Shown here piece by piece: positions 1-64,000 of a DNA stretch of 64,000 bases. The position numbers were made by a program, and so were the translations under genes. Below the pieces are notes generated by a model. That model had not been told where the DNA came from. It made no database searches and worked only from the letters and a program-made list of their open reading frames with translations. The stretch's first letter is position 1, and the number at the start of each line of letters is the position of its first letter. Source of the stretch: a virus. Lineage: Duplodnaviria; Caudoviricetes. The stretch covers positions 1 through 64,000 of IMG/VR virus record IMGVR_UViG_3300037424_000723; one strand, given 5' to 3'.

Positions 1-1337
1 TCCTCCCTTAAGTCTGCTTGGCTATCCTTATTGCCATCTAAGGCGCTTTGATAATCAGCAAACGCCTTTTGGGATTCAAGAATAGAGGCGTTAAAAGCGT
101 CTTGCCCTGCTGCCAAGTCAGTTGTCGAGTTAAGCGCCTCTGAGATAGCTACAATGCCGCTAGGTATGTCGCCTGTTGCAAATTCAGCCAATGCTTGAAG
201 TGATTTTAGGTAGGGTCTAATCCCCTCTTGTGCTGCCTTAAATGAGGCATTGGTTAAAGCGATAATTTGAGCCAGTGTTACCAGGGCATCGTCCAAATTA
301 GTCAGCAGGTTGTAAAAGAAGTCGCCCGCGTCATTTGTGCCAGCTACCGTACCGGCCAGCGCCAGGAATTGCCCCCCGGCCAACTGTAGGGCGTTGATAA
401 TGTTGAAAATGTAATCAGCTATATTTTGAAGCGTACCAACATCTAGCCCGCCAAAATCAAGGCCAGAAAACAGATCAATAACATCGGCAATAGCTCGCCC
501 GATAGTGTCAGCGAATACGATTAAATCATCTTGATTTGCCGATAGAAACTCATTTATCTTATTTGCCGCATCTTCCAGTGATTGCAAGATAGGAGTGCCG
601 ACTCTGCCGCCTAATTGCTCACCAGCAATACTGAGCCTAGAAAATGCCGTTTGAGCAGTATCAGCTAAATCCTCAAAACTTCTACCCCCCTTATCCAGTA
701 CCTGTTCAAAAGCACCCAAAAAGCCCTCAATACCTTCTTTATCAAAGGCATCTTTTAGAAGCTTTATATCATCTCTTGGTATCTCAAAGCGCCTATTGAG
801 GCTGGTAAATGTGCCGGATAGCGCTTCTATAAGGGCAATTCTAGCCCCGATAGCGCCCTGCTCCGGGTCACTTCTGGCTAGGGCTGTAGCGATTTTAGCC
901 ACGCGTTCAAATTGGGCTAGGCTCTCGGTTTTGGGAATAAACGCGCCGGCTACTTCTGATAAGTCAAAACCAAGCTCTTTACTCTTATCCTGTATAAAGG
1001 TAAATGCCTCATCTGCTGCCTCTTGTGAGCCATCAAAGATACCGCCTAGCCGGGCCTTAAGTGTATCTACTTCCAGCGCCGTTTGTACGCTCTGCTTACC
1101 AATATCAATTAAGGCAGTAATAGCCTGTTGCCCCAGGTTGATAAAGGCAGTAGTGACAGATGAGACAATGCCGGAGACTACTCCGATCTGTACACCGCTG
1201 GCACTGGCTGATTTACCCACCGCTTGAAAGTCACTTGATGCCTTTTTAGACAGTCCGTTAATACTGGCATCAATCCGCTTTAAGGCAGCTAATATTTGCT
1301 TGTCGTCAAGTTGGGCCGTGTAAATTAAATCAGGCAT
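1..1337 (-). CDS. Tape measure protein, N-terminal part (runs off the window)
   Basis: Hand translation MPDLIYTAQLDDKQILAALKRIDASINGLSKKASSDFQAVGK...; Ala/Gly-rich helical protein downstream of tail tube and chaperones; ATG overlaps the upstream stop. Confidence 0.85.
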   Translation of the reverse strand, partial: MPDLIYTAQLDDKQILAALKRIDASINGLSKKASSDFQAVGKSASASGVQIGVVSGIVSSVTTAFINLGQQAITALIDIGKQSVQTALEVDTLKARLGGIFDGSQEAADEAFTFIQDKSKELGFDLSEVAGAFIPKTESLAQFERVAKIATALARSDPEQGAIGARIALIEALSGTFTSLNRRFEIPRDDIKLLKDAFDKEGIEGFLGAFEQVLDKGGRSFEDLADTAQTAFSRLSIAGEQLGGRVGTPILQSLEDAANKINEFLSANQDDLIVFADTIGRAIADVIDLFSGLDFGGLDVGTLQNIADYIFNIINALQLAGGQFLALAGTVAGTNDAGDFFYNLLTNLDDALVTLAQIIALTNASFKAAQEGIRPYLKSLQALAEFATGDIPSGIVAISEALNSTTDLAAGQDAFNASILESQKAFADYQSALDGNKDSQADLRE

Positions 1338-1632
1338 ATAACTTAGCCAATTCCTCTAACTTCATTGCCTCCGCCAATAGTTCCCGTTTGCGTTCTATTG
1401 GAGCGGTTTTGGCCTCTCTCGTAATGCGCTTAAGTCGGTTGTGAATTTGCAATAGTGAATCCCGTTTTACCTGTGCCGCTATAAATTCACGCCTGATGCT
1501 ATCCTGCAAGGTGTTGTAATACCAGAGCAAGCCGCGTTGTTTGGTGGTAACGTGGTTTAAGCCCAGTGCGCTGTCGCGGCGATGTTGATAAAGGGCGAGT
1601 GAACCGATGAAATTAACGCTGCTTTTTTGCAC
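1330..1632 (-). CDS. Hypothetical tail-region protein (true start may be downstream)
   Basis: ORF coupled to neighbours on both sides; helical C-terminus. Confidence 0.6.
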   Translation of the reverse strand: MQKSSVNFIGSLALYQHRRDSALGLNHVTTKQRGLLWYYNTLQDSIRREFIAAQVKRDSLLQIHNRLKRITREAKTAPIERKRELLAEAMKLEELAKLYA

Positions 1633-2179
1633 CTAACCGCACCCCCCTATCAATCGCCTTAATAAATCTCGGTTGTAATTTCTTGTTTATTACCCGGCTA
1701 AAATAACGAGGCTTAAATCCAGGATGTTTAACCGACTTCCTAACTGTCACTTGCCCACCGCTAACGGAGCCAGGCCCACCGCTTTTACCTATTGGGCGCG
1801 TCTTGGGACTATAGGAGCCGGGCCCACCCCACAAAAAGCGCAATGGTTTAGCGTTAGCCTTTTTTGGTATGTCGTGAGCTACGGTTCCTTTACTATCTAA
1901 AGCTCTCCACAATTCCCCTACTGTCCAGTCGCTATTTTCAAGCTTGGTGTCTGAATTTTCAACCACTACAGATAGTGTTATTTGGGCCTGAGTTGCGCTT
2001 ACCCGATAGCCAAATTCTATGTCGGTCTCAAAGTCGGCAACTACCTTTTTGCGTTCTTCAACGTGCAATCTTCCAACCGCTGCCACTTCACGCTTAATCT
2101 GATCCTGAATAAATTTGAATTGTACCGCCGCCGGGGGAGGCCGTTTAATGATACGGATAGAACCGACATTACTTGCCAC
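1613..2179 (-). CDS. Putative tail-completion/neck protein (HK97 gp10-like)
   Basis: Basic 188 aa protein with TVAHDIP...VKHPGFKPRYF motif in the tail module. Confidence 0.5.
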   Translation of the reverse strand: MASNVGSIRIIKRPPPAAVQFKFIQDQIKREVAAVGRLHVEERKKVVADFETDIEFGYRVSATQAQITLSVVVENSDTKLENSDWTVGELWRALDSKGTVAHDIPKKANAKPLRFLWGGPGSYSPKTRPIGKSGGPGSVSGGQVTVRKSVKHPGFKPRYFSRVINKKLQPRFIKAIDRGVRLGAKKQR

Positions 2180-2424
2180 TTTTAGCCCTCATTTTCCTAA
2201 CTGCCTCCGCTGTCTCCAAGCTTTGCATCCATTCCCCTAGCTTGGAAGCGCATACTTTCCGGTAACGCTCTGCTATTGGCAATTCACACCACGCCGCCTC
2301 TGTCCACCCTAATTTATTGATCGTTTCTGTCTCCCATAACCGGATAGCCCACAATTTGCCGTGCCCGTCGCCTGATGTCATCAGGGCATCAAGTATCTCA
2401 AGTTTGCCGAATGTAGCCCTGAAA
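2169..2424 (-). CDS. Tail assembly chaperone frameshift extension (gpT-like)
   Basis: Open +1 frame overlapping the end of the 160 aa ORF with no evident RBS of its own; WxxLPxxER-type sequence. Confidence 0.65.
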
Positions 2425-2880
2425 GGTAGTGCGGAGACAAGCCGCGACTCCCTCCTCGGTAAGTTGAGGCACAAGCGCCGCCAATTGCACCTTGTCCCAA
2501 TCCTCTACCGCGACAACTCGGTTGGCATCGTCAGGTAATAAGCAGTGAGCTAAAATGTATTGCGCTATGTCGCTGACATACCCTTCATAGCTCTCAATGC
2601 GTAGCTTTTCGTGGGCCAGTGCCGCCGTGTAAGTGTCAAAATCCTGTAATTGATACCACTCAGGTGAGTTGGATTGAATTAGCTCAATAGGCATATCCGG
2701 CTTAGTGGGGGTGTAATCCAGCGCCCGTATGTCATATTCGTCATCAACTATCTGTCCAGTAGCTAGCAGAAGAGAGTACCTATAAATTCCCAAAACTTCA
2801 CGACCAACATTGTCCAACTCAAACAAGCCAAGTCTACGCACTTCGCAAGGTAAATTATCAGATAGGATTACTGTAGGCAT
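2398..2880 (-). CDS. Tail assembly chaperone (gpG-like)
   Basis: Acidic 160 aa ORF between tail tube and tape measure, overlapped by a second-frame ORF. Confidence 0.7.
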   Translation of the reverse strand: MPTVILSDNLPCEVRRLGLFELDNVGREVLGIYRYSLLLATGQIVDDEYDIRALDYTPTKPDMPIELIQSNSPEWYQLQDFDTYTAALAHEKLRIESYEGYVSDIAQYILAHCLLPDDANRVVAVEDWDKVQLAALVPQLTEEGVAACLRTTFQGYIRQT

Positions 2881-2908
2881 TGACTTAAAACCCGAAATAG
2901 CTTATAAT
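2880..2908 (+). promoter_or_regulatory. Sigma70-type promoter of the HNH gene
   Basis: TTGACT-17-TATAAT; the -35 overlaps the start codon of the divergent chaperone gene. Confidence 0.8.
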
Positions 2909-2913
2909 AGGAG

Positions 2914-3022
2914 TGTCACCCAAACTAATAATCACTTATTTTATCCTGCTATCATTTTGATAGATGCCCCGGTATCATTGTTTGGGTGACAACAAACAGT
3001 GAGCGATACCGGGGCATTTTTA
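2914..3022 (+). promoter_or_regulatory. Structured leader/attenuator 1
   Basis: 12-bp IR 2914-2925/2980-2991 interleaved with 13-bp IR 2964-2976/3005-3017, followed by TTTTT. Confidence 0.7.
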
Positions 3023-3035
3023 TTGGAGTAAAACA

Positions 3036-3605
3036 ATGTCTATAAACCTGCCTCGTTGTCTTGATTGTGGAAAAGAACTAAAACATTATAGAAGTAAAAG
3101 ATGTAGATCATGTTCGAGGAAGATACCACTCGATATTAGATTTTGGAGTAAGGTTAATAAAGACGGGCCAATAGTCAGTTATGTTGGTACACCTTGTTGG
3201 ATATGGATAGGCCGATGCCTCAAGGGTAAGCATAAATATGGATACTTTGATCTATGTAAAATAGATAATCGCAACATTCAAATCTATGCCCATAGATTGA
3301 GTTGGGAAATTTCAAATAACCAAACTATTCCTGCGGGCTTATACGTTCTTCATCGTTGTGACAACCCATCTTGCGTTAATCCTAGTCATCTGTTTTTAGG
3401 GACATACAAAGATAACTCGGATGACATGACGCGTAAGGGTAGAGCCGTACATGTACGAGGCGAAAAGCATGGATGTGCAAAACTAACACAAATTCAAGTG
3501 GATGAAATTAGAAGATCATGCGATACTCCAGTACAACTTGCTGAAAAATATGGTGTAATCCCTGATACAATTCATAGAATTATCAAGTATAAGTCTTGGA
3601 AGTAA
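3036..3605 (+). CDS. HNH homing endonuclease (HNH_3 with C-terminal HTH), antisense to the tail operon
   Basis: RFWSKV...CWIW...AHRLSW...VLHRCDNPSCVNPSHLFLGTYKDN...GEKHGCAKLT. Confidence 0.95.
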   Translation: MSINLPRCLDCGKELKHYRSKRCRSCSRKIPLDIRFWSKVNKDGPIVSYVGTPCWIWIGRCLKGKHKYGYFDLCKIDNRNIQIYAHRLSWEISNNQTIPAGLYVLHRCDNPSCVNPSHLFLGTYKDNSDDMTRKGRAVHVRGEKHGCAKLTQIQVDEIRRSCDTPVQLAEKYGVIPDTIHRIIKYKSWK

Positions 3606-3606
3606 A

Positions 3607-5109
3607 TTAAGCTGCCTTACTTTGTAAACGATGAAGCACGCCACCGTCTCCACCAATTATCGCTAGATTTGCGTCTACGGGCGAGAAGTAGCCGAAATTA
3701 TAACCTGAGTTTGTTACCGCTGTAACCTGTAGCCAAGTTATGCCGCCGTCAACACTCTCCCAAACAGCGCCAACTCCCCCGGTTGTGTCATCAACTACCG
3801 CACGTAGTAATTGGCTATCGCCCCCACCGGCCTTAGTGCCACCGGCGCAATTGATAACCACCACACTCTTGTTTGCCCCAAAATCCTTAAGCAAAGTCCA
3901 GCCACCGGCGTTCTGCCCCGCGTTGTCACTCAGGTAGATAGCAGTACCATTCCCGGCATAGATGCGTCCATCGTTACCCACCACCACTGATGTAAACGCC
4001 CCGCCCCCACTTGGCCCAACTTTAACGTCAAATGTGTCACTCTGCCCAAGTTCCTGCAAGATGAGGTTAGAAGCCCCCACTGCCCAAACGCTATCATCAA
4101 CAGGGGAACGGGCAAAGGCGTTGATGGCAACCGAGCCGGTATAGATAGCAGAGCTAAAGCTCTCATTCTGATTTGTGCTTACGTAAATGTCACCATCAAC
4201 CGCGATATAAGCCCGGTTGTAAAAGGCCCAATTATAGGCCGTAACCGCCGCCGCCCCAATCGTAACCGCCGCAGACCAGCTAGAAGTACCCTCTGCGCCC
4301 AGTGTAAAGTCACCATATTTAAGCTGGGCCGTTGCTGCATCGCTGACCACCACTACCCTGAATTGGCTCTCGTTGATAAAGTACATCGCCACAAAGAGAA
4401 TGTCAGCCAATGCCGCAAAGGGATTTGTTGAGGTGATAGCCCAAGCGCCGCCGCCAGTAGTCGTATACCAGACATTAGCAAAATCACCGGGGGAGCCACT
4501 ATTGCTATTTACTGCTAAATAGCCAATCTCGTCAGGCGCATAGCCGGGGAAACAGTCATTACAACCGACTACTAAATCACTCAAAAAGGCAATGCCGTTA
4601 ATGGCCTGATCTTCGGCAATGGTGAGGGCCGATAAAAGGTGTTGATACAAAACCACCGTGTAAGTCCAGCTTACCTCGTAAGTGTCAAACTGGTTTACCC
4701 CGGTTGCCTCTCGACTTGGGCCGGCCCCGTCCGTTTCCTGAGTAATGGTCATCTTGCCATATTGTTTAACCCGTGTCCATGCCGGGCCATCTTTGCGCCC
4801 GCATTTGTACCAACGCTCCTGTAACGGAAAACAGCCCGTCCGGTCAAACATCTTTTTGAGGAAAGTAAATTGCCCTGTATCATCTTCCTCTACGGTTGAC
4901 GTATTCAACCCACCAGGGGGTGATAAAAAGGTGAGCTTGGGTACAAACCGACCAAATTCATCAGTCCCCCAAACCACCTCCCTACCCGCACCCGGCATTG
5001 TTTTACCAGCCATCCCGTTTTTATCAATTGACAACGGTTTAGCCGCCGTGTTAGGGCCATCGGGCTGCGCCCAGAGAATTACTTTATCTTGCGTTACAAA
5101 TTGAACCAT
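3607..5109 (-). CDS. Major tail (tube) protein with C-terminal Asp-box/BNR propeller-like region
   Basis: Position upstream of the chaperones; C-terminal repeats YTTTGGGAW, LSDNAGQNAGGW, ESVDGGITW. Confidence 0.65.
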   Translation of the reverse strand: MVQFVTQDKVILWAQPDGPNTAAKPLSIDKNGMAGKTMPGAGREVVWGTDEFGRFVPKLTFLSPPGGLNTSTVEEDDTGQFTFLKKMFDRTGCFPLQERWYKCGRKDGPAWTRVKQYGKMTITQETDGAGPSREATGVNQFDTYEVSWTYTVVLYQHLLSALTIAEDQAINGIAFLSDLVVGCNDCFPGYAPDEIGYLAVNSNSGSPGDFANVWYTTTGGGAWAITSTNPFAALADILFVAMYFINESQFRVVVVSDAATAQLKYGDFTLGAEGTSSWSAAVTIGAAAVTAYNWAFYNRAYIAVDGDIYVSTNQNESFSSAIYTGSVAINAFARSPVDDSVWAVGASNLILQELGQSDTFDVKVGPSGGGAFTSVVVGNDGRIYAGNGTAIYLSDNAGQNAGGWTLLKDFGANKSVVVINCAGGTKAGGGDSQLLRAVVDDTTGGVGAVWESVDGGITWLQVTAVTNSGYNFGYFSPVDANLAIIGGDGGVLHRLQSKAA

Positions 5110-5384
5110 TATTCAGTCTCCTGTTGATAAAGGGCAAATATCTTTTTGCCCACTTTTGCCAATATAATTTTATTAAAATCAGCTTGCCTGATTTGCACAT
5201 CGGCGATGGTCAGTAACCCTGCTTCGAGTAAAGCATTGTGAATATTTCGAGCTATCTCGTTCCAGTCCAGTTGAGTGAAGTCAGGGGGTGATTGCAACAG
5301 CCCAATAGCCGGGTCGGTATCACCATCCCGTAAAAGGGATTTATGGTTATAGCCATTTCGGTCGGTAAAGGTTACGAGTTTCAT
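5109..5384 (-). CDS. Hypothetical protein
   Basis: Coupled 91 aa ORF in the structural operon. Confidence 0.65.
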   Translation of the reverse strand: MKLVTFTDRNGYNHKSLLRDGDTDPAIGLLQSPPDFTQLDWNEIARNIHNALLEAGLLTIADVQIRQADFNKIILAKVGKKIFALYQQETE

Positions 5385-6661
5385 CTAAGCTCCCTATGGT
5401 TTATGGTTGCTCTGGTTGCCGATGTGCCACCTATTCCGGTAACTAACAGGGTAAGTGTCCCTAAACTACGTACCGCCCCGGCTACATTGAGTGTAATCGG
5501 ATAACGATTATTAAATTCACGGTTGACCGAAACAGATACAACCGCAGTTGCTGCAACATAACCTGCGGCAATGACAATAGCCGGGTTGCCTGAGATTGTG
5601 CCTGCCGTGTTATATTCAAAGGCACTGTAAGTAGTATTGACATCGTTAAATGTTACCGTGCCACTGATGGCCTGCCCTAAACACAACTCCCACAACACCG
5701 GGACGTTGCCGGTTACTAGAATTTCAATGCTCTCAACATCAAACTTTTCGCGGTTGGCAATACTATTAAAGGTAGTTTTGGGCCTGACACTCAGAATATG
5801 AGTTCTGGCCCCACTCCCCGCTGTTACCGTGCCTTCGGATGAAAATGTAAAACCGTTGTTAGTATTACTACCGCCCTCGCTTCTAACTGTTGCACAGATA
5901 AGATACATCGTGGTGCTAACTGTATCCGTGCAAGTCATTCCACAAATGATAGGTAATGAAGCTGTTTGCAGGTAGGGAAAATCTGCTTCATTAGCATGTA
6001 GAAATTCGTGACAATAAATCGTTACCCCGCCTATATTAAAGCCAACTCTGACCCGGCCCGTGTAAAGCGCTTGAAGGTCAATGACCAATATTTGGGTTTT
6101 GGTAATATCAAGAATAATACCACTTAGACCTGCTCCGTTTAGCTTGTCCAAATTCCAATCAACTTGCAAAGCTGTTTCATCACCCTCACTGGTATTACTC
6201 AGGATGCGCCAGGCGAGATTAGTCCCATCGCTGATAAAATGAATCCCGTTATTGCTCAGATCACCATAGCCCGCAAACTTGGTAACATTAGCGGTGTGTT
6301 CAATAAAGTTGGTAGTAATCAGTATTTGCTGACTATTGCCGGGCTGATAGTAAAAATGCTCATATGTTTGCATATACGCCTGGCCCCCCGTCGGCGTATT
6401 GCTAAAGGTCATCAAAGCGGCCCGTTCTACTGAGCTATGGGCAATAGTCGCTCCCGCTTCAGCTGTGATTTGCTGATACAGAAGTGGTTGCAAGTCATAG
6501 GTCAATTGAGCGTCAAAACGTGATTCCGGCTGGCTGACTCGTACTCGACCAAAGGCGTCAATTGAGGGACTATCTATCAAAAACGCCGTGACGGGTAGGG
6601 GATTGCTTTCCTGTATTGCTCTGGCCAGAGCATCAGCAATAACGACTTGGTTTACTGGCAT
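5381..6661 (-). CDS. Beta-rich putative virion protein (DAFGRxRVS family)
   Basis: 426 aa; SIDAFGRVRVSQP motif seen in phage structural hypotheticals. Confidence 0.6.
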   Translation of the reverse strand: MPVNQVVIADALARAIQESNPLPVTAFLIDSPSIDAFGRVRVSQPESRFDAQLTYDLQPLLYQQITAEAGATIAHSSVERAALMTFSNTPTGGQAYMQTYEHFYYQPGNSQQILITTNFIEHTANVTKFAGYGDLSNNGIHFISDGTNLAWRILSNTSEGDETALQVDWNLDKLNGAGLSGIILDITKTQILVIDLQALYTGRVRVGFNIGGVTIYCHEFLHANEADFPYLQTASLPIICGMTCTDTVSTTMYLICATVRSEGGSNTNNGFTFSSEGTVTAGSGARTHILSVRPKTTFNSIANREKFDVESIEILVTGNVPVLWELCLGQAISGTVTFNDVNTTYSAFEYNTAGTISGNPAIVIAAGYVAATAVVSVSVNREFNNRYPITLNVAGAVRSLGTLTLLVTGIGGTSATRATINHRELR

Positions 6662-7974
6662 TAAGCCACCGCCCCCATCATGGTGCTACTTGTCATGCGT
6701 CCGACTTGTTTCCAGGCGCGAATCTCGCCTATCTTTGTGCCAAAAGGATTCTCTAAATCCTGCTGACTAATCGCAAACGTACCTAATTCCCGACTACCCG
6801 TAAATGAGGCATCACGTTGTAAACTGTTTGGGCCGGGAAATGCTAGTGAATTGTTGCAGGCACAAAATGGTCGGTTTACCCGTGCCGTTGCCAACCAAGC
6901 AATAGCCTGAGCTAAGTTCCTGTCTAATGGGTCACAATTGCGCCCTGCCTTGAAGTCCTGAGAGGTGTTCCCGGCATAGTACCAGACCTTAACCATATCA
7001 GGGTCGCGGCAAAGAGATGTATAATCCGCCTGCCATTGGCCCGCGTCACTGTCGTATGTAGCCGGGGTTGGCACTACGAAAGTACCCTCTGCATTTTGAA
7101 CGTGGATACAACCGTCAACCGCGTAAAGCTCACAAGCTATACAACCGCTACCCCCACAACTTGAACAGCACCAGCCGACAGGCACAATGCCCAAATTAAA
7201 AGCGTTGACCCGTTCCCAAAGTAGCTGAGATGAAACCGCTGTAAAGTCGTTGTATTCCCGATATACGTCAACCACGCTTACATAACTAGCATTAGCTTCT
7301 ATGTCTATCGGTTCACTCTGGCCGGTAACGGTAAAGCGCTGTTGTAACTCTGGGTCAATAAGCTGCCAACTCCAAAAGGTAAAAATGACGTTACCACCGG
7401 TCAAGGTGATACTTCTGGGTGTGCGTACTTCCCAATCAGGATTAGCCAATTCACCGGCAAAGTAGCAATGTATCTCACATTTATCGGTTGACGCTGTAGG
7501 GGTTGTAATCGTAGCCGTTTCTTTATAGCCATCGCCGTCTGTATCTGTTCGCACTACTGCGGCATTAGCAGTAATCAGGGTTGTGGCCCGCTGTCCGCCT
7601 TGCAGGAAACCACCACGTGTTAATTGGACGCTCTTATTGGCCCCTCGGTTATCCGACATGCCAAACTCAAAAACATCACGCCGATAGTAACGTGGGTAGT
7701 TGTAAACGTCCTCCCACCACCAGGGGGCAACAGGTAAACCGATTACCTTAGCTATGTCGTTTTCGGCCTCGACAATGGCCTGAGCTATTTCCTCTCTGCT
7801 AACCTGCTGCTCATTCTGCCAGTAGAATTGATAGAAAATATCATCACACTGATTTACGAGGGGAAACACGGTTTGCCCTGCTGCTTGCCAATAAAAAGCG
7901 GGGCTAAAACTCAGGAGAGTACGATAGCGCTCCATACTCAGGGCCGTGCGAGGTAGGCCGGTTACAGCGTCCAT
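6661..7974 (-). CDS. Putative head-tail adaptor protein
   Basis: EAENDIAKVIGLPVAP...AQAIAWLA pattern and position; start taken at ATG 7974. Confidence 0.55.
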   Translation of the reverse strand: MDAVTGLPRTALSMERYRTLLSFSPAFYWQAAGQTVFPLVNQCDDIFYQFYWQNEQQVSREEIAQAIVEAENDIAKVIGLPVAPWWWEDVYNYPRYYRRDVFEFGMSDNRGANKSVQLTRGGFLQGGQRATTLITANAAVVRTDTDGDGYKETATITTPTASTDKCEIHCYFAGELANPDWEVRTPRSITLTGGNVIFTFWSWQLIDPELQQRFTVTGQSEPIDIEANASYVSVVDVYREYNDFTAVSSQLLWERVNAFNLGIVPVGWCCSSCGGSGCIACELYAVDGCIHVQNAEGTFVVPTPATYDSDAGQWQADYTSLCRDPDMVKVWYYAGNTSQDFKAGRNCDPLDRNLAQAIAWLATARVNRPFCACNNSLAFPGPNSLQRDASFTGSRELGTFAISQQDLENPFGTKIGEIRAWKQVGRMTSSTMMGAVA

Positions 7975-8345
7975 TCGGCCTCTATCTTGCAAGTAAATTC
8001 AATAAAAAATGTCGTTATTTCAGCATCAGGATATAATAGCATGGGTTGAGGCATCCATTTTCTATTGGGTTTACAGTCCTTAAATGTGGCAACATGGCTG
8101 GCATCTCGAAGATCATCCAAACGTCCAAAATCTTTATTGTAAAACCCAAGATTAAACACTTCACTTTCAAGGCGTTTGATTAGATTGTTCTGTACTGGTA
8201 AATCAAACTCTAAAATTATCCTGTCTGGATTACCCCAAATAACGCGCCATAATCCAACCTTGCCAATGGGCAATACCTCTCTATCGTTAATCCATAAAAC
8301 AGATTTCATTTTATTAAATACCATCGGCTTAATCATTGTGTCCAT
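7962..8345 (-). CDS. Hypothetical AT-rich inserted gene
   Basis: 127 aa ORF coupled at both ends. Confidence 0.6.
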   Translation of the reverse strand: MDTMIKPMVFNKMKSVLWINDREVLPIGKVGLWRVIWGNPDRIILEFDLPVQNNLIKRLESEVFNLGFYNKDFGRLDDLRDASHVATFKDCKPNRKWMPQPMLLYPDAEITTFFIEFTCKIEAEWTL

Positions 8346-8638
8346 TTATTCACCACGATTGCACCGGCTGACAGGGCAAACGGTAGACAAACCCAGTAGG
8401 TTAAGTTAGGTTGGAAGTAGTAGGCGATTGCCAAGATAGCTCCTATCCACACTGAAAAACAAAAAACGCAACTAAACAAATCCCCAAATACATTAAGGCC
8501 ATAAGGTACATCTCTGTCGTTATAGCGCACTCCTACCCAGTACCGGAAGCGATTAAACCAATCAAATGGCCCATCCTCATTAACCAGTAGTGAGGATATG
8601 CGCCAGGTTGCCAGGGTTAGGATGATTAGATTTTGCAT
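8333..8638 (-). CDS. DUF1360-like membrane protein
   Basis: LATWRISSLLVNEDGPF...FSCVFCFSVW. Confidence 0.8.
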   Translation of the reverse strand: MQNLIILTLATWRISSLLVNEDGPFDWFNRFRYWVGVRYNDRDVPYGLNVFGDLFSCVFCFSVWIGAILAIAYYFQPNLTYWVCLPFALSAGAIVVNKWTQ

Positions 8639-8644
8639 ATAAAT

Positions 8645-8679
8645 AAAAAAAGCGGCTAAGTTTACAAGTCTTAGCCACT
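8645..8679 (-). terminator. Intrinsic terminator after the glycan cluster
   Basis: AGTGGCTAAG/CTTAGCCGCT stem followed by a T-run on the minus strand. Confidence 0.75.
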
Positions 8680-8716
8680 TGGGATAAATGATGTATTAAG
8701 TTATGTTATGTCGTTT

Positions 8717-10702
8717 TTACGCTGGTACTTTAGCCGGTCTACCGCGCCGCTTCTCTGGTACTAACAGCGTTGGTTCACTCAACTCCACTTTAGGCGTATC
8801 AGGGGTTTTAACCTCATTGGGTATCAACCGGAATAAGTCGGGCCGTGCCTGTTGATCGAGCCGATGTACTAAAAACCTGTCACCCTTACGCCGGGAATAC
8901 CCCTTATACTCAAGTACCTTATTGGGATTAGCCGGGTCAGTTTGCCGGGTAGGACTAGATAGCTTTTGCCCGTAATTGTCACGCATAGCGGAGCCGCTAA
9001 AATCAAACTCTATCATTACAAAATCAGCGTCGTTTGAACCGGCTGCCATTTGCCCGGTCACTGTCTGCTGTTGTCGTTTTGCGCCGCAATTACAACCCAC
9101 TGTTTCTAATCCTTCATACTTGAGTTTTATGTATTGTATCATGTCTTTATGTGCTTGTAAAGAGGCTTCATCTGTTACCGCACTTTTCTCTCTACGCTGC
9201 CCTTTGTGATAGGCATACATAATCAAATGTTCCGGCACTCGGTAGAAACAATGCCCAGCGCGGGCCATGCGCCAGAAGTAATCAACATCCTCCCACGTTG
9301 CCATAGTTTCATCAAATCCACCGATAGCATTATGCCAAACTTTGGGGATTAGACAGGATACTAAGCACCAGTGGTAATAAGGCATATTGGGGTTAGAGGG
9401 GTCTAGCTCTGGCTGGCGTTGGGCAAGATTAGGGTCAAAGTCGGCAGATTGGGCCTTGAAAACAGCAGTGCCTTTTTTGTGATTATAGCCAACTAGCTTA
9501 TCTCCAAACTCTTTTTCAGCCGCCTCGTAATCCCATATCGCCTTGCCCAGGTAATCGCTATAAATGATGCCCTCATTAGCGTTCCACGCCTGTATGAATT
9601 TATCCAATGCGTGAGCATCGGCCAAAACGTCATCGGCGTCAAGGAAGAACAGGAGAGGCGCACGGGCCACACTTGCCCCCCAGTTACGGGCAAATCCAGC
9701 GCCCTTACCCCCACCCGTAAAGCAATCCCGTACATAGGGATAGGCTACTTTGAGCCGGTCAATCCAGCCATGAGGATCTGCCTTGTCGAACACATCAGAG
9801 ACTACAATCGCTTCCCATTTGCGGAAGTGCTGCATTTCCAGGCTATCGAGCGCGTTTTGTGCTTCTAGCTCATGGCCCGGTCCAACGGGAATAATCACAC
9901 TGATAGCCGGGTCATCGTATTGAGAAACGGCGTGTGAATATTTTTTGGGGGTTGCCCAAGATGCAAAAGGGTGTTTTCCATCCTTAGCCCAGGGATACAT
10001 ACTGAGCCAATCAATTTCTTGATAATCTGGGTTGCCAGATGCGTTACCTTGCCCCATAGAATAGTTAAATAATGGCTCGGTTGTCACCTGTTTGGCATTA
10101 AAACCAATAGAGCAAATGGCAGACCAAAATGCAGCATCTTCACTACCCGCGCCGTATGGAGCATAACGAGACTTATAGCCCCCTACACGCTGCCAGGCGT
10201 CACGCCGAAATACGCAACAGGTAGGAACTTGGTTCTGCTTGAAGGTGTAGGTTAATTGGGCATCAGGGTTAAACTTATGAGGCCATTCGCTTGGCTGACT
10301 TGTGCCATCAGGGTTATGTGTCATCAAGCCGGTGTAGGCTATACCGAGGCTTCTGTCTTGCTCTAATGCGTTGACACATACCTCTAAAAATGTTGGCTCA
10401 ATAAAGTCATCTCCATCTAATGTACAGACAAAAGGCGCATCGGTTAGAGATATGCCATAATTGCGAGTAGGTGAAACATTTCCAAATTCCACCCGTTCAT
10501 ACCTAAAGCGCTTATCACTAGCTATTTCAGTTAAGATAATTTCACTCGAATTATCAGAACTTGAATCGTCAACAATGATACAAGATAAATTATTTATGGT
10601 TTGAGATTTGACACTATCAATAGCCCGTTTAATGGTACTTGCTTTTTGATGGCAGGGGATGACCACGCAAACCAGTGGAGGAGGTAGACTTAAATCACTC
10701 AT
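8717..10702 (-). CDS. Glycosyltransferase with two GT2 domains
   Basis: VVIPCHQ...IIVDDSSSD...TLDGDD and SVIIPVG...FFLDADD...EDVDYFWR. Confidence 0.92.
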   Translation of the reverse strand: MSDLSLPPPLVCVVIPCHQKASTIKRAIDSVKSQTINNLSCIIVDDSSSDNSSEIILTEIASDKRFRYERVEFGNVSPTRNYGISLTDAPFVCTLDGDDFIEPTFLEVCVNALEQDRSLGIAYTGLMTHNPDGTSQPSEWPHKFNPDAQLTYTFKQNQVPTCCVFRRDAWQRVGGYKSRYAPYGAGSEDAAFWSAICSIGFNAKQVTTEPLFNYSMGQGNASGNPDYQEIDWLSMYPWAKDGKHPFASWATPKKYSHAVSQYDDPAISVIIPVGPGHELEAQNALDSLEMQHFRKWEAIVVSDVFDKADPHGWIDRLKVAYPYVRDCFTGGGKGAGFARNWGASVARAPLLFFLDADDVLADAHALDKFIQAWNANEGIIYSDYLGKAIWDYEAAEKEFGDKLVGYNHKKGTAVFKAQSADFDPNLAQRQPELDPSNPNMPYYHWCLVSCLIPKVWHNAIGGFDETMATWEDVDYFWRMARAGHCFYRVPEHLIMYAYHKGQRREKSAVTDEASLQAHKDMIQYIKLKYEGLETVGCNCGAKRQQQTVTGQMAAGSNDADFVMIEFDFSGSAMRDNYGQKLSSPTRQTDPANPNKVLEYKGYSRRKGDRFLVHRLDQQARPDLFRLIPNEVKTPDTPKVELSEPTLLVPEKRRGRPAKVPA

Positions 10703-10713
10703 TATGGTATAAT
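10685..10713 (+). promoter_or_regulatory. Sigma70-type promoter of the antisense nuclease
   Basis: TAGACT-17-TATAAT; the -35 and spacer lie within the first codons of the divergent GT2 gene. Confidence 0.7.
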
Positions 10714-10718
10714 TATCC

Positions 10719-10828
10719 TTGTCACAAGTTGGTAAATATTGCCGGTATAATCTATACTTAACTTACTAAGCGCTTTGTGCTGCCAACTTGTGACAAATGA
10801 GGCAATCGCACAGGGCGCTTTGTATTTT
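10719..10828 (+). promoter_or_regulatory. Structured leader/attenuator 2
   Basis: 14-bp IR 10719-10732/10783-10796; hairpin 10768-10780/10808-10820 followed by TGTATTTT. Confidence 0.7.
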
Positions 10829-10837
10829 GAGGTAGAA

Positions 10838-11275
10838 ATGAAACGATGTAGTAAGTGCAAAGAACTGAAAAACATAAGTGAATTTGGCAAAAACAAGAGT
10901 GAAAAGGATGGCCTACAGGATGCTTGTAAAAATTGCCGAAAAGCATATTATCAAATACCAAAAATAAAAACAAAGCACAATGAGACATCCAAGAAATATA
11001 AGCAATCTCAATCTGGAAAAATAACGGTTAAAAAATCATCTTCAAAAAGACGTAAGAATAACCCTGCTTGGTACAAAGCTACCAACGCAGTAAATAACGC
11101 CATTAGAGACGGAAAATTACCCAAAATATCCACATTAAAATGTAGCAATTGTCCTAATCAGGCCCATGACTATCATCATTATTTGGGGTATGGCCTTATA
11201 CATTGGCTTGATGTAATTCCTGTATGCCGGAAATGTCACGTTGATATAACTCTACGGGAATCTTCATCGGCCTAA
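10838..11275 (+). CDS. Zn-ribbon plus HNH-like endonuclease, antisense to the operon
   Basis: KRCSKCKELK...DGLQDACKNC N-terminus; CSNC...HH..GY...LDVIPVCRKCH; RBS GAGGT before ATG 10838. Confidence 0.8.
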   Translation: MKRCSKCKELKNISEFGKNKSEKDGLQDACKNCRKAYYQIPKIKTKHNETSKKYKQSQSGKITVKKSSSKRRKNNPAWYKATNAVNNAIRDGKLPKISTLKCSNCPNQAHDYHHYLGYGLIHWLDVIPVCRKCHVDITLRESSSA

Positions 11276-12203
11276 CGTCCTCTGCCATTGTCAGCCGGTA
11301 AACCCCTGCCACTAACTCACAAGCCCTTTGCCAAGTCCATTGCTTGGCTAATTCCCGGCCGTTTGAACCCAGTACCTTGCGATGCTTTATGCAGTAATTT
11401 AGCCCCTCACACAGATCATCTACATCCCCCGGTTTAGCTAGATAACCGTTGACACCGTGCTGTACCAGTTGCGAGTTGCCGCCCCAGTCCCAACCGAGTA
11501 CAGGGACGCCAGAGGCAAGGGATTCCAAAACGGAAATTCCAAAAGTTTCCTTGCTTGTGGACAGGTAAACGCCCGCGCCTTGAGTATAAAGCTTCATTTG
11601 CTCATAAGGTGTTTTACCGCCTGTCTCAATAATCTTGAAGTTATTGGGCCACATATTATGAGGAAGTTTGCTTAAGTTAGGCGTGGTAAAAGTAGATACA
11701 AAGGTGACATCTCTAAAGCGCGGTATGAGTATGTCAAGAATAGAGTTTGAAACTACATCACTGTTGTTGCGGTTTTTATTCCAGAGCACATAACCCTGAT
11801 TGGGTTCTTTGTGCTGCCATTCATCCCAATCAACGCCATGCGGTATGACATGGGCAGGTTTACGCAAATCCCTTTTGAATGTCTCGTTGACCCACACGCT
11901 GGGTACAGTTATCTCTTTAGCGTTGCGAATTGCCTCGATAACCCGACTATTAACGTGCCATTCCCATTCATCACAGGGAACATCCCCACACCAGTACAAG
12001 CCATGACAATGACAAATTTCCGCTTCACCACCCGTTATACCTGCATGTGCTGCCCTTAAATCAAAGGTTATGGCATCAGGGTCAACTAGCTCTATTCCAA
12101 ATTGGGGCAAATGTTGGAAGTATTTTCTAATGACCGTATGAATACCTGAAACGGCGCTGCCTATGTCGTTTAAGTGTGGCGTCATAAGAACTTTGATTGT
12201 CAT
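11196..12203 (-). CDS. GT4-family glycosyltransferase
   Basis: ETFGISVLESLASGVPVLGWDWGG...VQHGVNGYL. Confidence 0.92.
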   Translation of the reverse strand: MTIKVLMTPHLNDIGSAVSGIHTVIRKYFQHLPQFGIELVDPDAITFDLRAAHAGITGGEAEICHCHGLYWCGDVPCDEWEWHVNSRVIEAIRNAKEITVPSVWVNETFKRDLRKPAHVIPHGVDWDEWQHKEPNQGYVLWNKNRNNSDVVSNSILDILIPRFRDVTFVSTFTTPNLSKLPHNMWPNNFKIIETGGKTPYEQMKLYTQGAGVYLSTSKETFGISVLESLASGVPVLGWDWGGNSQLVQHGVNGYLAKPGDVDDLCEGLNYCIKHRKVLGSNGRELAKQWTWQRACELVAGVYRLTMAEDVRPMKIPVELYQRDISGIQELHQANV

Positions 12204-12394
12204 TTTTGTTCTACCAATATTAATTTAACGTATGGTAATTCTTCCTTATCAAATACCCATACTCGATTAAGTGCAACATATTTTTTCCAATTATCATATC
12301 GTTCTAAGTGAACAATATCTGAGTTCTGAGGTAAAACATCTAGCTCAGTTTCGCCCAAATCCTCACCATTGCACTCAAAAATCACTTTAATCAT
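12200..12394 (-). CDS. Hypothetical protein
   Basis: Coupled small ORF. Confidence 0.6.
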   Translation of the reverse strand: MIKVIFECNGEDLGETELDVLPQNSDIVHLERYDNWKKYVALNRVWVFDKEELPYVKLILVEQK

Positions 12395-12713
12395 TATCGC
12401 CCTTAAAGAACTTCATCAGCCTGTCAGGTTCACTTGCTGCAAAATCTTTTTGAACAGGTTGCTCCATTGTATCCTTTAATCTATCCAGGTAACTTTGCAT
12501 CGCATTGATATTAAATAATCCTTCAATGTATACCCTTACAGCTAAAAACAAAGGCGACAAGTCGTTATTATTTCTCAACTCAGGATACATTTTGAACATA
12601 TCAACCTGCGATTCACCCTCAATAGCCCTTTGAAGTTCATAGATTGTATTATACTCCGGCGGACTTAGCTCCACGATATAGTTACCATCTGTTGATCGTC
12701 CAATGTCTTTCAT
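12387..12713 (-). CDS. Hypothetical protein
   Basis: Coupled ORF with RBS. Confidence 0.6.
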   Translation of the reverse strand: MKDIGRSTDGNYIVELSPPEYNTIYELQRAIEGESQVDMFKMYPELRNNNDLSPLFLAVRVYIEGLFNINAMQSYLDRLKDTMEQPVQKDFAASEPDRLMKFFKGDND

Positions 12714-12930
12714 AACTCTACCCCTACCTGTTTACTCTCTGATTTTATAGGTTCAAAGTTTCCGCATTGCCCATTATGCCGAATGAATATAGATTTTAGA
12801 CTACAAAATGCTGACTTGTCACTATAGTCATTACTGTTGAGCATATTGAATCTAAACCTACATTGGCGCAAGTTACCTTGACAATTTGATCGAAGTCCAA
12901 GAGTATTCTTATGTCATTTAGTGCTGCCAT
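12710..12930 (-). pseudogene. Frameshifted small Cys-containing gene (DUF1540-like)
   Basis: MAALND...VTCANVG in one frame continues as RFNML...FCSLKSIFIRHNGQCGNFEP in the -1 frame; span of 221 nt fills the gap exactly. Confidence 0.45.
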
Positions 12931-13654
12931 CTACCCCCACCTGATAAAACGCATTTTCTTGATACGGATGCGCGTAAAATAGCCAATCAATCCCCACCGT
13001 TGCCCCGGCAAACTGTTGGAACCACGTCGCATTGTCTACCCCCTCGTATTCATAACTAGAGGCGAATAGATACTCTTTTGCTGCCACTTGTGACAATAAT
13101 CTTTCTCGCTCTGGTATTGGCATCTCGCTTAGAGAATGTGAAGCGATAAGCAAATCACAGGATTGAGGCAATGAATCCCATTGTATGATACCCTGTCCTT
13201 TTACGTCTTTGGTTGTTTCAGTTAAATAATAACGCTGGATTGTCTCAAGTTCCGGCAAGTCAACGATATGATACAATCCCCTAAACCCTAGCCGGTAAAT
13301 TATCAAGGCCATTGCCCCGTAACCCGCGCCTATCTCGACAATCGTATGTATCTGGGTTATATCCTGCTTAGTCCGGTCTAGCCATTGTTTAAGATGATAA
13401 GCTTGATGGATTAAATTAGTACAGCTTGCATATCCATTCCCGGAATGAAGTGTATCACGACTAAATCCATCCCACCTAACTGGCATCATCCACTTATTCC
13501 AGTCTGTAGCCAATTCGTTATACTCAGGTGTGACATGTGGCGCATTGCCGACAAACATAGTCGCCTGGATCGTTGACCACTGTAGGAAGTTATCTAGGCT
13601 TTCATTAGCGAGATGCGCTCTGAGTGATTGCCGGTAATTATCCCAATTTGTCAT
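12914..13654 (-). CDS. Putative sugar O-methyltransferase
   Basis: TNLIHQAYHL...IVEIGAGYGAMA...IVDLPE...ASHSLSEMP. Confidence 0.75.
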   Translation of the reverse strand: MTNWDNYRQSLRAHLANESLDNFLQWSTIQATMFVGNAPHVTPEYNELATDWNKWMMPVRWDGFSRDTLHSGNGYASCTNLIHQAYHLKQWLDRTKQDITQIHTIVEIGAGYGAMALIIYRLGFRGLYHIVDLPELETIQRYYLTETTKDVKGQGIIQWDSLPQSCDLLIASHSLSEMPIPERERLLSQVAAKEYLFASSYEYEGVDNATWFQQFAGATVGIDWLFYAHPYQENAFYQVGVDGSTK

Positions 13655-14354
13655 TATATCCTAATTTCTCCATCATCCATCCAAATTCATTCCAAATTTG
13701 CTCATTCATTGCAGGCGTAAAATAATTGCGCCAGTTACCGACAATGCCAGTATGTATATTTTGCCGGCGTAGTTCGGCTTCATTGTCACCTATTTCAGCC
13801 TTACGAGTAGCAAAGGATTGACGTTTGATCGCCTGAATAAGCCTGTTATCTTCATACTGTACATCAATTCGTCTCAAGGCGCGTTGGATCCAAAATTGAG
13901 GGTAATCTAATAATCGCTCATAGGTCATTATGGTCATTCTACGATTGCCCAGATAATACCACTTCTCGCAATATTCATCCCACCGACCACAGCCGGCCAC
14001 GTCACCCCGTATCATTCGCTCTAAAAACACCTCATTGCTTACCTGCCAATGATACGCCCCGCTTACGCAGATAGCACGCGGGTCACGCACCAAAAAGATT
14101 ATTTTTTCATCGGTTAATTGTTTCCAGGCTAATTGATGCGCTTGCGGCACAAGCGCCCCCGCATCATCGTCTATTAAAGTGAAATGCCCGCGCCGAATAA
14201 GGTAAGGCCCAGGGCGCTTCCTGGTTACAATCCCAATCTCTGCCGGGGTAGATTCAATTGTAGATGAATTGAGCGCGTCACCCAATAGATTAGTAAGCCA
14301 AGTTGAGCCACTTTTGGGATAGGCGCTTATTATGATCTCAGGTTTTGGCTTAAT
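13638..14354 (-). CDS. PAPS-dependent sulfotransferase with non-canonical start (ATT candidate)
   Basis: In-frame IIISAYPKSGSTWL (5'-PSB) lies upstream of the ORF-track start; RDPRAICVS (3'-PB); GIVGNWRNYFT. Confidence 0.85.
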   Translation of the reverse strand: MKPKPEIIISAYPKSGSTWLTNLLGDALNSSTIESTPAEIGIVTRKRPGPYLIRRGHFTLIDDDAGALVPQAHQLAWKQLTDEKIIFLVRDPRAICVSGAYHWQVSNEVFLERMIRGDVAGCGRWDEYCEKWYYLGNRRMTIMTYERLLDYPQFWIQRALRRIDVQYEDNRLIQAIKRQSFATRKAEIGDNEAELRRQNIHTGIVGNWRNYFTPAMNEQIWNEFGWMMEKLGYNDKLG

Positions 14355-14365
14355 TGTTCACAACC

Positions 14366-14668
14366 TTATATTTTATCGTCAACATATATATTAGCCTCAT
14401 CTTTATGCACCCATTGATAACCCGCAAATGTAGCCCACTCTAATTGCATCCTAATTTCTAATGGCGTATCGGGATTTGTCATCAACTCAAATACTTCTCT
14501 GGATGCGATATGAGTACGCCTATATTCCCAATCGGGACTTTTCATCTTTTCTTCTTCATCTTTGGCATGTTTTATCATCTGCTCTTGTATACGCCGAAAT
14601 GTATCAATAAGACTAGGCGGTTCTTTATTTGAATCATAATCAAAGTTCACAAGAGTAGTGTCATCCAT
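14366..14668 (-). CDS. Hypothetical protein
   Basis: Coupled 100 aa ORF. Confidence 0.6.
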   Translation of the reverse strand: MDDTTLVNFDYDSNKEPPSLIDTFRRIQEQMIKHAKDEEEKMKSPDWEYRRTHIASREVFELMTNPDTPLEIRMQLEWATFAGYQWVHKDEANIYVDDKI

Positions 14669-15365
14669 TGGAATAATCCTCTTTTAATCGCCTCAATCCA
14701 TCCTCAGTAATCACAAAGCTGATTAAGGTATCAACGTGCAAAGCTACCTCGAAATAAGGGCACAGGAATTTACGCACCGCCCTATCTACACCCGGCCAGG
14801 GTAACGGGTGCATAACCTTACCAGTTAGTTGACCACTGGCATACACCCGCTTCTTATCAAAGTCGTGTACTGCCATAATGCCACCGGGTTTAATGTTGGG
14901 CAACCAGGCCAGTATGTCACCTTTTGCGCCTCGGTAGGAATGTGAGCCATCTATGAATACCATATCCACTAAATGTTTGTTTTGACCCCAAAGTCTAACC
15001 TCAAAATCAAACAATGGGGGTTTTTGCCACATCAAACCAATAGCTTTGCTATCACCCTGCATTTGAAAAAAACGATTATTACTGTATAGCCTTGTTTCTG
15101 GAAATGCCTTGTTGATTATTCTTTGTTCGGCTACTAAACAGCCAAATGGGCTATCATCTCTTTGTATATCAATAGTCCATAGTTTCAAATCCGGTCTACT
15201 CTCCATAAATGCCAGTCCGCTAGTGCCCGCGCCCGCGCCTAAATTTATAACCGTAGGATTATCAGGGAGTAACTTTGCTAGTTCCTTCAATGATCTTAAT
15301 TCATTTTCTGTTAAGTACCCAAAAGCTTGCTGTAAAGTGTCTGATGAATGTATCATTTGTGCCAT
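14661..15365 (-). CDS. Class I SAM methyltransferase (Methyltransf_24-like)
   Basis: INLGAGAGTS...VDMVFIDGSHSY...IKPGGIMAVHD. Confidence 0.88.
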   Translation of the reverse strand: MAQMIHSSDTLQQAFGYLTENELRSLKELAKLLPDNPTVINLGAGAGTSGLAFMESRPDLKLWTIDIQRDDSPFGCLVAEQRIINKAFPETRLYSNNRFFQMQGDSKAIGLMWQKPPLFDFEVRLWGQNKHLVDMVFIDGSHSYRGAKGDILAWLPNIKPGGIMAVHDFDKKRVYASGQLTGKVMHPLPWPGVDRAVRKFLCPYFEVALHVDTLISFVITEDGLRRLKEDYSNG

Positions 15366-15385
15366 CGGTTCATTTGTGATATACT
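15357..15385 (+). promoter_or_regulatory. Promoter of the NUMOD4-HNH gene
   Basis: TTGTGC-17-TATACT with extended TG; overlaps the start codon of the divergent methyltransferase. Confidence 0.65.
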
Positions 15386-15407
15386 ATAAAAAGGAGATAA
15401 AGTAAAT

Positions 15408-15953
15408 ATGGAAGAAATTTGGAGAGATATTATTGAATATGAAGGACTATACCAAGTATCGAATCTAGGCAATGTAAAAAGTATTGTTGGCATTAGAATA
15501 GATAGTAGAAGTAGAATATACAAGTTACCTCTAAAGGTACTTAAATCACAGTACGATAGATATGGTTATCTTCATGTTAGTTTATATAGACAGAAAAAGG
15601 TTAAGCATAAATTGATACATCGTTTGGTACTTGAGGCATTTATTGGTAATTGTCCTAAAGGAAACTATGCTAATCACAAAGACGGCAATCGAGCGAATAA
15701 TAAATTAAATAACCTTGAATGGTGTACTCCAAGTGAAAACAACTTACATGCCTTTAGAGTATTAAATAGAAAACCAGTTTATGTATGTGGTATAAAAAAC
15801 GCCAATGCCAAATTAACTGATGATAAAATACGATATGCAAAAGAACTAAGACAAAAAGGATTTACCTTCCAGAAAATAGCAGATGAACTAGGCATTGCAA
15901 AGTCACACGCTAAACGAATAATTGATGGTAAGTCTTGGGGGCATATTTTATAA
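15408..15953 (+). CDS. NUMOD4-HNH homing endonuclease, antisense to the operon
   Basis: EIWRDIIEYEGLYQVSNLG...IHRLVLEAFIG...NHKDGNRANNKLNNLEWCTPSEN. Confidence 0.96.
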   Translation: MEEIWRDIIEYEGLYQVSNLGNVKSIVGIRIDSRSRIYKLPLKVLKSQYDRYGYLHVSLYRQKKVKHKLIHRLVLEAFIGNCPKGNYANHKDGNRANNKLNNLEWCTPSENNLHAFRVLNRKPVYVCGIKNANAKLTDDKIRYAKELRQKGFTFQKIADELGIAKSHAKRIIDGKSWGHIL

Positions 15954-16048
15954 TCTGGCAACATCTGAACAAGCTGTTTTAACGTTGCTAATTCAGCCTC
16001 GGTAAGATAGCCAAAAGCGGCTTGTAAATCAGCACTAGTTTGAGGCAT
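15954..16048 (-). pseudogene. Orphaned original 5' end of the methyltransferase gene
   Basis: MPQTSADLQAAFGYLTEAELATLKQLVQMLPD aligns with HSSDTLQQAFGYLTENELRSLKELAKLLPD; homology ends at the HNH stop codon. Confidence 0.85.
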
Positions 16049-17159
16049 AAAACTCCCTCACCTTATCGCAAATAAAACTGACATTATCATCTGTCAACCC
16101 ACAGTGAAGCGGTAGCAATAGCGTCTCGCGCGCCGCCCGTTCTGCATTGGGTAAGCTATCGGGTAGATTGTAGGCCCAATGTAGGGGGTAATAGCGGAAG
16201 GTGCAATAAATCGAGTTGGCCTTGAGATAAGCGGCTAATTCATCACGCTTGGGGGTTTGTATCCAGTAGAAGTAAAGCGATGTTCTTTTATTTGTTCCCC
16301 AAAGCCATATGTCCGGTTGCTTTATCTGGTTCATATTCTCAAATTGATTACGATAATGAGCGCAAATATCACGCCGTCTTTCGATAAATTGGGGCAACTT
16401 CTTCAACTGTTCTAACCCCATTGCCGCTGCTATGTCATTCATCACTGACCGTCTAGCCCCGGCAATGTCTACCCCAAATTCCCACCACCTATCCTTGTTG
16501 CTATTTAGCCCGCTTGCTTCACTTGTGCCTAGATAAATCTGCTTTCTAGCTCTAGTGGCTAACTCAGTATCCTTAAGCCACAGCATGCCACCGTCGCCAG
16601 TGCTGATGATCTTCATCGCATCAAATGACCATACGCCAATGTCACCAAACGTGCCAACCGCTTGACCGTTGAAAGTCGAGGCCGGCGCATTGGCCGCATC
16701 CTCTATTAAGCGTATGCCGGGATGATAGCTCAGCAGGCTAGTTATCTCTGCCATACCACAAGGTACACCGCCATAATGATTGAGGATAAGCGCCTTAGTT
16801 TTGTTGGTTATCTTTGCCTGAATATGATCTGCCGTTACGTTTAACGTCCTGCTATTCACGTCGCAAAATACCGGAGTAGCCCCGGCTGCTATCACCGCTT
16901 GAGCTGCCCCCACAAAATGAATAGTCGGGATAATCACCTCATCACCCGGCCCAATGCCTAATAATGCTACCGCTTGAAATAGCGCCTCAGTACAAGAGTT
17001 GATTGAGACAACATTAGCCGGGTTAGAGCCGATATGCGAGGCCCATGCCGCTTCAAATTCGTCAACCTTTGGGCCTTTGCCAATCCAGCCAGATTGAAAG
17101 CTATCGGCAATAGCCAGGAGTTCATCTTGTCCAGGCGAAGGAGAGAAAACAGGTATCAT
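16035..17159 (-). CDS. DegT/DnrJ/EryC1/StrS sugar aminotransferase
   Basis: NSCTEAL...GDEVI...IEDAANA...SFDAMKIISTGDGG. Confidence 0.95.
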   Translation of the reverse strand: MIPVFSPSPGQDELLAIADSFQSGWIGKGPKVDEFEAAWASHIGSNPANVVSINSCTEALFQAVALLGIGPGDEVIIPTIHFVGAAQAVIAAGATPVFCDVNSRTLNVTADHIQAKITNKTKALILNHYGGVPCGMAEITSLLSYHPGIRLIEDAANAPASTFNGQAVGTFGDIGVWSFDAMKIISTGDGGMLWLKDTELATRARKQIYLGTSEASGLNSNKDRWWEFGVDIAGARRSVMNDIAAAMGLEQLKKLPQFIERRRDICAHYRNQFENMNQIKQPDIWLWGTNKRTSLYFYWIQTPKRDELAAYLKANSIYCTFRYYPLHWAYNLPDSLPNAERAARETLLLPLHCGLTDDNVSFICDKVREFYASN

Positions 17160-17512
17160 CTCACTTGGTCTCTAATTTCTATTGGCACATCTAATAACCA
17201 ATTGAGTAAATCAATCAACTCTGCCATATGAGTTACCTTTTTCTCATAGATTGATAATTGCTCAGGTTTTAGATTGTCAAAATCAAATTTACCACCCAAT
17301 TCATCACTTATCTTTTCATTCATAACCTCTGCTATCCAAGAGGGGCGTAAGCAATAAAGTATATCTATGTCTGTTAAGTTTTGGTCATCAATAACGATAT
17401 GAGCAAACGAATATCCAGTAGTCCAATCCCATTTAGTTATTTCATCTATTGCCTTTGTAACATCTTCAACCGTAGCCAATTCTGGCTTGGAACGTTGAAA
17501 AAGGTTGCTCAT
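17156..17512 (-). CDS. Hypothetical protein
   Basis: Coupled 118 aa ORF. Confidence 0.6.
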   Translation of the reverse strand: MSNLFQRSKPELATVEDVTKAIDEITKWDWTTGYSFAHIVIDDQNLTDIDILYCLRPSWIAEVMNEKISDELGGKFDFDNLKPEQLSIYEKKVTHMAELIDLLNWLLDVPIEIRDQVR

Positions 17513-18354
17513 TCAAACTCCCTCAACACATTCAAGTATAGCCAATCCTCAGTAATGGCATAATCCTTTACGGTTAGTAGGTTCATGTAAATAGCCGGTA
17601 ATTGTTTAACCCATTGTCCCGCCGATAACCCACCGAGTATCTTTTGTAACCTATCTACCGTATCAAATTGCAAGATACCTGCTGGCTCAAAGAACCTATG
17701 GATATTAGGCGCTCCCCAGAATATGGGTATTGTGCCAAGCGCAAAGCAGTCGAGTAACCATTCGGTAAACAGGTTATCTTCTCTACACGTTTCAATTGCT
17801 AGGCTAAAGCAGTAATCGCCCAGGAGTAGCTTTTTAACGTCCTGCCCATAACCTACCTTTTGCCCGCCTATACCATAAATATCAACATTGTAACCCTGTT
17901 CTTTAATCATCTCGGCTATTTCGTGGCGTATCCTGTGGCCTTCGGTAGTCATCTTGTTACCGATGAGCATAGAGCAGAGTTTGGTTTTGGGTTTGATACC
18001 CCAGTCGGATTTATCAATCCAAGTACCACCGTAGGGGCAAAACTTAAACTTACTATCAAATTCCCACAAATCAGTAATAGTCTTATAAGTTAAAATCAAA
18101 TCAAATTTATCTCTATTGAATAACACATTGTGATATGTCTCAGGGTGCAAACAATAAGGCTCATGTAACCACCCGATTTTATACCGACTTTGCACCCTAT
18201 CCACTATAGGGTTGTTGATCCATTCATCAGTGAAGATTGTCACGCCATCAAATGCGGATAAATCTCTAACCCATTGGATATATTGCGAGGTTTGATATGC
18301 TGTTGAAAAGCTATCGTGCCGGAAATTATCGTCAAACAAGTTACACAGCATCAT
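17509..18354 (-). CDS. GT10 (fucosyltransferase)-like glycosyltransferase
   Basis: DYCFSLAIET...FTEWLLDCFALGTIPIFWGAPNI. Confidence 0.8.
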   Translation of the reverse strand: MMLCNLFDDNFRHDSFSTAYQTSQYIQWVRDLSAFDGVTIFTDEWINNPIVDRVQSRYKIGWLHEPYCLHPETYHNVLFNRDKFDLILTYKTITDLWEFDSKFKFCPYGGTWIDKSDWGIKPKTKLCSMLIGNKMTTEGHRIRHEIAEMIKEQGYNVDIYGIGGQKVGYGQDVKKLLLGDYCFSLAIETCREDNLFTEWLLDCFALGTIPIFWGAPNIHRFFEPAGILQFDTVDRLQKILGGLSAGQWVKQLPAIYMNLLTVKDYAITEDWLYLNVLREFE

Positions 18355-18637
18355 TAACCCTATTCAAGGTCAATCCATTAAATGTTAAGCTATCCATGCC
18401 GTTTGGATCATCCAAAACCACAAACGATGCCCCATTACGATAAGTATTATTGGCTGGTAGTCTTAAAATCAATCCAATCCTACCGCTAGGGAGAAATATT
18501 GTACCAATACTAAGCTCAATAAAATTATTTGAATTGACAATAGCATTAAATCCATCTGGATTAAACTTTATAATTAAAGTTTCTTCGGGCTGTACCTCTA
18601 TGGATACAATTTTGTTATCTGTTATAATTTTAGACAT
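18341..18637 (-). CDS. Hypothetical protein
   Basis: Coupled AT-rich ORF. Confidence 0.55.
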   Translation of the reverse strand: MSKIITDNKIVSIEVQPEETLIIKFNPDGFNAIVNSNNFIELSIGTIFLPSGRIGLILRLPANNTYRNGASFVVLDDPNGMDSLTFNGLTLNRVNDAV

Positions 18638-18884
18638 TATGCCTCAACCTCTTTTTACTCCGCTTACCCTTTTCAATTTGCCTGTCCAATGAGTGATACA
18701 TAGCCACCAAAAGCCCTAGCATCATTGTTTTAGTGGTACTCTCCTGCTGGTGCATTTCGTAGACAAAGCGGTATAGCTCTGGGTTAGCTGCTGCCATTTG
18801 CATGAACAGTTTGTCACTACCCTGCATGGCATCTTCACCTACCTCGCGGATTGTTTCAATCGTTACAACGGGCAAGTTAGTCAT
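18630..18884 (-). CDS. Hypothetical protein
   Basis: RBS GGAG before ATG 18884. Confidence 0.55.
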   Translation of the reverse strand: MTNLPVVTIETIREVGEDAMQGSDKLFMQMAAANPELYRFVYEMHQQESTTKTMMLGLLVAMYHSLDRQIEKGKRSKKRLRHNV

Positions 18885-19752
18885 TCCGCGTCTCCTGTAT
18901 TTTTCTAAAACTAGCACGGCTGTACAAAATAACCGGGTCAGTCCACAAATTGCTAATCCCCGGGAACCCCAATAATTGACGCTGGCTGAACCAAAGCTCT
19001 ACCGTGATTGTGTTATTTGGCCGGGGTACATTCCCCGCCGCTATCACATCACAACTATGCTTTTGTTGCAGCCGGCCCAGTTCGGCACCCATCAGTGCAT
19101 AATTCAACTGGGTTTGGACCGCTGCCGTGGCCGGGAAAGTCCATGTAAAAGTGGGTACTTCCAGGGGAGTCGTGATCGTAAAGGGCAAAGTGCAGGCCGA
19201 TTCAGCTTCGATATAGCTGATTATCATGGCCCCGGTTGCCTCGTTGTAATCTATCTGACTTGATATGCTTTCAAGGGTATGCGTCCAGACGCTTTGATAA
19301 TTGGGGTTAGATGAGCGAAAGTCCAAGTAATTCTGCCTAACTGCAAAACGAGCCGCTTCTCTACTGGCATTGGTGAGGATTAGGTAAGCGCGTAAAACCC
19401 AACCTAGCTCTAAAACCCCAATAAGCAGGAATACGATAATTGAGAATATTAGAGCGCTTTCGACAAGTGCTTGGCCACTCGGTTGAAATGGGGGAGGCTT
19501 GGGACGTGGGTTTTTTGCCTCATATTGCGTATCGTATTCAGCTTCAAACTTTTCAAGCGCAATGGCATAATCATCACTTGACTTTTGTTCCCATTTCCTA
19601 TTGGCCTTATCAAATGCCGCCCATTCTTCCATGTGTACCGGACAAGCCCAAAGCATAAAGCCAAATCCTACCCGATAACCTTCATTAGCAATTCTTATAT
19701 TGTTACATCCTAAAGTACAGCAGCGTCGTTTCACAACTTTATCCTGTCGCAC
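18877..19752 (-). CDS. TadE-like pseudopilin with ~90 aa N-terminal extension
   Basis: SGQALVESALIFSIIVFLLIGVLELG...LTNASREAARFA. Confidence 0.8.
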   Translation of the reverse strand: MRQDKVVKRRCCTLGCNNIRIANEGYRVGFGFMLWACPVHMEEWAAFDKANRKWEQKSSDDYAIALEKFEAEYDTQYEAKNPRPKPPPFQPSGQALVESALIFSIIVFLLIGVLELGWVLRAYLILTNASREAARFAVRQNYLDFRSSNPNYQSVWTHTLESISSQIDYNEATGAMIISYIEAESACTLPFTITTPLEVPTFTWTFPATAAVQTQLNYALMGAELGRLQQKHSCDVIAAGNVPRPNNTITVELWFSQRQLLGFPGISNLWTDPVILYSRASFRKIQETRND

Positions 19753-20081
19753 AAATCCAGCCTTAGTATGATTAGTTTGGGCTTAGGCGTACTGGCAGTA
19801 AATTCTACTGCCTCCTTTACTTTTCTTGTTTCTATAGAGTATTCACCAATAATTACAGTGATATTATAAATTGGCTTGTTTTCATCTGGATTACCATTTT
19901 CATCTAATTCGTATCTCAAAACAGGGTTAGCCAAGATATATGCTGTACCTTCATATTCAAATACTTTTATATCTTGTTCAGTAAAGGTAACAAGGGTCTT
20001 ACACATCCGATTTTTAATTCGTTCGATAGAAGTTCGTATCTCGGAGGTATAATTCTCAGGCTCAATCAATCGCTCTGTCAC
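19731..20081 (-). CDS. Hypothetical protein
   Basis: Likely GTG start at 20081. Confidence 0.55.
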   Translation of the reverse strand: MTERLIEPENYTSEIRTSIERIKNRMCKTLVTFTEQDIKVFEYEGTAYILANPVLRYELDENGNPDENKPIYNITVIIGEYSIETRKVKEAVEFTASTPKPKLIILRLDLCDRIKL

Positions 20082-20314
20082 AATAACCCCACCAAATGAA
20101 GATGCCAGAATAGCCACCAAATAACCGGAGTACCCAAAAGCGCAATGACAACACCATACCAGCCGCGCCGGTCAGCCTCGTTTAATTCAGCTTCTTTATA
20201 TTTGTAATGGTCTGCAACGGATTCAGTTATGATGTGCTGTGGCATTTTGCTTAGCCTTCATTTTACCCTTACGCCATCCCATATAAAACGCATCGAGAAT
20301 TAGTCTGAGTAGTT

Positions 20315-21109
20315 TTACCATCCGATTGAGTACCAATTCTGCAAATCGGGAAGATGGCCTAACTCGATATGTTGCCAATTAAAGTCTTTTGCCATAGATG
20401 TTGCCATAGCAAACTGCTTAAACCATTCGACATTATTCCACTGTTCCCATTGCCCACTATAAAGAAAAAGATAGCTATTAGCCCGTACTATCAAAGCATC
20501 TCGCTTACTTGGCTCAACTTCACTCAAGCTATACAGCGCCATGAGCAAGTCAACGTCTTTCGGCTTGCGCTTGGGATTCCAACTCACCTTATCAAGCAAT
20601 CCAAACTGTGATAAGTAATACTCTTGCAACAGGCTAAATTCCGGCAAGTCGTAAATGATATACTTGCCACCAAAACCTAGCCGGTGACACAACAAGGCCA
20701 TTGCCCCGTAGCCACCGCCAAACTCAACAATGGTATCAAGTTGGTTAATGCGCTTGCCGCTTGCCTGTTCCCATTGTTGAATGTGATAAGCCTGGTGGAT
20801 AAGGTTCATTGAAAACTGAGTGCTAAAATTAGACGTTGAGAAATAATCATCTGGGCCAAAATGTGGCACCAAAACAGGGTTGTGATACCCCTCGGTTAGT
20901 TGGCTAAATTCGTATTGTATCGCTTGTGTCCAGTGATTAACTAGCATCGTATGGTACACGCAGGACCATTCCCAAAACCGCTTAGGGTTATCGCCGTTTG
21001 TAACATGCTGCCATAGGTTAAGTCGCCAGGCGTCCCAAAACGGGGGCTTAAGTGTTGTCTCTGGTTTAGGCAGTTGCGACATACGATAGGCGAATTGGTT
21101 AGCGTCCAT
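20315..21109 (-). CDS. Putative sugar O-methyltransferase, paralog of 12914-13654
   Basis: MNLIHQAYHI...IVEFGGGYGAMA...YDLPE...ALYSLSEV. Confidence 0.75.
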   Translation of the reverse strand: MDANQFAYRMSQLPKPETTLKPPFWDAWRLNLWQHVTNGDNPKRFWEWSCVYHTMLVNHWTQAIQYEFSQLTEGYHNPVLVPHFGPDDYFSTSNFSTQFSMNLIHQAYHIQQWEQASGKRINQLDTIVEFGGGYGAMALLCHRLGFGGKYIIYDLPEFSLLQEYYLSQFGLLDKVSWNPKRKPKDVDLLMALYSLSEVEPSKRDALIVRANSYLFLYSGQWEQWNNVEWFKQFAMATSMAKDFNWQHIELGHLPDLQNWYSIGW

Positions 21110-22247
21110 TATAATACTCTCTAACCGACTGAATAACATAATCTAAATCATCTTGGGTTAAGTCCTGATGCAAGCCCCAATATACCCCGTGATTATTCAT
21201 AGACTTAGCTCTGGGATAATCAGCCTCGTTAAATAATCCTTTATAAACCGGCTGATTAGTTAATGGTACTGTGTCTCTAACCCCTATGCCTTTTTGGGTT
21301 AGATAGTCCATTAACCCTTGCTTAGGTTCTGTCATGGTGGCAATGGGAAACATCATGGGCGTAAATGATACATTAGGCCGAACTTGAGGCAATCTAATTT
21401 TATCTAGTCCTGATAGCTTATCTATAAAATATTGATGATTAAATTGGCGCTTGGTTTTAATGTCTTGCCAGTTATCTAATTGAGCCAACCCCAAAGCGGA
21501 TTCAAGTTCTGTTATTCTCAGGCTATGGCCGATTGAATCAAAGACAAAATACCTCGATAGCATCATTGGGTCAAACTCATCGCTTGCAGACAAGTGCTTA
21601 TAGGACAGGCCGTGATTTGAGAGACTTCTAAGCATAATGGCATAATCACGGTTGTTAGTAAGCGATATACCTCCCACGCCAGTTGTGATGATATGGGCCA
21701 TATAAAACGAATGACAACCTATGCCATCCCAAGAGCTAATAGACTTGTTCTCCTGAGTAGCAAAAGCCGCTTCGCAACTATCCTCTATGATTTTTAGATT
21801 GTACTTGTCTGCTATCGCCTTAATAGTTGTCATATCGCACGGTTGCCCGAATAAATGAACCGGCATAATAGCTCTGGTTTTAGGGGTTATGGCCCGTTCT
21901 ATTAAATCGGGGTCAATACAATAGGTACCATCTATATCCACCAAAACAGGTTTAAGGCGATTTTGAATAATGGTATTTACGCTGGCTACAAAGGTTAAAG
22001 CAGGACACAATACCTCATCTCCCTTTTGCCAGCCGTGTACCTTTTTAAGCGTTTGCAGGGCAACGAGTAATGAGCTAGTGCCACTGTTTGACAGCACTCC
22101 ATACTCACAGCCATGCATGGCGGCAAAGCGCTTCTCAAACTCCTGAGAAAGAGGCCCATAAGAAATTCTGCCTGAGCGTAGCACCTGATTTACCAGGTTA
22201 AACATTTCGGGGGTTGCGTTGAATGTGCCAAGCGTGACTTGTCTCAT
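21099..22247 (-). CDS. Second DegT/DnrJ/EryC1/StrS aminotransferase
   Basis: NSGTSSL...GDEVLCP...IIEDSCEA...SFYMAHIITTGVGG; the usual PLP-binding Lys position reads AHI. Confidence 0.92.
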   Translation of the reverse strand: MRQVTLGTFNATPEMFNLVNQVLRSGRISYGPLSQEFEKRFAAMHGCEYGVLSNSGTSSLLVALQTLKKVHGWQKGDEVLCPALTFVASVNTIIQNRLKPVLVDIDGTYCIDPDLIERAITPKTRAIMPVHLFGQPCDMTTIKAIADKYNLKIIEDSCEAAFATQENKSISSWDGIGCHSFYMAHIITTGVGGISLTNNRDYAIMLRSLSNHGLSYKHLSASDEFDPMMLSRYFVFDSIGHSLRITELESALGLAQLDNWQDIKTKRQFNHQYFIDKLSGLDKIRLPQVRPNVSFTPMMFPIATMTEPKQGLMDYLTQKGIGVRDTVPLTNQPVYKGLFNEADYPRAKSMNNHGVYWGLHQDLTQDDLDYVIQSVREYYNGR

Positions 22248-22969
22248 CGTAGATACCCCAACTCTTTCAACTCCGCTAAATCACCAGGGGCAAGCGATGG
22301 CAGGCCGGTCATCACATCCTGATTCCAATCACCCCTTTGAATGACGTTTGCGTGTTTAAGTGGCGCTTGACGTGTGCCCAGCACAAGCAATTCATCACCA
22401 TACTGACTTAACCGGCTTGTACCATTTAGCTCTATTTGCTGTGCTGTCTCTCCGAATACCAATACCTTTTTGAGTAAATCACGCCGCCACAATCCACTCC
22501 ATAAGCTCATATGATAAGGTGAGCCGTGATCGGATTTAATCAAATCAAGATAGCCCAGTGTATCATAGGTGTGATAGCCGAATAAATACTTGCCCCCGCC
22601 ATCGGCAAAGAGACGGTCAGTTGTTACGTCAAACTTAACCACGTAACGGAATTGGCCCATATAATCATAACACATCTTGATAGCATTGGTATCAACTTGC
22701 CGGGTAAGCAGGTAGTCATCTAACAGCAGTAAGAATACCTCATCGGCTACATTGTTGAGTACCTTGATGAGCGCATCACTCCAGCGTTGGGCCGGGTAAT
22801 CATCCTGATTGCCAATGGAGTAAAAGTTGAAATAGGGGAGTTTAGGGTCAGTATAGCCGCAGACTAAAACAGGAGCATCATAAGCCGGTTGAAAATACTT
22901 GTGCCATTGGTGAGCAAAGGCCGGCAAGCAATGACTGCCCTTATCGGAGGTTATGACTATGGTTTGCAT
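22244..22969 (-). CDS. Putative GT-A fold glycosyltransferase
   Basis: DEVFLLLLDDYLL DxD-like motif...SLWSGLWRRDLL. Confidence 0.6.
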   Translation of the reverse strand: MQTIVITSDKGSHCLPAFAHQWHKYFQPAYDAPVLVCGYTDPKLPYFNFYSIGNQDDYPAQRWSDALIKVLNNVADEVFLLLLDDYLLTRQVDTNAIKMCYDYMGQFRYVVKFDVTTDRLFADGGGKYLFGYHTYDTLGYLDLIKSDHGSPYHMSLWSGLWRRDLLKKVLVFGETAQQIELNGTSRLSQYGDELLVLGTRQAPLKHANVIQRGDWNQDVMTGLPSLAPGDLAELKELGYLR

Positions 22970-23544
22970 ACCACCTCGCCAAAAACAAAAGCCCCGCAGT
23001 TACAAGGTTCACTCGTTGCGGGGTTAGGGTTATTCCAATGATGTCGGTTATTACAAAGTTGAGTTGAATCAGTTCTGTAAAAGAGTTGATGTGTAGTACG
23101 GATTTGATCTAGTATTTTAATGATATAACTATTCGTAGAGATATTGTTGCCTTTTGCTTCTCTCTCAAGCCAAAACATTAAATTATCTGGAAGACGTATT
23201 GACATAGCCCTATAGGTTACAGCTCTTTTACGTTGCCCAGTATTTCCACCCTGGCCGCCATCAGTAAAGTTAGTTAAATTGTGGCTATTCTCTCTGTAAA
23301 AAGCAATCCATTTCTTTTCGGCTTCTACCCAATTATCAGAATTAACTTCTTCTAAGATTTCTAATCTTGGACATTTCCCTTGTCTGATTAATGATTGCAC
23401 CCATCGGCTTTTGTGGCTTTGTTTATTATGATACCCGCAAATATGGCTCTTGTATCGCATGTGGGGATTGTCGGATTTACCAACGTATCTAACTTCGTTG
23501 GTATCTGGACATATTAAAGCATAGATAAATGTTCTTTCACTCAA
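22957..23544 (-). CDS. GIY-YIG endonuclease with C-terminal Arc/RHH-like domain
   Basis: FIYALICPDTNEVRYVGKS...R...H; AEKKWIAFY; NLTNFTDGG; MSIRLPDNL. Confidence 0.9.
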   Translation of the reverse strand: MSERTFIYALICPDTNEVRYVGKSDNPHMRYKSHICGYHNKQSHKSRWVQSLIRQGKCPRLEILEEVNSDNWVEAEKKWIAFYRENSHNLTNFTDGGQGGNTGQRKRAVTYRAMSIRLPDNLMFWLEREAKGNNISTNSYIIKILDQIRTTHQLFYRTDSTQLCNNRHHWNNPNPATSEPCNCGAFVFGEVVCKP

Positions 23545-23689
23545 TGGTTATTCCCTGCTTTTCTATTTCTTGCAAAACGAGGCGATGTAACAAGTCTACT
23601 AAGGGCATATCACAGTGAGCCGCAAGTATCTTCGCTAATCGCCTCGTTACCTTCCATATTTTTATAGTAGTGAGTGAACCTTTATCCAT
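23537..23689 (-). CDS. Small ribbon-helix-helix-like protein (50 aa, below the track cutoff)
   Basis: MDKGSLTTIKIWKVTRRLAKILAAHCDMPLVDLLHRLVLQEIEKQG; leaderless start. Confidence 0.7.
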   Translation of the reverse strand: MDKGSLTTIKIWKVTRRLAKILAAHCDMPLVDLLHRLVLQEIEKQGITIE

Positions 23690-23696
23690 TGTTGTA

Positions 23697-23725
23697 ATTA
23701 TACATCTTTTTACTTTTCACGTCAA
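23697..23725 (-). promoter_or_regulatory. Promoter downstream of the capsid terminator
   Basis: TTGACG-17-TATAAT, 7 nt before the ATG. Confidence 0.85.
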
Positions 23726-23731
23726 CCCAAC

Positions 23732-23762
23732 AAAAAAGAGGCTGATAATCTCAGCCTCTTTT
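23732..23762. terminator. Bidirectional terminator after the capsid gene
   Basis: GAGGCTGA/TCAGCCTC stem with A- and T-runs. Confidence 0.85.
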
Positions 23763-23780
23763 GAGCTAAATTGATAAAGG

Positions 23781-25268
23781 TTACGATTCCCAAACCGCCT
23801 GTAAGTTCTGAGCGGGCCGGGTTGAAACCCCTCCATTTACGAGGTACGGAGACGATGCCGTTGACCCTCGCAGGTGTTGCAGCGGGCTGTACAGAATGTT
23901 GTCAATTCGTCCTGCTAATGCCGGAGTACGCAGTACAATGCGCCGCTCTGTTTTAGCACTCAACTTGGTACACCATTTGATAATCGGGTCAAGCGCCCAG
24001 CTAAATGAGCCGCCGTCAGTCCACCACGTTTGATGGCCCATTAGCGCCTGAATCTGTTGCATCCCGATGCGATAATCCTTGTACTCAAGATAAGTGACCG
24101 GGAAACCGCCGTTGATTGTCAGCGGAACCATATAGATACTACCCGCATAACTGCCTGCCGGGATGTTAGCATTATCACCGTTGACTTGCTCGTTGACGCC
24201 ATCGTCAACGATAACCGGGTAAATGCGTCCATTGATGGCAACCGTCATTTGCTGGCGCATCGCATCCATATCCTCGCGCATGGAGCGCCCGTCAAGATTG
24301 AGCCGGGTATTACCAACGGTCAGCAGTTCAGCGCCTCTATTGGTATTGTAGGCAATGGGCCAGGCCGCCGTAAATTCTGCCCACAAGTTGGGATTCATTA
24401 CCACTACCCATTCAACCGGGTCAAGGCCCATTCGAGTAGCATTAAAACGCAGGTAGTATTCCAACATTGACAGATACCAGACGATATTGGGGGTATTGTT
24501 GGCATTATTGCTAAACAGCGATTGGTAGTTATAGTTTTTTACATCACTATCAGCTGCTGGGCAGGCTGTACCTGATTGGGCGTCAATAATGCCGGTGGTG
24601 ATCTGGCTATCAAGGCCGGGGTACTCTTTGTAACCGCCGCCCGCCGTATTGTTAGCAGGGGAACCTTGCCAGTTTTGCTCAGTCAAGCCCATCTGATTAG
24701 TTGAGCCACGTGCCATTAACATACCGACTTTGACCATCTCGGAGTAGTAGACAATCCATTCCATTTGTTGCGCCGATAAGTCACGGGGGTAGTCAGCTTC
24801 ACTCAAGCCGAGTAAGCGCCCGCGCAGGCGTAGATCGGTATTGACGCCAGCGTTAAGTGTAGTAAAGATTTGGTCAAATTCAATCGTGGCTGTATCGAAC
24901 TGTAACCGGCCCAGTTGGAAGAACAGGTTACACGCCTTGAGATAGCCGGTGGGGGCATCGCTACAGGGATTAGCAACCGCCGCCGCCCCGTCATCCTGAA
25001 TACCAGTGATTAAACCGAGTACAGGCTGTTCAATGATCGTCGGGAACATATGCCCACGTCGGGCTAATTCACCTGAGATGCCATCGGGCCGGACATAGGT
25101 GCTGATGATATTGGCATCAAGGCCGAATACGGCGAATAGGCCAGTATCACCAAACAGGAGTTGAGCCGTGTTGGTAGTGGCGGCTGTTTTTTCGTGAGTA
25201 CCTTTAACCTGAGTGAACGCCTGGTACATTGCCAGGAACTCTTGAAACTCTTTCGTATTCATGTCCAT
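23781..25268 (-). CDS. Major capsid protein
   Basis: 495 aa directly after the protease/scaffold and followed by a terminator; EFAGLD-like KEYPGLDSQI segment. Confidence 0.8.
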   Translation of the reverse strand: MDMNTKEFQEFLAMYQAFTQVKGTHEKTAATTNTAQLLFGDTGLFAVFGLDANIISTYVRPDGISGELARRGHMFPTIIEQPVLGLITGIQDDGAAAVANPCSDAPTGYLKACNLFFQLGRLQFDTATIEFDQIFTTLNAGVNTDLRLRGRLLGLSEADYPRDLSAQQMEWIVYYSEMVKVGMLMARGSTNQMGLTEQNWQGSPANNTAGGGYKEYPGLDSQITTGIIDAQSGTACPAADSDVKNYNYQSLFSNNANNTPNIVWYLSMLEYYLRFNATRMGLDPVEWVVVMNPNLWAEFTAAWPIAYNTNRGAELLTVGNTRLNLDGRSMREDMDAMRQQMTVAINGRIYPVIVDDGVNEQVNGDNANIPAGSYAGSIYMVPLTINGGFPVTYLEYKDYRIGMQQIQALMGHQTWWTDGGSFSWALDPIIKWCTKLSAKTERRIVLRTPALAGRIDNILYSPLQHLRGSTASSPYLVNGGVSTRPAQNLQAVWES

Positions 25269-26752
25269 TATCGCACCACCCCGCGCTGGTCATACCACGC
25301 TTGATTGACGTTGACAAACTGCTCAGCAAACCCAGCGCCAAGTTGAGGCTCAGGCTTAGTTTCCTTTGGCCCGTCCTTTGCCTCTGCCGTGCGCCCGTCT
25401 ACCTTTGCTTCTGGTTTGCCAACTACTGACATTGATTTGAGAAGGGCCACAAGGTCATAGCTCTCTTCTTCCTTTTCCTCGACTACCGGCTTTGTTTCCA
25501 GCGCCTTAAGGCGAGTGTCAACCGCTACAAACATTTCCTTGATGGCATCGGTGAAACTTGCCAGGTCTTTGACCGTCAACGCCTGGGTTGCTTCCTTCTT
25601 TTCAATGCCGGCTTCATCGGCCTCTTTAGCCTTATCAGCCAAAGTTGCCTCAATCTGTTGGACTTTATCCTCTCCAAATGCTTTGACAAATTCATCACGT
25701 TTGTGAGCAGGTAAGCCCTTTTCTACTTCGCTCATACTGGACTCCTTGTGAATAATGCTAAATGCTAATTTATTGGCCGCTGCCCACAAAGGCAGAAACG
25801 TTATTTCTTTGGTTCTGTGACGAATGATAATTGTCGGGTCGGCCTCATCCCGCTTAATCCATTCGTTTGGCATACCGTGCGAATTTTTATCCCACCCGGC
25901 TTTGACAATGCCCTCTGCTGCCCACTCCATACCAGGGTAGAAATGCCCAGCCGCCACAGGGAAGCCGGTGCTTTCATCAAAAGCGTGATAATCGGTAATA
26001 CCCACTGCGTAAGGCACGTGCCACAGCCACGCTTCCGGCATGTCCCACTCGCCTTTGTGCAAAGCTTCATCAAACTCTTTGTGGGATTCCGTGCTGATAA
26101 TTTCAGGGGGGTTGTCACTGTCACGCCGGTTATTGGAGTATGCCGCAAGCCATCTATAGATATCGCCCTCTTTCCAGATATACAGCGATTGCGTATCAGG
26201 TTGATTGCCACTATCCCCGCCGGGGTTGTCCTGCTGTTTAACGGGTTGATTGTCGCCTGCTATCTGTTTAATAAGCGTTGCCGCTTTATCCTCGGTCATT
26301 TCCTCTTGAATACGAGTGCCAACTAAGGCCGCGTATTCATTAGCCAGGGCCACCAAAGCGCCGGCCTTGTCATCAGTATCGCTGTTCATAATGTTGCGTG
26401 ACAAGCGCCCAAATTGATCGGTAAGCTCATACATCTCGTATTGCGCTTCGCGGGCTGCCTGTTCTGCCGCCAAGTCAGCAAAGGAGAGAGGGCCATGATC
26501 CATACCGTCAACCATTACAACGGGAACAGGATCGCCATAGTAGTCTTTGGTGGTTTCCTCCGTTACCGCCTCGTCCTCGATTAAGTCCAGTTCCTTTTTG
26601 GGCTTATTTTCATTAGCCATTAAAGCAGCAATTTGCCTTTGAGCCGCTTTATCATCAGGGTGTAATCCCAATCGCTTGCCTACTTTCTTTTTATCAGGGC
26701 CAACTTTATAGACAGCAACCTTACCATCTTCAGGGAATTTACCGTATGGCAT
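25268..26752 (-). CDS. Prohead protease/scaffold protein
   Basis: AYSNNRRD...EIIS...LWHVP...SHGMP...EITFLP core with acidic coiled-coil C-terminus. Confidence 0.7.
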   Translation of the reverse strand: MPYGKFPEDGKVAVYKVGPDKKKVGKRLGLHPDDKAAQRQIAALMANENKPKKELDLIEDEAVTEETTKDYYGDPVPVVMVDGMDHGPLSFADLAAEQAAREAQYEMYELTDQFGRLSRNIMNSDTDDKAGALVALANEYAALVGTRIQEEMTEDKAATLIKQIAGDNQPVKQQDNPGGDSGNQPDTQSLYIWKEGDIYRWLAAYSNNRRDSDNPPEIISTESHKEFDEALHKGEWDMPEAWLWHVPYAVGITDYHAFDESTGFPVAAGHFYPGMEWAAEGIVKAGWDKNSHGMPNEWIKRDEADPTIIIRHRTKEITFLPLWAAANKLAFSIIHKESSMSEVEKGLPAHKRDEFVKAFGEDKVQQIEATLADKAKEADEAGIEKKEATQALTVKDLASFTDAIKEMFVAVDTRLKALETKPVVEEKEEESYDLVALLKSMSVVGKPEAKVDGRTAEAKDGPKETKPEPQLGAGFAEQFVNVNQAWYDQRGVVR

Positions 26753-26775
26753 CGTTTTAATCCTTTGCCGGGAAA

Positions 26776-26960
26776 CAAAAAACCAATTATGAAAAACCCA
26801 TAATTGGTTTGAATAAATAAGTTATTTAATTGTGAGTGGCCTTGACCCCAACTAACCTGACCAGGGGGTGCTACGAAATGTCAGGCTTGCCCCGGCTACC
26901 ACACCACTCTTGGCCGGCCTAGAATGATTATGATAGATTTGACTCTATCGTAATCTATTG
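26776..26960 (-). ncRNA. Candidate ~185-nt structured short transcript or leader
   Basis: Bounded by a consensus promoter and a terminator; several stems (GATTAcGATAG/CTATCaTAATC, CCTGAC/GTCAGG, GAGTGG/CCACTC); no ORF. Confidence 0.6.
26777..26808 (-). terminator. Strong terminator just upstream of the protease/capsid genes
   Basis: ACCAATTATG/CATAATTGGT 10-bp stem followed by TTTTT. Confidence 0.85.
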
Positions 26961-26966
26961 CTAATG

Positions 26967-26995
26967 ATTATATGCGAAGTTGTACACTATGTCAA
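26967..26995 (-). promoter_or_regulatory. Consensus sigma70 promoter
   Basis: TTGACA-17-TATAAT. Confidence 0.9.
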
Positions 26996-27004
26996 TAGAG
27001 TGTA

Positions 27005-27229
27005 CTAAAGTGACGAATATAACTCCAATAACGTCTTAGCCCTTGCGCCTGGCTCGACATTGCTACTCTCTACAATCCACGTTAAGGGGTTGCCCTCACA
27101 ATCTACCAATAGTGAGACGCTAATGGCTACTACCGCTTGCGCCTGTGTCCCATTCAGGTGTTGATTTTTCAACCGTTGCCCTGTTTCAAGTCGTATGCGG
27201 TTTACCAGTTTATCCCACTCGGTTATCAC
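27005..27229 (-). CDS. Hypothetical protein
   Basis: Coupled 74 aa ORF. Confidence 0.6.
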   Translation of the reverse strand: MITEWDKLVNRIRLETGQRLKNQHLNGTQAQAVVAISVSLLVDCEGNPLTWIVESSNVEPGARAKTLLELYSSL

Positions 27230-27843
27230 TTTTTCTTTTTACCCTTACCACAGCCACCCGGCCCACGTAAGGCCGGAGGTCTACCCTTTGTTATTGGCAA
27301 ATCGGTTGGCTTGCGTTGACACTTGCAATGACCACCGAAGCACGCTAATTTTGGAGATTGGGTCTCGATGCCATACTTAGCCCATATCGAATTTCGATAT
27401 ACCCGCCCATTCATACGAAGGCAGTCACAGCAGTGCTCACCCCCGTCAATTATCCACAATTCCTTGAGGTCTTTACAGGCCATCTCACGTGCTATCGTTT
27501 CAATGTAAGTATAGCGGGCAATCCACTCTTGCGCCCTTGCTTTAATCATCTCGAATGGTGCGCCGGATGCCTTATTATGGGCTACAATCCATTCAATATA
27601 CCGCCCGACATACTGATAGTTGTCACCAATGAGCCGGGTAAGTTCGGCGCTCTCTTCCTCGGTGCGCTCATCTGCCTTGATTCCACAAGCCTTTTGACCC
27701 TCAGTAAAAGCCTGTTCGTATCCCCGGCCTACTGCGCTGAATAGGGCATCAGCACCCTCGAATGAGGTTAGAGTGCCGGTATACACGCCCCGGCTTAGAG
27801 CCATAACTGAGGCTCGAAAGGTAGAGAGCGATTTATCTAACAA
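27226..27843 (-). CDS. Head morphogenesis protein (Mu gpF/SPP1 gp7-like)
   Basis: W...EHCCDCLRMNGRVY...CFGGHCKC; follows the portal. Confidence 0.7.
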   Translation of the reverse strand: MLDKSLSTFRASVMALSRGVYTGTLTSFEGADALFSAVGRGYEQAFTEGQKACGIKADERTEEESAELTRLIGDNYQYVGRYIEWIVAHNKASGAPFEMIKARAQEWIARYTYIETIAREMACKDLKELWIIDGGEHCCDCLRMNGRVYRNSIWAKYGIETQSPKLACFGGHCKCQRKPTDLPITKGRPPALRGPGGCGKGKKKK

Positions 27844-28037
27844 TGCCCACCTTGCGTATCAATCCAGTATAAGGTGTAAGGGTCAAACCACCACCGAATC
27901 CAGTAAGCTTCATAGCCAAAAATAACCCCCCAATAACTGACAATTGGGTTAAATGGTAACTTCCATCTAGTCCAGTGATGATCGGTATAACCAAAGTTTG
28001 GGTAAGGATGCTCCTTATCCTGCTTAAGTTTATCCAC
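27837..28037 (-). CDS. Hypothetical Trp-rich protein
   Basis: Coupled ORF. Confidence 0.5.
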   Translation of the reverse strand: MDKLKQDKEHPYPNFGYTDHHWTRWKLPFNPIVSYWGVIFGYEAYWIRWWFDPYTLYWIDTQGGHC

Positions 28038-28252
28038 TAGCGATTAAGAAACGTGATAACTTGCTCTGCCCCAGCGAGTAGAAAAGCCAACATACCAGCA
28101 AAGAACATTAACCGGCCTACCTCTGCCCACATTGCACCACGTGGACTTGGGGTATTGATAATGTATAGTATCAATCCACCAACCAATACGAGTACGGGTA
28201 ATAAAACTACCATTGCAAAATCCTCCTTATGATAACTCTGATAACGCTTCAA
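28037..28252 (-). CDS. Small two-TM membrane protein
   Basis: Two hydrophobic stretches; EVGRLMFFAG. Confidence 0.6.
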   Translation of the reverse strand: MKRYQSYHKEDFAMVVLLPVLVLVGGLILYIINTPSPRGAMWAEVGRLMFFAGMLAFLLAGAEQVITFLNR

Positions 28253-28302
28253 TCATAGCTCTACGGGCTAGGTTTACACCATGCCAATACTTTTAATAGG
28301 CG

Positions 28303-30027
28303 TCACATCACCTCTAATTCCTCTTGCTTAGGCGCTGGTTTATCCGGCTTCGCTTCATCAGTTTCAACATCTGCCCCTAGCACATCCTCACTCGCCATAT
28401 CCTGCTCAACTTGCTCTGCTATCTTCGCCCCCTCGTAAAGCGCCTTGAGTGCGATAAGTGCCGCAAACGCCTGTTTAGCAAGATCAAACTCTTTTGGCCG
28501 TTCTGGACTGGCAAGCGTAGCCCGTAACTCAATCTCTTTGTCGGCTATCATCTCCAAAACGAAGTCTTTATCATTCGCCGCCGGATTGAGTATGTCGCCT
28601 ACTGAGATAGCTAACATCTCTTGCATCATTGGGTCAGTTGAGTAAAACAGGTTAAGCACATCCTGCCCATCTGGTAAACGACCATCGGCTAATTCCATAT
28701 CATCGAACTGCTGTTCGGTTATGTCGCCCACATCAAGCGCCTGTAATCGGGTAGTGCGAATATCGGTTATGCCGCTGCCCAGGTTAGCCGTGTAAACCTC
28801 TGAGCGTAATTTTCTAATCTCAGCCTGGCTCCTGTCCTGCTCATCATCCTGATAATCGAATATCACCTCGCAATAGGGTGGTACTGGCTTGCCTAAAACA
28901 TCGGCTAACTTGTCACCCCCTAATAGCGATTTAAGTATCATTATGAGATGGCCTACACCCCCACCCATGCCAGCTACGTGCTGGAACATGGCATCGGCCT
29001 TAGTTGCGCCGGTTGACGTTGCGGGCCATAACCAGCGTGGGGGGATGTTGAGCGCCAGGGCAATGAGGAACATACCCAGAGTGATTGAGCGCTCCTTATC
29101 TTCGCCCATTAGAGCCGCGTGTAAGTCCTGCACATCTATTTCAATAGCGTTAGCCGGGGATGGCTTAACGTCCTTAGAGCCGATAATCACATTCTTGGAA
29201 TAGCGCCTTAATCCCTGATTATCCATAACCAAATCGGCCTGACTAAAAGCGCTGGCTATCTCACTAGCCGTTATGCCGGATTTACCGATAATAATACGAC
29301 GTTTGGGCCGGCTGCCTAATTCCTCTTGTTCTGCTATGGCTATATCCCAGAGGTGTTGAGCCGTGTGTATCATCCGGCTTAAAGCACAAAATCCAACCCC
29401 TCGTAAGTCGGCTATCCAGCTAGGCAGTGAACTGGTCATCATTACCCGTGTATGATGGAAGCGGTAACGCTCACCTGATATATCGGTGTAGATTAGGGGG
29501 TATTCGGGGTTTGACGTGCGCTGGCATCTGAGGCTGTCGAGTATTGCCAAACCGTAAAAGTTCACGCGGGGTTTGCTAAAGTCCTTGCGAGAGCGCCGGG
29601 TTATCGGGTCGAAAACTTTGGGCGCATCTCCTATTTGTTCAATGAATACACCGTTGTCTTGAGTGGTATAAGCCATTACAAAGCGTATTGCCAGCGATGG
29701 AGTCCAGCCTGCGCCATAATCTGAGATTGAGTTGATATTACTTGTCAAGTCACCAGCAACCTTAACGTGACTTTTGATGCTTGGGTCTCTAGCGATAACC
29801 TTAACCGGAATTGAGGCAAACTTAGAGGCAAGCATACTAAGGGCACTTGAGACGTGATCTTCTTTCATCCAGAAACGCGATAGCTCATAATCCCGTGCCT
29901 TTGACCAGTAGGGGGGGATTAACTCACCGGCCCGTAGGAATAGGGGGATAATGTCAAGGCCGGAGGGGTAGTCAAGATGTACCTGAGATTGGGCCGTGTT
30001 TTGTAGGACGCCGTTTAAGTCTGCCAT
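28303..30027 (-). CDS. Portal protein
   Basis: 574 aa immediately after TerL; acidic tail; assigned mainly by synteny. Confidence 0.8.
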   Translation of the reverse strand: MADLNGVLQNTAQSQVHLDYPSGLDIIPLFLRAGELIPPYWSKARDYELSRFWMKEDHVSSALSMLASKFASIPVKVIARDPSIKSHVKVAGDLTSNINSISDYGAGWTPSLAIRFVMAYTTQDNGVFIEQIGDAPKVFDPITRRSRKDFSKPRVNFYGLAILDSLRCQRTSNPEYPLIYTDISGERYRFHHTRVMMTSSLPSWIADLRGVGFCALSRMIHTAQHLWDIAIAEQEELGSRPKRRIIIGKSGITASEIASAFSQADLVMDNQGLRRYSKNVIIGSKDVKPSPANAIEIDVQDLHAALMGEDKERSITLGMFLIALALNIPPRWLWPATSTGATKADAMFQHVAGMGGGVGHLIMILKSLLGGDKLADVLGKPVPPYCEVIFDYQDDEQDRSQAEIRKLRSEVYTANLGSGITDIRTTRLQALDVGDITEQQFDDMELADGRLPDGQDVLNLFYSTDPMMQEMLAISVGDILNPAANDKDFVLEMIADKEIELRATLASPERPKEFDLAKQAFAALIALKALYEGAKIAEQVEQDMASEDVLGADVETDEAKPDKPAPKQEELEVM

Positions 30028-30030
30028 TGT

Positions 30031-31269
30031 TTACCAACTATCTACGGTTAGAATTTCGATGCCCACACTGTTTGTAACCGCCCGCCAGGAAAGCGCCCGG
30101 CCTATAACCGTATCGTCATTCATGCCGCTTGGCGCTGAGTAGGTAGGCCGGTTTGTGTTGGGTGACATCTTGAGTTCATATGATTCAAGCTCACCTGTAC
30201 AAACGGGATTATCTAGCCACTGACATTCTGCCCGTTCAAAGCAGAGAGCCAAACTTTCAATAAGCGGGGGTTTACTTACGGCAGTAGTTTGAAAGCCAAC
30301 TACGGGAAAGCCAGAGCGTTGCAATTCTTCTATGTTTGGCTCTCCAATGCTGTTTGCCTCAGCTTCTATGTGTACCACATTCCAACTATTCCATAAAGCG
30401 CCTAGCCGGTCACGTTGGAAATGATAGTCAATCTGATTAAATCTGTCCTGGGCTACTTCCTGCTTACAGTCAGCACAAACGAGTGAAGTAAAAGTAAAGT
30501 CGTTTTGTTTGGCCCAATCCAGGCCAGCTACTATTCTATGGCCCTCATGTTGAGCCGGGGTTGTTTGAGGTGCGCTCATGCAGGCGGCTAAATTCCTGAA
30601 TACCTGCCCTTCACTTTCAAGAAATTCAGCTAGTATCTCTTGCCGGTATGCCGCATCTGTCATGTCCTGAGTTATCTCAGCCAGGGCATCTTTGCTTAAG
30701 TAGGGGTTGTCATGCGAGGTAAAGTGCCAGGCTTGCCAACGGCCCGACGTGTCACTAATAGCCCGCTGGTAAAGTTTATAGGCGTGATTTTTGCGCTTGG
30801 GGGTAAAAATAAAAGTAGCATTGCCGTTGTTATCCAATAACATTGGCGCAGCTACTTCTTCCCAGGCGTTGGGATTCATCAGGCTATATTCTTCCATAAA
30901 TAAATCATCGGCATAATCACCCCGTAAGCTATCGGCGTCCCAGGCAGTTTTGGCCCTGATACGTCCGCCATCTCTAATTTCCAAAACTCTATCGGTCTCA
31001 TTTTTGTGGATAATACCGGCAGCTATCGGTTCACGTAAAAACCGCTTTACTCTGGCCCAAAAGGTACTCGTTTGATCTGCGGTAGGAGCAGCATATAAAA
31101 CACGTCTACCGGCTAACAATGATTCAGATGCCTTACCGGATACCCCCATTGTTTTACCAGAGCGACGGCCAGCGACAATCACTTTACGCTTGGCCTTACT
31201 GCGGGTAAAGTCAATTTGCTTGGCGTGATATTTAGGTAGATGCGCTTGGAGTTCCATCGCCCGTATCAT
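30031..31269 (-). CDS. terL: Terminase large subunit
   Basis: AGRRSGKT Walker A; LRGDYADDLFMEEY; YRQEILAEF; GLDWAKQNDFT; NDDTVIG. Confidence 0.96.
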   Translation of the reverse strand: MIRAMELQAHLPKYHAKQIDFTRSKAKRKVIVAGRRSGKTMGVSGKASESLLAGRRVLYAAPTADQTSTFWARVKRFLREPIAAGIIHKNETDRVLEIRDGGRIRAKTAWDADSLRGDYADDLFMEEYSLMNPNAWEEVAAPMLLDNNGNATFIFTPKRKNHAYKLYQRAISDTSGRWQAWHFTSHDNPYLSKDALAEITQDMTDAAYRQEILAEFLESEGQVFRNLAACMSAPQTTPAQHEGHRIVAGLDWAKQNDFTFTSLVCADCKQEVAQDRFNQIDYHFQRDRLGALWNSWNVVHIEAEANSIGEPNIEELQRSGFPVVGFQTTAVSKPPLIESLALCFERAECQWLDNPVCTGELESYELKMSPNTNRPTYSAPSGMNDDTVIGRALSWRAVTNSVGIEILTVDSW

Positions 31270-31732
31270 CGTGAATAATCTTAATTATAAAGGGGCTGTC
31301 AGATGTACCAGTTTCAGTACCTAGCAACTTGTGATGTTTGGCTAACCGTTCAAGGTTGACATCTGCCGGGTAAAGTTCGAGTTCTATTTCCTCATACCGG
31401 TTTTCGTTTTTGTCGTAAGTAACTTTGCGCTTGAACTTTTTGATTACTTGGGCTTTATCACCCAATTCAGCTAAATCGGAATCTGATTGAATATGAGCAA
31501 AGTCAGCAATGTTAGACCGGGCCATATTAGCCAAGCGTAAAATAGTCTCATCGGCTGACATTTTTAGCGAGGCTATTCTATTAGCTATATAAACACTGAT
31601 ACTAGGATTTACAAGGTTTTTAGGCCCTTCAACATTAGGATAGGCGTACCCGGCCCGCCTTGCTGCCTCTGTTGCGTTCCAGCAAGTTAAATAGTTTTCA
31701 ATAAATACCTGCTGCTTGTTACTTAATGCCAT
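31232..31732 (-). CDS. terS: Terminase small subunit
   Basis: LSNKQQVFIENYLTCWNATEAARRAGY. Confidence 0.93.
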   Translation of the reverse strand: MALSNKQQVFIENYLTCWNATEAARRAGYAYPNVEGPKNLVNPSISVYIANRIASLKMSADETILRLANMARSNIADFAHIQSDSDLAELGDKAQVIKKFKRKVTYDKNENRYEEIELELYPADVNLERLAKHHKLLGTETGTSDSPFIIKIIHDDTGDGTPSAST

Positions 31733-31754
31733 ACTCTACTCACAAAACGGGTAA

Positions 31755-32003
31755 TCAAATCTGACTACCCGTAAACTCAATCGTTTTTAGTATTTTGTCG
31801 GCCTGTTCCCTGTCGCCCTCTTTTTCATTCTCCGGTAACGCAGCGTAAGGCGTATTCATTTGGCGCTGCCATCGCTCGACTTTATCAGCCGGCATTGTCC
31901 AGGTGCCATCGGCGTTAAATGTGCCGACGCTAAACATCCATTTCATCCAATGCGACCAAATTGAATGGCTAATATCTGACAACTCTTCTCTTAATGCACT
32001 CAC
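31755..32003 (-). CDS. RyR-domain-like small protein
   Basis: HSIW...PYAALPENEKEGDREQA. Confidence 0.6.
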   Translation of the reverse strand: MSALREELSDISHSIWSHWMKWMFSVGTFNADGTWTMPADKVERWQRQMNTPYAALPENEKEGDREQADKILKTIEFTGSQI

Positions 32004-32185
32004 TTTACCCTCACCTCTAACCGCTTCTTATCCCCACTCACCGTAAACCGCCCATCGGTTAAATCCAGCGTCTTGCCACTTGGGACGGTTACAATCTTGC
32101 TCAGGCCATCGGGGGTTAGTTCGATACCCCAATCGAATATGCTGAGCTTGTCAGTTATAAGCGGCTTAGTGGTTTTATCACTCAT
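32000..32185 (-). CDS. Hypothetical protein
   Basis: Coupled ORF. Confidence 0.55.
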   Translation of the reverse strand: MSDKTTKPLITDKLSIFDWGIELTPDGLSKIVTVPSGKTLDLTDGRFTVSGDKKRLEVRVK

Positions 32186-32426
32186 AATTCCGACTTCCTC
32201 AAATCCATCCCGGTCAACCTGTCAACGCGCTGTCTAAGTGGCATATCATCTAGCCGTAGACTGTTGAGCCAGGCCGACATATCGCACTCGTAACGTTGCC
32301 TGTAAATCGGAAACGAGCGCTTGTTGCCATAGCACCAGTAGCAAGTACCGCCATTACGTTTCAGGCTCTTTTGGTCGGCCTTTGTAGTGGCTCATTACAC
32401 CCTGGGCAGCGCGGGTTATCACTCAT
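32182..32426 (-). pseudogene. Frameshifted CxxC-CxxC gene, first gene of the late operon
   Basis: MSDNPRCPGCNEPLQRP continues in the -1 frame as QKSLKRNGGTCYWCYGNKR...; 245 nt span. Confidence 0.5.
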
Positions 32427-32432
32427 ACCGTT

Positions 32433-32461
32433 ATTGTAAATCATAATGGATAAAAAATCAA
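32433..32461 (-). promoter_or_regulatory. Late-operon promoter (leaderless start)
   Basis: TTGATT-17-TACAAT, 6 nt before ATG 32426. Confidence 0.6.
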
Positions 32462-32505
32462 TAGCGGGTTATAGGTAACAAGTTTTGGTATTATGTCAGA
32501 TAGAC

Positions 32506-32533
32506 TTGACATCTATCAAAACTGTGTTATAAT
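32506..32533 (+). promoter_or_regulatory. Early promoter
   Basis: TTGACA-16-TATAAT with extended TG. Confidence 0.85.
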
Positions 32534-32575
32534 TAGATTTATAACTGATTATTAAATAGATAGGAGATTAAATTT

Positions 32576-32857
32576 ATGGGAAAACGAGGGCCGCGCCCTA
32601 CTGGTAAAAAGTCATACGTCGGCTTATTTGCTTTTGATTATCCATCTGCGGTTGAAGCTCAGGCTATACAGGAGTTGGTATTTGCAACCCCGGCCAAACG
32701 TACATTGTTATCAGGGGAATGGTTTAGAGCTTGGGCCAGAGAAAAGGGGTTTGTACATTGCCCTAACTGCCTTATGTACTTCTCTCCCTTACAGGATAAT
32801 TGTTTAAGCTGTGGTCAGATTTTGCAAGCAAAGGAGCAAACCGATGAGAAAATGTAA
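32576..32857 (+). CDS. Hypothetical Zn-ribbon protein
   Basis: RBS AGGAG; CPNC...CLSC. Confidence 0.7.
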   Translation: MGKRGPRPTGKKSYVGLFAFDYPSAVEAQAIQELVFATPAKRTLLSGEWFRAWAREKGFVHCPNCLMYFSPLQDNCLSCGQILQAKEQTDEKM

Positions 32858-33047
32858 ATGCGGAAATGAGGCAAAATGGCTAAAGTTAAATCGGCGCTGG
32901 CTGTGTGACGCCTGCGCCAAAGAGCAGGGTTTTTTAGTGCCTTGTCACGGAGAAGCCCACTCAAACCCATTTATTGATAATTGCGGCGTGTGTATGCCGC
33001 GTTGGGGATTGGTGGAAGTTAAAAAGGAGCAACCGAGCAATGAGTAA
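32844..33047 (+). CDS. Hypothetical Cys-rich protein
   Basis: RBS AAGGAG; CKC...CDAC...CGVC. Confidence 0.65.
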   Translation: MRKCKCGNEAKWLKLNRRWLCDACAKEQGFLVPCHGEAHSNPFIDNCGVCMPRWGLVEVKKEQPSNE

Positions 33048-33432
33048 CTTAGACAACGTTAAGGAAGGTGACACTGTAGCCCTTCAAACCGGCTGGCATA
33101 GCACCGGCTTTCATTCTGGCATTGCCATCTATGAAAAGGCCGTAGTTAAAAAGGTGACGGTCAAAGAAGTAACCGTCAACGGTAAACGTTTCTTGAAGCG
33201 CAATGGTTTTTTGTTTGGCGCTGGCAACTATCCCGGCCCCAGAGAATTAAGAATCCACGCACTCACCCCTGATATGGAAAAGATCATTAACATCAATATC
33301 CTGCTGGTGGCAGAGGACAAAAAGCGCCAGAGCTATCTAAGAATTATTGAAAACGCCAAGTTCAAGGATTTAGATACCAGCAAGCTGGCTAAATTAGCGG
33401 CTATTCTACAGGAGAAAACCGGCAATGAGTAA
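33040..33432 (+). CDS. Hypothetical protein (SH3-like beta N-terminus)
   Basis: RBS AAGGAG. Confidence 0.7.
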   Translation: MSNLDNVKEGDTVALQTGWHSTGFHSGIAIYEKAVVKKVTVKEVTVNGKRFLKRNGFLFGAGNYPGPRELRIHALTPDMEKIININILLVAEDKKRQSYLRIIENAKFKDLDTSKLAKLAAILQEKTGNE

Positions 33433-33676
33433 CCCCCTTAGCTTTATAAAGATACCCGCAAACGGGCTGAAATCTTACTGCAAGCCACAAAGGAGTAAAC
33501 CAATGAGTAACAAATACTTTTATAAAAATATTGAAGGTTCTTACTCAATTCGTCGCCGTGAACCTTCGCACCCTAACGGCTATGTGCATATCTGTTGGGA
33601 GTATAGCCTAACAGACGCAAAGGAACATGTCAAATTACTAAACAAAGCTAATCAGGAGCAAAAATCTAATGAATAA
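33425..33676 (+). CDS. Hypothetical protein (alternative start 33503)
   Basis: Two in-frame RBS-ATGAGTAAC starts. Confidence 0.6.
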   Translation: MSNPLSFIKIPANGLKSYCKPQRSKPMSNKYFYKNIEGSYSIRRREPSHPNGYVHICWEYSLTDAKEHVKLLNKANQEQKSNE

Positions 33677-33902
33677 CTACGCCCTCCACATCGCTGGCGA
33701 CACTGCCATTTATCCATACTATTTTCTTGAGATCGCTATCCATATTGGGATAGCACACAACGTCCACTTTACCGTTGAAATGGTATCACCTGAGATGATA
33801 GTATGCTTCTGGCAGCCAGGTATGTCGGAAGTGGCGTACAATGAGACTTATAAGCGCCATATGGAAGATCAGCAGAGAGCGTTGCAACGGGTGAGGGGAT
33901 GA
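33669..33902 (+). CDS. Hypothetical protein
   Basis: RBS CAGGAG. Confidence 0.6.
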   Translation: MNNYALHIAGDTAIYPYYFLEIAIHIGIAHNVHFTVEMVSPEMIVCFWQPGMSEVAYNETYKRHMEDQQRALQRVRG

Positions 33903-34085
33903 AATACACCACTTCGATAACACTTCACAAGTTTCAAAATCACTGCCAGATTTATCGGTGTAAACGTAATAAGTTTTATGATGGCTTTTCTCAAGCATCA
34001 CGCTTACGTCTGATAAGAGTCACAAACCATTTATCATATCATATTAACCGAGTTGATAGTGATTATATTTTTTGGAGCGATTAAA

Positions 34086-34412
34086 ATGACCACAATCACA
34101 ACCGCCCGACAAATCTTCTACAACTATCTCAAACTACCCGTTGACGCGCCCATGCCGGAGTATGTTAGTTTGGGGGATTATGAGGCGCTTAGAACTGCTG
34201 CAAAAGAAATGAAAAACGAAGCACAAAATGTTCTAAACGAAAATGAGATGCTATTGACACTACTCAGGCAATGGGCAGAGATTGGATCATTCCTTCAAAC
34301 GCGTACATCTATGGCCCATGCCGACAAATTAGATCAACTTAGAATTGACACTAAAGCGGCATTGGATGTCCAACCGGGCAACAATCCCGGTACTTTAGAC
34401 CGCGCCGATTAG
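34086..34412 (+). CDS. Hypothetical protein
   Basis: RBS GGAG before ATG 34086. Confidence 0.65.
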   Translation: MTTITTARQIFYNYLKLPVDAPMPEYVSLGDYEALRTAAKEMKNEAQNVLNENEMLLTLLRQWAEIGSFLQTRTSMAHADKLDQLRIDTKAALDVQPGNNPGTLDRAD

Positions 34413-34491
34413 TGCCATTTGACCCTTATAACTCCTGAGCATATCGGCTATACTAGTCTCATAAGTAAATTCACTCAGGAGCAAGTTCAAA

Positions 34492-34668
34492 ATGATTGAT
34501 ACCATAATGCACTACATTTACGATAGCTTACTTGACGATTGGAACCTCCCTCATTGGGACAAGCAGACGGCGACAGAACTTGGTTTTACCCTGGCCTTCA
34601 TAACCCGAATGGCCCATACCGAGGATGAAGTAACACTGGCAAGTCGTAACTTGAAGTGGAGCTTTTAA
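34492..34668 (+). CDS. Small hypothetical protein (58 aa)
   Basis: RBS AGGAG; ATG-to-TAA distance is 177 nt. Confidence 0.45.
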   Translation: MIDTIMHYIYDSLLDDWNLPHWDKQTATELGFTLAFITRMAHTEDEVTLASRNLKWSF

Positions 34669-34670
34669 CA

Positions 34671-34901
34671 ATGACCACCCAACAGCAACGCGAAAATGCT
34701 CAACAAATCCGCATGGCCCTACTTGCTGCAATGCAAGATGTTGGCAATCCCGATGACGTTATCGAAGTGGATTACCTAAGCGCAGATGATAATATGCCAG
34801 CTACGGGTAAGATCAATTTAGCCGATGTGTGCGGGGGTGTTAAGCGGGTTGACCCCTACTTGAAAATAAGGATGGCCCCCAATGACTGCTTTTACCGATA
34901 A
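34671..34901 (+). CDS. Hypothetical protein
   Basis: RBS GGAG. Confidence 0.6.
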   Translation: MTTQQQRENAQQIRMALLAAMQDVGNPDDVIEVDYLSADDNMPATGKINLADVCGGVKRVDPYLKIRMAPNDCFYR

Positions 34902-35172
34902 TGGTTTGATTGCGACTAATGGCAAATGGATTAACTGCGCCCAAACTCAACATATGAATACCAGAATCGCCAACACAGGGCTAGGGCCATTTGTCGAATG
35001 TAGAACGGGCGACACCGCTGAATTTGAAGCGTTCTACACTGTTGACCACACACTACCCACTCAGGCTCAATTTGAAACTTTGGTGGATTGGTGTACTGCA
35101 ATGGGAGAACGATTTGAGGATGTTACCGATTGTTGGCGTAAACCCTGGCAAAAGTGGCGGGGTGATGACTAA
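34882..35172 (+). CDS. Hypothetical protein
   Basis: Overlapping coupled ORF. Confidence 0.6.
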   Translation: MTAFTDNGLIATNGKWINCAQTQHMNTRIANTGLGPFVECRTGDTAEFEAFYTVDHTLPTQAQFETLVDWCTAMGERFEDVTDCWRKPWQKWRGDD

Positions 35173-35277
35173 TGCGCCTCACGCTGTACCGACTACTTAC
35201 CCGGCTTATCATGTGGCTAGACGGCCCAGAGCCAGGACAGGTGAACTATCAAAATAAGAAATGGAGAGGATGACAAA

Positions 35278-35484
35278 ATGCAATGTGAAGGATGGCGACG
35301 AACTGGCGGAGCATTTACGTTTGGGCCGGTTAAGTGGGAGCAATGCACGAATGATGCCATTGTAACCCTAGAAGTAACACAAGATGGCAAAACAGAGAAA
35401 ATGCTTGCCTGCCTGAAATGCTGGAATGAAGCAATTGGGGCTGGTATTAAAATATCAGAGGCATTGCCAGTAGAATTAAAATAG
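35278..35484 (+). CDS. Hypothetical Cys-containing protein
   Basis: RBS GGAGAGG; CEG...C...CLKC. Confidence 0.65.
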   Translation: MQCEGWRRTGGAFTFGPVKWEQCTNDAIVTLEVTQDGKTEKMLACLKCWNEAIGAGIKISEALPVELK

Positions 35485-35611
35485 GGCTAGTCCCGCCACC
35501 AGACTAGCTCTGAAAGGAGGGGAACGCCCAGCAAACCGGGATACGAGAAGCACAAACTAAATCATACAACTGAATACCAATTAAAACAAATCACAAAAAG
35601 GATACTTCAAA

Positions 35612-35707
35612 ATGTTACGCAAAATCAAACTCGCACTTCACAAAGCGTTCTGTATTAACTGTCAATTTGGAAATCACTGCGGTCGCTGTACCTGCTGTAA
35701 AGGGTAA
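35612..35707 (+). CDS. 31-aa Cys-rich peptide
   Basis: MLRKIKLALHKAFCINCQFGNHCGRCTCCKG; RBS AAGGA. Confidence 0.55.
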   Translation: MLRKIKLALHKAFCINCQFGNHCGRCTCCKG

Positions 35708-35711
35708 TCAA

Positions 35712-35867
35712 ATGTCAACTGCAATCTCAAAAGAGGATTTAGAAGCATTGGCAAAAGCCTTGAAAGAGGCCAAACCAGAAATCAAAAGTGAAGATACATT
35801 CAGGGACGCCTGCAAGGGTATAATGAGTCGGCAAGCTACAAAGAAGGAACCTCAAGATGTTACGTAG
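35712..35867 (+). CDS. Hypothetical peptide
   Basis: RBS AAGGG. Confidence 0.5.
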   Translation: MSTAISKEDLEALAKALKEAKPEIKSEDTFRDACKGIMSRQATKKEPQDVT

Positions 35868-36003
35868 ATTATTGGACATCATTTGGGGAACAATCTACTG
35901 TATGGATTGTAGTAACCCCATAGGGAGTTGTGACGGCGAGGACAGTAGCGGGTTATGCTCAGGATGCGCCAGCAAGCGAGATGCAAACGGCGGCAATAGT
36001 TAA
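35857..36003 (+). CDS. 48-aa Cys-rich peptide
   Basis: MLRRLLDIIWGTIYCMDCSNPIGSCDGEDSSGLCSGC; RBS AAGGA. Confidence 0.55.
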   Translation: MLRRLLDIIWGTIYCMDCSNPIGSCDGEDSSGLCSGCASKRDANGGNS

Positions 36004-36035
36004 TAACAGCGGCTTAACGCGGAGAGGATTAAGTA

Positions 36036-36254
36036 ATGACTAAACAAGAACATTTAGACTGGTGCAAAGGGAGAGCTTTGGAATATGTCAAAGATAATGA
36101 CTTGAGAAATGCCTGGACTTTAATGGCATCAGACTTAAGTAAACATCCCGAAACTGAAAATCACCCGGGTATTCAACTCGGTATGATGCTACTGATGGCA
36201 AACCAACTAAACACCCCGGCCGAAATGGAAAAGTTCATTAACGGGTTTAACTAA
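36036..36254 (+). CDS. Conserved-looking phage hypothetical protein
   Basis: EHLDWCKGRALEY...SDLSKHPET; RBS GAGGA. Confidence 0.75.
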   Translation: MTKQEHLDWCKGRALEYVKDNDLRNAWTLMASDLSKHPETENHPGIQLGMMLLMANQLNTPAEMEKFINGFN

Positions 36255-36268
36255 AACAACCGAATAAC

Positions 36269-36298
36269 AAAAGACCCTCGTTAATTGAGGGTCTTTTT
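36269..36298. terminator. Bidirectional terminator between converging operons
   Basis: AAAAGACCCTC/GAGGGTCTTTT. Confidence 0.9.
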
Positions 36299-36387
36299 AT
36301 TTCCCCTTATCCATGTCATCCAGGATTGTCACCAGTAGATAAATGCACACTATCAGGACGACAACTATAAAAACGATACCCGGCATA

Positions 36388-36714
36388 TCACCTCACTATC
36401 AGCCAACCGTTAGCCCCCACCAAGTCATCCCTATTCGTATCCACTAATAATCCCCGTGCTTCCATTTGCCCTTTATGCTCATCGGCCTGACAGTCAACAA
36501 TCACGGTAGAAAACACACCCTTGCTAGTAATGAGCCAACCTTGACGGGCCATAAGATTGCAATTCGACGGCGCTGATAACACGTCAAAATCCCGTGTGCC
36601 TTCCCAACCTTTTCGGGCGACAACCGCATCTAAATCGGCGTAGCTCATCGCACCGGGTCCGTAAATCTGCTCAATTGGCAACAGGAGTAGCAACCCGATT
36701 AAGAGGCTAATCAT
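36388..36714 (-). CDS. Secreted/lipoprotein-like protein, possibly double-psi beta-barrel
   Basis: Hydrophobic N-terminus; C...G...VIVDC. Confidence 0.45.
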   Translation of the reverse strand: MISLLIGLLLLLPIEQIYGPGAMSYADLDAVVARKGWEGTRDFDVLSAPSNCNLMARQGWLITSKGVFSTVIVDCQADEHKGQMEARGLLVDTNRDDLVGANGWLIVR

Positions 36715-36979
36715 TCCCGGATAGCGCCATTCTAACCCGCTCTAATTTGTCCATTAAAACCTTGACAGATGACTCATTTGCAAATTCAAAACGCAAAAAA
36801 CATCCAAGTTCATCGGTGGATTTGCCCACAGAAGATGGATTTTCCTCACCTATCTCGCCCGGCTCTTTTTGCCTAAATGCAATGCCATAATCCAGGCACC
36901 CGTTTTCGGGTCTAATTGTGCCTATCTCAATATCACCGCTCCCAAATTTTACTACCAATTCACCTAAAATAACCGACAT
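36707..36979 (-). CDS. Hypothetical protein
   Basis: RBS GGAGG. Confidence 0.65.
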   Translation of the reverse strand: MSVILGELVVKFGSGDIEIGTIRPENGCLDYGIAFRQKEPGEIGEENPSSVGKSTDELGCFLRFEFANESSVKVLMDKLERVRMALSGND

Positions 36980-37034
36980 AACACAAAACCTCCATTATTT
37001 AATATGCCTAACAATAGGCAGATAAGCGCGGCTA

Positions 37035-37403
37035 TCATTCCTCCCCCAATAACTTTTCTACCAACTGTATCATGTACATCGCTGAATAGGGCTTTTTTAT
37101 GAATGTAGTAGCACAAGCCCGCAGTACATCGCTGATGGCCTGACTATCGGCTACACCAGATAAAACGATAATCGGTAAGGTTGGGTTACTTTGTCGCAAA
37201 ACAACACAAACTTCCTCTCCCGTTATCTCACTCTTACCCAGATCATAATCCAGGATTACCAGCGCCGGCGGAGTTGTCATAGCTGCCTCAATAGCCACCT
37301 CGCCAGTATGGGCCAGGACAATGTTATGATTGAGTTGCCCCAAAGTGGCCTTTAGAACCTCTGCCACTTGCACCATGTCATCAACGATTAAAATAGTATT
37401 CAT
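37035..37403 (-). CDS. Stand-alone response regulator receiver domain
   Basis: ILIVDD...LVILDYDL...IIVLSG...FIKKPY. Confidence 0.92.
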   Translation of the reverse strand: MNTILIVDDMVQVAEVLKATLGQLNHNIVLAHTGEVAIEAAMTTPPALVILDYDLGKSEITGEEVCVVLRQSNPTLPIIVLSGVADSQAISDVLRACATTFIKKPYSAMYMIQLVEKLLGEE

Positions 37404-37818
37404 CTACCCCCCCGTAGGCTAATTCATCAACCTCTAATGCTTCAAATTGTCGAGCCATTCTTTCAATAACTGGCACAATTTCAGTGTCGCCCATCTCATT
37501 AGCCCGGCTGATACAAATGCTCTCCGCTGTACTGATTTGCATAAAGCGGGTTTCACAATCATCGGACTTCCATTCATCCCGACGCTTACGGGTGGTATTC
37601 GTGGCGTCAAGTATGACAGTAGTGTGACCGGCCAAAAATAGCGCCCGTACCATTGTCTTGGCTACGGCCCAAACAAAAGGCTCCGCTACCGAAACAAACC
37701 GCTGGCCGTGAATAGCAAGACGAATCGAGTCCGGATTGACGATTGGAAACCCCTGCTCTTTAGCCCAGGTGGTTTTGCCCGAACGTGGTAAACCAACTAA
37801 TAGAATTAAAGTGTTCAT
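37381..37818 (-). CDS. AAA_33/polynucleotide kinase-like P-loop protein
   Basis: LVGLPRSGKTTW...NPDSIR...VILDATN...R. Confidence 0.88.
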   Translation of the reverse strand: MNTLILLVGLPRSGKTTWAKEQGFPIVNPDSIRLAIHGQRFVSVAEPFVWAVAKTMVRALFLAGHTTVILDATNTTRKRRDEWKSDDCETRFMQISTAESICISRANEMGDTEIVPVIERMARQFEALEVDELAYGGVDEYYFNR

Positions 37819-38291
37819 TATTCTCCCTTAACAATCCTGTCTATCGCTTTATCCAATGCCTCAATTTGTCGCCAGCCACGCGGCCGGCGAGCAACCTCTA
37901 TCAATACCTTGTCAAACAGATACGGGTGTAAGTCGGCTATCTGCTGCGCCAATAGCAGGTAATCCAGCCGTTTGTCATCGTAGACCATTGAGGTATCTGC
38001 TGCAAGTTCCGCCGAATCCTGGGCGCTCTCACTGGCCGCGTCCGATTGCCTGGCAAGTAGGTCGAATAGCTTGGTTAGCACTGATAGCTTGTAATTTTGT
38101 AACGTAAGCGCCTGCGAACAGGTAAGCACTATCTCGCTAAACTTGGAATGATAGGGAATGTAATCGGAGGCTTGCAGGCGGGCTATGGCATCAGCTAGGG
38201 CGGTTATCTGTTGCGCGCTGCGCTGGGCCGACCGGGCGACGCGTTGGGCATTGGTGAGGATTCTCTCGACTCTAACAGGTTTGATGCTCAC
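37818..38291 (-). CDS. Hypothetical helical protein
   Basis: Coupled ORF. Confidence 0.6.
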   Translation of the reverse strand: MSIKPVRVERILTNAQRVARSAQRSAQQITALADAIARLQASDYIPYHSKFSEIVLTCSQALTLQNYKLSVLTKLFDLLARQSDAASESAQDSAELAADTSMVYDDKRLDYLLLAQQIADLHPYLFDKVLIEVARRPRGWRQIEALDKAIDRIVKGE

Positions 38292-38872
38292 TGCTCTAAT
38301 TCCCTAATCTTTTCCTCTAACCCAGCTATCTCTATTTCTTCTTTTTCAATCGCCCGAATCACATTTACAGGCACGTCAAGGCCATAACCAGCAGCCCTCA
38401 ATTTGAAGTTGTGGAGCGTATTATTGTGTTCAAGTAGTAGCTCTTGAGCTTGCAACACTTTTAGCCGTTTGGGATGGCCTAACCGCGCATCCCGAATATC
38501 TACGCTGTTTTGGCTCAACAGAGCGTATTGTGCCTTTTCGCTATCTATCTGGGCAGCGGTTAGACGCCTAACCGAATCGTTAAGCCTTTGGACGGTCTCG
38601 CCAAAGCTATCATCAATGGTAACAAGTTTGGCCGTAGTCTCTGCCTGTTGCGTCATAAATAGCTGAATACGCGATTCGGACCGATTAAGGCGCTCGCGTT
38701 CAAGCGCAATCGTTTGGGCCTGTAAATCAAGCTCACGCGCCCGATTGTCAACCTCTCTGCGCTGAATTGTTAATTCATCATCCTTAAGCCGGTTAGCCTC
38801 TGCCGTTACTTTGGCGAGTTCGGCAACCTGACTTAATATGTTTGCCGCGTCCTGCTGCGTTCTGTCATCCAA
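38288..38872 (-). CDS. Coiled-coil protein with C-terminal AAxYGLDVP...IE domain
   Basis: Heptad repeats; LHNFKLRAAGYGLDVPVNVIRAIEKEEIEIAGLEEKIREL. Confidence 0.65.
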   Translation of the reverse strand: MDDRTQQDAANILSQVAELAKVTAEANRLKDDELTIQRREVDNRARELDLQAQTIALERERLNRSESRIQLFMTQQAETTAKLVTIDDSFGETVQRLNDSVRRLTAAQIDSEKAQYALLSQNSVDIRDARLGHPKRLKVLQAQELLLEHNNTLHNFKLRAAGYGLDVPVNVIRAIEKEEIEIAGLEEKIRELEQ

Positions 38873-38888
38873 GATACCAGCCCCAAAT

Positions 38889-38935
38889 AAAAAGCCCGTT
38901 TAGGGTAGTATATCACCAAACGGGCTATGTGTCTA
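38889..38935 (-). promoter_or_regulatory. Terminator overlapped by a promoter
   Basis: Stem AGCCCGTTT/AAACGGGCT with T-run; TAGACA-17-TATACT with the -10 in the loop. Confidence 0.6.
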
Positions 38936-38973
38936 TGGACTTATGGCAAGATTAAGACTTCTAACTTTTTGAG

Positions 38974-39216
38974 CTATTCATAAAGCACTGTTACAATCTC
39001 GTTATGTCGTTTGCTGTAGACCACTATCATAACCTTACCTTGATACGTCACCCGATGTAATGATCTGTCCAATGAAGTACGCCGAATAAACTCGGATTTG
39101 CCATCCTTGATAAGCTGCCGGATTAGGCGTGTATCTTGGCTAGTTAGATTAAGTCCGAAGCGTTCATTGGCCCGGCGCTTGGTATGATTGCGGAATTGTC
39201 TATCGCGATGTGACAC
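38974..39216 (-). CDS. Small basic protein (HAxxRxxER motif, RelE/DUF4258-like)
   Basis: HTKRRANERFG...VVYSK...IVTVL. Confidence 0.55.
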   Translation of the reverse strand: MSHRDRQFRNHTKRRANERFGLNLTSQDTRLIRQLIKDGKSEFIRRTSLDRSLHRVTYQGKVMIVVYSKRHNEIVTVLYE

Positions 39217-39360
39217 TTTTATTTACTCGCCTCAACTCACTCTGTAGCTTCTTAATCTCACACATCAACTTGGCATTTAACTCAACTTGTGCATTTAGGC
39301 GTAGTAAGGCATCGTGATATTTTTGGGCCATTGTGTCAAGTTCTTCTACTTCATCGGTGG

Positions 39361-39690
39361 TCATTCTTCCCTTAACCTTCGCTCCGCTTCATTGTTTAGT
39401 CTATTTGCTTCACATTCCAACTCAAACATATCAAAACCAGCCGCTTCGCAAACTATCCACAATTTAGCCAACAGAGTACGAGCATCGTCTTTGCCCATCA
39501 TCACGTATAGGAAAGATTCATTAAAAAACGGCGCACCGTCACTTTGTTTGGCAAAGTCCTCTGGTAGTCCAGTTACGCATATAAAGTCAGACGGTTTTGT
39601 TAATTCAGGAATCCATCTAAGCAAATGAATTAAAGCATCTTTAAGTGTCATAATTCCCCCTTTCGCCATAAATAATAGTGATGTTGACAA
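39361..39690 (-). CDS. Hypothetical protein
   Basis: Internal RBS GGGGG before MTLKDAL suggests a later start. Confidence 0.55.
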   Translation of the reverse strand: MSTSLLFMAKGGIMTLKDALIHLLRWIPELTKPSDFICVTGLPEDFAKQSDGAPFFNESFLYVMMGKDDARTLLAKLWIVCEAAGFDMFELECEANRLNNEAERRLREE

Positions 39691-39724
39691 TGTACTATCA
39701 GCGCCAGCGGTGGATAAATCGTTT

Positions 39725-40429
39725 TCATTTTGGATAAGGCAACACGGGCCATTTTAGCGCCTTACGCAGTTCTTTGCGTTGACGCTTGTTACCGAGAAAA
39801 TAGACGTAACGATGCTTAATAGTCCTTTTCTCTTTTGTAACATCTAATCCCAGGCTAACCAATTGCTCTATACTTTGTGTTCCATAAATATTAAAAACAC
39901 CCTTACCGCTTATCCTGTTCCCATTTACCGTCATTTCGCTAGATGTGCCACCAGGAGAACTAAGGCCCGTATAAATCCAATTAGTAGCCTGATAAATATA
40001 TCCAGTGTGGTTTTGTCCTTTATCGGCGTAGCTAACAAATGCTAAATAGTTAGATGGCATCACCTTAAACGATTGTCCAATTAGCCAGCTTTCTCCGTTT
40101 CTGCCAACCCAATCAGAAATATAAAGTCGGTTTAGTTCAAGTGTATTTTGGCGATATTTTTCACCGCATACCCCTTGAACCTCTGGGGCTGGCGGTATAC
40201 CGTAAGTACAAACCCCTGCTAGTATCCCATCAACGAACATACCAACGGCCACAACAATAGATGGCACTCTATGAGCATAATGGTAGGTCTCTACCATCCT
40301 AGCCGCTGTCTCGTGATTTATCAACCGTGCCTCACATCGAGTAACATCCAAAACCGGCATAACGGGATGATCTAAGTCGAATAGGTTAAGCTGTGCCTCT
40401 GCTACTTTATATGATTTACGTTTGCTCAT
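39725..40429 (-). CDS. Mom-like DNA-modifying acetyltransferase
   Basis: HYAHR...GVCTYGIP...LELNRL...ESWLIG...SYADKGQNHTGYIYQATNWIYTG. Confidence 0.85.
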   Translation of the reverse strand: MSKRKSYKVAEAQLNLFDLDHPVMPVLDVTRCEARLINHETAARMVETYHYAHRVPSIVVAVGMFVDGILAGVCTYGIPPAPEVQGVCGEKYRQNTLELNRLYISDWVGRNGESWLIGQSFKVMPSNYLAFVSYADKGQNHTGYIYQATNWIYTGLSSPGGTSSEMTVNGNRISGKGVFNIYGTQSIEQLVSLGLDVTKEKRTIKHRYVYFLGNKRQRKELRKALKWPVLPYPK

Positions 40430-40640
40430 AGCTCACCTTATCGTTCTCATCCCAACCCTTCATAGTCAGCCATACCGCCGCCTTACCCTTATTGACCAGG
40501 CCGGCACGTTGCATCCGGCACAAGTGGGTATTGATTGTGTTATGGTTTTGGCCCGTAAGCGCAACGATTTGCGCCTCGGTTGACTTACCACCATTCAGGG
40601 CGATTAAGTGAATGATGCGGAGTTGCGTTGGTGTTGACAT
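40416..40640 (-). CDS. Winged-helix DNA-binding protein
   Basis: QIVALTGQNHNTINTHLCRMQRAGLV. Confidence 0.7.
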   Translation of the reverse strand: MSTPTQLRIIHLIALNGGKSTEAQIVALTGQNHNTINTHLCRMQRAGLVNKGKAAVWLTMKGWDENDKVSYEQT

Positions 40641-40873
40641 TAGTCACTTTCCACCAGTTTAACAAGGTCAACATTAGGATTATCCGACCGTCGCCAGGCT
40701 ATTTTCATAGCATCATTTGCACCAAGTACGATGTCAAGGATGTTGAGCCACTTTTCACGGTCATCTTGATTTTCCAATGTGATAATTATATCAACACGTC
40801 TATCGGGCATTTTGACTACTTCAGCCCTAAATTGCTCAATTTGTCTTTGTTCATTGGGAGTTAAAAGTCGCAT
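40640..40873 (-). CDS. Hypothetical protein
   Basis: RBS AAGGAGG. Confidence 0.65.
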   Translation of the reverse strand: MRLLTPNEQRQIEQFRAEVVKMPDRRVDIIITLENQDDREKWLNILDIVLGANDAMKIAWRRSDNPNVDLVKLVESD

Positions 40874-40911
40874 CAGATTAAACCTCCTTTATATAATTCA
40901 TATCCAATAAC

Positions 40912-40939
40912 TTGCATGTCTGACATATCATGCTATAAT
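40912..40939 (+). promoter_or_regulatory. Promoter of the antisense HNH (leaderless)
   Basis: TTGCAT-16-TATAAT with extended TG, 6 nt before ATG 40946. Confidence 0.7.
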
Positions 40940-40945
40940 ACTCTT

Positions 40946-41671
40946 ATGTCAAATCAAAAAATACGTGATTATCATAATAATCGAAGACGACTTATAAAGT
41001 TGGGACAATGGATACCAAGTAGACCAGCAGGAAGGCTTGGAAAAAACATTGTTTGCGATAACTGTAAAAAAGAGTTTTATCGAAGTCCAGCAAATAGAGG
41101 GCCAGGTAATCAATATTGCTCTGAAAAATGCATGTCTGAGGCATTCATAGGTAAGCGTCTCGGAAAAGACCACCCCAGATGGAAGGGAGTAGAAATTAGA
41201 CCATGTGGAGGATGTGGAAAAGAAGTATCTAGGCCACCGTGGAGAGCAAAAGGCCGAACAAATTTCTTTTGTGACCAAAAGTGTTTCGCTATATGGAAAG
41301 CGGAAAATTACACAGGGAAAGATAACCCATGCTGGCGCGGTGGTCATCCTCCCTATTATGGCCCAAACTGGCAACGGCAATCTAGGGAAGCTAGAAAAAG
41401 GGACAATCATCAATGCCAAAGTTGTAATATTCACGAGGATAATCTTAGACGTGCTTTGGATGTACATCATATTCTACCAATAAGATATTTTGAGGAAGAA
41501 AATTACAAAGAAGCAAATAAACTTAGTAATTTAATATCCCTGTGTGAGGTATGCCATACTACAGCAGAGCATATATGTAAATATGGTACTATCTCAACAT
41601 GGAGTGAACTTAAACCACTTCTTTTATCTCGTATTGACCCGACGCAATCTCGCAATCTAAAAGGTTCTTAA
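40946..41671 (+). CDS. HNH endonuclease with Zn-finger repeats, antisense to the operon
   Basis: CDNCKKEF..., YCSEKC, FCDQKC; RKRDNHQCQSC...DVHHILP...NLISLCEVCH. Confidence 0.93.
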   Translation: MSNQKIRDYHNNRRRLIKLGQWIPSRPAGRLGKNIVCDNCKKEFYRSPANRGPGNQYCSEKCMSEAFIGKRLGKDHPRWKGVEIRPCGGCGKEVSRPPWRAKGRTNFFCDQKCFAIWKAENYTGKDNPCWRGGHPPYYGPNWQRQSREARKRDNHQCQSCNIHEDNLRRALDVHHILPIRYFEEENYKEANKLSNLISLCEVCHTTAEHICKYGTISTWSELKPLLLSRIDPTQSRNLKGS

Positions 41672-43088
41672 TACCAGTATACCAATACTCTGGCTTTAGT
41701 TCTGCTAAGATTGCTTTTCTATTTAGCTTGATTGCACTTACCCCCTCCGAAGCAATTCCCCCATAGGGAGACATAACCACTTCACCCGATTTAGTATACT
41801 CTAAAATCAAACGCTCAATTAAGTCCAGTTGCAAGGGGCAAATATGCTTCTCTGAGGCATCATCCTTAACCCCCTTAGAATTTAGCACATTAGTTTGAAC
41901 AATATCCATCCAACAATTCGGATGCGATTCCGGCAAGCCTTCCAAGTCAAACCAAACAGGCGAAGCGTAACGTTGCCAGGTTAGAATCGAGTAATAACCC
42001 TGATCTCTCCAACCTGTCGGCGGTAGTGTGCCAACATAATCAGGATGAAACTCATTACCTCTGATAATCGGTTCTCTCCACGTTTCCCGATGCTCTTCTA
42101 TAAATTCAACCTCACCGTCAACCTGTTTGGAGAATCGCTCGACTATCTCGAACTTTTGGTAATCTACGTCAGGCGGTTGCAGGTGATGCTGGACGGCGCC
42201 CGATTCAAATTCGCCGGCCCAATTGCGAAAAGTGACTAGAAATGAGCCATCGGTTAAAGAGGTGCGAGAGTGAAACTTCCAACCATCAACCGCTTCAAAT
42301 CTCTGGACAATATCAGTCATCATTTGCGCTGTACAATGGATAGTTACCAAACGGCCGGGAGTAGTCACGTTTAGGAGCTGACTGATAAACGGATAGTCAT
42401 ACTCCTTACCTGTCCAGAATGAATACTGAATCGGTTGACTTAAGAACGGGGTATCAACTCGCCCTCTAATATCCTGACAAAGCGGAGTTGATATTAAATC
42501 GCCCTCGTTTGTCCACTGATGAACGCAACGCTCAATTGTACCAGCATTAGCAGGGGGTAACTCATCTTCTACCTGCTTACCACCCTTTTGGAAGATTAGG
42601 ACATAATCAGCGCACCCTTGCCGGGTAACTTCTCCCCGTTCCCTAAACGACTTGTGAAGCAGGCCATAGGTTTTAGTCCGTTGCATCTCAATTACCGGGT
42701 CTTTCCAGATGGTTATCCAACGGGCAAAAGTAAACCCAACCGATTGAGCCAAGCGGATGATATGGCCGGGGAAGTCATATAGACCAGCGTAACCATGAGA
42801 GGACATATAGCGCATGGTATCCTTGCAGTGGATAGCAATATACCGACCATCTTTTAATATACGGAATTTCTCTTGCAGAGCAAAGCGATAACCCTCATAA
42901 AATTCAGCCTCAGAGCCGGTGTTGCCGAGGTCAGCAATGGAGTCCGAATAAATATACAGCGACAAAAACGGTAAACTTTCACATTGAAAGTCAATGCAAT
43001 TATCGGGTAGGTTTTGCATAACGAATACACAGTCACCATTATAGCTTACCCAGTTCTTTCCAAATTTTTGGTTAATTATTGTACTCAA
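41610..43088 (-). CDS. N6/N4 DNA methyltransferase, two-domain
   Basis: YNGDC...SLPFLSLYIYSD...KHICPLQLDLIER...VMSPYGGIASEG; TTG start at 43088 inferred. Confidence 0.88.
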   Translation of the reverse strand: MSTIINQKFGKNWVSYNGDCVFVMQNLPDNCIDFQCESLPFLSLYIYSDSIADLGNTGSEAEFYEGYRFALQEKFRILKDGRYIAIHCKDTMRYMSSHGYAGLYDFPGHIIRLAQSVGFTFARWITIWKDPVIEMQRTKTYGLLHKSFRERGEVTRQGCADYVLIFQKGGKQVEDELPPANAGTIERCVHQWTNEGDLISTPLCQDIRGRVDTPFLSQPIQYSFWTGKEYDYPFISQLLNVTTPGRLVTIHCTAQMMTDIVQRFEAVDGWKFHSRTSLTDGSFLVTFRNWAGEFESGAVQHHLQPPDVDYQKFEIVERFSKQVDGEVEFIEEHRETWREPIIRGNEFHPDYVGTLPPTGWRDQGYYSILTWQRYASPVWFDLEGLPESHPNCWMDIVQTNVLNSKGVKDDASEKHICPLQLDLIERLILEYTKSGEVVMSPYGGIASEGVSAIKLNRKAILAELKPEYWYTGIKNLLDCEIASGQYEIKEVV

Positions 43089-43788
43089 TGATAAACTCCT
43101 TTTGTGTGTTTTCTCGACTATGTACCCAGTAATGACAAGGTTCACAAAGTAAAACTAAATTACAAAGTTGTCCTCTGGCTTCCCTGCAAGCAAAGCTGAT
43201 TATATGATGAATATCAAGCGGGGTTTTATTTTCATTGTATTTGACTAATCCACACTTGCGACATTTACCATAATCTCTACGCCAAACGAGATTAGCGGTT
43301 TGTTTCCATTCAGGAGTACCATAGAACGCTTGACGTTCTGGAGTTATACCACCCCTCCAAACGGGACTAATTGCTCCTGTCTTACCCTTGAGCCAATGGA
43401 CACCATCTTTGTTTAGATAAGGTACTCGACCATCTTTTAATGCGGCTTGCCTAATTTTTTCTTTTGTCTCAAGTGTTGACTTTCTACCTTTAGGATTAAA
43501 AGCTTCGGGGTTGTTTTTTCTAGCCTTAACTATATTTTGCCCACGCGGTCTAGTTGGTATACCCGCCGCTTTAAGCATGCGCCAAACACTTTTAGGTGCT
43601 CTGTTTATCAACCTGCCAATATCATAAATGCCTAACCCCTCATCTATATACTTTTGCTTTAACCATTCATCGGTAACAAGAGTATATTTTCGAGTACCCT
43701 CCGCAACACAACCTACTGAGCAATATTTTCTAGGGACATGCGCTTCAATATCGTTACCACAATTCAGGCAAATAGAATGAATACTCAT
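43072..43788 (-). CDS. HNH endonuclease
   Basis: YCSVGC; WRGG; RRDYGKCRKC...DIHHII...NLVLLCEPCH. Confidence 0.93.
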   Translation of the reverse strand: MSIHSICLNCGNDIEAHVPRKYCSVGCVAEGTRKYTLVTDEWLKQKYIDEGLGIYDIGRLINRAPKSVWRMLKAAGIPTRPRGQNIVKARKNNPEAFNPKGRKSTLETKEKIRQAALKDGRVPYLNKDGVHWLKGKTGAISPVWRGGITPERQAFYGTPEWKQTANLVWRRDYGKCRKCGLVKYNENKTPLDIHHIISFACREARGQLCNLVLLCEPCHYWVHSRENTQKEFIIEYNN

Positions 43789-44390
43789 TTTAACTCCATC
43801 ATAACCTGAATTGAATTTAATCGTTCTGCTGCCTGTCCCCCTGTTGCCACGTCAATTTCGTATCCGATACACTCGCGGTCTAATTGCTCACAAACATAGG
43901 GAACAGTACCAGAGCCACAAAAAGGGTCAAAGATTAAGTCGCCCTTGTGAGTAAAGTCTAAAATCCAGCGCCGGTATGCTTCAGTGTTTTTATTCCACTT
44001 GTGCTTGCCCTGCGCTGCGCCTTTGGCTATTATGGTATCAAGAGTACGGGTATGAGGCTTGTGCTTACCCTTTGTAAACCAGAGGGCCGGAGTTGTCCAA
44101 GTCATGATATTGTAACCACGTAACGCAGCGAATTGTTTAGCCTGGACAACGTAGTAAAGCGGTTTAACAAAAGTGAGATGACGCATCATAACAAGGTGAC
44201 AAGCAAACATCTTAATATCACTACAAAAGGCAATAACTGAGGAATCGGGCTTAAGCACCCGTAAAGCGGTTTTTGCTAACCATTCATAATCCTCTATGTT
44301 TTCATACACCGGATCAGTAATAATAAAATCAACCGACTCATCCGGTATTTGTTTGGCTAACTCAATAGCATTACCTACCGTTATAGCCAT
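43785..44390 (-). CDS. N6/N4 DNA methyltransferase
   Basis: VDFIITDPVY...DLIFDPFCGSGT. Confidence 0.92.
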   Translation of the reverse strand: MAITVGNAIELAKQIPDESVDFIITDPVYENIEDYEWLAKTALRVLKPDSSVIAFCSDIKMFACHLVMMRHLTFVKPLYYVVQAKQFAALRGYNIMTWTTPALWFTKGKHKPHTRTLDTIIAKGAAQGKHKWNKNTEAYRRWILDFTHKGDLIFDPFCGSGTVPYVCEQLDRECIGYEIDVATGGQAAERLNSIQVMMELK

Positions 44391-45841
44391 GTCGGTAACT
44401 CCATTTTCATAGTACCAGTGTCAGTTGTCAACAGTTTGCGGTCAGTACGCCACAACCCGAATTTGTCATAGATGCGCTTAATCCAGATGTGCATGTGTTT
44501 ATCTTGATGCTCTTTACGCTTGATAGAGTTGATAATCCCCTGCTCAGTTTCAGTGGCTATCATATTGACGGTGGTTTGCCGCTTATTACCATAACGATTA
44601 GTACGGGCTATCATCTGAGCAAATTTCTCCCAAGAGTAATTGATACTAACCATCGTTTGCACATTGCAGTGTTGCCAATTTAGGCCGAGGCCCGCTATCT
44701 TTGACTTGGTGACAATTCGCCGCGCATCGCCCCGACTAAAAGCGTCAAGCTTCGCTTCTTTGTTTTCAAGCGAGTCATCGCCCTTAACCTCTACGCCCCA
44801 ATCTTTACCGTATTTATCCTGTAGCTGTTTGGCAAGTAGCTCGGATTCAACGTTGAGATCACACCAGAGAATATGATAATCGTTGACCTGCTCATCTAAT
44901 TCAATAGCCTTACAAACCCGGTCAGAGTAGGTAACTTGTTTTTCTCGCCACATATTAGTAGAGGAAGGGTTATCGGGCAAAAAAAGAAGGTGTTGACCGC
45001 GCTTATCAGTCATCTCCCATGCTCGTTTATGGTCAACATCAAGGGTATAAAAGCACATATCAAGTGGGGGTAAGGTGTAGCCCTCATCACTGCCACCGAT
45101 AACTGAGGGAGTATCAACTACGAGCGCCCAGGTTGTAACCCAGCGCCAGAAGTCCTCTTCTCCCAATGGCTTGATCTTATACTTACCGGCTACAATCTCA
45201 CCCGTTTTAACTTTGCCCATTGTCATAAACCAATTAGCAAGCATCTGGTTTGATGGCATAACTCCCAACGCCTCGCCCTGATTGCCAATTTCCATATAAT
45301 CATTACGGGTAAATGTACCAGAGGCACATAGTCCGTAGCGTACTTGGTTCATAAAAGGAATAACAAACTTTTTAGTCTCACCCTGATAACTGGCAAGGAT
45401 ACTAGATTCGTCAATTATCAAACCACCCTTTTTCCACATATCAGGAGTAAACTTGCGCCGGAACATATCAAAGTTGACAATGGTTATAGGGGAGTCGGCT
45501 AGTCGAGCGTCATCCATAGAACGGATTAGCTCAATATCTACGCCGATCTTTTGGCCCTCGCGGATTGTTTGACGGGCGACGGCAAGGGGAGTTACAATTA
45601 AAACCCTTTCCCCTTTCGTGTACTTATTAACCAATCTAGCAAACTCGACTTGGGCTATTGTTTTCCCAAGTCCCATTTTCCAACCCATCAATGCTTTACC
45701 GAGCTTCAATGACCACTGCACCCCTAATGCTTGCCAGTCAAATAGCATCGGGTGAATTTCCGATAGATCAATATCAAAACCTTGCGGGGTAGCTGATATT
45801 TGTTTATAGAGTAGATAATCTTCATAAGTGGCAAAGCTCAT
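44381..45841 (-). CDS. SNF2-like superfamily 2 helicase
   Basis: MGLGKT; LIIDESS; ASGT; KIAGLGLNWQ; QMIARTNRYG. Confidence 0.9.
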   Translation of the reverse strand: MSFATYEDYLLYKQISATPQGFDIDLSEIHPMLFDWQALGVQWSLKLGKALMGWKMGLGKTIAQVEFARLVNKYTKGERVLIVTPLAVARQTIREGQKIGVDIELIRSMDDARLADSPITIVNFDMFRRKFTPDMWKKGGLIIDESSILASYQGETKKFVIPFMNQVRYGLCASGTFTRNDYMEIGNQGEALGVMPSNQMLANWFMTMGKVKTGEIVAGKYKIKPLGEEDFWRWVTTWALVVDTPSVIGGSDEGYTLPPLDMCFYTLDVDHKRAWEMTDKRGQHLLFLPDNPSSTNMWREKQVTYSDRVCKAIELDEQVNDYHILWCDLNVESELLAKQLQDKYGKDWGVEVKGDDSLENKEAKLDAFSRGDARRIVTKSKIAGLGLNWQHCNVQTMVSINYSWEKFAQMIARTNRYGNKRQTTVNMIATETEQGIINSIKRKEHQDKHMHIWIKRIYDKFGLWRTDRKLLTTDTGTMKMELPTWL

Positions 45842-46020
45842 AAATCCCCCAAAACATTCATAACGAATGATACTAAATCATCAGTAGTCCATTCGTCAAT
45901 TTTCACTTCTGGATTTTCAGCCAGCGACTTGATAATATCGTCAATATCTTCTACGTTGACGAATGGATATTTGATGCTCACAAGCCAGTGTACTTTTTTG
46001 AGTTTGAGTTGGTTTTTCAT
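45838..46020 (-). CDS. Hypothetical protein
   Basis: Coupled ORF. Confidence 0.55.
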   Translation of the reverse strand: MKNQLKLKKVHWLVSIKYPFVNVEDIDDIIKSLAENPEVKIDEWTTDDLVSFVMNVLGDL

Positions 46021-46229
46021 TAGTCCTCCAATTCATAACGCACTCGCACCCGTCGCCTGAAATAGGCAGCGAATTGGGTACGGGCATACTTGCTCACCCG
46101 TTCAGGATTGGTGAGCAACCGCTGAACAGTGTTGCGACCGAGGCTGGTCAAGTGGGGCAATTCAGCCCGACTTAAACCGGCCTCGTGTACCAGTTGCAAA
46201 AAGGGGTTAGCCGTTGGTTTGTGGCGCAT
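46020..46229 (-). CDS. XRE-like HTH protein
   Basis: AGLSRAELPHLTSLGRNTVQRLL. Confidence 0.6.
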   Translation of the reverse strand: MRHKPTANPFLQLVHEAGLSRAELPHLTSLGRNTVQRLLTNPERVSKYARTQFAAYFRRRVRVRYELED

Positions 46230-47043
46230 TGGACTTCTCAGCTATCCTTAATTCGGCGTGGGCAATAGCAGCAGCCAGATAATCAGCCCAGCCGCTTAAA
46301 TCCTTAGCTTCAGGAAAAACCACCCCTACCGCATTGTGTAAGCGACTGGCATTACCCTGGTAATAATCAACCCCCAGCGCCTTATCTACAGCCATCATAA
46401 CCAACTTGGGGCTATTTGGTATATCGGTAGGGGTTGCGCTGTGAGCCTGTTGAGGCGTAGCCTTTGCCTCACTCGGTTGACTAGCGGGTTGGGCCGGGCG
46501 GGGTTGCTCAATAGTTGCGGGGGCTTTTGTGGCCTGCTGTTTGGCCTGCTGAATTTCTCGCTGGACTTGCTGTGGATTGGCGGTATTTACCTCAGAATCG
46601 GAGTCGTATAAGTCCAGAGCGATACCCAGTAACGAGGCGCACTTTTTAAGCGCATCTGTGGCCGCGCCCTTATAGGCATCACCCAGGCTAACCGGGGCGC
46701 TGCCATCCTTTAACATCTCAATAGGCTGTGAGCCAAATTGCATCTTGGTGACTTCAACCTCACCAATGCGTACCGTTAGCTTGCCCCGGCAACGAGCCTC
46801 AAACGGACGTTCACCTATCCATAAGATTTCTTCGTGATCGGCCTCAAAACTCCAATTCCAGCTAAACGCCTCGTTAAGTGTGCGGATGACATAAGCGCCA
46901 TCGGTATATAAAAGGTTTTTACCACCGCGCCCAGACCGGACTCTAATTTCCTGCTTGGGGGTTTGCTGGGTAAACATCTGCCTCAAAGCTTCTGAGGCCA
47001 TAATACTATTATTACCAGTTGTCGTTAATTCGTTGCTCATCAT
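46207..47043 (-). CDS. sak: Rad52/Rad22-like (Sak) single-strand annealing protein
   Basis: LLYTDGAYVIRTLNEAF...WSFE...KGAATDALKKCASLLGIALDLY. Confidence 0.9.
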   Translation of the reverse strand: MMSNELTTTGNNSIMASEALRQMFTQQTPKQEIRVRSGRGGKNLLYTDGAYVIRTLNEAFSWNWSFEADHEEILWIGERPFEARCRGKLTVRIGEVEVTKMQFGSQPIEMLKDGSAPVSLGDAYKGAATDALKKCASLLGIALDLYDSDSEVNTANPQQVQREIQQAKQQATKAPATIEQPRPAQPASQPSEAKATPQQAHSATPTDIPNSPKLVMMAVDKALGVDYYQGNASRLHNAVGVVFPEAKDLSGWADYLAAAIAHAELRIAEKSNAPQTNG

Positions 47044-47315
47044 TCCTCACTTTTTCGCAGTTCAAATAAAATATTGATTAAGTCAATCAAAAATTCTCCG
47101 CTATCTCCATCGCCCCCAAAGTCAAGGCCCAACGAGTCGCTGTATAGTAACCAATCCAAAGCAGCTATTTCGCGGGCCATATTTTCGGCCTCTGTGGAAC
47201 GTTCCTGCCCGCGTTCCCATCTGGCACTGAGGTCGTAATCAATACCAGACTTTTGCAGGCGGGCCGCCATTTGATGATGACTGTCTATGACGGGCTGATT
47301 TACAAATGCCATCAT
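47040..47315 (-). CDS. Hypothetical protein
   Basis: RBS GAGGA. Confidence 0.65.
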   Translation of the reverse strand: MMAFVNQPVIDSHHQMAARLQKSGIDYDLSARWERGQERSTEAENMAREIAALDWLLYSDSLGLDFGGDGDSGEFLIDLINILFELRKSEE

Positions 47316-47325
47316 TCCTCACTTT

Positions 47326-47568
47326 CTATCTATCACCATAATTAGACGGATGGCCCGGATGCCAACTCATATCATCTTCGTCATCGGCATAGGATTCATA
47401 ATCATCTTCCTCTGGCGTGCCATCGGGTAATATGTTTCTTGTCCCTTTACACTCAGGATAAGTAGAGCAACCCCAAAACTTCTTGTCATCAGACCGGCGA
47501 GTCCTGAGTACCATATCTTCATAACACTCTGGACACTTAGGAACGGGGATTGTGCGAATATTCATCAT
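47326..47568 (-). CDS. Topoisomerase-type C4 zinc-ribbon protein with acidic tail
   Basis: CPECYEDMVLR...FWGCSTYPECKGT. Confidence 0.88.
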   Translation of the reverse strand: MMNIRTIPVPKCPECYEDMVLRTRRSDDKKFWGCSTYPECKGTRNILPDGTPEEDDYESYADDEDDMSWHPGHPSNYGDR

Positions 47569-48122
47569 TCCTCACTTAGTAAACGAATCCAAGTTTCAGC
47601 CCTTGTGATTCTACCAATAGTTGACATGGTTATACCAAACTTCATTGATAACTCCTTGTGGGTAGTGTTGCCTTTTCTGTATTCATTATAAACATCAAGA
47701 ACAATATCACTCGTTAATTTCGTGGCGGGGTTTTTCTCGCCAAACAACCTTAATTCAGGATGCTTACGAAAACCACTTCTATCACCTGTTGCGTGATTCC
47801 CTCTTCCCCTGATCTCCCTATCTCTGGCATTTTCCTTTTCTGTTCCAAGATATAAATGTTCTGGATTAACGCAATTTCTAACATCGCACATATGAAGCAC
47901 ATGTAATCCGTTAACTATTGGGCCGTTGTGGATAAGCCAAGAAAACCTATGAACTATCAATGTTTTCTTCTTTGAGCTTATATGTCCGTATCCTTTACGT
48001 ATTTTTCTTCCTGTCCATACCCAACATGGTGTACCAACGTAGGGAACTATTGGCCCATATTTATTAACATTAGACCAAAATTTGGCAAGAACCACTTCAT
48101 CATAATATGGATTATAGATCAT
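47565..48122 (-). CDS. HNH homing endonuclease (HNH_3)
   Basis: KFWSNV...CWVWTG...VHRFSW...VLHMCDVRNCVNPEHLYLGT. Confidence 0.95.
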   Translation of the reverse strand: MIYNPYYDEVVLAKFWSNVNKYGPIVPYVGTPCWVWTGRKIRKGYGHISSKKKTLIVHRFSWLIHNGPIVNGLHVLHMCDVRNCVNPEHLYLGTEKENARDREIRGRGNHATGDRSGFRKHPELRLFGEKNPATKLTSDIVLDVYNEYRKGNTTHKELSMKFGITMSTIGRITRAETWIRLLSEE

Positions 48123-48129
48123 AATTATC

Positions 48130-48501
48130 CTAAAACGGGATTGAATCCAGAGCCGCCGCGCTCAACTCTGCAAACCGTTGATAGGCAGGGCCAGCGGGTA
48201 AGTCACGCGATTCGAGCTTGCCATCCCATACGACGCAAAAGGCCACATCAGGGCCGTACATGTATACATCGTTTGGCAGCAGGCTAACGTCGGTTTGCTC
48301 AGTTACCGGAGCTTGCCAGGCTTCGATAGCGGTAAGGTCTGTTACATCAAAAAGATTGGGGATAGTGGCTACGTCATTGGCATCATAGGGCAACCGAGCG
48401 TTATCATACCACGCCTCATTGTCACCCTGCTGGGGATCGTAGCCAACTTTATCAGCGAAAATATCATTGTCATTGTATTGAGTGGTCATCATTCCCCCCA
48501 C
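48130..48501 (-). CDS. Hypothetical acidic protein
   Basis: Coupled ORF. Confidence 0.6.
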   Translation of the reverse strand: MGGMMTTQYNDNDIFADKVGYDPQQGDNEAWYDNARLPYDANDVATIPNLFDVTDLTAIEAWQAPVTEQTDVSLLPNDVYMYGPDVAFCVVWDGKLESRDLPAGPAYQRFAELSAAALDSIPF

Positions 48502-48728
48502 GAATTAAATGGCATCGTTCGCATTGCGGAACGATTCTCATCTAATGTACTGATGGTAGACGCAAACAACACATTCAACTCTGCCAACTGTTGAGCGATA
48601 ACAATCATCGCTTGTGCTTGGGCGATAGCTGCACAAATCGCGGCTGCGTTAGGCTTTTCTACCTCTCCCGATAGAGACAATGCCGACTCTGTAAGGCCAA
48701 TTGCTTGATTTAATAATTCTGTGGTCAT
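48489..48728 (-). CDS. Hypothetical protein, first gene of the leftward operon
   Basis: RBS AGGAG. Confidence 0.7.
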   Translation of the reverse strand: MTTELLNQAIGLTESALSLSGEVEKPNAAAICAAIAQAQAMIVIAQQLAELNVLFASTISTLDENRSAMRTMPFNSWGE

Positions 48729-48767
48729 TGGTTAAGCTCCTGTTGCTAGTGGATTTGAATATACCTT

Positions 48768-48796
48768 ATAGTATCATACTTTTGTTTATTTGTCAA
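48768..48796 (-). promoter_or_regulatory. Leftward promoter
   Basis: TTGACA-17-TACTAT. Confidence 0.8.
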
Positions 48797-48823
48797 GCGT
48801 TAAATTATCAAAATTGTAACCAC

Positions 48824-48852
48824 TTGACAGATAAATATTATAGTGGTAAAAT
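48824..48852 (+). promoter_or_regulatory. Rightward promoter
   Basis: TTGACA-17-TAAAAT. Confidence 0.85.
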
Positions 48853-48874
48853 AATTGCGGAGGTAATATATTTT

Positions 48875-49099
48875 ATGAGCAAAAATCCATTAAAGGAATT
48901 GATTGACAGCCATTTAGGGTTAGCGCCCTACCGGGTAGCAGATGAGGCTGGTTTGACGCGGGGGGCCGTGTATCGTCTTTACCGGGCCGATGATTTACCC
49001 AACGCCGAAACCGATACACTAAAGGCTATAGCCTGGGTTTTAGGGCATCGGCTGGTTATTAGCTTTGAACCCGTCGAGAGCGATGACAATGGCAAGTGA
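48875..49099 (+). CDS. Cro/C1-type HTH regulator
   Basis: YRVADEAGLTRGAVYRL...TLKAIAWVLG; RBS GGAGG. Confidence 0.85.
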   Translation: MSKNPLKELIDSHLGLAPYRVADEAGLTRGAVYRLYRADDLPNAETDTLKAIAWVLGHRLVISFEPVESDDNGK

Positions 49100-49463
49100 T
49101 CTGACCGAAGTCCAAAAGGAATTAAAGCGGCAACAACGTCAAGCCCTGGTCAATCTGTTTGACACCCAATGGCGACGGCTAGGCGGCAAACCGCTAACGG
49201 CTGAATGGAAATTCCACCCTACCCGCAATTGGCGATTTGATAGGGCTAATATCCATCTAAAGATAGCAGTCGAGGTAGATGGGGGAACCTGGATTCAAGG
49301 GCGTCATACTTCTGGGGTTGGCTTTGCCAACGATTGCGAGAAGTTAAACAATGCCGCCCTGCTTGGTTGGCGCGTGTTTAGGTTTACCAGTGATATGCTG
49401 ACAAACGATCCGGCCAAACATTTGACGCCGGTTATCAGGCTTATACAGGAGCAAAGCAAATGA
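49089..49463 (+). CDS. PD-(D/E)XK (DUF559/Vsr-like) endonuclease
   Basis: EWKFHPTRNWRFD...IAVEVDGG...GRH...DCEKLN. Confidence 0.88.
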   Translation: MASDLTEVQKELKRQQRQALVNLFDTQWRRLGGKPLTAEWKFHPTRNWRFDRANIHLKIAVEVDGGTWIQGRHTSGVGFANDCEKLNNAALLGWRVFRFTSDMLTNDPAKHLTPVIRLIQEQSK

Positions 49464-49765
49464 CAACTCACTGGCAGGATGACCCGTATGAAGATAACTT
49501 TGATGACTATGACGAATGGGAGGATGAGGACGAAGATGAGGACATTTGGCCGCACGATTATGAGGATTACCCACCCGACTATGACGGATTTGAATATGAC
49601 GACGACCCCGTACCTCTAACTCTACTTGAGCGATTGCAAAACAAAATAGGCTGGATCTGCTGGCGTCTTGAGCATTGGTGGGATTATGGCCTGAATATGC
49701 GCCGATGCGGTGACTGTGGCAAACGTTATCGCTTTGGTAATCACGATCAATGTATACCGTTTTAA
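49460..49765 (+). CDS. Very acidic protein with C-terminal Zn ribbon
   Basis: D/E-rich N-terminus; CGDC...H..C. Confidence 0.65.
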   Translation: MTTHWQDDPYEDNFDDYDEWEDEDEDEDIWPHDYEDYPPDYDGFEYDDDPVPLTLLERLQNKIGWICWRLEHWWDYGLNMRRCGDCGKRYRFGNHDQCIPF

Positions 49766-49777
49766 GGAGTTGAATAA

Positions 49778-50491
49778 ATGACAACCCACTTCCAATACAC
49801 CACACGCGGCCTGATCGTAACCGGCAATCCAACTATAGAGGACTGGTTAGCTGAGTTTGGCGCACTTAAAACTAATGCCAAAGGGATGTATAGAAAAATA
49901 GGGGATATGCTAACCTGGGGTGAGTTAACCTATGGAGATTTGAGTCATCAGGTAAATGACAGTGATGATTGCGATGATCCTATTTTTAATCCTGGTACTC
50001 TCTACAATGCCAAGTGGGTATCTAGTAGATGGTGGCCGGTTGACCGGCGTATCTATGATTTACCCTGGTCATATTACCAAGAGACATCGGCCCTCAAGCC
50101 AGAACAGCAAGATTTAGTTATGGCAATGGCTGAGGCTAAAAAGTGGAATCGTGACCAGATACGGCTTGAGGTAGCTAAATATCAGCAGTTTAACGGCAAA
50201 AGGGATTACAAACCCCTGCGACCTGATGACATCATTTTTGACCAGCAGCAGAGATTACAAGCGTTACAAGAACAGATTGACCAGAAATCTCACGCGGCGT
50301 TAGATTCACAATCCCCCGCCGAATCCCCCATAACCTACGGCGGTACACTCCCCGATGGCAGCACCTTAACCGAATGGGAGCAAGATCAAATTAGGGCTAT
50401 TGGCGACGTGGCGAAAAATAACGGCTGGCTATCGGTAACGGTTTTTGAGGATGGCCGGTTTATGGTAGAACCTAAAAAGGACGGTGACTGA
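49778..50491 (+). CDS. LmbU-like DNA-binding phage protein
   Basis: IGDMLTWGE..YG...TLYNAKWVS...RR...LPWSYYQE. Confidence 0.55.
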   Translation: MTTHFQYTTRGLIVTGNPTIEDWLAEFGALKTNAKGMYRKIGDMLTWGELTYGDLSHQVNDSDDCDDPIFNPGTLYNAKWVSSRWWPVDRRIYDLPWSYYQETSALKPEQQDLVMAMAEAKKWNRDQIRLEVAKYQQFNGKRDYKPLRPDDIIFDQQQRLQALQEQIDQKSHAALDSQSPAESPITYGGTLPDGSTLTEWEQDQIRAIGDVAKNNGWLSVTVFEDGRFMVEPKKDGD

Positions 50492-50700
50492 TGGCACAAG
50501 TAAAACACGAGGTTACTTTTGATGGCATCCTATTTGATAGCGAGGCTGATTTAATAAACTTTCTCAAACATTCGTATTTTGCCAATAAATCCAGCGAAAA
50601 GACATTACGGGCTGATTTAGACAAATTATCTAAGAAAGTAAAAAGGTTATCGTTTGCAATAACAACGGGTGCATATAATCCTAAAAAGGACGGTGAGTGA
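50491..50700 (+). CDS. Hypothetical protein
   Basis: Coupled ORF. Confidence 0.6.
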   Translation: MAQVKHEVTFDGILFDSEADLINFLKHSYFANKSSEKTLRADLDKLSKKVKRLSFAITTGAYNPKKDGE

Positions 50701-50891
50701 TGGATGAAAAAATAGTAGTATTTATCGTAAATGATGAGCAATTTGGCCAGATTATCGCCCCGACCGTTGAGGGGGTGCTGGCCTATCTCAAAAGCTATCT
50801 GGCCGAATTGCCGGATGGATGTGAGATTGTTTTCGAGATAAAACGTCGGGATATGACGCTGGACGAAATAGATAAAGCGGCGGTAGTGTGA
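50697..50891 (+). CDS. Hypothetical protein
   Basis: Coupled ORF. Confidence 0.6.
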   Translation: MMDEKIVVFIVNDEQFGQIIAPTVEGVLAYLKSYLAELPDGCEIVFEIKRRDMTLDEIDKAAVV

Positions 50892-50892
50892 C

Positions 50893-51108
50893 ATGGCACA
50901 AGAAACTAAATGGTGTATAGCTAGTTGTAAAAAGAACGAAATAGCCCTGGCCCTAATTATTGATGGCATCCCGCAAGATTTATTGTGGTTGGCCGTACAA
51001 GAGGATGCTCAGGAATGGTTTGATAAATACTGGCAATGGCAAACTACACGGTGCCCGTTTTTGCCAAAGGAGATACAATGCCACCCTGTAACCGTGCCTA
51101 CTTCCTGA
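50893..51108 (+). CDS. Hypothetical protein
   Basis: Adjacent ORF. Confidence 0.55.
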   Translation: MAQETKWCIASCKKNEIALALIIDGIPQDLLWLAVQEDAQEWFDKYWQWQTTRCPFLPKEIQCHPVTVPTS

Positions 51109-51220
51109 CACCCTCAGCCGCCTATCGTTGCCTTGAAATCCTGGACGCGCTGGGTTGGCTATCGGGTGAATGGAGACCGGTCAAGTGCGAGTGTGGGAAG
51201 TGGCATTGTGAGTGTGTAAG

Positions 51221-51475
51221 ATGACCGAACTAACCCCCGCCAAAATCCATAGTCAACTCGCCTGGTTATCCCGTTACCGACGCGGCTTGTGTCGTGATTA
51301 TACCGCTGCCCACCTTGCCAGCGACGAAACCGAGATGCACAGCATCAGGGCCGAGTATCGGTTGATCGGTAACTTGATGGCTAAGTTGCGAGGCGAGTTG
51401 AGGGAATTTGAGGCATTGCAGAGTGAGCAGGTGGCGGCAGTTGTGTTTGTAGAGGAGTTACTAAATTTAAGTTGA
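51221..51475 (+). CDS. Hypothetical coiled-coil protein
   Basis: ATG at 51221. Confidence 0.55.
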   Translation: MTELTPAKIHSQLAWLSRYRRGLCRDYTAAHLASDETEMHSIRAEYRLIGNLMAKLRGELREFEALQSEQVAAVVFVEELLNLS

Positions 51476-51543
51476 CAACGCCTCAGTTATCGGTTATAGT
51501 TGATAGATTGAGGATTGACAAAATTTAAGAAGTAGAGTATCAT
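51472..51543 (+). promoter_or_regulatory. Tandem promoters
   Basis: TTGACA-17-TATAGT and TTGACA-17-TATCAT. Confidence 0.85.
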
Positions 51544-51549
51544 TATGAT

Positions 51550-51722
51550 TAACAACCGCGTGGGGGTGACGCCCCACCTTAAGCGGAAAAGAATAAGTGG
51601 TAGAGATAAAAAGAAAACCCTTGAGTTTTTTGTCAAGGCTATTAAGTAGGACACCGGGCCGTCAACCCGGTCTCTACCCAAAAGCCGAAAGATAGCCTTG
51701 ACAAAGGATTTGAGGGTTTTTT
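51550..51722 (+). promoter_or_regulatory. Structured leader/attenuator 3
   Basis: 14-bp TTTGTCAAGGCTAT/ATAGCCTTGACAAA stem extended by AAAACCCT/AGGGTTTT with T-run; inner ACCGGG/CCCGGT stem. Confidence 0.7.
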
Positions 51723-51728
51723 AATTCT

Positions 51729-52469
51729 ATGTCAACTTCAAAGCTACAAAAACAGGTAAAGCAGCAATTGTTTAATTATTTTTACCATTACCACATTGAA
51801 GAAAATTACCGTCCCGATTGGCTTATGTATCAAAACGGCAACAACCTAGAGATTGATTTTTACATAGAAAGATTAAGCGTAGCAATTGAAGTGCAAGGTG
51901 AGCAACACTTTATTTACAGTCCGTTTTTTCATAATAGCTATGATGATTTTATAGCCCAGACGAATCGGGATAAATTCAAGAAAAATATCTGCCAAGAAAA
52001 GGGTATAGTTTTTATAGAAATATCATCCCCAAGTCAGATAGATAGATGTCTTGAAAAACTACTATTGATTGAAAATAACCCAAAGGAACTAAGTCACGCA
52101 TTGTTTGATAAAAAACTAAAATCAATGGTAAATGCCTTATCAAAAAGTGAACAATGCTATTTTAATTTCAATGGGATATGCAAGACGTATGAAGAAATAA
52201 AGCCCTTACTTAAAGACTACAAAAGCATGCATGGAGACACACCTGAAAGAAGAGAACTAAGAATCCTTATCGGGCGCAAATTATCCAAAATAAACTCAAA
52301 ACTAATTCATCTTAAAAAATCTAAAAACGATAACGAGGTATCCGGTCTAGCTAAAGAATTATGGGACAAATTAAACAGTACCGGAATGTTTTTTGTATTC
52401 AAAAAATTCAAACCAAAACGCCCCGACAAATCTGAGAGTAACTTTTTCTCTCAGTTGATTTACAAGTAA
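51729..52469 (+). CDS. Vsr/PD-(D/E)XK-like free-standing endonuclease
   Basis: LEIDFYIERLSVAIEVQGEQH...RDKFKKNICQEKGI. Confidence 0.85.
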   Translation: MSTSKLQKQVKQQLFNYFYHYHIEENYRPDWLMYQNGNNLEIDFYIERLSVAIEVQGEQHFIYSPFFHNSYDDFIAQTNRDKFKKNICQEKGIVFIEISSPSQIDRCLEKLLLIENNPKELSHALFDKKLKSMVNALSKSEQCYFNFNGICKTYEEIKPLLKDYKSMHGDTPERRELRILIGRKLSKINSKLIHLKKSKNDNEVSGLAKELWDKLNSTGMFFVFKKFKPKRPDKSESNFFSQLIYK

Positions 52470-52480
52470 GGGCGTTTTTT
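52416..52480 (+). terminator. Long terminator hairpin overlapping the nuclease 3' end
   Basis: AAACGCCC/GGGCGTTT, AAATC/GATTT and TGAGAG/CTCTCA stems followed by a T-run. Confidence 0.7.
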
Positions 52481-52502
52481 ATTTCCTGCAAAGGGTAGAT
52501 AA

Positions 52503-52739
52503 ATGACAAAAAGCATCTGGCTCGAAAATGGTATTCATATGGATTTATCGGATGATGCCACCGCTGAAGATGTAGCCACTATCAAGGCATATGCCGATAA
52601 ATTGATAGTAGAGACACGCAAGCGCAAAGCGGCATTTAATCACGCCTGGGAAGCTGCACAGGCAACGGGTGACAAAGAAGCGGCCTGGAAGTGGTTCGAT
52701 ACCGGCTGTGATTGGATAAGCCAGAGGCAGGCACAATGA
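52503..52739 (+). CDS. Hypothetical protein
   Basis: RBS AAGGG. Confidence 0.65.
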   Translation: MTKSIWLENGIHMDLSDDATAEDVATIKAYADKLIVETRKRKAAFNHAWEAAQATGDKEAAWKWFDTGCDWISQRQAQ

Positions 52740-52882
52740 GCCTCATTAAAAAGCTATTCCGCACTCCCGCCCCTAAGCCCCGCCGCACTTGCAGCCCATT
52801 CGCCGGTATGTCAACGGGTGCGAGGTTGGATGCCTGCCTGCTGCTGGGTTGGTATGATCCGCGAATATTCGAGGGATGGTGA

Positions 52883-53080
52883 GTGATGACACTTAACGAA
52901 AAGATCAAATCCATTATGGATGATGTTGAAAAAATCAAGGGCGCTGAGTTTTGTGTACCTGATAACAATTGTGGCGTGTTCGTTTTGCCGAATGGGGAAC
53001 ACATAGAAATATGTGGCGGCGATTTACTGATTGCCCTGTGCCAACTTTTGGGCATCAAAATAGAATGGGATTTGGGGTGA
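52883..53080 (+). CDS. Hypothetical protein
   Basis: RBS GGTGAG. Confidence 0.55.
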   Translation: MMTLNEKIKSIMDDVEKIKGAEFCVPDNNCGVFVLPNGEHIEICGGDLLIALCQLLGIKIEWDLG

Positions 53081-53138
53081 TGGGCATCTGGCAACTCAAA
53101 GTTGAGGATTGACTATGGCAACGAAAGGATAACCAACA

Positions 53139-53342
53139 ATGAACCAACCGCAATACCCACCAATCAACCTATCCTCTGAGCTTACCCAAGCTCTGGCAAT
53201 GGAGGAATACCACCGAGATCAACTCATCTGGTGGAAGTCACGCCGGGAATTTTTAGAAACACAACTACCCATCAATAACCCCTTTTACGACTTTATACAG
53301 GAGATTCCCGACAATGACAACACAGAGACTATCAAGGGCTGA
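53139..53342 (+). CDS. Hypothetical protein
   Basis: RBS AAGGA. Confidence 0.6.
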   Translation: MNQPQYPPINLSSELTQALAMEEYHRDQLIWWKSRREFLETQLPINNPFYDFIQEIPDNDNTETIKG

Positions 53343-54237
53343 TATTGCATCTCTACCGAATTACAAATCCAAAGGCAAAACGGAGAAAGAGTTTAGCTCT
53401 GCCTGCCCTCAATGCGGTGGGGTTGACCGTTTTTTGTACTGGCCGGATAAAGGTAATTTTTATTGTCGGCGCTGTGAGTTGTCAGGATTCGTTTTAGAGA
53501 CTGACCAACGCTTAATAACTGATGAGCAACGTGAAGCCTGGAAAAGAGCTAACAACGAGCGCAGACTAAAGGATATAGAGGCGCGGTTATCGGCCATAGA
53601 ACGGTTGCAAAAGCAGGTTGACCGCGTTCATTGGTATCATAGCCAGGTAAGTCAGGCCCTTGACTACTGGTATTCACAGGGGTTACAGGACAGCACAATT
53701 GAGGCGTTTTGTCTGGGATATTGTCCAGCCTGCCCTATTGAGCCAGAATCGCCCTCGTATGTCATCCCCTATTTTCAGTCCAAGCAGTTAATCAATTTGC
53801 GCCACAGATTGCAATTCCCGAATGGGCACGGCAAGTATCGCCCTGAGTTTGCCGGCCTGGGTAATCAGATTTTTAACCTTGATACGCTCAGTATTGATTT
53901 CGACTTTGGACTACTTGATGAAAATGAAGTGGTGATCGTGGAGGGTGAAGTCAAAACAATGGTACTCGAACAGGCCGGATTTAAGACCGTTGGCATACCT
54001 GGGGCGAATAGTTGGCAGGAAGATTGGGGCAAGGCCCTAAAGGGCATTAGTCGGGCTTATGTCTGCCTTGACCCTGGTACCAATGGGCAAGCCGATAAAA
54101 TAGCAATGTCACTCAAGGGATACAACATAGAAGGGTTAGTATGTCGAGTGCCCGTTAAGCCGGATGACATGCTCACACTCTACGGTGGTAGTCCAATGGA
54201 CTTATTAGGATTCATTAAACAGGGACGGCGGGTTTGA
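53314..54237 (+). CDS. DNA primase (Zn ribbon plus TOPRIM)
   Basis: ACPQCGGVDRF...FYCRRC; VIVEGEVKT...GIPGA...CLDP. Confidence 0.92.
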   Translation: MTTQRLSRADIASLPNYKSKGKTEKEFSSACPQCGGVDRFLYWPDKGNFYCRRCELSGFVLETDQRLITDEQREAWKRANNERRLKDIEARLSAIERLQKQVDRVHWYHSQVSQALDYWYSQGLQDSTIEAFCLGYCPACPIEPESPSYVIPYFQSKQLINLRHRLQFPNGHGKYRPEFAGLGNQIFNLDTLSIDFDFGLLDENEVVIVEGEVKTMVLEQAGFKTVGIPGANSWQEDWGKALKGISRAYVCLDPGTNGQADKIAMSLKGYNIEGLVCRVPVKPDDMLTLYGGSPMDLLGFIKQGRRV

Positions 54238-54240
54238 GGG

Positions 54241-54269
54241 TTGCAATTTTAGGGGATAGGTGATATAAT
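54241..54269 (+). promoter_or_regulatory. Promoter
   Basis: TTGCAA-17-TATAAT with extended TG. Confidence 0.85.
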
Positions 54270-54342
54270 GGATTTAATTAAATCGTATCCAATTGAGATA
54301 CAAAACCAATGCCATTTAACCCTTTGGCCGGGGTTGGCTAGG

Positions 54343-54461
54343 TAACGATAGCGCAAACAGCACTCCTGTTTTTATATGGGTGTTGGATTTGTAAGCAGTT
54401 TTTGCGCTATCGTTATGCTTACAAGGCCAGCCAACATCCGTATAAGAATGGGAGTTTTTTT
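54343..54461 (+). promoter_or_regulatory. Structured leader/attenuator 4
   Basis: 15-bp IR 54343-54357/54401-54415, with the second half inside the loop of hairpin 54362-54397/54416-54455, followed by T7. Confidence 0.75.
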
Positions 54462-54464
54462 ATT

Positions 54465-55178
54465 GTGATAACCGACCTGCAAGAAATCAAGAACTTTGAT
54501 AGTGATTTAGTAAAACTGAATACGGGCATTGATGAGCAAAAAATTATTATCAATGACGCAAAGGAAAGAGTTGCAAATCTAAAAAAAGAAATTCAGACTA
54601 CGGCCTTTACCGCTATGCTTGAAGCAATGAAAAAGCACCCTGACAAGATACTGGCAATTACCTGGCATTTTTACTGGTGTGCCTCAGAGATAACCACCAC
54701 TACTATATACAATGCTTTAAGTATGGTTTTATCTCAAGACAAAGCCAAGCAGTCAATGGCTATGGCTAAAGACCTGGCTAGTATGGATATACGTTGCTCA
54801 GAATGTAGCAAGGTATGGACTGTAAAAGTAACCAGTCGAAATGATTATCAAACCAAACTCAATTCACAGCGATATATAACATGTGATGAGTGTAAAGAGA
54901 AACAACATAAAGCCTATGAGATTCAACGGGCTACTATTCAAAACCGACTATATCAACTCAAGACAATGCCATATCAAGAGTATCTACAAACCGATGAATG
55001 GAAAGAAACCAGACTAAAGGCACTGAAGCGAGCCGACTTCAAGTGTCAGGTATGCAATAGACCCGATAAATTAAATGTTCACCACAGAACCTATGAAAAC
55101 CGAGGCAATGAACAAAACAGAGACTTAACCGTACTGTGTGAAGATTGCCATAAACTTTATCACTTTGGAAAGGATTAG
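54465..55178 (+). CDS. HNH endonuclease with helical/Zn N-terminal domain
   Basis: YLQTDEWKETR...CQVC...LNVHHRTY...LTVLCEDCH; GTG start after the leader inferred. Confidence 0.88.
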   Translation: MITDLQEIKNFDSDLVKLNTGIDEQKIIINDAKERVANLKKEIQTTAFTAMLEAMKKHPDKILAITWHFYWCASEITTTTIYNALSMVLSQDKAKQSMAMAKDLASMDIRCSECSKVWTVKVTSRNDYQTKLNSQRYITCDECKEKQHKAYEIQRATIQNRLYQLKTMPYQEYLQTDEWKETRLKALKRADFKCQVCNRPDKLNVHHRTYENRGNEQNRDLTVLCEDCHKLYHFGKD

Positions 55179-55180
55179 TC

Positions 55181-56005
55181 ATGAGCGGCATAATCAGAAT
55201 CGAAAAGAACAAGAATTACTCAGTAGTCAGCAATGTACCAGCAAACGATGACAAACTATCTTGGGAGGCGCGGGGCATCCTTTACTACTTGCTAACTAAA
55301 CCCGATGGGTGGGAATGTCGCAATCAGGACTTAATCAACAAAGGGCCGGCAGGGGGTGACAAGATTGAACGCATTATAGATGAGCTACAGGAACATGGTT
55401 ATATCACCCGTCAACGATACCAGAAAGAAGATGGCACATTTGATTGGGTGACTACTATCCACGAAATGCCAGTTGAACCAGAGGAAACGGTTAAAGAGCG
55501 AATAGCCAAAAAGCGAGCTACCTCTCTTGAGAAAAACCGTAGACGGGCAGCCCGTCGTAAGGGTTTAACCATAGGGGTGTTACCCACTGATGGTTCACCC
55601 ACTAATGGAGAACACCCCCATATAGTAATTACTAAATCAGTAATTAATAAAAAGAAGATTACGATTAAAAATCAAAAGGTTGAATTAGGGCCAATCGCCA
55701 AGAAACTGCTGTCTATCTGTTGTCTCAATGAGGACAGACTAACTAAGAGGCAGGGGGAATACCTAAAAGAAGCGCTTGAAATATTGATACATAAGATAAA
55801 TGTAACTGAGGCCCAACTCGCCCAATTTGACCTATTTTGGAGGCAATCCTGGCGCAAGGGCAGCCCGCCGACATTACTCCAAGTGCCTGAGCTATGGGGT
55901 GAGTTTGAACAGTGGCAAGTCAACCCCCTCCCCCCACCCAATGGCAAGCAAACCGGGCCCAACATCCAAACCATTAACGGAAGGAATACATTGGTAATAA
56001 ACTGA
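55181..56005 (+). CDS. Replication initiator (HTH)
   Basis: IIRIEKNKNYSVVSN...LSWEARGILYYLLTKPDGW...ELQEHGYI. Confidence 0.88.
   Translation: MSGIIRIEKNKNYSVVSNVPANDDKLSWEARGILYYLLTKPDGWECRNQDLINKGPAGGDKIERIIDELQEHGYITRQRYQKEDGTFDWVTTIHEMPVEPEETVKERIAKKRATSLEKNRRRAARRKGLTIGVLPTDGSPTNGEHPHIVITKSVINKKKITIKNQKVELGPIAKKLLSICCLNEDRLTKRQGEYLKEALEILIHKINVTEAQLAQFDLFWRQSWRKGSPPTLLQVPELWGEFEQWQVNPLPPPNGKQTGPNIQTINGRNTLVIN
55582..55625 (+). repeat. Iteron-like direct repeats inside the initiator gene
   Basis: ACCCACTGATGG, ACCCACTAATGG, ACCCCCATATAG followed by an AT-rich tract. Confidence 0.55.
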
Positions 56006-57000
56006 TGCTACAAATAGACCACAAAAAGCTAAACCAGATAACCAAAAATGGATCGTTATTTTTATTCTCACCCGCAGAGGCAGCTACCTACTATGTGCAG
56101 GATGTAGAGGAATTATTAGCCGCCCCGGTGATAGATTGGGGAGCCAGGTCACTAGATTCCAATATCACCCCAATGCGACCCGGTGAGCAGCCTACCTACG
56201 TGATAGCCCGGCCCGGTAACGGCAAAACGTCTTGGATGATTTACATGGCCCGTCGCCATGCTATGCGGATCACAGAACCTAAAAAATGTGTCATCTATGT
56301 CACCTGGGAAGAAACGGTAGAATCAATAGAGATGAGCATACAGGCCGGCGTAGACTATACCTCTGAGCAAGTGGCATGGGGAACGGTAGATATTGAGGCC
56401 GTGAAGCGCAATGCGGTTAAACGCGCCAACCTGCCTATATTTATCATCGGCCAGTCGGCGGTTAAAGACAGAGACAAACGCAAACCCCCGATGACCTTAG
56501 AGCGCGTCTATGATACCATCCTGGCCTTATACTATGAGTTTGGAATTGAGCCGGTATTGATCTGCTTTGACTACCTGCAAAAGATACCCATTGAGCGTGC
56601 CAAAACCAGAATTGATGAAGTAACCGAGGCTGTATTCAAAACATCAGAATTAACCAAGATTATCAGAAGTCCGATATTGGTAGGCGCACAGGCCACCCGT
56701 GATGTAGATGACCAGGGCTTACCCATTCCAACTCTGGCCGGCGCACAGTGGACAAGCTCAATTGAGCAAGAGGCTTTTAGGATGATCGGTCTACTCAGGC
56801 CGATAACCGTAGCCCCCAAGAATGGCGTACCTTTGCAAACCATCACGGTAGACAACCGAGAATATACGGTAGACAAAAACCTAATGCTTTTGAGACTACT
56901 TAAGCAGAGAAAATACTTCCCCGCTAAATCAATCTATCCTGTACACTTTAAGCCTGATTTATTTGAGTTGTCAGATTATCAGATAATGGGATTGGATTAA
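56005..57000 (+). CDS. dnaB: DnaB-like replicative helicase (C-terminal ATPase only)
   Basis: VIARPGNGKT; ICFDYLQKI; GAQATR; SIEQEA. Confidence 0.88.
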   Translation: MLQIDHKKLNQITKNGSLFLFSPAEAATYYVQDVEELLAAPVIDWGARSLDSNITPMRPGEQPTYVIARPGNGKTSWMIYMARRHAMRITEPKKCVIYVTWEETVESIEMSIQAGVDYTSEQVAWGTVDIEAVKRNAVKRANLPIFIIGQSAVKDRDKRKPPMTLERVYDTILALYYEFGIEPVLICFDYLQKIPIERAKTRIDEVTEAVFKTSELTKIIRSPILVGAQATRDVDDQGLPIPTLAGAQWTSSIEQEAFRMIGLLRPITVAPKNGVPLQTITVDNREYTVDKNLMLLRLLKQRKYFPAKSIYPVHFKPDLFELSDYQIMGLD

Positions 57001-57344
57001 TGAATCACGCCCCCGCTTATCACCGTTACCTCTACACCTGGCAATGGCGTTTCCGGCGCCGGCTGCGGCTGCTATGGGCCGGCCACAAGTGCGAGAATTG
57101 CGGCAGTCGCAAGGGCTTACAGGCGCATCACCTAACATATGAGCGCCTTTATCATGAGCGCATATCCGATTTACAAATATTGTGCGAGGTATGTCACCCG
57201 CTAGCAGATGCCCAGCGCAGGTATGACAAAGCACTTCAAACCTATTGCGTCAAGCGATGGGGGCCGATGTGGGTACAAGTTGTTAGGCCAGATGAGGCTA
57301 AGGCGGAATTTGATAAGTGGTTGACAACAAAACAGGAGCAATAG
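57000..57344 (+). CDS. HNH endonuclease
   Basis: CENCGSRKGLQAHHLTY...LQILCEVCH. Confidence 0.92.
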   Translation: MNHAPAYHRYLYTWQWRFRRRLRLLWAGHKCENCGSRKGLQAHHLTYERLYHERISDLQILCEVCHPLADAQRRYDKALQTYCVKRWGPMWVQVVRPDEAKAEFDKWLTTKQEQ

Positions 57345-57346
57345 AA

Positions 57347-57925
57347 ATGAAAACCATCCTCTCTCTTTTTGATTATTCCGGCAATTGGTCTAAGCCATAC
57401 CGGGAGGCTGGTTACAATGTCATTCAGGTAGACATCAAACTTGGTATTGATATTCTCACCTTTGATTATCAGGCCATCCCGGAAATTTACGGAATCCTGT
57501 GCGCTGTGCCTTGCACTGATTTTGCTGTAAGCGGAGCGCGTTGGTTTGCTGAAAAGGATAAGGATGGCAGAACTGAATTGAGCATTAGCCTAGTTAAAAA
57601 GTCTCTTGAGATTATCAATTACTTTAATCCGGTATTTTGGGCATTGGAAAATCCAGTAGGTAGGATAGCCAGATTAGTACCGGAGTTGGGTAAGACGAGT
57701 CTGATTTTTCAGCCATGTGATTATGGCGATGCCTATCGCAAGCGCACATGCTTATGGGGTAAATTTAATCATCCCATCAAAAACCCAGTTGAGCCATTGG
57801 GTATTCGTAAGGGTCAACCCGATGAATGGTACTCTAAAATGGGCGGCAAAAGTGAAAAGACAAAAGCTTATCGCAGTCAAACCCCGTTAAAGTTTGCACA
57901 AGCCTTTTATGAGGCAAATCAATAA
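57347..57925 (+). CDS. Dcm-like C5 cytosine methyltransferase (short phage type)
   Basis: ILSLFDYSG; VPCTDFAVSG; ALENPVG; KRTCLWG; RSQTP. Confidence 0.85.
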   Translation: MKTILSLFDYSGNWSKPYREAGYNVIQVDIKLGIDILTFDYQAIPEIYGILCAVPCTDFAVSGARWFAEKDKDGRTELSISLVKKSLEIINYFNPVFWALENPVGRIARLVPELGKTSLIFQPCDYGDAYRKRTCLWGKFNHPIKNPVEPLGIRKGQPDEWYSKMGGKSEKTKAYRSQTPLKFAQAFYEANQ

Positions 57926-57937
57926 TTCCCCCATAAC

Positions 57938-57971
57938 AAAAATAGAGCCTACTCGTTATTGAGTAGGCTCT
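57938..57971 (-). terminator. Terminator closing the antisense unit
   Basis: 11-bp AGAGCCTACTC/GAGTAGGCTCT stem with a minus-strand T-run. Confidence 0.85.
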
Positions 57972-57989
57972 CCCCAAGAAACCTAAAAC

Positions 57990-58230
57990 CTAGTGATAAA
58001 AAATTACCCCCGGTCAAGCGGGCCGGTACGCTTTTGTCACCTATAGTGGGCTAGGCTACATTAGACAATAACACGCACGTATAAAGAAATCCTCATTCTT
58101 CAACTTAAGTTTTGCCACAGTTTATTAGCCTGTCACCTCGCTTTCTTAGTTTCAAAGGTGAGCGCTTATTACTTCTGACTGTCGCCTGTTTGGGCCGTTG
58201 GTAAGTACGCTCGGTGATACGCACCTATTG
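57990..58230 (-). ncRNA. Candidate structured ncRNA (3' block)
   Basis: ORF-free; stems TCACC/GGTGA, ACAGT/ACTGT, TTGTC/GACAA, GTGCG/CGTAC. Confidence 0.45.
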
Positions 58231-58232
58231 AT

Positions 58233-58359
58233 AAACAGCGGGCCGGATTCGATTCCGGCTTGATCCTTTCACGCGATTCAGGGTTTACGTGTTCCCTCGC
58301 GTCCGTTCAGGTAGCACACGTTCCGATACCTACGATTCCTAACATCGCTGCCGCTGCTT
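58233..58359 (-). ncRNA. tRNA-like RNA (acceptor stem plus T-arm), not a canonical tRNA
   Basis: AGCAGCGG...GCCGG-AATCGAAT-CCGGC-CCGCTGTT; no D-arm, anticodon arm or CCA. Confidence 0.55.
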
Positions 58360-58363
58360 ATTC

Positions 58364-58867
58364 CTAAATATGAGACCAGGTTCTTTTACTTATTACATAG
58401 CATATAGTAACCTGGGTTACATTAAAGATAACCGATAATTCTTTTGATGTATATTTTTTATCCTGATAGAACTTTCTAATTTGCAAGACCTGCTCTGGGT
58501 TTAATTTTGCGGTAGGAGTTTTGTTTCTATTTATAAATTCTGGTATTCTTCTACCTTTTTTGATGGCATCTTGATTATTATCTTTATGAGTACCCAAGAA
58601 TAAATGAGACGGATTGATACATTTGCGATTATCACAGGTATGACAAACTAATATATCAATCGGTAAATCAATATCATTGGCTAAACTATATGCTACCCTT
58701 GAGGCAGTAATAAGATTACCGTCTACCCAAAATCTACCGTATCCTGAATTACCTACTTTTCCTTGCCATTCCCAACATTCATCAGGATTACCAATTTTTA
58801 CTTTAGACCAAAATCTATTTATTTGGTCTTTACTTAATTTAGGTATATTTCTAATTTTTAATTTCAT
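58364..58867 (-). CDS. HNH homing endonuclease (HNH_3)
   Basis: RFWSKVK...CWEWQG...ASRVAY...VCHTCDNRKCINPSHLFLGTHKDN. Confidence 0.96.
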   Translation of the reverse strand: MKLKIRNIPKLSKDQINRFWSKVKIGNPDECWEWQGKVGNSGYGRFWVDGNLITASRVAYSLANDIDLPIDILVCHTCDNRKCINPSHLFLGTHKDNNQDAIKKGRRIPEFINRNKTPTAKLNPEQVLQIRKFYQDKKYTSKELSVIFNVTQVTICYVISKRTWSHI

Positions 58868-58871
58868 TATT

Positions 58872-58975
58872 CACTTTTTAATGGGCCGGTAAATCCAATG
58901 TTTCTAGCCGACGGTTCTCTGGCGCTTTTGCGCCCTTGACATTCTGGCATAGTCGCCAGGGGATTTACCAGCCCA
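58872..58975 (-). promoter_or_regulatory. Branched hairpin immediately upstream of the HNH
   Basis: TGGGCTGGTAAATCC/GGATTTACCGGCCCA outer stem with inner CTGGCG/CGCCAG. Confidence 0.6.
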
Positions 58976-59043
58976 GTCAGCCCTTGCGGGTTGTGACCTT
59001 ATTCATAATCGTTTCAATCCACGCCCCCCGTGTGGGTTGTGAC
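58976..59043 (-). CRISPR. Solitary type I-C-like repeat, 13-nt pseudo-spacer and partial repeat (not an array)
   Basis: GTCACAACCCACACGGGGGGCGTGGATTGAAAC-GATTATGAATAAG-GTCACAACCCGCAAGGGCTGAC. Confidence 0.7.
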
Positions 59044-59241
59044 CGGACTCCAATATGAACGATGTTTTGCCGATTGCCGCCATTCAACACGAGGGCCAAA
59101 ACAATTAAAGCAGATGAATAAAAAACCCCTACTTTCACCCATGTGGCCGTAGGTTTTAATCTGTCTGCCTTCGTTGTTTTGCCCACAATTCCGGCAAACA
59201 TTTATTTGGGTTTTTTCTCGCTCATCAGTTATGACGATCAT
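59014..59241 (-). CDS. Possible 75-aa CxxC-CxxC protein whose stop codon lies inside the repeat
   Basis: AGGG RBS; CRNC...CFNC. Confidence 0.45.
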   Translation of the reverse strand: MIVITDEREKTQINVCRNCGQNNEGRQIKTYGHMGESRGFLFICFNCFGPRVEWRQSAKHRSYWSPVTTHTGGVD

Positions 59242-59329
59242 AATAACCCTGTTGTTAAACTTTGCCAGCGCATGCCGCTTAAGCGTACACTTACCCCTCA
59301 CTGGCTTGTAACCGTTTTTTAGCACTAGG

Positions 59330-59746
59330 CTGGGTACAGTACGGTCAAACCCGCCGTTATTGGTCAGTCCGGTTTATCTGATCTTATCGGAGATAACGGC
59401 CCATTGGCCCTTTCTTCACTTCCCGTTTTTCCTAATATTGCAAGGCGGCCCAGGTACGGGATAAGCGACCTGTATTTTGCCCTAACTCGGCAATACTTCC
59501 CACTTCATATCCGATGAGTTTGTGTGACACTAGGGCCATAATCATTGCGCCGATTACCCCCGGCGTTGGGGTTTGCCTCACTAAACCGTTTAGCCCATAT
59601 AGAGCCTTGCGTCTACCCGTGCGTGATTAGCACGTAGCAAGTTATCACGGTTTATGAAGCTGTTAAGTTGGCTCAATTATTGCCTGTTCTTTTCGGGCGG
59701 TCTATCAATGATGCCATTTCCCTAAAGCGGTCTAATGATTAAGCCT
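59330..59746 (-). ncRNA. Candidate ~400-nt structured ncRNA or leader
   Basis: Follows a promoter; no ORF of 60 aa or more; many hairpins. Confidence 0.5.
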
Positions 59747-59752
59747 GAAAAC

Positions 59753-59781
59753 AGTATAACCGATAATGGATTGAATTGCAA
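59753..59781 (-). promoter_or_regulatory. Promoter of the antisense unit
   Basis: TTGCAA-17-TATACT. Confidence 0.8.
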
Positions 59782-59832
59782 TACTTTTTTGATTAAGAAA
59801 ACTTAAAATTAAGCAAACTCATAAAAATATGC

Positions 59833-59861
59833 TTGCATTTTTAATTCAGGTATGTTAATAT
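59833..59861 (+). promoter_or_regulatory. Divergent rightward promoter
   Basis: TTGCAT-17-TAATAT with extended TG. Confidence 0.6.
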
Positions 59862-59894
59862 TAGGTATCTTAATTTTCGAGGTATCAATGACAT

Positions 59895-59934
59895 CCTCCC
59901 CTGACAAGATGTCAGGGGTTTCCGACAGCCGGAA
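59895..59934 (+). repeat. Two-hairpin motif, copy 1
   Basis: CCTCCCCTGACAAGATGTCAGGGGTTTCCGACAGCCGGAA. Confidence 0.75.
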
Positions 59935-59963
59935 CTTATTTACAAAACGAGGCATAGCGTAGC

Positions 59964-60200
59964 GTGAGCGCAAAATCTTATCCTTATAGTTTGAGCAATA
60001 TTCCCGGCAGTTGGAAGTACTTGCAAACGGCCGAGGAACCAAAGGCCAGTTTCGTTTGTCCAGATTGTGAAGAACGCAAATATCTACTAGATCATAGTGT
60101 CAATAGTGATGGAGCAGTATCCCCTAGCGTAATTTGTGATTGCGATTTTCACGAATGGATTGTCTTGGAAGGATGGAACCCTGATGGCAACGCATTGTGA
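59964..60200 (+). CDS. DUF6527-like Zn-binding protein
   Basis: FVCPDC...DGAVSPSVICDCDFHEWI. Confidence 0.7.
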   Translation: MSAKSYPYSLSNIPGSWKYLQTAEEPKASFVCPDCEERKYLLDHSVNSDGAVSPSVICDCDFHEWIVLEGWNPDGNAL

Positions 60201-60465
60201 TATAGGAATATCTCCAAAGGTGGCCTCAGTCCTGGCTATAAAACCAACGATAGATTATTTGTGTAATGACTACTCAGATGGCGGTAGTAGCATCAGACAA
60301 TCAGATGTTGATTTCGATTGGACATTGCCCGCCGCCGTTGATTGTCCGAAATGTATTAGGGTACGTGATTTGTGGCGAGGTGGGAAAACACTGAAGCAGG
60401 CTCGTAAAATTGTAAAATCATCCCCCGCCCAGCTAGAAGCCGGGATGGGAGCGACCAAACTTTAG
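60184..60465 (+). CDS. Hypothetical protein
   Basis: ATG at 60184; HC...C...CPKC. Confidence 0.55.
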   Translation: MATHCDIGISPKVASVLAIKPTIDYLCNDYSDGGSSIRQSDVDFDWTLPAAVDCPKCIRVRDLWRGGKTLKQARKIVKSSPAQLEAGMGATKL

Positions 60466-60487
60466 AGAGGAGTAGGTAAGCCTTGCT

Positions 60488-60528
60488 CCTCCCCTGAGAA
60501 TATCTCAGGGGTTTCCGCAAGGCTGGAA
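60488..60528 (+). repeat. Two-hairpin motif, copy 2
   Basis: CCTCCCCTGAGAATATCTCAGGGGTTTCCGCAAGGCTGGAA. Confidence 0.75.
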
Positions 60529-60532
60529 ATCT

Positions 60533-60820
60533 ATGAGCAAACGAATTAACGCAGTAGTAACAGATGCTAAGTTTGATTTTATCGAAAGTGTCTCAAAAGG
60601 TAATCGCTCATTTGTTATCAACGAGGCACTGCGGGCGTTATTTGAAATGCAGCGTCTTTTTGGGATAACGACTTGGGGCGACAAATGCTTGATTGCTTAC
60701 GAGATTATGTTGCTCTTTTCCGGCTCTCTCGCCGAGGCACAAGAGGCGCGGCAGGCGCTGGCAAGGCTACAGCAGTTATACCCGAAGAAGTGGCAGGAAT
60801 TGATAAAGGATGGTAAATGA
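60533..60820 (+). CDS. Ribbon-helix-helix DNA-binding protein
   Basis: KRINAVVTDAKFDFIE...NRSFVINEAL. Confidence 0.75.
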   Translation: MSKRINAVVTDAKFDFIESVSKGNRSFVINEALRALFEMQRLFGITTWGDKCLIAYEIMLLFSGSLAEAQEARQALARLQQLYPKKWQELIKDGK

Positions 60821-61053
60821 TGACTAAAACCCCCTACACTAAGCGCACGTTGCCAGATACCCCCATAAAAAAGGGGCAATGCTGGTACTCTAACAGTGAC
60901 AACCGACGTATATTGCTCATTGAGCGTGTTGATATTGGCACGTTCAAAGCCTACGGAATCAACACAAAAACACTTCGCCCATTTGCCATTTCTATCCTGC
61001 GATTTGGCAGCGGTCGAGCAAGCGGGTTTAGCTTGCTAACGAGAGGTGAATGA
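60817..61053 (+). CDS. Hypothetical protein
   Basis: Coupled ORF. Confidence 0.65.
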   Translation: MMTKTPYTKRTLPDTPIKKGQCWYSNSDNRRILLIERVDIGTFKAYGINTKTLRPFAISILRFGSGRASGFSLLTRGE

Positions 61054-61325
61054 TGGCGATTGAGCTTAAATTAAACAGTGGCAAAATGAGAACAAGGGCC
61101 CGGGGGGAAGATTGGGAATGGTATACAGCTACTGTCAATTTACTGGTGGTAATCCACGCCCACAACCGAACTGATACCGGACGCTGGGCATACGTTATCG
61201 GTTCATTGGCTGAATTGAAAAGCAAAAATACCTATGTTGATAAAAATGAGGCGTATAAGGTAGTCATACAACGCCTCAAAATATTAGTGGAAGATTTATT
61301 AGCCGAGGTGAATGATGCACAATAA
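61050..61325 (+). CDS. Hypothetical protein
   Basis: RBS GAGGTG. Confidence 0.65.
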   Translation: MMAIELKLNSGKMRTRARGEDWEWYTATVNLLVVIHAHNRTDTGRWAYVIGSLAELKSKNTYVDKNEAYKVVIQRLKILVEDLLAEVNDAQ

Positions 61326-61686
61326 GCTACCCACCCTGCTCGCTGAATTAAGCGAGCGAGCACCGGATGTGTGTAAATCGCTGGCCGGCTGTTATGAGAT
61401 CGGTGTATACCGTTTTTGGATAGGTGGCTATGATGAGCTATACGCCGTTGTTTTTGATGATAATTCCTATGCTGTAGGCCAACCCGCCCTAGACTGGTTG
61501 CAGGGCGCCCTGCAACGTGCGATTGAGGCGCGGGGGTGGTACTTTCTCATAGAGCGATGGCCCGACGAGGCGAGAGTAAAATTGGTACTGTTGCCATCTG
61601 GACAGCAACGGCATGCTGATGCCCCCCATACAACAGTGGCACTACTAGCCGCCCTGGTGGCGGCGTTAAAGAGCGAGGTAAAATGA
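61312..61686 (+). CDS. Hypothetical protein
   Basis: RBS GAGGTG. Confidence 0.65.
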   Translation: MMHNKLPTLLAELSERAPDVCKSLAGCYEIGVYRFWIGGYDELYAVVFDDNSYAVGQPALDWLQGALQRAIEARGWYFLIERWPDEARVKLVLLPSGQQRHADAPHTTVALLAALVAALKSEVK

Positions 61687-61988
61687 CGTTGTTCAAAATA
61701 GGTGAACCGGTAACGTGGACTTCAACTGCGTCCGGGGTTGACAAGACAAAGCGGGGCGAGGTTTTGGTGATTATACCTGCCTTTACTCGCCCTTACAAGG
61801 TTATGTATAGATTTAGTCCCCAATGGCAGACAAAGTACCACAATATCAGTGTGCCAGGCTATGGTATTTTACCCCGTAATCATGAGAGCTATGTAATCGC
61901 AGTACCGGCCAAAACCAGCAAGGGCAAAACTAAACTGTATTGGCCGGTTGTGAGTTTGTTGGAAGAGGTGAATGATGCCTTACGATAG
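61683..61988 (+). CDS. Phage hypothetical protein
   Basis: VTWTSTASG..K.GEV...RNHESYVI...LYWP. Confidence 0.7.
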   Translation: MTLFKIGEPVTWTSTASGVDKTKRGEVLVIIPAFTRPYKVMYRFSPQWQTKYHNISVPGYGILPRNHESYVIAVPAKTSKGKTKLYWPVVSLLEEVNDALR

Positions 61989-62199
61989 CGAAGTGAGCCG
62001 CTTACAAGGTGAGATAACCCAGCTTGAAAAAGAGATAGAGGCAATCCAAAATGCTATCGAGTATGTAAAATCTTACAGCGTAAAGCCTACTACATATTTA
62101 TATAGCACTATCAACCGTTTAAAAGACAACTTGGAGCATAAACAAATGAAGCTGTCAACACATCGGCAGCACACAAAGGAAAGTGGGGTAAAGTATTAA
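61972..62199 (+). CDS. Coiled-coil hypothetical protein
   Basis: RBS GAGGTG. Confidence 0.6.
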   Translation: MMPYDSEVSRLQGEITQLEKEIEAIQNAIEYVKSYSVKPTTYLYSTINRLKDNLEHKQMKLSTHRQHTKESGVKY

Positions 62200-62495
62200 T
62201 GCCCAGCGTCATATCACTACAGGCTAGAATCTTACGGGTAAATCACATTTACTTATCTCATTACGTGTCTGGTTTTGATGACAATTTTGATATTCGGTTA
62301 AGTCAAAAACTAGCTGAGTTTGATTACCTGGATTTGTCTACCATTAAAAAGGTAGTCAAAAATATTAAGACAAACTTCTTTAGAGTCCATAAAGTAAATC
62401 GGGAACAATACGCACAACGATTATTTGATGACTTAAGAGCTTGCGAGTTGCCAGGTGAGCAACCCAAAAAAGAGAAGGGTAAAGTAAAAAGATGA
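62199..62495 (+). CDS. Hypothetical protein
   Basis: Coupled ORF. Confidence 0.55.
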   Translation: MPSVISLQARILRVNHIYLSHYVSGFDDNFDIRLSQKLAEFDYLDLSTIKKVVKNIKTNFFRVHKVNREQYAQRLFDDLRACELPGEQPKKEKGKVKR

Positions 62496-62728
62496 CTAAA
62501 AAAGAAATTCAGCAACTAATGGCAATTGTTAGGCCGGCAATTATCGCGGTACATGGCCGTCAACCATTGACCTTAATCGGCTATGAGATTGGCTTGATTT
62601 ATCAAAATACTACCAAGTGTTACCAATTAGCAGTAGATGGCAAAGATGGCAATAAGTTCTTTGTCGAGTTGGTAAACGACAAAAACAAAGTACCGCAGGT
62701 AACGCGGTTAGGGAAGGTGGGAGAATGA
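62492..62728 (+). CDS. Hypothetical protein
   Basis: Coupled ORF. Confidence 0.55.
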   Translation: MTKKEIQQLMAIVRPAIIAVHGRQPLTLIGYEIGLIYQNTTKCYQLAVDGKDGNKFFVELVNDKNKVPQVTRLGKVGE

Positions 62729-63570
62729 GCAATATTCAACTCGAAAAACAGTATCCATTTTCTAGGCCTGGTTTAACTCTGCAAATTTTCATACTTGGTC
62801 TAATCGTTGTCAGCGGCTTAATCGCTCTGTTCTTTGCCGCTTTCCACGCCTTTAGATTGGTTGCGGAACCCACTCAGGCTTTTTTCGCCGCGCTGGTAAT
62901 CGAAGCCGGCCTGATTGCCGAATGTCTGGCTATCATCAATAAGCCCCGCTCGGTTGCGCCCTGGTTGGGTTTGGTCATTAGCTACGTGGTATCAGGCACT
63001 TACAACTATACTCAGGCAGCAAAAGCTGGAGAAGGGTTGGGCGGTTGGGAGTTGGGCGCGTTGGCCTTTGGCCCGCTATCTGCGCTGGCTGTTGTCTCGC
63101 TTGCTTTTGGTAATGAGTTAAGAAGCTACCAGGAGCGGGTGGAAGATTGGAGCAAGACGCGGGCCGGTTGGGTGGAAGGTGAGTGGAGAAGATTAGAGAC
63201 TTTGGCAACCGAAAGGGAACAAAAGCGGCTAGAAGTTGAAGCGCAACAGAAGCAAGCTCAACTCGAATTACAGGCAAAACAAAAACAAGCCCAGCTCGAA
63301 GCGGAGCAAAAACACGCCGAAAAAATGGCGAGAATTGAAGCGAAAAAAGATAAAAAAGTAACGCGAAATAAACCAACTAAAAAGCGAATCTCAAAGATAG
63401 AGAAGCGTGAAATATCAATCAGTATAATCCGCGAAAATCCGTTAATTTCGGGTGCTGAATTAGGACGGCAATTAGGTTCAAGCGAACGCACTGGACAAAC
63501 AATTTTGAATGAACTTACCGAGGCCGGCGCAATCCATCGCAATGGATCGGGCTGGCAGGTGCTGCGATGA
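62725..63570 (+). CDS. Four-TM, coiled-coil and HTH protein (DUF2637/SpdA-like architecture)
   Basis: Four hydrophobic helices, Q/E/K coiled coil, C-terminal ISGAELGRQLGSSERTGQ. Confidence 0.75.
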   Translation: MSNIQLEKQYPFSRPGLTLQIFILGLIVVSGLIALFFAAFHAFRLVAEPTQAFFAALVIEAGLIAECLAIINKPRSVAPWLGLVISYVVSGTYNYTQAAKAGEGLGGWELGALAFGPLSALAVVSLAFGNELRSYQERVEDWSKTRAGWVEGEWRRLETLATEREQKRLEVEAQQKQAQLELQAKQKQAQLEAEQKHAEKMARIEAKKDKKVTRNKPTKKRISKIEKREISISIIRENPLISGAELGRQLGSSERTGQTILNELTEAGAIHRNGSGWQVLR

Positions 63571-63863
63571 GCAACATCTATGACGAATTATCCAAAGGTG
63601 AGGTATTCGGCTTCATTGACCCCCTCATAGCTGAAATTCAGCACTACATCAAAGGTCCCTCAACCGTGTTGAGCGTACCGGCCAGCGTGTGGAGCCGGGG
63701 CGATGTCCGCAAGTTCCTAAAGTCCAAAGGGTTAGACGCGTGGGGATTCGTGCTTATCGGGGATGACATCACATTCAGCGTTAAAAAGCAACAGGCTAAG
63801 TTGATCGAGATGTTGCTCAAAGATAATCAGCCGCCAGTTAAAAAGGGCTGGTGGGCATGGTGA
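63567..63863 (+). CDS. Hypothetical protein
   Basis: Coupled ORF. Confidence 0.6.
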   Translation: MSNIYDELSKGEVFGFIDPLIAEIQHYIKGPSTVLSVPASVWSRGDVRKFLKSKGLDAWGFVLIGDDITFSVKKQQAKLIEMLLKDNQPPVKKGWWAW

Positions 63864-64000
63864 CAATGCAAAATACAACTAACTGGCAATTTAGCGATAT
63901 GCCAACCGCACAAATTATCTATATCCGCCTTGATGCCATTAACGAGGTAACTGAGGCGATTATATTGATGTTAGGCGCAACTATCCGATTATTTGATAGC

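Follow-up and report, generated by a model that had tools for sequence, protein, structure and literature searches.

Why do four nuclease genes of one metagenomic phage genome each stand behind a promoter and a hairpin that looks like an intrinsic terminator? The initial annotation of the window (the whole 64,000-nt stretch of DNA analysed) had proposed that their leaders, L1 to L4 (Table 1), are RNA switches of one topology. Reading and folding the four regions bears this topology out: each runs from a strong sigma-70-like promoter through a segment A, a hairpin carrying the complementary A' in its loop and a U-tract to a start codon, and the perfect A:A' lengths of 12, 14, 8 and 15 bp claimed for L1 to L4 came out the same on re-reading. 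The MFE folds have z of -4.1 to -7.2 against shuffled sequences, and all four downstream genes are indeed nuclease-like by Pfam and PHROG matches. A whole-genome scan for long-loop hairpins with a T-run gave upstream complements of 12-16 nt at L1, L2, L4 and a fifth site, ahead of a GIY-YIG gene just outside the window; other candidates gave 4-9 nt, so the 8 bp of L3 lie within background. L3, L4 and the fifth leader run in the same direction as their neighbouring genes. L1 and L2 face late structural operons in antisense orientation, and their genes leave no space behind them for a terminator.

Table 1. Leaders, promoters and downstream genes (window positions unless stated; dots mark feature limits)
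Feature	Position	Strand	Evidence or remark
L1 promoter, TTGACT-17-TATAAT	2880..2908	+	11/12 consensus, best in 1-20 kb
L1 leader RNA, UGUCAC leader family member	2914..3024	+	fold, weak model match
L1 segments	A 2914-2925, C 2931-2937, B 2963-2977, A' 2980-2991	+	A:A' 12 bp, perfect
L1 segments, 3' part	C' 2997-3003, B' 3004-3016, U-tract 3017-3024	+	
HNH_3 / His-Me finger endonuclease gene (after L1)	3036..3605	+	Pfam HNH_3 3.4e-10, zf-His_Me_endon 1.9e-6
L2 promoter, extended -10	10685..10713	+	10/12 plus TG; among best matches in 1-20 kb
L2 leader RNA, UGUCAC leader family member	10719..10828	+	fold, R1 23.4 bits
L2 segments	A 10720-10734, C 10737-10744, B 10768-10780, A' 10781-10795	+	A:A' 15 bp with G.U allowed; 14 bp perfect at 10719-10732 with 10783-10796
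L2 segments, 3' part	C' 10800-10806, B' 10807-10818, U-tract from 10819	+	
Endonuclease VII-like / His-Me finger nuclease gene (after L2)	10838..11275	+	phrog_2340 endonuclease 7.4e-25; weak DUF968
L3 tandem promoters	51472..51543 (51472-51500, 51515-51543)	+	11/12 each
L3 leader, topology shared, outside sequence family	51550..51722	+	fold, R1 test
L3 segments	A 51599-51606, B 51618-51643, A' 51671-51678, B' 51691-51716, U-tract 51717-51722	+	
Nuclease-like gene (after L3)	51729..52469	+	phrog_559 HNH endonuclease 4.8e-13; phrog_9084 homing endonuclease; weak DUF2726
L4 promoter, extended -10	54241..54269	+	10/12 plus TG
L4 leader, topology shared, outside sequence family	54277..54461	+	fold, R1 test
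L4 segments	A 54333-54357, B 54363-54386, B' 54431-54454, U-tract 54455-54461	+	A:A' 15 bp perfect at 54343-54357 with 54401-54415; imperfect extension 54333-54342 with 54427-54435
L4 inner hairpin arms	54389-54397 / 54416-54424	+	around A' 54401-54415
HNH endonuclease gene, GTG start (after L4)	54465..55178	+	Pfam HNH 1.8e-4; several HNH PHROGs
Fifth leader, before GIY-YIG gene, just outside window	genome 67519-67640		

Folding supports the switch idea, with A:A' as the structure expected first during transcription. At L1, where TGTCAC begins 5 nt past the -10 element, A:A' is the predicted MFE fold until B' has been transcribed, after which the terminator fold takes over (-39.5 vs -27.3 kcal/mol; these and all other energies come from nearest-neighbour folding without pseudoknots). 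The SD of L1 (GGAG) lies downstream of the U-tract, and the L1 gene is antisense to its flanking minus-strand genes. At L2, where C:C' pairs AUUGCC with GGCAAU, the fold forced to keep helix A reaches -34.2 vs -39.9 kcal/mol for the MFE, and the corresponding values at L4 are -60.7 and -64.7. In L4 the outer part of A' overlaps B', the shared CCAAC making a classical antiterminator overlap. L3 has a hairpin of 26-32 bp (z -7.2), whose formation its A:A', at chance level, is unlikely to prevent. The two L3 promoters and that of L4 rank as the three best matches in 49-60 kb. The hairpin 3' arm contains the SD in L3 and L4, as it does in the fifth leader. Neither L3 nor L4 matched the covariance model described below or gave relatives in the relative search; the two share the topology only and would follow the same logic in unrelated sequences.

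The initial annotation had extended this unrelatedness to all four leaders, as a case of convergence, and for L1 and L2 that part has to be given up. By sequence comparison, L1 and L2 are homologous to each other and to the fifth leader, and all three belong to a single conserved phage leader family. Viral and metagenome contigs yielded 40 non-redundant members, to which a covariance model adds three. The order is constant: an extended -10 promoter, UGUCAC at +1 (the TGTCAC core noted earlier in A1 and A2 is real), then A, C, B, A', C' and B', all three helices mutually crossing and B:B' being the intrinsic terminator of a leader of about 105 nt. Among 35 viral loci from the pattern scan, 10 have the full architecture, and A:A' extends to at least 8 Watson-Crick bp in 35 of 71 metagenome loci. 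Bacterial and archaeal genomes, serving as null control, gave the full architecture in just one of 121 pattern matches, with extension lengths dropping geometrically (81, 27, 6, 2...) as chance predicts. Conservation of UGUCAC/GUGACA and TATAAT is largely by construction because both were part of the search patterns, and only the three model-found copies test it: these pattern-free copies retain the helices, one of them with UGUCUA/UAGACA, a compensatory change inside the hexamer. TGN ahead of the -10 element, a feature outside the search pattern, is present in 29 of the 40 members. Against the covariance model of the core subfamily (R1) the leaders of the window score weakly (19.6 bits for L1, 23.4 for L2) and the fifth gives no match. 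The fifth leader and L163 are 79% identical in a region limited to promoter and leader, where A, B and C show compensatory changes, while their flanks and downstream genes are unrelated: promoter and leader are, on this alignment, a portable phage module, of which a phage genome carries two or three copies.

Covariation among homologs is present in helices A, B and C of the L1/L2 family. In a structure-blind MAFFT alignment of 19 members, 94% (A), 76% (C) and 96% (B) of the cells are paired, and the covariation score of 0.539 compares with 0.169 after shuffling (0/500) and 0.10-0.16 when the pairing is slid; helix C on its own scores 0.531 vs 0.196 (0/500). Duplex energies set each member's own pairings apart from those with other members (p=4e-22 for the extension of A, 9e-27 for B, 3e-8 for C and 9.5e-8 for the inner hairpin). 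Helix A is the predicted MFE structure in 39 of 40 nascent RNAs; for the full leader the prediction is the terminator in 28 and helix A in 12, the terminator fold being better by a mean of 4.0 kcal/mol. Between B and A' the median junction is 0 nt, and a stretch of 6-17 nt between A' and B' faces a helix A of 12-22 bp, with no scaling of one length with the other (Spearman 0.05), which argues against both helices being fully formed at once. Because A and B have no nucleotides in common, their exclusion would have to be steric or kinetic. A partial B:B' stem by the U-tract could form beside helix A as a pseudoknot and still terminate, and C:C', with linkers of 0-6 nt, cannot easily be reconciled with a full helix A or with B:B'.

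The modelled folds of the family point to a bistable transcription attenuator, and the reading we prefer, at a probability of about 0.55, is that of a portable leader module with two folds whose balance sets read-through to the gene. The extended -10 promoter would start a leader of about 105 nt with an intrinsic terminator just ahead of the ribosome-binding site. The nascent 5' end (UGUCAC plus 6-16 variable nt) would pair with A' into a helix A of 12-22 bp that encloses the terminator 5' arm B and abuts it at a zero-nucleotide junction. As B' emerges, the RNA would rearrange into a long hairpin composed of B:B' and an inner hairpin with GUGACA in its loop, and transcription would stop at the U-tract, while C:C' may tie the remaining loop nucleotides to the segment just upstream of B. 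Helix A may plausibly lower termination, alone or together with C:C'; in L4 the antiterminator would overlap the terminator directly. The fold balance would then set the share of transcripts that reach the gene, and we infer that a switching signal exists.

Other explanations must be weighed against this one. The unit from promoter to terminator might instead encode a stable small RNA of about 105 nt, made in abundance and working in trans: its partners could be, for instance, other copies, reached via the UGUCAC/GUGACA hexamers, or some target of host or phage, and the gene behind it would be expressed only by leak-through. Strong extended -10 promoters leading straight to a canonical terminator with A-tract and U-tract would suit such an RNA, as would its base-paired ends (the 5' end from about +1), the two or three copies per genome, the several members in which no qualifying open reading frame was found past the U-tract (see below), and hexamers that are kept in sequence, not just in complementarity, and exposed in the terminator fold, GUGACA being unpaired in 22 of 40 MFE folds. 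We nevertheless find it doubtful, since SD and start codon stand at a fixed distance in most members, which argues for leader function, the variable segments are all paired intramolecularly with no obvious seed, and the compensated hexamer change in the non-pattern copy favours a helix over a sequence-specific trans contact. Nor would a switch be needed if the leader adopted one static pseudoknotted fold, a fixed, context-independent damper and insulator that combines partial termination with a protected 5' end and keeps a selfish cassette equally low in expression wherever it inserts. The B-A' junction does resemble a coaxially stacked H-type pseudoknot, the module is portable across unrelated contexts, damping would be useful where L1 and L2 fire antisense into structural operons, and homing-endonuclease expression is lowered by terminators and hairpins in T4-type phages (PMC2988022). 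This is unlikely in our view: the short A'-to-B' stretch would have to span helix A whatever its length, a static fold would not need the specific complementarity of the inner hairpin, and the closeness in energy between the two folds, seen across members, looks selected.

The initial annotation had itself favoured antiterminating A:A' by default, with the nucleases switched off, as in pT181 and pIP501, when an RNA from 58.0-58.2 kb or an opposing late mRNA pairs with A. The two GGTGACA copies are there (58035-58041 and 58131-58137, minus strand), and the second copy, at 58035-58041, directly precedes a hairpin that resembles a terminator. As RNA, GGUGACA could pair with nucleotides 1-7 of both L1 and the fifth leader, and L1 and L2 run antisense to late operons. 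The match is limited to those 7 nt, however, and does not fit L2, L3 or L4. In the window TGTCAC is 2.4-fold over-represented (51 vs 21.4 expected), and the minus strand carries GGTGACA 20 times; chance alone would give about 0.57 such close pairs in the genome, and another pair lies near 76.2 kb, which leaves the trans-acting RNA without statistical support. The first copy (58131-58137) also appears, read by eye, to sit within a local hairpin. Promoter scans of 1-20 kb and 49-60 kb found no antisense promoter inside L1 to L4, which goes against opposing-transcript control, and three of the leaders (L3, L4, the fifth) point the same way as the genes beside them; we regard both forms of the idea as very improbable. 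Still harder to credit is that the inverted repeats act as DNA, whether a phage protein uses them as operator half-sites or cruciforms or they belong to the target or insertion sites of the nucleases. TGTCAC does lie at the transcription start, is over-represented genome-wide, and the module borders coincide with recombination break points, yet the spacing of the hexamers is variable (55 to 75 nt or more), complementarity continues 6-16 nt past the hexamer in differing sequences with G.U pairs workable only in RNA, and three interleaved helices with U-tract and A-tract fit a transcript, not an operator.

A putative attenuator of this kind has parallels among known systems. In the leaders of pT181 repC and of pIP501/pAMbeta1 rep, an upstream preemptor pairs first with a downstream segment and a terminator lies just before the gene. 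The family is likewise promoter-proximal, its outcome would be decided during transcription, and L4 has the direct overlap of antiterminator and terminator arm; unlike these leaders, the family has an upstream segment that pairs with the terminator loop, not the arm, and a second one, C, that pairs with the rest of the loop, and no countertranscript promoter was found in L1 to L4. RNase P excises the P4 CI and P1/P7 C4 RNAs, which then work in trans on flanking sites and lead to premature termination; they too are leader-derived, with several segments complementary in the same 5'-to-3' order within a transcript, whereas here all partners lie within about 105 nt with no evident processing signal. 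Three mutually crossing helices also make up the 'ABCABC' pseudoknot, such as the S4-bound alpha-operon leader of E. coli; unlike that leader, the family has long helices (12-22, about 7 and 12-17 bp) with linkers of 0-6 nt, which more likely alternate than coexist. At lambda PR'-tR' (6S RNA) with Q, and with the HK022 put RNA, a strong constitutive promoter faces a terminator to be overcome within 100-200 nt. The family terminator similarly stands between a strong promoter and the gene; it differs in being part of the conserved fold, and no Q-like or put-like element was identified. Rfam searches at gathering score gave no match in the window or, int-alpA included, for the leaders; L1 has only a CopA-like match below threshold, and at that level C4 does not come up for L1, the fifth leader or any of six core members. 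The int-alpA model (RF02996) gave no match here with E raised to 10, none in core members with E up to 1, and none when 144 kb of member loci were searched at the gathering score; by these model searches the family differs from it, being about 105 nt long and ending in an intrinsic terminator. In T4-type phages, hairpins sequester the RBS at I-TevI/II/III, segB and Aeh1 mobE, and terminators occur in mobE and segF (PMC2988022). There, and as proposed here, structured RNA and terminators hold selfish nuclease genes low or late; a further likeness is that L3, L4 and the fifth leader have their SD in the hairpin 3' arm. The T4-type hairpins are simple, gene-specific and dependent on the promoter used (PMC2988022), whereas the family is a conserved, exchangeable promoter-plus-leader with three crossing helices, found before nucleases of five folds.

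The link to nucleases proposed for these leaders is strong for free-standing nuclease genes and not exclusive. About 19 of 33 identifiable downstream genes of the family encode nucleases (HNH_3 with or without AP2, other HNH, endonuclease VII type, GIY-YIG, LAGLIDADG, TnpB N-terminus); others are replication initiators and a methylase. Several members have no SD-preceded ORF of at least 40 codons starting with ATG or GVG after the U-tract. Most have SD and start codon 16-22 nt past it, and with the SD outside the structure, control would be transcriptional. The outcome would be nucleases, replication initiators and a methylase held at low or conditional expression by a phage RNA family that is absent from Rfam, widespread, and placed mostly ahead of genes for selfish DNA-cutting enzymes.

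The phage contig is 77,330 bp long with direct terminal repeats; the window, covering its first 64 kb, has a GC content of ~45% and contains no tRNA genes, no tRNA-like gene and no Rfam family at gathering score. No relatives of the phage were found via its primase in viral or metagenome contigs, and megablast and blastn against cultured phages gave no useful match. For L1-L4, four leaders of the window, reading and folding confirmed the order proposed in the initial annotation: a sigma-70-like promoter and segment A come first, then a long hairpin B..B' that carries A' in its loop, and finally a U-tract and a start codon. The A:A' lengths that it gave hold as well, and all four downstream genes are indeed nuclease-like. 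Within 1-20 kb the L1 and L2 promoters rank among the top consensus matches, and the top three of 49-60 kb are the L4 promoter and the two that precede L3; the MFE folds of all four leaders lie far below shuffles in energy (z -4.1 to -7.2). A stem and a U-tract also stand between promoter and start codon in a fifth leader of the genome, whose terminator is directly followed by a GIY-YIG endonuclease gene (P0002 is a relative of the product, 58% identical).

Positions of the leaders and of other features discussed in the text
Feature	Position	Strand	A:A'	Remarks
L1	window 2914-3024		12 bp	before nuclease-like gene
L2	window 10719-10828		14 bp	before nuclease-like gene
L3	window 51550-51722		8 bp	before nuclease-like gene
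L3 hairpin	window 51612-51722			A-run on 5' side, U-run on 3' side
L4	window 54277-54461		15 bp	before nuclease-like gene
Fifth leader	genome 67519-67640 (locus L001 3519-3640)		16 bp	before GIY-YIG gene; outside the window
Fifth leader and gene	genome 67505-68438 (locus L001 3505-4438)			TGCTATAAT, UGUCAC, 16-bp helix A, terminator
HNH gene (NUMOD4+HNH_3)	window 15408-15953	+		within minus-strand operon
HNH gene	window 40916-41671	+		within minus-strand operon
HNH gene	window 58364-58867	-		
Long-range stem, ~9-14 bp	window 58883-58896 with 58961-58974			upstream of preceding HNH gene
Weak promoter-like site	window 3579-3606	-		9/12; 3' end of L1 HNH gene
TnpB-like ORF	locus L177 5445-5907			114 codons

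The leaders fall into two sets. L1, L2 and the fifth leader share TATAAT, a spacer of 5-6 nt and TGTCAC, their A' ends with GTGACA, and they combine an extended -10, a UGUCAC-type helix A, two further helices (C and the terminator stem B) and a U-tract; the first 11 nt are identical between L1 and the fifth leader. The hexamer, C:C' and any match to R1, the covariance model described below, are all absent in L3 and L4. These two follow the same logic without the sequence: an upstream segment would compete with the upper portion of a terminator hairpin that is very long. A genome-wide scan for hairpins with a loop of at least 15 nt followed by a T-run found an upstream complement to the loop of 12-15 nt in L1, L2 and L4, of 16 nt in the fifth leader, which the scan brought to light, and of 4-9 nt in the other candidates, so that the 8 bp of L3, set against a stem of 26-32 bp, are at chance level. 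L4 is the sole leader in which A' overlaps the terminator 3' arm (by 5 nt of its outer part); with this overlap and predicted folds 4 kcal/mol apart, it would make a credible classical attenuator. The nuclease genes of L3 and L4 have no relatives in viral contigs, and both leaders therefore remain single-sequence predictions. The L3 hairpin, part of which is also caught by a scan of the minus strand, looks from its sequence like a bidirectional terminator.

Nuclease cassettes of this phage can do without such a leader: the HNH genes at 15408 and 40916 each apparently have a promoter-like -10 close upstream, but neither a structured leader nor a terminator was found before them. The stem upstream of the minus-strand HNH gene lacks both U-tract and UGUCAC, pointing to a different leader design. 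The weak minus-strand promoter-like site at the end of the L1 HNH gene is directed antisense into this gene and its leader.

Homologues of the UGUCAC leaders were collected with the pattern TATAAT-N5/6-TGTCAC-N55-75-GTGACA, to which a T-run was added for metagenome contigs. Viral contigs yielded 35 loci, 10 of them with the full architecture (A:A' extended to 8-17 bp with G.U allowed, differing sequences, a second hairpin arm, U-tract, SD and start codon), and in 35 of the 71 metagenome loci A:A' reaches 8-16 Watson-Crick bp. Bacterial and archaeal genomes served as a null control: the same pattern matched 121 times, with extension lengths declining geometrically (81, 27, 6, 2...), as expected by chance. 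Among these matches, from a collection of 185,579 prokaryote genomes, L130 alone shows the full architecture; it may derive from a prophage or from a phage contig that was binned wrongly, and might give a hint of the host. Once near-duplicates and five weak cases were dropped, 40 members remained, three of them from the present genome. Conservation of the UGUCAC/GUGACA hexamers mostly reflects the search patterns, of which they were part; TGN, absent from the pattern, precedes the -10 in 29 of the 40. The exact hexamer-plus-CCAAA pattern of L1 and the fifth leader is absent from viral contigs.

R1, built on helix B alone, recovered three family copies that the patterns had missed: one that starts CGUCAC with partner GUGACU, one with a TACAAT -10 that precedes another GIY-YIG gene, and one with UGUCUA/UAGACA, a compensatory change within the hexamer itself; as copies with altered hexamers retain the pairing, the helix is what is kept. 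R1, a model of the core subfamily, matches L1 and L2 weakly (19.6 and 23.4 bits), with no score for the fifth leader. Reverse complements of several leaders also match it, up to 41.6 bits (e.g. L025 4083-4189, minus strand); the element is near-symmetric, with mutually complementary hexamers and an A-tract and a U-tract at the terminator. A separate conserved element of ~100 nt, found in nine IMG/VR contigs (L002, L008, L009, L011, L018, L019, L022, L027 and L035), starts TATAAT-N5-TGTCAC and contains GGTGACA, has an A:A' of 6 bp only and no U-tract, and may represent a distinct leader RNA that is as yet uncharacterised.

The 5' half of a family member consists of UGUCAC at +1, a variable helix A extension, often a U-run (at least 4 U in 23/40), C (~7 nt), an A-tract and B (12-17 nt); the 3' half consists of the helix A 3' strand ending GUGACA, a short linker, C', B' and the U-tract. 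B runs directly into A' (median distance 0 nt), and the start codon, with an SD before it, usually lies 16-22 nt beyond the U-tract. The resulting order, A C B A' C' B', makes all three helices mutually crossing. Covariation among homologues, named as a check in the initial annotation, is present in each of them. In a structure-blind MAFFT alignment of 19 core members, the share of paired cells is 94% in A, 76% in C and 96% in B, both sides have changed in 14 of 17 B:B' pairs and the A-tract pairs with the U-tract. The covariation score is 0.539 versus 0.169 in shuffles (0/500 reach it) and 0.10-0.16 with partners slid; helix C by itself scores 0.531 versus 0.196 (0/500), with pairs such as UUUCUAG/CUAGAAA, UUUCUGG/CCAGAAA, UAUCGCC/GGCGAUA and, in L2, AUUGCC/GGCAAU. 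An alignment-free test, in which the segments of a member were compared with segments taken from the rest of the family, found specific complementarity for B (p=9e-27), the A extension (p=4e-22), C (p=3e-8) and an inner hairpin in which the 5' portion of A' pairs with the GUGACA-to-B' stretch that includes C' (p=9.5e-8); pairings beyond these four were not specific. Register shifts of one nucleotide blurred a column-wise C:C' count on A4, an alignment fitted to the model; the C:C' result rests on the structure-blind alignment (A2) and the alignment-free test. The convergence from unrelated sequences that had been proposed thus does not hold: L1, L2 and the fifth leader belong to one homologous family.

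The family also appears to travel as a unit. The fifth leader and the family member L163 are 79% identical across 136 nt that comprise only the -10 and the leader, with compensatory changes in A, B and C and with unrelated flanks and downstream genes, which shows the module to be portable, and at least three phages hold two or three copies. About 33 downstream genes have identifiable products or clear motifs, ~19 of them nucleases: HNH_3 with or without AP2 (L1, L005, L025, L165, L183, L192, L224), other HNH (L163, L218), endonuclease VII or His-Me type (L2, L186, L024, L173, L202), GIY-YIG (the fifth leader, L231), LAGLIDADG (L166) and the TnpB N-terminus (L177). Replication initiators or HTH_36 proteins (L010, L168, L190, L193) and a DNA methylase (L015) also occur; the rest have no known product. 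Of TnpB, the L177 ORF has just the N-terminal domain, HTH_OrfB_IS605 (E 1e-21); it may represent an RNA-guided nuclease gene that has been truncated. For the HNH-AP2 gene of one member, the closest homologue in a cultured phage is that of Bacillus phage 268TH002, which lies 11 nt after a helicase gene and has no leader.

The leaders were compared with known RNAs. Neither the window nor 144 kb of member loci contains an Rfam 15 match that reaches gathering score, and full-text searches did not find the motif in the literature; it may be listed, nameless, in an IMG/VR catalogue of structured RNA candidates (PMC10690425). An int-alpA identity is ruled out by the RF02996 model (gathering score 35.8 bits), which finds no match in the whole 77-kb genome (E up to 10), in the 181-nt stretches that hold L1 and the fifth leader, in six core members (E up to 1) or, at gathering score, in the 144 kb; the E. 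coli K-12 intA-alpA region, taken as a reference, gave a match to tmRNA only. As the model finds nothing in the genome, we place the family in a terminator-bearing cassette leader class apart from int-alpA. CopA-like (RF00042) reached 27.8 bits (E 0.0024) for L1 in the 181-nt search against a gathering score of 60 bits and left the other leaders unmatched; we reject this match, due to a common GC stem, CCCCGGUA. P1 C4 and P4 CI are not among the sub-threshold matches of L1, the fifth leader and the six core members. In pT181/pIP501-type attenuation the preemptor pairs with the terminator 5' arm, whereas in the UGUCAC family the partner of A lies in the terminator loop, immediately 3' of B. The closest described biology is that of T4 homing-endonuclease genes, controlled by hairpins and terminators (PMC2988022). 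The SD lies within the hairpin 3' arm, as in T4-type RBS-sequestering hairpins, in L3 (GAGGG), L4 (GGGAG) and the fifth leader (GGAGG), so that the hairpin would block translation too; in contrast, L1, L2 and most members carry it after the U-tract, outside the hairpin.

Folding predictions suggest how such a leader could switch. Helix A is predicted to come first during transcription, another check named at the outset: it is the MFE structure of the RNA up to just before B' in 39/40 members. For the full leader, 28 members have the terminator fold as their MFE and the other 12 have helix A, with a mean gap of 4.0 kcal/mol, and the window's own leaders show like two-fold behaviour. Helix A and B:B' have no nucleotides in common outside L4; helix A and the inner hairpin, whose loop exposes GUGACA in the terminator fold of 22/40 members, are rivals for A'. 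Judged from linker geometry only, full A and full B would not coexist, since 6-17 nt separate the helix A 3' end from B' while helix A measures 12-22 bp, with no correlation between the two lengths. A partial B stem by the U-tract could still form alongside helix A. C:C', with linkers of 0-6 nt on both sides, should exclude full A and B; one possibility is a classical pseudoknot of upper A and C:C' that leaves both hexamers single-stranded.

The best-supported reading, to which we give a probability of about 0.55, is a conserved, portable, previously undescribed attenuator family. This retains from the initial annotation the switch-like leaders of selfish nuclease genes and drops convergence and the trans-acting RNA. 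The main rivals, control by some trans-acting small RNA and a static damper, are both unlikely, the damper slightly more so. In a static pseudoknot, helix A and linker lengths would be expected to correlate, and such a correlation is absent. The variable segments were considered as guides or seeds and discarded, all being paired intramolecularly. The version originally proposed, in which an RNA from 58.0-58.2 kb acts on the leaders through GGUGACA, we hold to be very improbable: this heptamer fits no more than 7 nt, at the very start of L1 and of the fifth leader, its DNA form occurs in 20 copies on the relevant strand, with ~0.57 such close pairs expected by chance, and no minus-strand promoter-like site for a countertranscript lies within any of L1-L4. 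TGTCAC/GTGACA occurs 51 times in the window, mostly within genes, versus 21.4 expected from dinucleotide-preserving shuffles (2.4-fold; largest shuffle 33). A leader-peptide mechanism was rejected for L1, where inspection by eye gave only an SD-less 12-codon ORF.

Within the attenuator reading, we tentatively propose a new cis-regulatory class of phage RNA, a portable promoter-plus-leader with a hexamer handle and recruited genes. Its three mutually crossing helices would form a bistable 'loop-sequestering' attenuator, in which the UGUCAC/GUGACA hexamers, base-paired in one of the two folds but exposed in its alternative, would offer a handle for a phage or host factor that sets read-through; this factor could be the terminated leader RNAs of other copies, giving shared feedback. 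Selfish nuclease genes of five unrelated folds would have come under this one controller, along with genes for replication initiators and a methylase.

Free-standing homing endonucleases are ubiquitous in phage genomes, and to our knowledge how they are restrained from harming their carrier is understood for a few T4 genes only. A conserved, exchangeable RNA module, absent from Rfam and common to five folds of nuclease across many uncultured phages, would provide selfish genes with a general means of controlling their expression. Three crossing, covarying helices round an intrinsic terminator are an unusual attenuator design, and the module offers an annotation marker for independently transcribed cassettes.

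Follow-up and report, generated by a model that had tools for sequence, protein, structure and literature searches.

A homing-type HNH endonuclease gene inside a phage sugar methyltransferase gene is flanked by two diverged copies of the 5' end of that gene

We analysed a stretch of 64,000 nucleotides (hereafter the window; positions 1 to 64,000 of IMG/VR record IMGVR_UViG_3300037424_000723) from the 77-kb genome of an uncultured phage. A gene for an HNH homing-type endonuclease lies there inside the reading frame of a sugar methyltransferase (MT), which is encoded on the opposite strand (Table 1). On one side of it is a stub of the MT frame, next to a gene for a DegT-type aminotransferase; on the other side, a complete MT gene begins with a second, homologous N-terminus, hereafter the working start. 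A preliminary description made from the sequence alone had reported a stub ending at the stop codon of the HNH gene, a full gene with a homologous N-terminus beyond it and largely changed synonymous sites between the two. These observations were confirmed, with the correction that the working start is three residues longer than the stub.

Table 1. Features of the methyltransferase locus (positions in the window)
Feature	Position	Strand	Description
DegT-type aminotransferase gene, upstream	16035..17159	-	PF01041, E 4e-83
Stub, apparently the stranded original MT 5' end	15953..16048	-	32 codons, ATG to LPD
89-codon junk ORF	15779..16048	-	32-codon stub + 57 codons antisense through the HNH gene
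Free-standing HNH homing-type endonuclease gene	15408..15953	+	181 aa, NUMOD4 + HNH_3 + probable C-terminal helix-turn-helix
Spacer between the divergent HNH and MT starts	15366..15407		42 bp, GC 0.262
Working, divergent MT 5' end	15261..15365	-	35 codons, corresponding to the two-helix N-terminal cap
Complete SAM-dependent (sugar) O-methyltransferase	14661..15365	-	234 aa, PF13578, E 1.6e-10

The stub closes with the codon for D32 (15955-15953), whose final base, 15953, also ends the TAA stop codon of the HNH gene (15951-15953). Since the stub ends on this base and the HNH ORF is full length, one end of the foreign tract coincides exactly with the end of the nuclease gene, at a junction whose position can be resolved only to about 3 nt. 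The stub start overlaps the last 14 nt of the DegT gene, and a good ribosome-binding site (GAGGGAG) stands 5-11 nt before its ATG. Judging from tblastn coordinates, DegT-type genes also abut or overlap the MT start in the relatives L012, L014 and L017. Because of the 14-nt overlap, the stub looks like the original, translationally coupled start of the MT gene. The longer ORF that opens with the stub has no Pfam family match; for annotation, it is a scar and not a gene.

The HNH protein matches NUMOD4 (PF07463, E 6.8e-12, 45.9 bits for a cut-off of 23.4) and HNH_3 (PF13392, E 7.4e-12, 45.1 bits for a cut-off of 24.8). At its C-terminus HTH_7 scores 20.2 bits, under the cut-off of 23.8, and the sequence there probably forms a helix-turn-helix module. 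The protein aligns with the homing endonuclease I-HmuI (PDB 1U3E, E 5.2e-13), including the HKDGN...NN...N motif, and residues H90, N102 and N111 are invariant in the alignment with its relatives. Compared with these relatives the ORF is full length and keeps the conserved C-terminal W-x-H-I of the family. With a GC content of 0.319, against 0.454 for the genome, the gene is compositionally foreign. Judged by its sequence, it is an intact, I-HmuI-like NUMOD4-HNH free-standing endonuclease gene of the homing type; its presence inside the MT frame had already been proposed, and the Pfam and I-HmuI matches bear this out. Among 102 loci that carry related nucleases, a screen returned one other, weak case of a similar layout (L150).

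Two known arrangements were considered for this locus and set aside. An endonuclease encoded by a group I or group II intron does not fit, as no Rfam match for an intron-like RNA was found at E <= 1 within 14300-16400, and the endonuclease ORF is antisense to its host gene. A gene split into two working polypeptides does not fit either: the downstream MT has its full length, its first 35 codons being duplicated in the stub.

The spacer holds the ribosome-binding site of the HNH gene (AGGAG, 15392-15396) and an extended -10-like site (TGn-TATACT, 15377-15385) that was read by eye and is below the threshold of the consensus scan. The scan for promoters and terminators did not exceed the number of sites seen in shuffled sequence, and no site fell at the start of the MT or HNH gene. 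The working MT start is preceded by neither a Shine-Dalgarno motif nor a convincing promoter; about half of the genes of this phage likewise lack one. The MT itself has 274 homologues and retains their nearly invariant columns, and we expect that it would still be expressed.

The two MT starts were then compared with each other. Aligned over the first 35 codons of the working start, they are identical at 21 of 32 residues and at 59% of bases. The same codon is used at only 8 of the 21 conserved residues, and Nei-Gojobori estimates give a pS of 0.95 and a pN of 0.26. This is as deep as the divergence between the window MT and the MT of L008, the nearest syntenic contig (pS 0.82). With synonymous sites saturated, the working start must be a long-diverged allele rather than a recent local copy. 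The similarity is itself significant (E 6.9e-6 against the whole genome, E 1.2e-7 in an all-against-all search of six-frame pieces), and the latter search revealed no second gene-end duplicate in the 77-kb genome. The working start had been called "recoded", a term that implies design; ordinary divergence of a foreign allele fits the data equally well.

An assembly artefact, in which two strain variants were fused into a metagenomic chimera, has to be weighed here, as the record is an uncultivated viral genome from a metagenome assembly. We find this scarcely credible. Two starts sharing 59% of their DNA are too unlike to mislead an assembler, the junction abuts the end of an intact ORF, the contig carries terminal repeats, and identical MT and HNH proteins are each found on three contigs.

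Comparison with relatives indicated which of the two starts is the odd one. At the N-terminus, the stub shares 81-88% identity with four near MT relatives (P0002, P0007, P0009 and P0017), including 28 of 32 residues with P0007, while the working start is at most 66% identical to any N-terminus among 119 relatives. At the protein level, the N-termini of all 12 near relatives are closer to the stub (0.56-0.88) than to the working start (0.48-0.66); examples are 0.81 versus 0.59, 0.88 versus 0.62 and 0.87 versus 0.63. This agrees with the earlier proposal that the stub is the original start. The rest of the MT is 72-76% identical to its five nearest relatives (P0002-P0006), and the working start falls about 1.6 residual standard deviations short of the identity that the rest of the protein would predict for the N-terminus, a moderate excess of divergence near the 5th percentile, drawn from non-independent comparisons in a visibly mosaic family. 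When residues were scored for rarity among the 119 relatives, the stub and the working start could not be told apart, as both fall within a minor subclade. Scans of the IMG/VR, JGI and GTDB collections with the MT, an MT alignment, DegT, the HNH protein and an HNH alignment found only relatives of at most 54% identity over the whole gene, with the exception of one 58-residue piece at the end of a contig (64% identity). P0122 and P0123 are relatives of the HNH protein at 70% and 52%; a query with the first 70 MT residues, aimed at the flanks of the 958-bp contig of P0122, gave no match. L008 carries the DegT-MT pair without an HNH gene, at protein identities of 54-62%.

The stub and the working start share the subclade-specific residues GYLT..EL and LPD, as would be expected if the start of the gene had been duplicated locally when the nuclease gene inserted, the working copy then diverging rapidly in place. 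A pS of 0.95 requires time, however, and over that time a non-functional stub should have decayed; it is instead undecayed and 88% identical to the working N-terminus of a relative. The two copies thus did not diverge in place, and we regard a local duplication as very improbable. The two starts could also descend from ancestral tandem MT paralogues, the upstream one having been cut down to 32 codons by the nuclease gene or an adjacent deletion and the downstream one being an old paralogue that has a start of its own. Tandem arrays of two or three MT genes do occur in the distant relatives L024, L027 and L031. Such copies are limited to a group of about 36% identity, however, and the loci nearest by sequence and gene order (L008, L012, L014 and L017) have a single MT after DegT. 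In addition, the stub resembles the N-termini of the same relatives as the body of the downstream gene does, which is not expected of an old pair. This origin is quite unlikely.

In an AlphaFold model of the MT (pLDDT 84), helices span residues 8-15 and 20-32 and a loop spans residues 33-37; the nearest solved folds are MeT1 (6G7D), MycE/MycF and CalS11. On this model, the swap point, where the divergent start gives way to the rest of the gene, sits in the loop that links the two-helix cap at the N-terminus to the first Rossmann strand. Codons 40-56, which begin 5-6 codons after the swap point, form one of the two stretches of the MT gene most conserved in DNA. Conserved stretches are the kind of sequence that homing endonucleases target. 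Base composition gave no sharp right-hand limit for the foreign tract: the GC content of the 35-codon working start is 0.352, and GC3 is 0.29 for the new start, 0.31 for the stub and 0.34 for codons 36-120.

The explanation we favor, with a probability of roughly 0.6, is a break-and-repair event that copied the nuclease gene into the locus along with a 5' end from a diverged MT allele. An I-HmuI-like HNH gene would have entered the sugar O-methyltransferase gene after codon 32. The copied tract would have run from the nuclease stop codon through the nuclease gene and the 42-bp spacer into at least 35 codons of a diverged MT allele, the previous neighbour of the nuclease; the working start thus probably came in with the HNH gene. 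The body of the resident gene would have been joined to the foreign 5' end at the loop that precedes the first Rossmann strand, a join that preserved a full-length MT, and the resident's own 32 codons would have been displaced upstream and left dead. Most likely, the nuclease would have initiated the event by a nick or break in or near the conserved SAM-motif-I region of an uninterrupted allele. Repair would have been homologous downstream, with an illegitimate, one-sided join upstream at the nuclease stop codon. Once formed, the block of stub, HNH gene and new start would have homology on both sides and could spread by ordinary homing among phages with a DegT-MT pair. Over the final 30 bp ahead of the junction, the stub and the working start show 13 mismatches, and for this reason the nuclease could act poorly on the new allele. 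The preliminary interpretation of intron-less homing with gene rescue, which included a cut near codon 32 and an immune new allele, is partly supported by our results; the cut site and the immunity are conjectural.

A break at the same place need not have involved the nuclease. Two diverged phages co-infecting a cell could have recombined out of register, with genome A broken at MT codon 32 and joined just outside the nuclease gene of genome B, so that the whole MT of B, or much of it, replaced that of A and the nuclease was a passenger. Such a scar exists in the DegT gene of L008 and L020, where a stub of 37-38 codons is followed by an insert without a nuclease and then by a full DegT gene whose start is more diverged; the joint carries a 29-nt copy of the 3' end of the upstream gene. 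Out-of-register recombination alone can therefore produce the stub-insert-full-gene pattern, as the L008 scar contains no nuclease. The MT family is mosaic, low GC3 reaches to about codon 120, and phage nuclease genes are often found at recombination boundaries (PMC10448857). Several observations nevertheless weigh against this course of events. The joint coincides to the base with the nuclease stop codon, which would rarely be expected from a random crossover. Only the first 35 residues of the MT are odd, and the rest is as close to its relatives as expected, which favors a short foreign tract. Finally, a nuclease that appears active and site-specific from its sequence lies at the joint and would be an obvious source of the break. 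We therefore hold recombination with a passenger nuclease to be unlikely, though it deserves serious consideration.

If the favored break-and-repair reading is true, a homing endonuclease can settle in a tightly packed phage operon and the interrupted gene can survive, through a supplied substitute for its first structural module. Nucleases would then be a direct source of chimeric phage proteins, beyond the co-conversion of flanking sequences. The locus also offers a natural pair of a presumed target and a presumed immune sequence for an I-HmuI-type enzyme, which would be useful to map its recognition. More tentatively, and with less than even odds, free-standing phage homing endonucleases might form self-contained cassettes for the replacement of gene starts, in which the nuclease, divergent start signals and an immune foreign first module would move together as a single unit. 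Such an element would colonise operons whose overlapping genes leave no intergenic space, and the -35-like hexamer of its nuclease would comprise codons 2-3 of the replacement start. It would represent an undescribed way for selfish nucleases to make chimeric phage genes. A non-exhaustive literature search turned up no account from phages of a replacement gene end linked to a nuclease.

The closest parallels come from fungal mitochondria, as the preliminary description had suggested. In mobile ORFs that carry a foreign gene end, known from atp6 of Allomyces macrogynus and from atp6, atp9, cox2 and nad3 of Glomus (PMC3630166, citing Paquin et al. 1994), an endonuclease ORF lies in a coding sequence and a diverged duplicate gene end completes the gene (PMC3630166). 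The displaced native end is closer to relatives than the inserted end, as it is in the window at the protein level, and silent changes or a foreign origin account for most of the difference between the two ends, with a DNA identity of 64-81% there and 59% in the window. The window shows this layout in mirror image. The fungal elements replace a 3' end, and their LAGLIDADG or GIY-YIG ORF is in frame and co-transcribed; at the phage locus the 5' end is the one replaced, and the HNH gene lies on the opposite strand. The new end must therefore also supply start signals.

The nuclease itself is closest to I-HmuI, an intron-encoded nicking HNH endonuclease of Bacillus phage SPO1 (PDB 1U3E), with which it shares an identical domain order and the aligned HNH motif. 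I-HmuI is encoded in a group I intron, whereas no intron was found around the nuclease gene described here, which is on the strand opposite to its host gene. Free-standing homing endonucleases of T-even phages (SegF, SegG, SegB and MobE) move by intronless homing (PMC2988022, PMC13565253, PMC2790892). Like the gene in the window, theirs have a conserved gene as neighbour, and homing co-converts the sequence around them. In these phages self and non-self are distinguished by substitutions in that neighbouring gene, a pattern that the diverged 5' end beside the window nuclease would fit. The T-even genes lie between intact genes and leave no stub, whereas the window block follows codon 32 and a stub remains; the overlap of the MT start with the end of DegT leaves no intergenic space, hence the position of the block inside the reading frame.

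Homing endonuclease genes also split phage genes, as in nrdA/mobE of Aeh1, gene 39-60/mobA of T4 and gene 43 of phage 25 (PMC2988022). There, too, the nuclease gene lies in a coding region beside a functionally critical motif (PMC2988022). Those genes yield two working polypeptides without duplication; in the window, the downstream gene is complete and makes the upstream piece redundant. For the joint itself, a possible precedent is known from T4, where break repair during homing can be one-sided and illegitimate (Parker et al. 1999, as reviewed in PMC2988022). As the review presents it, homology is present on one side and little or none at the other junction, which would match the join proposed here at the HNH stop codon. 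The T4 case is described there as experimental, with engineered substrates, in contrast to a reconstruction from a natural scar, and such repair is put forward as a route by which mobile elements reach new sites (PMC2988022).

Within a group of minus-strand sugar-modifying genes, a homing endonuclease gene (HNH) separates a complete sugar O-methyltransferase gene (MT) from a stranded copy of its 5' end. This stub has 32 codons ending in LPD, and base 15953 is common to its D codon (15955-15953) and the HNH stop codon, in agreement with the preliminary description. Past the stub, the minus-strand frame continues for 57 codons antisense to the HNH ORF up to a stop at 15779, and 42 bases lie between the HNH start codon and the start of the complete MT. 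A second homologous N-terminus with changed synonymous sites had been claimed for the complete gene and was also found: the stub and the first 35 codons of the complete MT (hereafter the working start) have 21 identical residues and 59% identical bases, with the same codon in only 8 of these 21 residues (pS 0.95, pN 0.26). The match is significant genome-wide (E 6.9e-6, and 1.2e-7 in a second search), and no other gene-end duplicate was found in the 77-kb genome.

Features of the interrupted methyltransferase gene, its neighborhood and the nuclease-free parallel
Feature	Position	Strand	Remarks
Cluster order		minus	GT10-like glycosyltransferase, small ORF, DegT aminotransferase, MT, 100-codon ORF, sulfotransferase, second methyltransferase
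DegT	17159-16035	minus	precedes and overlaps the stub's ATG
Stub start codon	ATG at 16048	minus	14 nt within the end of DegT; GAGGGAG ahead of ATG
HNH ORF	15408-15953	plus	stop TAA 15951-15953
Complete MT	15365-14661	minus	234 codons; PF13578
DegT scar in L008	L008:2643-4520 (also L020)		stub, joint copy, insert, full DegT

The source record is a 77,330-bp uncultivated virus genome with direct terminal repeats, the window being its first 64 kb; a repeat of about 190 bp shows up at the two ends (window 1-195, genome 77139-77330), where six-frame pieces are identical. In the sulfotransferase ORF (13638-14370, minus), the PAPS-binding loop YPKSGSTW is encoded 5' of the first ATG/GTG/TTG, right after an in-frame TGA.

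From its sequence, we concluded that the inserted ORF is a free-standing homing endonuclease gene and belongs to a very large family (4,284 matches at E <= 1e-5). NUMOD4 and HNH_3 domains pass the Pfam cut-offs, with a helix-turn-helix just under, and the protein matches I-HmuI, a nicking homing endonuclease of solved structure (1U3E, E 5.2e-13), with the catalytic HKDGN...N motif aligned. Compared with its nearest relatives (70% and 52% identity), the protein is complete and retains the conserved C-terminal W-x-H-I. Its gene is preceded by an AGGAG ribosome-binding site and has a GC content of 0.32, whereas the genome averages 0.45 and the neighbors 0.44-0.48. No intron or other Rfam family was detected within 14300-16400. 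Four further nuclease-like ORFs are present in the genome (3036-3605, plus; 47565-48122, minus; 58364-58867, minus; 10775-11275, plus). Three are HNH_3 + zf-His_Me_endon paralogues with 31-39% mutual identity and the fourth is a weak DUF968 match; two lie antisense inside minus-strand gene blocks, as does the HNH studied here, and no duplicated gene end was detectable next to any of the four.

Comparison with 274 MT homologues (the nearest 72-74% identical) was used to decide which start is original. The stub matches the N-termini of relatives P0002, P0007, P0009 and P0017 at 26/32, 28/32, 26/30 and 25/30 residues, whereas the best identity of the working start to any relative is only 19-21/32; for each of the 12 near relatives in the comparison, the stub was the closer of the two. 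When every pair of relatives is considered, N-terminal identity increases with identity of the protein remainder. Pairs with a remainder identity of 0.70-0.75 have a mean N-terminal identity of 0.75 (5th percentile 0.60), and the working start reaches 0.48-0.66 against the five relatives in this band. Its average residual is -1.6 SD (all relatives with remainder identity >= 0.65), a moderate excess of divergence; the comparisons are non-independent and the MT family is mosaic. On the same relation, the stub combined with the gene body would be ordinary. Because of these comparisons and the native context of the stub (DegT overlap, good ribosome-binding site), the stub was taken as the probable original, and a foreign origin was assigned to the working start as the probable reading. 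Silent sites between the two are saturated as deeply as between the window MT and the 54%-identical MT of contig L008 (pS 0.82), and the stub, though useless, is undecayed, which makes divergence in place very unlikely and indicates a working start derived from a long-separated allele. In the alignment of these relatives (A1, P0002-P0017), P0004 is the best match to the variable middle of the window's MT (residues ~86-140), yet its two ends are of the other family type, a mosaic that points to probably frequent recombination within the gene.

In the AlphaFold model of MT (pLDDT 84), helices 8-15 and 20-32 are followed by a loop (33-37), the first Rossmann strand (38-42) and the GxGxG loop. The exchanged piece would thus be a discrete two-helix cap with its joint inside a loop. 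The fold is nearest to the sugar O-methyltransferases MeT1 (6G7D), MycE/MycF and CalS11. Codon-level alignment of 20 MT genes places the joint at a local minimum of DNA conservation, directly ahead of codons 40-56, one of the two most conserved stretches. Conserved sequences are typical targets of homing endonucleases, and HNH may read this stretch.

In the mechanism proposed here, an uninterrupted allele was nicked or broken around codons 32-40, and the donor used for its repair carried the nuclease gene beside a diverged MT. Downstream, repair would have proceeded through MT homology; upstream, where homology was lacking, the resected end would have been joined at the nuclease's stop codon. 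The finished block, with homology on either side, could thereafter home normally. Illegitimate repair of this one-sided kind has been documented during T4 homing (reviewed in PMC2988022). In the 30 bases leading up to the joint, stub and working start differ at 13 positions, which would be in keeping with a rule whereby free-standing nucleases distinguish self from non-self via substitutions in the neighboring gene (PMC13565253). The overlap of the MT start with the end of DegT leaves a nuclease gene no intergenic space, a constraint that a cassette bringing a new start would solve.

The nuclease could also be a passenger of an out-of-register crossover, an explanation kept alive by a scar of the same kind in the nearest syntenic contig. 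This groundwater contig, L008 (and L020), carries a GT10-like glycosyltransferase, DegT, MT and a second MT in the order of the window. Its DegT stub (37-38 codons, sharing 82% identity with the start of DegT in the window) meets a joint carrying a 29-nt copy (93%) of the 3' end of the upstream glycosyltransferase. Next comes an insert of ~375 bp that holds two small zinc-ribbon ORFs, and then a full-length DegT whose start is much more diverged. No nuclease is present now at the L008/L020 scar, which bears the signature of such a crossover between diverged genomes. In the MT, however, the joint coincides to the base with the nuclease's stop, and the oddness is confined to the first 35 residues. 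The preliminary reading of homing with gene-start replacement is partly supported. Tandem MT copies, two or three, occur in distant relatives (~36% identity; L024:32-1656, L027:2330-3927, L031).

At the new MT start, no Shine-Dalgarno motif was found, as for about half of the phage's genes, and no promoter passed a consensus scan. As a candidate promoter of HNH, a TGa-TATACT at 15377-15385, with TTGTGC 17 nt upstream (the complement of MT codons 2-3), was matched by eye, its -35 agreeing at only 3/6 positions. Base composition gives no right-hand boundary of the foreign tract. The MT relatives returned by contig scans had at most 54% protein identity along the full MT, apart from a single 58-residue piece at a contig end (L033, 64%), and the nuclease relatives did not exceed 51%; among these relatives there was no empty site, second filled site or DNA-level right boundary.

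The stub-nuclease-full gene layout is rare in the NUMOD4-HNH family. Screening 102 IMG/VR loci that carry related nucleases brought up one further weak candidate (L150:122-1371), in which a 15-codon stub is followed by a NUMOD4-HNH gene (221-748) and by a ParB-N/methylase-like gene whose start matches the stub with weak statistics (E 1e-3) and begins at 745, overlapping the nuclease stop. In the T4 literature, phage cases comprise intergenic nucleases that leave no stub and genes divided into two functional polypeptides (PMC2988022); no replacement gene end in phages was described in the literature searched, which is not proof of absence. The layout matches that of fungal mitochondrial endonuclease elements that bring along the foreign end of a gene (Allomyces atp6; Glomus atp6, atp9, cox2 and nad3), whose inserted end is 64-81% DNA-identical and whose native end, as in the phage MT, is closer to relatives (PMC3630166). 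Unlike these elements, the present case replaces a 5' end, involves an HNH nuclease encoded on the opposite strand and resides in a phage.

Follow-up and report, generated by a model that had tools for sequence, protein, structure and literature searches.

Conserved Noncoding Modules and Two Probably Inserted Genes in a Predicted Antisense Transcription Unit of a Sediment Phage

Organization of the Locus

The window analyzed here is a 64,000-nt stretch, positions 1 to 64,000 of IMGVR_UViG_3300037424_000723, a 77-kb IMG/VR virus record from sediment. Within it, positions 57944–59781 are supported as one antisense predicted transcription unit on the minus strand, from a sigma-70-like promoter to an intrinsic terminator. 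A homologous unit of ~1.3 kb, without a convincing ORF, is present in a second phage from the same sample, here called G001. The features are as follows, in the direction of predicted transcription.

59753–59781, minus strand: sigma-70-like promoter, TTGCAA-17-TATACT, from a motif scan; unique in the window
59670–59745, minus strand: stem-loop H1, at about the predicted RNA 5′ end; fold z −1.3
59545–59660, minus strand: three-way junction H2 (59575–59660) and hairpin H3 (59548–59565), conserved in comparison with G001
59307–59544, minus strand: variable linker of 238 nt, with 79 unrelated nt at its place in G001; fold z −1.5
59250–59306, minus strand: conserved hairpin block C, immediately 5′ of the zinc-ribbon gene; 95% identity to G001 14020–14075
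59014–59238, minus strand: gene for a zinc-ribbon protein of 74 aa, inserted relative to G001 and recognized by its homolog family
59011–59043, minus strand: R1, type I-C-like CRISPR repeat, into which the final 9 codons and the stop codon of the zinc-ribbon gene extend
58976–58998, minus strand: R2, GNRA (GCAA) hairpin, whose first 11 nt are common to R1 (direct repeat D2)
58883–58974, minus strand: large hairpin closed by a 14-bp stem around an interior of 64 nt; fold z −5.7 (minus strand) and −4.2 (plus strand)
58364–58876, minus strand: HNH_3 homing-type endonuclease ORF (58364–58867) with a leader of ~9 nt, a putative compact insertion; Pfam and PHROG matches
58231–58361, minus strand: M5, multibranch RNA of four hairpins within a closing stem of 11 bp; 89% identity to G001, z −2.5
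58033–58156, minus strand: M6, conserved block with no supported structure; 79% identity to G001 13367–13497
57944–57971, minus strand: intrinsic terminator, an 11-bp stem followed by a U-run

A replication module (initiator, DnaB, and HNH genes) directly precedes the unit. The minus strand is purine-rich across 58000–59700, a flip relative to the surroundings. Proteins are encoded by ~730 nt of the 1.84 kb. The longest ORF in the noncoding parts is at most 64 aa (stop to stop), and all three types of stop codons are present there. An alternative genetic code and a decayed long ORF were both rejected as explanations of these parts, as all three kinds of stops are scattered in every frame.

The −35 and −10 boxes of the promoter match at 9 of 12 positions, which alone is at the chance level (7 such sites were found vs. 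6.6 expected). G001 and a third phage contig, L092, have the same −10 box and 3′ spacer half (ATCGGTTATA) in the corresponding place. The promoter proposed by the earlier note is thus weak by score alone and is backed by a conserved core in three phages. The proposed terminator is corroborated: its sequence is identical in G001 over 34 nt (93–100% overall). The unit as a single antisense entity from promoter to terminator is supported, with a conserved core formed by its noncoding parts.

Comparison with G001

The unit of G001 has the same promoter type and terminator as that of this phage, and lacks both the HNH gene and the zinc-ribbon gene. Its reading frames are all short, and they are broken in this phage. 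Five noncoding blocks are 79–97% identical between the two phages, vs. 77–79% for most alignable flanking coding sequence; the unit is known from these two genomes, both of one sample, and recent recombination could inflate the block identity. The identity alternates on a scale of ~100 nt between 89–97% and unalignable, and the linkers between the blocks are unrelated or differ in length. Variant contigs from both sediment DNA runs join 59306 to 59541, corresponding to a 234-nt indel of the linker.

The blocks tolerate insertions of ~250–510 nt and the complete replacement of linkers between them. This favors several independent RNA modules over one globally folded large RNA. The earlier note had wavered between a polycistronic RNA and one large noncoding RNA with an embedded nuclease. 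The first half of this choice is favored, in the form of independent modules on one transcript, while replaceable linkers disfavor a global fold. The only notable long-range pairing in the minimum free energy (MFE) structure is 9 bp between 59395–59403 and 58191–58199, and it was rejected, as the segment containing one of its arms is missing from G001.

RNA Modules

The H2/H3 module is 97% identical to G001 14155–14261. The fold z of H2 is −3.9, and the two substitutions in its inner stem are G·U to G-C and U·G to U-A. The closing stem of H1 is retained in G001 with a U·G to C-G change, and its interior differs. All 14 predicted pairs of block C are invariant. R2 is present in G001, where its stem is compensated and lengthened. 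The branched hairpin listed in the earlier note is confirmed at 58883–58974, with a 14-bp stem and z = −5.7; G001 keeps the outer 8 bp, with a change from U·G to C-G, around a different interior. The stem substitutions in H2, H1, and the large hairpin are switches between G·U and Watson–Crick pairs, and pairing is preserved only on the minus strand. The MFE pairs of M6 are not preserved in G001, and its fold z is −0.1 to −0.7.

The description of the unit as mostly structured RNA does not hold. In 150-nt sliding windows, the unit resembles the rest of the phage apart from a few hairpins. Only three or four hairpins are clearly better than shuffled sequence; the other elements have z of about −1.5 or weaker, so that most of the proposed hairpins are indistinguishable from shuffled sequence. 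The 893-nt upstream part has z −6 on the minus strand and −3.7 on the plus strand. By arithmetic from the per-element z values, the former is approximately the contribution of the few strong hairpins.

M5 lies after the HNH stop codon and had been taken for a tRNA-like element. ARAGORN found nothing on the unit at default settings and junk only at relaxed thresholds, and Rfam was also negative. The closing stem of 11 bp, a T-like loop of 6 or 8 nt, and the lack of CCA led to the rejection of M5 as tRNA, tmRNA, or tRNA-like structure; it is a conserved multibranch RNA instead. Of its 38 pairs, 2–3 show compensatory changes relative to G001, 2 show switches between G·U and A-U, and 1 is broken. 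The joint p is ~0.002 in a simulation which assumes uniform substitution, with the structure derived from one of the two sequences. A shuffle control gave 132/500, and two sequences make this control uninformative. With the structure in register, 98.7% of M5 cells are paired, vs. 33–38% with the partners slid. A 1-nt indel is located inside M5. The earlier note had made covariation in homologs a touchstone for its proposal, and M5 does covary with its counterpart in G001. When 360 kb of loci and four virus records were searched with a covariance model of M5, nothing beyond the two known copies turned up.

CRISPR-Like Repeat

The CRISPR-like repeat claimed at 59011–59043 is confirmed in its exact 14-nt type I-C 3′ end and occurs once in the window. 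These last 14 nt (GCGTGGATTGAAAC) are the exact motif of CRISPR repeats reported in papers on Xanthomonas, Legionella, and Pseudomonas; the Legionella paper is on a type I-C system. The 5′ end of R1 is GTC. On reading the sequence, only 3–4 of the usual 6 pairs of the stem can form. R1 and R2 are separated by 13 nt, which look like ancestral sequence and not like a chosen guide. R1 lies within the segment missing from G001, was not found in the 114 other loci searched, and has no exact match in 185,579 species genomes.

The Two Protein Genes

What was described as a possible Zn-finger ORF is a real gene. The family of the zinc-ribbon protein includes 57 cluster representatives (best E = 4.5e-15) with four invariant Cys (CxxC...CxxC), and the AlphaFold model has a pLDDT of 91. 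The protein belongs to no Pfam family and matches nothing in PDB by sequence or by fold; a marginal local match (E = 0.003) is to an uncharacterized PHROG family. The contexts of five homologs (L087–L091) contain neither common flanks nor an R1-type repeat.

The HNH ORF is likewise real and encodes a protein of 167 aa, which matches HNH_3 with 26.1 bits (cutoff 24.8) and the endonuclease family PHROG 1872 with E = 4e-29. A zinc-loop match is sub-threshold, and no RuvC domain is detected. Its nearest relatives are 40–47% identical and have no common flanking sequence, and the 80 loci with HNH homologs show no similarity to the flanks of the unit. The junction alignment reveals a clean, precise empty site in G001 at the HNH position. 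Judged from these sequences, the HNH gene appears to be a compact insertion, dispensable for the unit and not an organizing part of it. It has no visible promoter of its own, and thus probably rides on the transcript of the unit. The phage carries several further HNH genes, and at least one of them (3036–3605) has its own promoter and structured leader.

A group I or group II intron with a homing endonuclease was rejected; there are no Rfam intron match and no minus-strand exon ORFs, and the HNH-free allele of G001 keeps the flanking RNA. HEARO/IscB omega-RNA was also rejected, with no Rfam match and an adjacent HNH_3 protein in which RuvC is not detected.

Searches for Known Families and Further Homologs

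The comparison with known RNA families suggested by the earlier note was run. Rfam searches at E up to 10 gave nothing real in this phage or G001, including GOLLD, ROOL, HEARO, and tRNA. In blastn searches of INPHARED phages for homologs of the noncoding parts, only HNH fragments were hit. The unit is absent from methylase relatives (L083–L085, L092, L093, and L112–L115) and a DnaB relative (L082); L092 has the promoter motif alone. In L082, a match of 21 nt was dismissed as chance, being inside a 413-aa ORF there. Exact-pattern scans found no further unit in viral and genome contigs and only 18 chance matches in metagenome contigs. A look through public sequencing runs yielded two sediment DNA runs and no RNA run.

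Discussion

On balance, this region can be considered a modular, conserved noncoding RNA locus with separately folding modules, colonized by two passenger genes; the reading is moderately probable. The unit would be noncoding and run on the minus strand from the promoter at 59781–59753 to the terminator at 57971–57944. Its modules would be the 5′ stem-loop, the three-way junction with its hairpin, block C, the GNRA hairpin with the large hairpin, and the multibranch element, separated by fast-changing linkers. The zinc-ribbon gene may have been inserted between modules, with the type I-C repeat mimic carried along at its 3′ end. The compact, free-standing HNH gene may have been inserted between modules as well, and is likely on the transcript of the unit. 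The unit is presumably transcribed, and the modules could act as independent small structured RNAs, cut apart or not.

Both ORFs are intact between one promoter and one terminator, and another HNH gene of this phage, at 3036–3605, has its own promoter and structured leader. The unit could accordingly be regarded as an ordinary phage moron, a two-gene mRNA for the zinc-ribbon and HNH proteins with long 5′ and 3′ UTRs, whose hairpins only tune stability or translation. Such a reading is quite improbable, since G001 keeps the promoter, modules, and terminator without either ORF, and the noncoding blocks exceed the neighboring genes in conservation. It is improbable too that the conservation reflects protein-binding sites and DNA hairpins of a DNA-level element, such as a replication origin, perhaps transcription-activated or primed. 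The position directly downstream of the replication module, the alternation of noncoding conserved blocks with variable spacers, and the good plus-strand folding of the strongest hairpins (z = −4.2 and −2.8) are all consistent with an origin. Against it, the two phages have no conserved iteron family in common, the changes in stems pass through G·U pairs, which correspond to a mismatch on the opposite strand, and the unit is framed by a conserved promoter and a U-tract terminator. Decayed genes or junk, with the similarity to G001 being a recombination mosaic of co-occurring phages and no RNA function, would fit the origin of both phages from one sample, the commonness of phage mosaicism, and the lack of a significant fold in much of the sequence. 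This is very unlikely in view of the ~100-nt alternation of identity, the compensatory changes in M5, and the lack of any trace of protein homology in any frame.

Two other readings accept an RNA function. The least probable of all is one large globally folded noncoding RNA of the GOLLD/ROOL kind, with the nuclease gene in a loop. Its size is near that of known large phage RNAs and the z of the 893-nt part is in its favor, but there is no Rfam match even at the permissive threshold, insertions and full linker replacement are tolerated between blocks, and the sole notable long-range pairing has an arm missing from G001. The mechanism of the earlier note, in which Cas5d cuts the I-C repeat and RNase P cuts the tRNA-like fold to release small RNAs, is very improbable. 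The exact I-C 3′ handle, followed 13 nt on by a stable repeat-like hairpin, does give the layout of a one-unit mini-array, and viral mini-arrays with short spacers, I-C types included, have been described (bioRxiv 10.1101/2024.10.29.618823). However, M5 lacks tRNA geometry in its closing stem, loop, and 3′ end, G001 lacks R1, and no host with the R1 repeat was found by exact match in the species genomes. Besides looking ancestral, the 13-nt spacer falls short of the median of 19 nt reported for viral crRNA-like RNAs of type I-F.

If the favored reading of a modular noncoding RNA locus is correct, it can be speculated that the modules are RNA decoys or regulators against host defence, and that the I-C mimic is one module engaging type I-C Cas. 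This is a tentative guess even within that reading, as it derives from one motif, which is missing from G001 and overlaps a coding tail. Further, the locus might represent a new kind: an RNA-only operon of independent modules, each a decoy or regulator against a host system, with the I-C mimic interchangeable and with modules and passenger genes swapped between conserved blocks. This extension is rather unlikely.

Phage genomes are tight, and a conserved, gene-free stretch of 1.3 kb from promoter to terminator, matched by no Rfam family, is unusual. If the modules are functional RNAs, this multi-module locus would join the short list of large phage RNAs, and would also connect such a locus with anti-CRISPR elements made of RNA. 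As HNH-bearing and HNH-free alleles occur naturally in one community, homing into a noncoding RNA gene can be tested directly.

Comparison with Known Systems

Like GOLLD and ROOL, the unit is a long noncoding transcript in a phage, here a predicted one; it differs in being modular, not globally folded, and in having no covariance-model match. As in HEARO/IscB, an HNH ORF stands beside structured RNA, but here the HNH is dispensable for the unit and has no detected RuvC domain. P1 C4 and P4 CI are immunity RNAs processed from precursors, in which a small structured RNA lies in a longer leftward transcript, possibly with ORFs. The unit resembles them in this embedding, with no match in sequence or structure and no target complementarity identified.

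As in solitary repeat units (SRU) or RNA anti-CRISPRs (Racr), R1 is a look-alike of a CRISPR repeat in a phage without cas genes. R1 comes right behind a small gene of the phage and is predicted to share its transcript, as reported for RacrIC1 and AcrIC5; in the published precedent, 11 nt separate the small phage gene from the type I-C repeat mimic, both being on one bicistronic RNA (PMC10651486). The order R1, spacer, and R2 is similar to the repeat, short spacer, and partial repeat in the mini-arrays of Cracr, the viral crRNA-like regulators (bioRxiv 10.1101/2024.10.29.618823). R1 differs from all of these in overlapping a coding tail and stop codon, in its weakened stem, and in the ancestral look of its 13-nt spacer. 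It is also a small part of a ~1.3-kb unit, whose other modules have no CRISPR likeness, and it is missing from G001.

Phages, among them those of the T4 type, carry free-standing HNH homing endonuclease genes (reviewed in PMC2988022). Like those genes, the HNH gene here is compact, has no close relatives, and occupies a noncoding spot. As there, one community contains both ORF-bearing and ORF-free alleles, and several other HNH genes are present in the phage. Those genes are located between protein genes, whereas the insertion described here sits within a noncoding RNA unit.

Conservation of the Unit in a Sister Phage

The minus-strand unit has a homolog on the same strand in the sister phage G001 (IMGVR_UViG_3300037484_000573, 48.8 kb), a record found by an exact-pattern scan with the short hairpin H3; the unit was then located by a whole-record search. 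The JGI sample that gave G001 also gave L086, an identical copy of the window phage, and the unit is known from these two genomes only, both of one sample.

Conserved blocks (window; G001; identity)
Terminator block: 57928–57971; 13015–13059; 93%, 34 nt identical
M6 block: 58033–58156; 13367–13497; 79%
M5 block: 58225–58364; 13646–13784; 89%, with a 1-nt indel
Block C: 59250–59306; 14020–14075; 95%
H2/H3 block: 59545–59651; 14155–14261; 97%

The alignable flanking coding sequence is mostly 77–79% identical, with one 76-nt stretch at 86%. The spacers between the blocks are unalignable or unequal (61/307, 68/148, 885/235, and 238/79 nt, window/G001). The 1.5-kb interval of G001 contains no convincing ORF; two plus-strand frames there, 82 and 97 aa long, are interrupted in the window phage. 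The 307-nt linker found only in G001 contains an ORF of 17 codons (L119:640–700; G001 ~13295–13355, minus), with AGGAGG as a strong ribosome-binding site.

The following features lie in or beside the window unit.

59781–59753, minus: promoter-like site, 9/12 match to −35/−10
59238 (ATG), minus: zinc-ribbon gene, 74 aa
59043–59011, minus: CRISPR-like repeat R1, ending 3' in the 14-nt string GCGTGGATTGAAAC
58364–58867, minus: HNH ORF, matching HNH_3 and PHROG endonuclease families
57971–57944, minus: terminator, strong in the scan
Replication module, plus: primase-like, HNH, initiator, DnaB-like, HNH, and cytosine-methylase-like genes

The zinc-ribbon gene, R1, the HNH gene, and the methylase gene are absent from G001. 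Judged from the sequences, the noncoding unit is the ancestral, conserved entity, and the HNH and zinc-ribbon genes are its passengers.

Genome Setting

The window covers the first 64 kb of the full IMG/VR record, which is 77,330 bp with direct terminal repeats and a G+C content of 45%, and the window sequence is also present in sediment metagenomes. HIP1 sites are not seen in the window phage, and a 574-aa ORF (28303–30027) has no tblastn match among deposited phage genomes. The unit is flanked by the replication module on one side and by a series of small ORFs, also plus-strand, on the other. Strand composition flips over 58000–59700, where the purine-rich strand is the minus strand. The cytosine-methylase-like gene (57316–57927) has no counterpart in G001, where the upstream HNH gene ends ~60 nt away from the shared terminator block; it is thus one more presence/absence insertion, at the border of the unit. 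Between the unit and the plus-strand genes, the divergent promoter region contains an imperfect, AT-rich inverted repeat of 35 nt (59805–59877), which may be an operator.

Promoter and Terminator

Shuffled sequence yields as many promoter-like sites as the window, so the 9/12 match by itself carries little weight. The promoter proposed earlier gains from comparison: the spacer end, the −10 core, and a similar initial transcribed sequence are common to the window phage, G001 (TAGACA-17-TATAGT), and L092, a third phage contig (TTGACA-17-TATACT). A methylase homolog and an RHH gene precede the L092 promoter (3213–3266 of the Logan contig), which shares its strand with the methylase homolog. The first 18 nucleotides that this promoter would transcribe are similar to those of the unit, and the contig stops 21 nt past the −10 hexamer. 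The proposed terminator is strong, and its block has 34 nt identical in G001. An identical 11-mer (minus strand, CCGGGGGTAAT) makes up the loop side of H3 (59553–59563) and is repeated at 58003–58013, in a weak hairpin ~30 nt ahead of the main terminator. A U-run follows this hairpin, a candidate second terminator.

Fold Strength and Signs of Selection on RNA

Windows of 150 nt were folded over 16 kb on both strands, and the unit is not distinct from its surroundings except at a few hairpins.

Fold z-scores (minus; plus)
Large hairpin, 58883–58974: −5.7; −4.2
H2 three-way junction: −3.9; −2.8
M5 multibranch element, 58231–58361: −2.5; −2.0
134-nt stem region, 59405–59538: −1.5; −1.3
H1, first hairpin module: −1.3; −0.8
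3' stretches 58100–58230 and 57985–58110, minus only: −0.7 and −0.1

The 893-nt upstream part has z = −6 (same-length control stretches, +0.9 and −1.9), about what a few strong hairpins account for. The branched hairpin reported in the earlier note is borne out. The note's description of the unit as mostly structured RNA overstates the thermodynamics. Its tRNA-like element, M5, is not recognized as such: ARAGORN finds no tRNA or tmRNA, and the suggested comparison with RNA-family covariance models gave no Rfam match at E up to 10.

The 38 pairs of M5 were predicted from the window sequence, the one sequence on which the structures rest. In G001, 32 of them are unchanged, two adjacent pairs are altered on both sides and still paired, two swap A-U and G·U, and one terminal pair is broken; a third double-changed pair appears if the single gap is moved by one base. 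Sliding the partners lowers pairing from 98.7% to 33–38%, with all double changes lost. In a simulation of 15 random substitutions on the M5 structure, 0.24% of trials gave two or more compensated pairs together with no more than two broken ones. The shuffle control (132/500) cannot discriminate with two sequences only. The covariation looked for is seen in M5, within a comparison of two sequences.

Elsewhere, two substitutions in the inner stem of H2 change G·U to G-C and U·G to U-A, the closing stems of H1 and the large hairpin show U·G to C-G changes, and the hairpin R2 keeps its GCAA loop with a compensated stem. These wobble-mediated changes keep pairing on the minus strand only. M6 is conserved in sequence, but its predicted pairs are not preserved in G001.

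Genes within the Unit

The possible zinc-finger ORF is a real gene. Its product matches 57 cluster representatives (53–140 aa, best E = 4.5e-15), with three further local matches in much longer proteins; four cysteines are invariant in the family, and the AlphaFold model has a pLDDT of 91. The protein falls in no Pfam family, PDB searches by sequence and by fold gave no match, and the PHROG search gave only a marginal local match to a family of unknown function. In other phages the gene lies within ordinary small-gene arrays, without the flanking sequences of the unit.

The HNH assignment likewise stands. The protein has a helix-turn-helix-like C-terminal tail, and in a comparison with billions of proteins its nearest relatives reach only 40–47% identity. 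Eighty loci with such relatives have nothing in common with its flanking sequence. At the HNH position G001 has a clean junction: the 3' arm of the large hairpin runs through an A-rich spacer of 7 nt directly into the start of M5. In the window phage ~510 nt are interposed, the HNH ORF plus ~9 nt. Occupied and empty alleles are found together in one community. On this comparison the HNH behaves like the gene of a free-standing homing endonuclease lodged between two RNA modules, and the large hairpin is part of the RNA unit rather than of the endonuclease cassette.

The window contains at least four clear HNH-domain genes and two more with sub-threshold HNH-like matches. One HNH_3 gene (3036–3605; 36% identity to the HNH of the unit) has its own promoter, TTGACT-17-TATAAT. 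Upstream of it (2880–3035) are two interleaved perfect stems of 12 and 13 bp, the second followed by a T-run immediately before the start codon; this looks like an attenuator.

Possible Functions

In variant contigs of both sediment runs one linker (59307–59540) is missing, with 59306 joined directly to 59541. A variant contig of one run joins 59574 to 60732. The contig of the dominant strain in the second run breaks off at 59574, where H2 has its outer end, and a loose end, at 59594, leads into dissimilar sequence. The part near the promoter may thus be a cassette that can be swapped.

Since insertions of ~250 nt and ~510 nt, wholesale linker replacement, and linker removal in the variant contigs are tolerated between blocks, the RNA modules probably fold and act independently. 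Of the two forms proposed earlier, several small RNAs on one transcript fit better than one large RNA with an embedded nuclease. Of five candidate functions, structured RNAs that act independently in regulation or anti-defence are ranked first. A DNA or transcription-dependent origin beside the replication genes is placed next, ahead of an mRNA with long untranslated regions and, lower still, a non-functional mosaic. A single large folded RNA comes last; the tolerated insertions and linker swaps between blocks argue against it.

The CRISPR-Like Repeat

The resemblance of R1 to a CRISPR repeat holds at its 3' end: GCGTGGATTGAAAC, which occurs exactly once within the window, is found in CRISPR repeats reported in Xanthomonas, Legionella (type I-C system), and Pseudomonas papers. 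The I-C 3' handle is perfect and the stem is weak. R2 (58976–58998) begins 13 nt after R1; its first 11 nt are identical to R1, and it forms a stable GNRA hairpin and diverges thereafter. Such a layout would be expected to yield one crRNA-like RNA. An anti-CRISPR role is a lead rather than a result; against it, R1 is absent from G001, the intervening 13 nt are apparently homologous to the sequence before R2 there, and an exact-pattern scan of genomes found none carrying the exact repeat.

The literature backs such a role in outline. Viral mini-arrays with short spacers have been reported, I-C types included (bioRxiv 10.1101/2024.10.29.618823). I-C repeat mimics have also been reported that follow a small anti-CRISPR gene by 11 nt and share its transcript (PMC10651486). 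R1 likewise lies 3' of a small phage gene, but it overlaps the gene end: the final nine codons of the zinc-ribbon gene, with the stop codon, fall inside the repeat.
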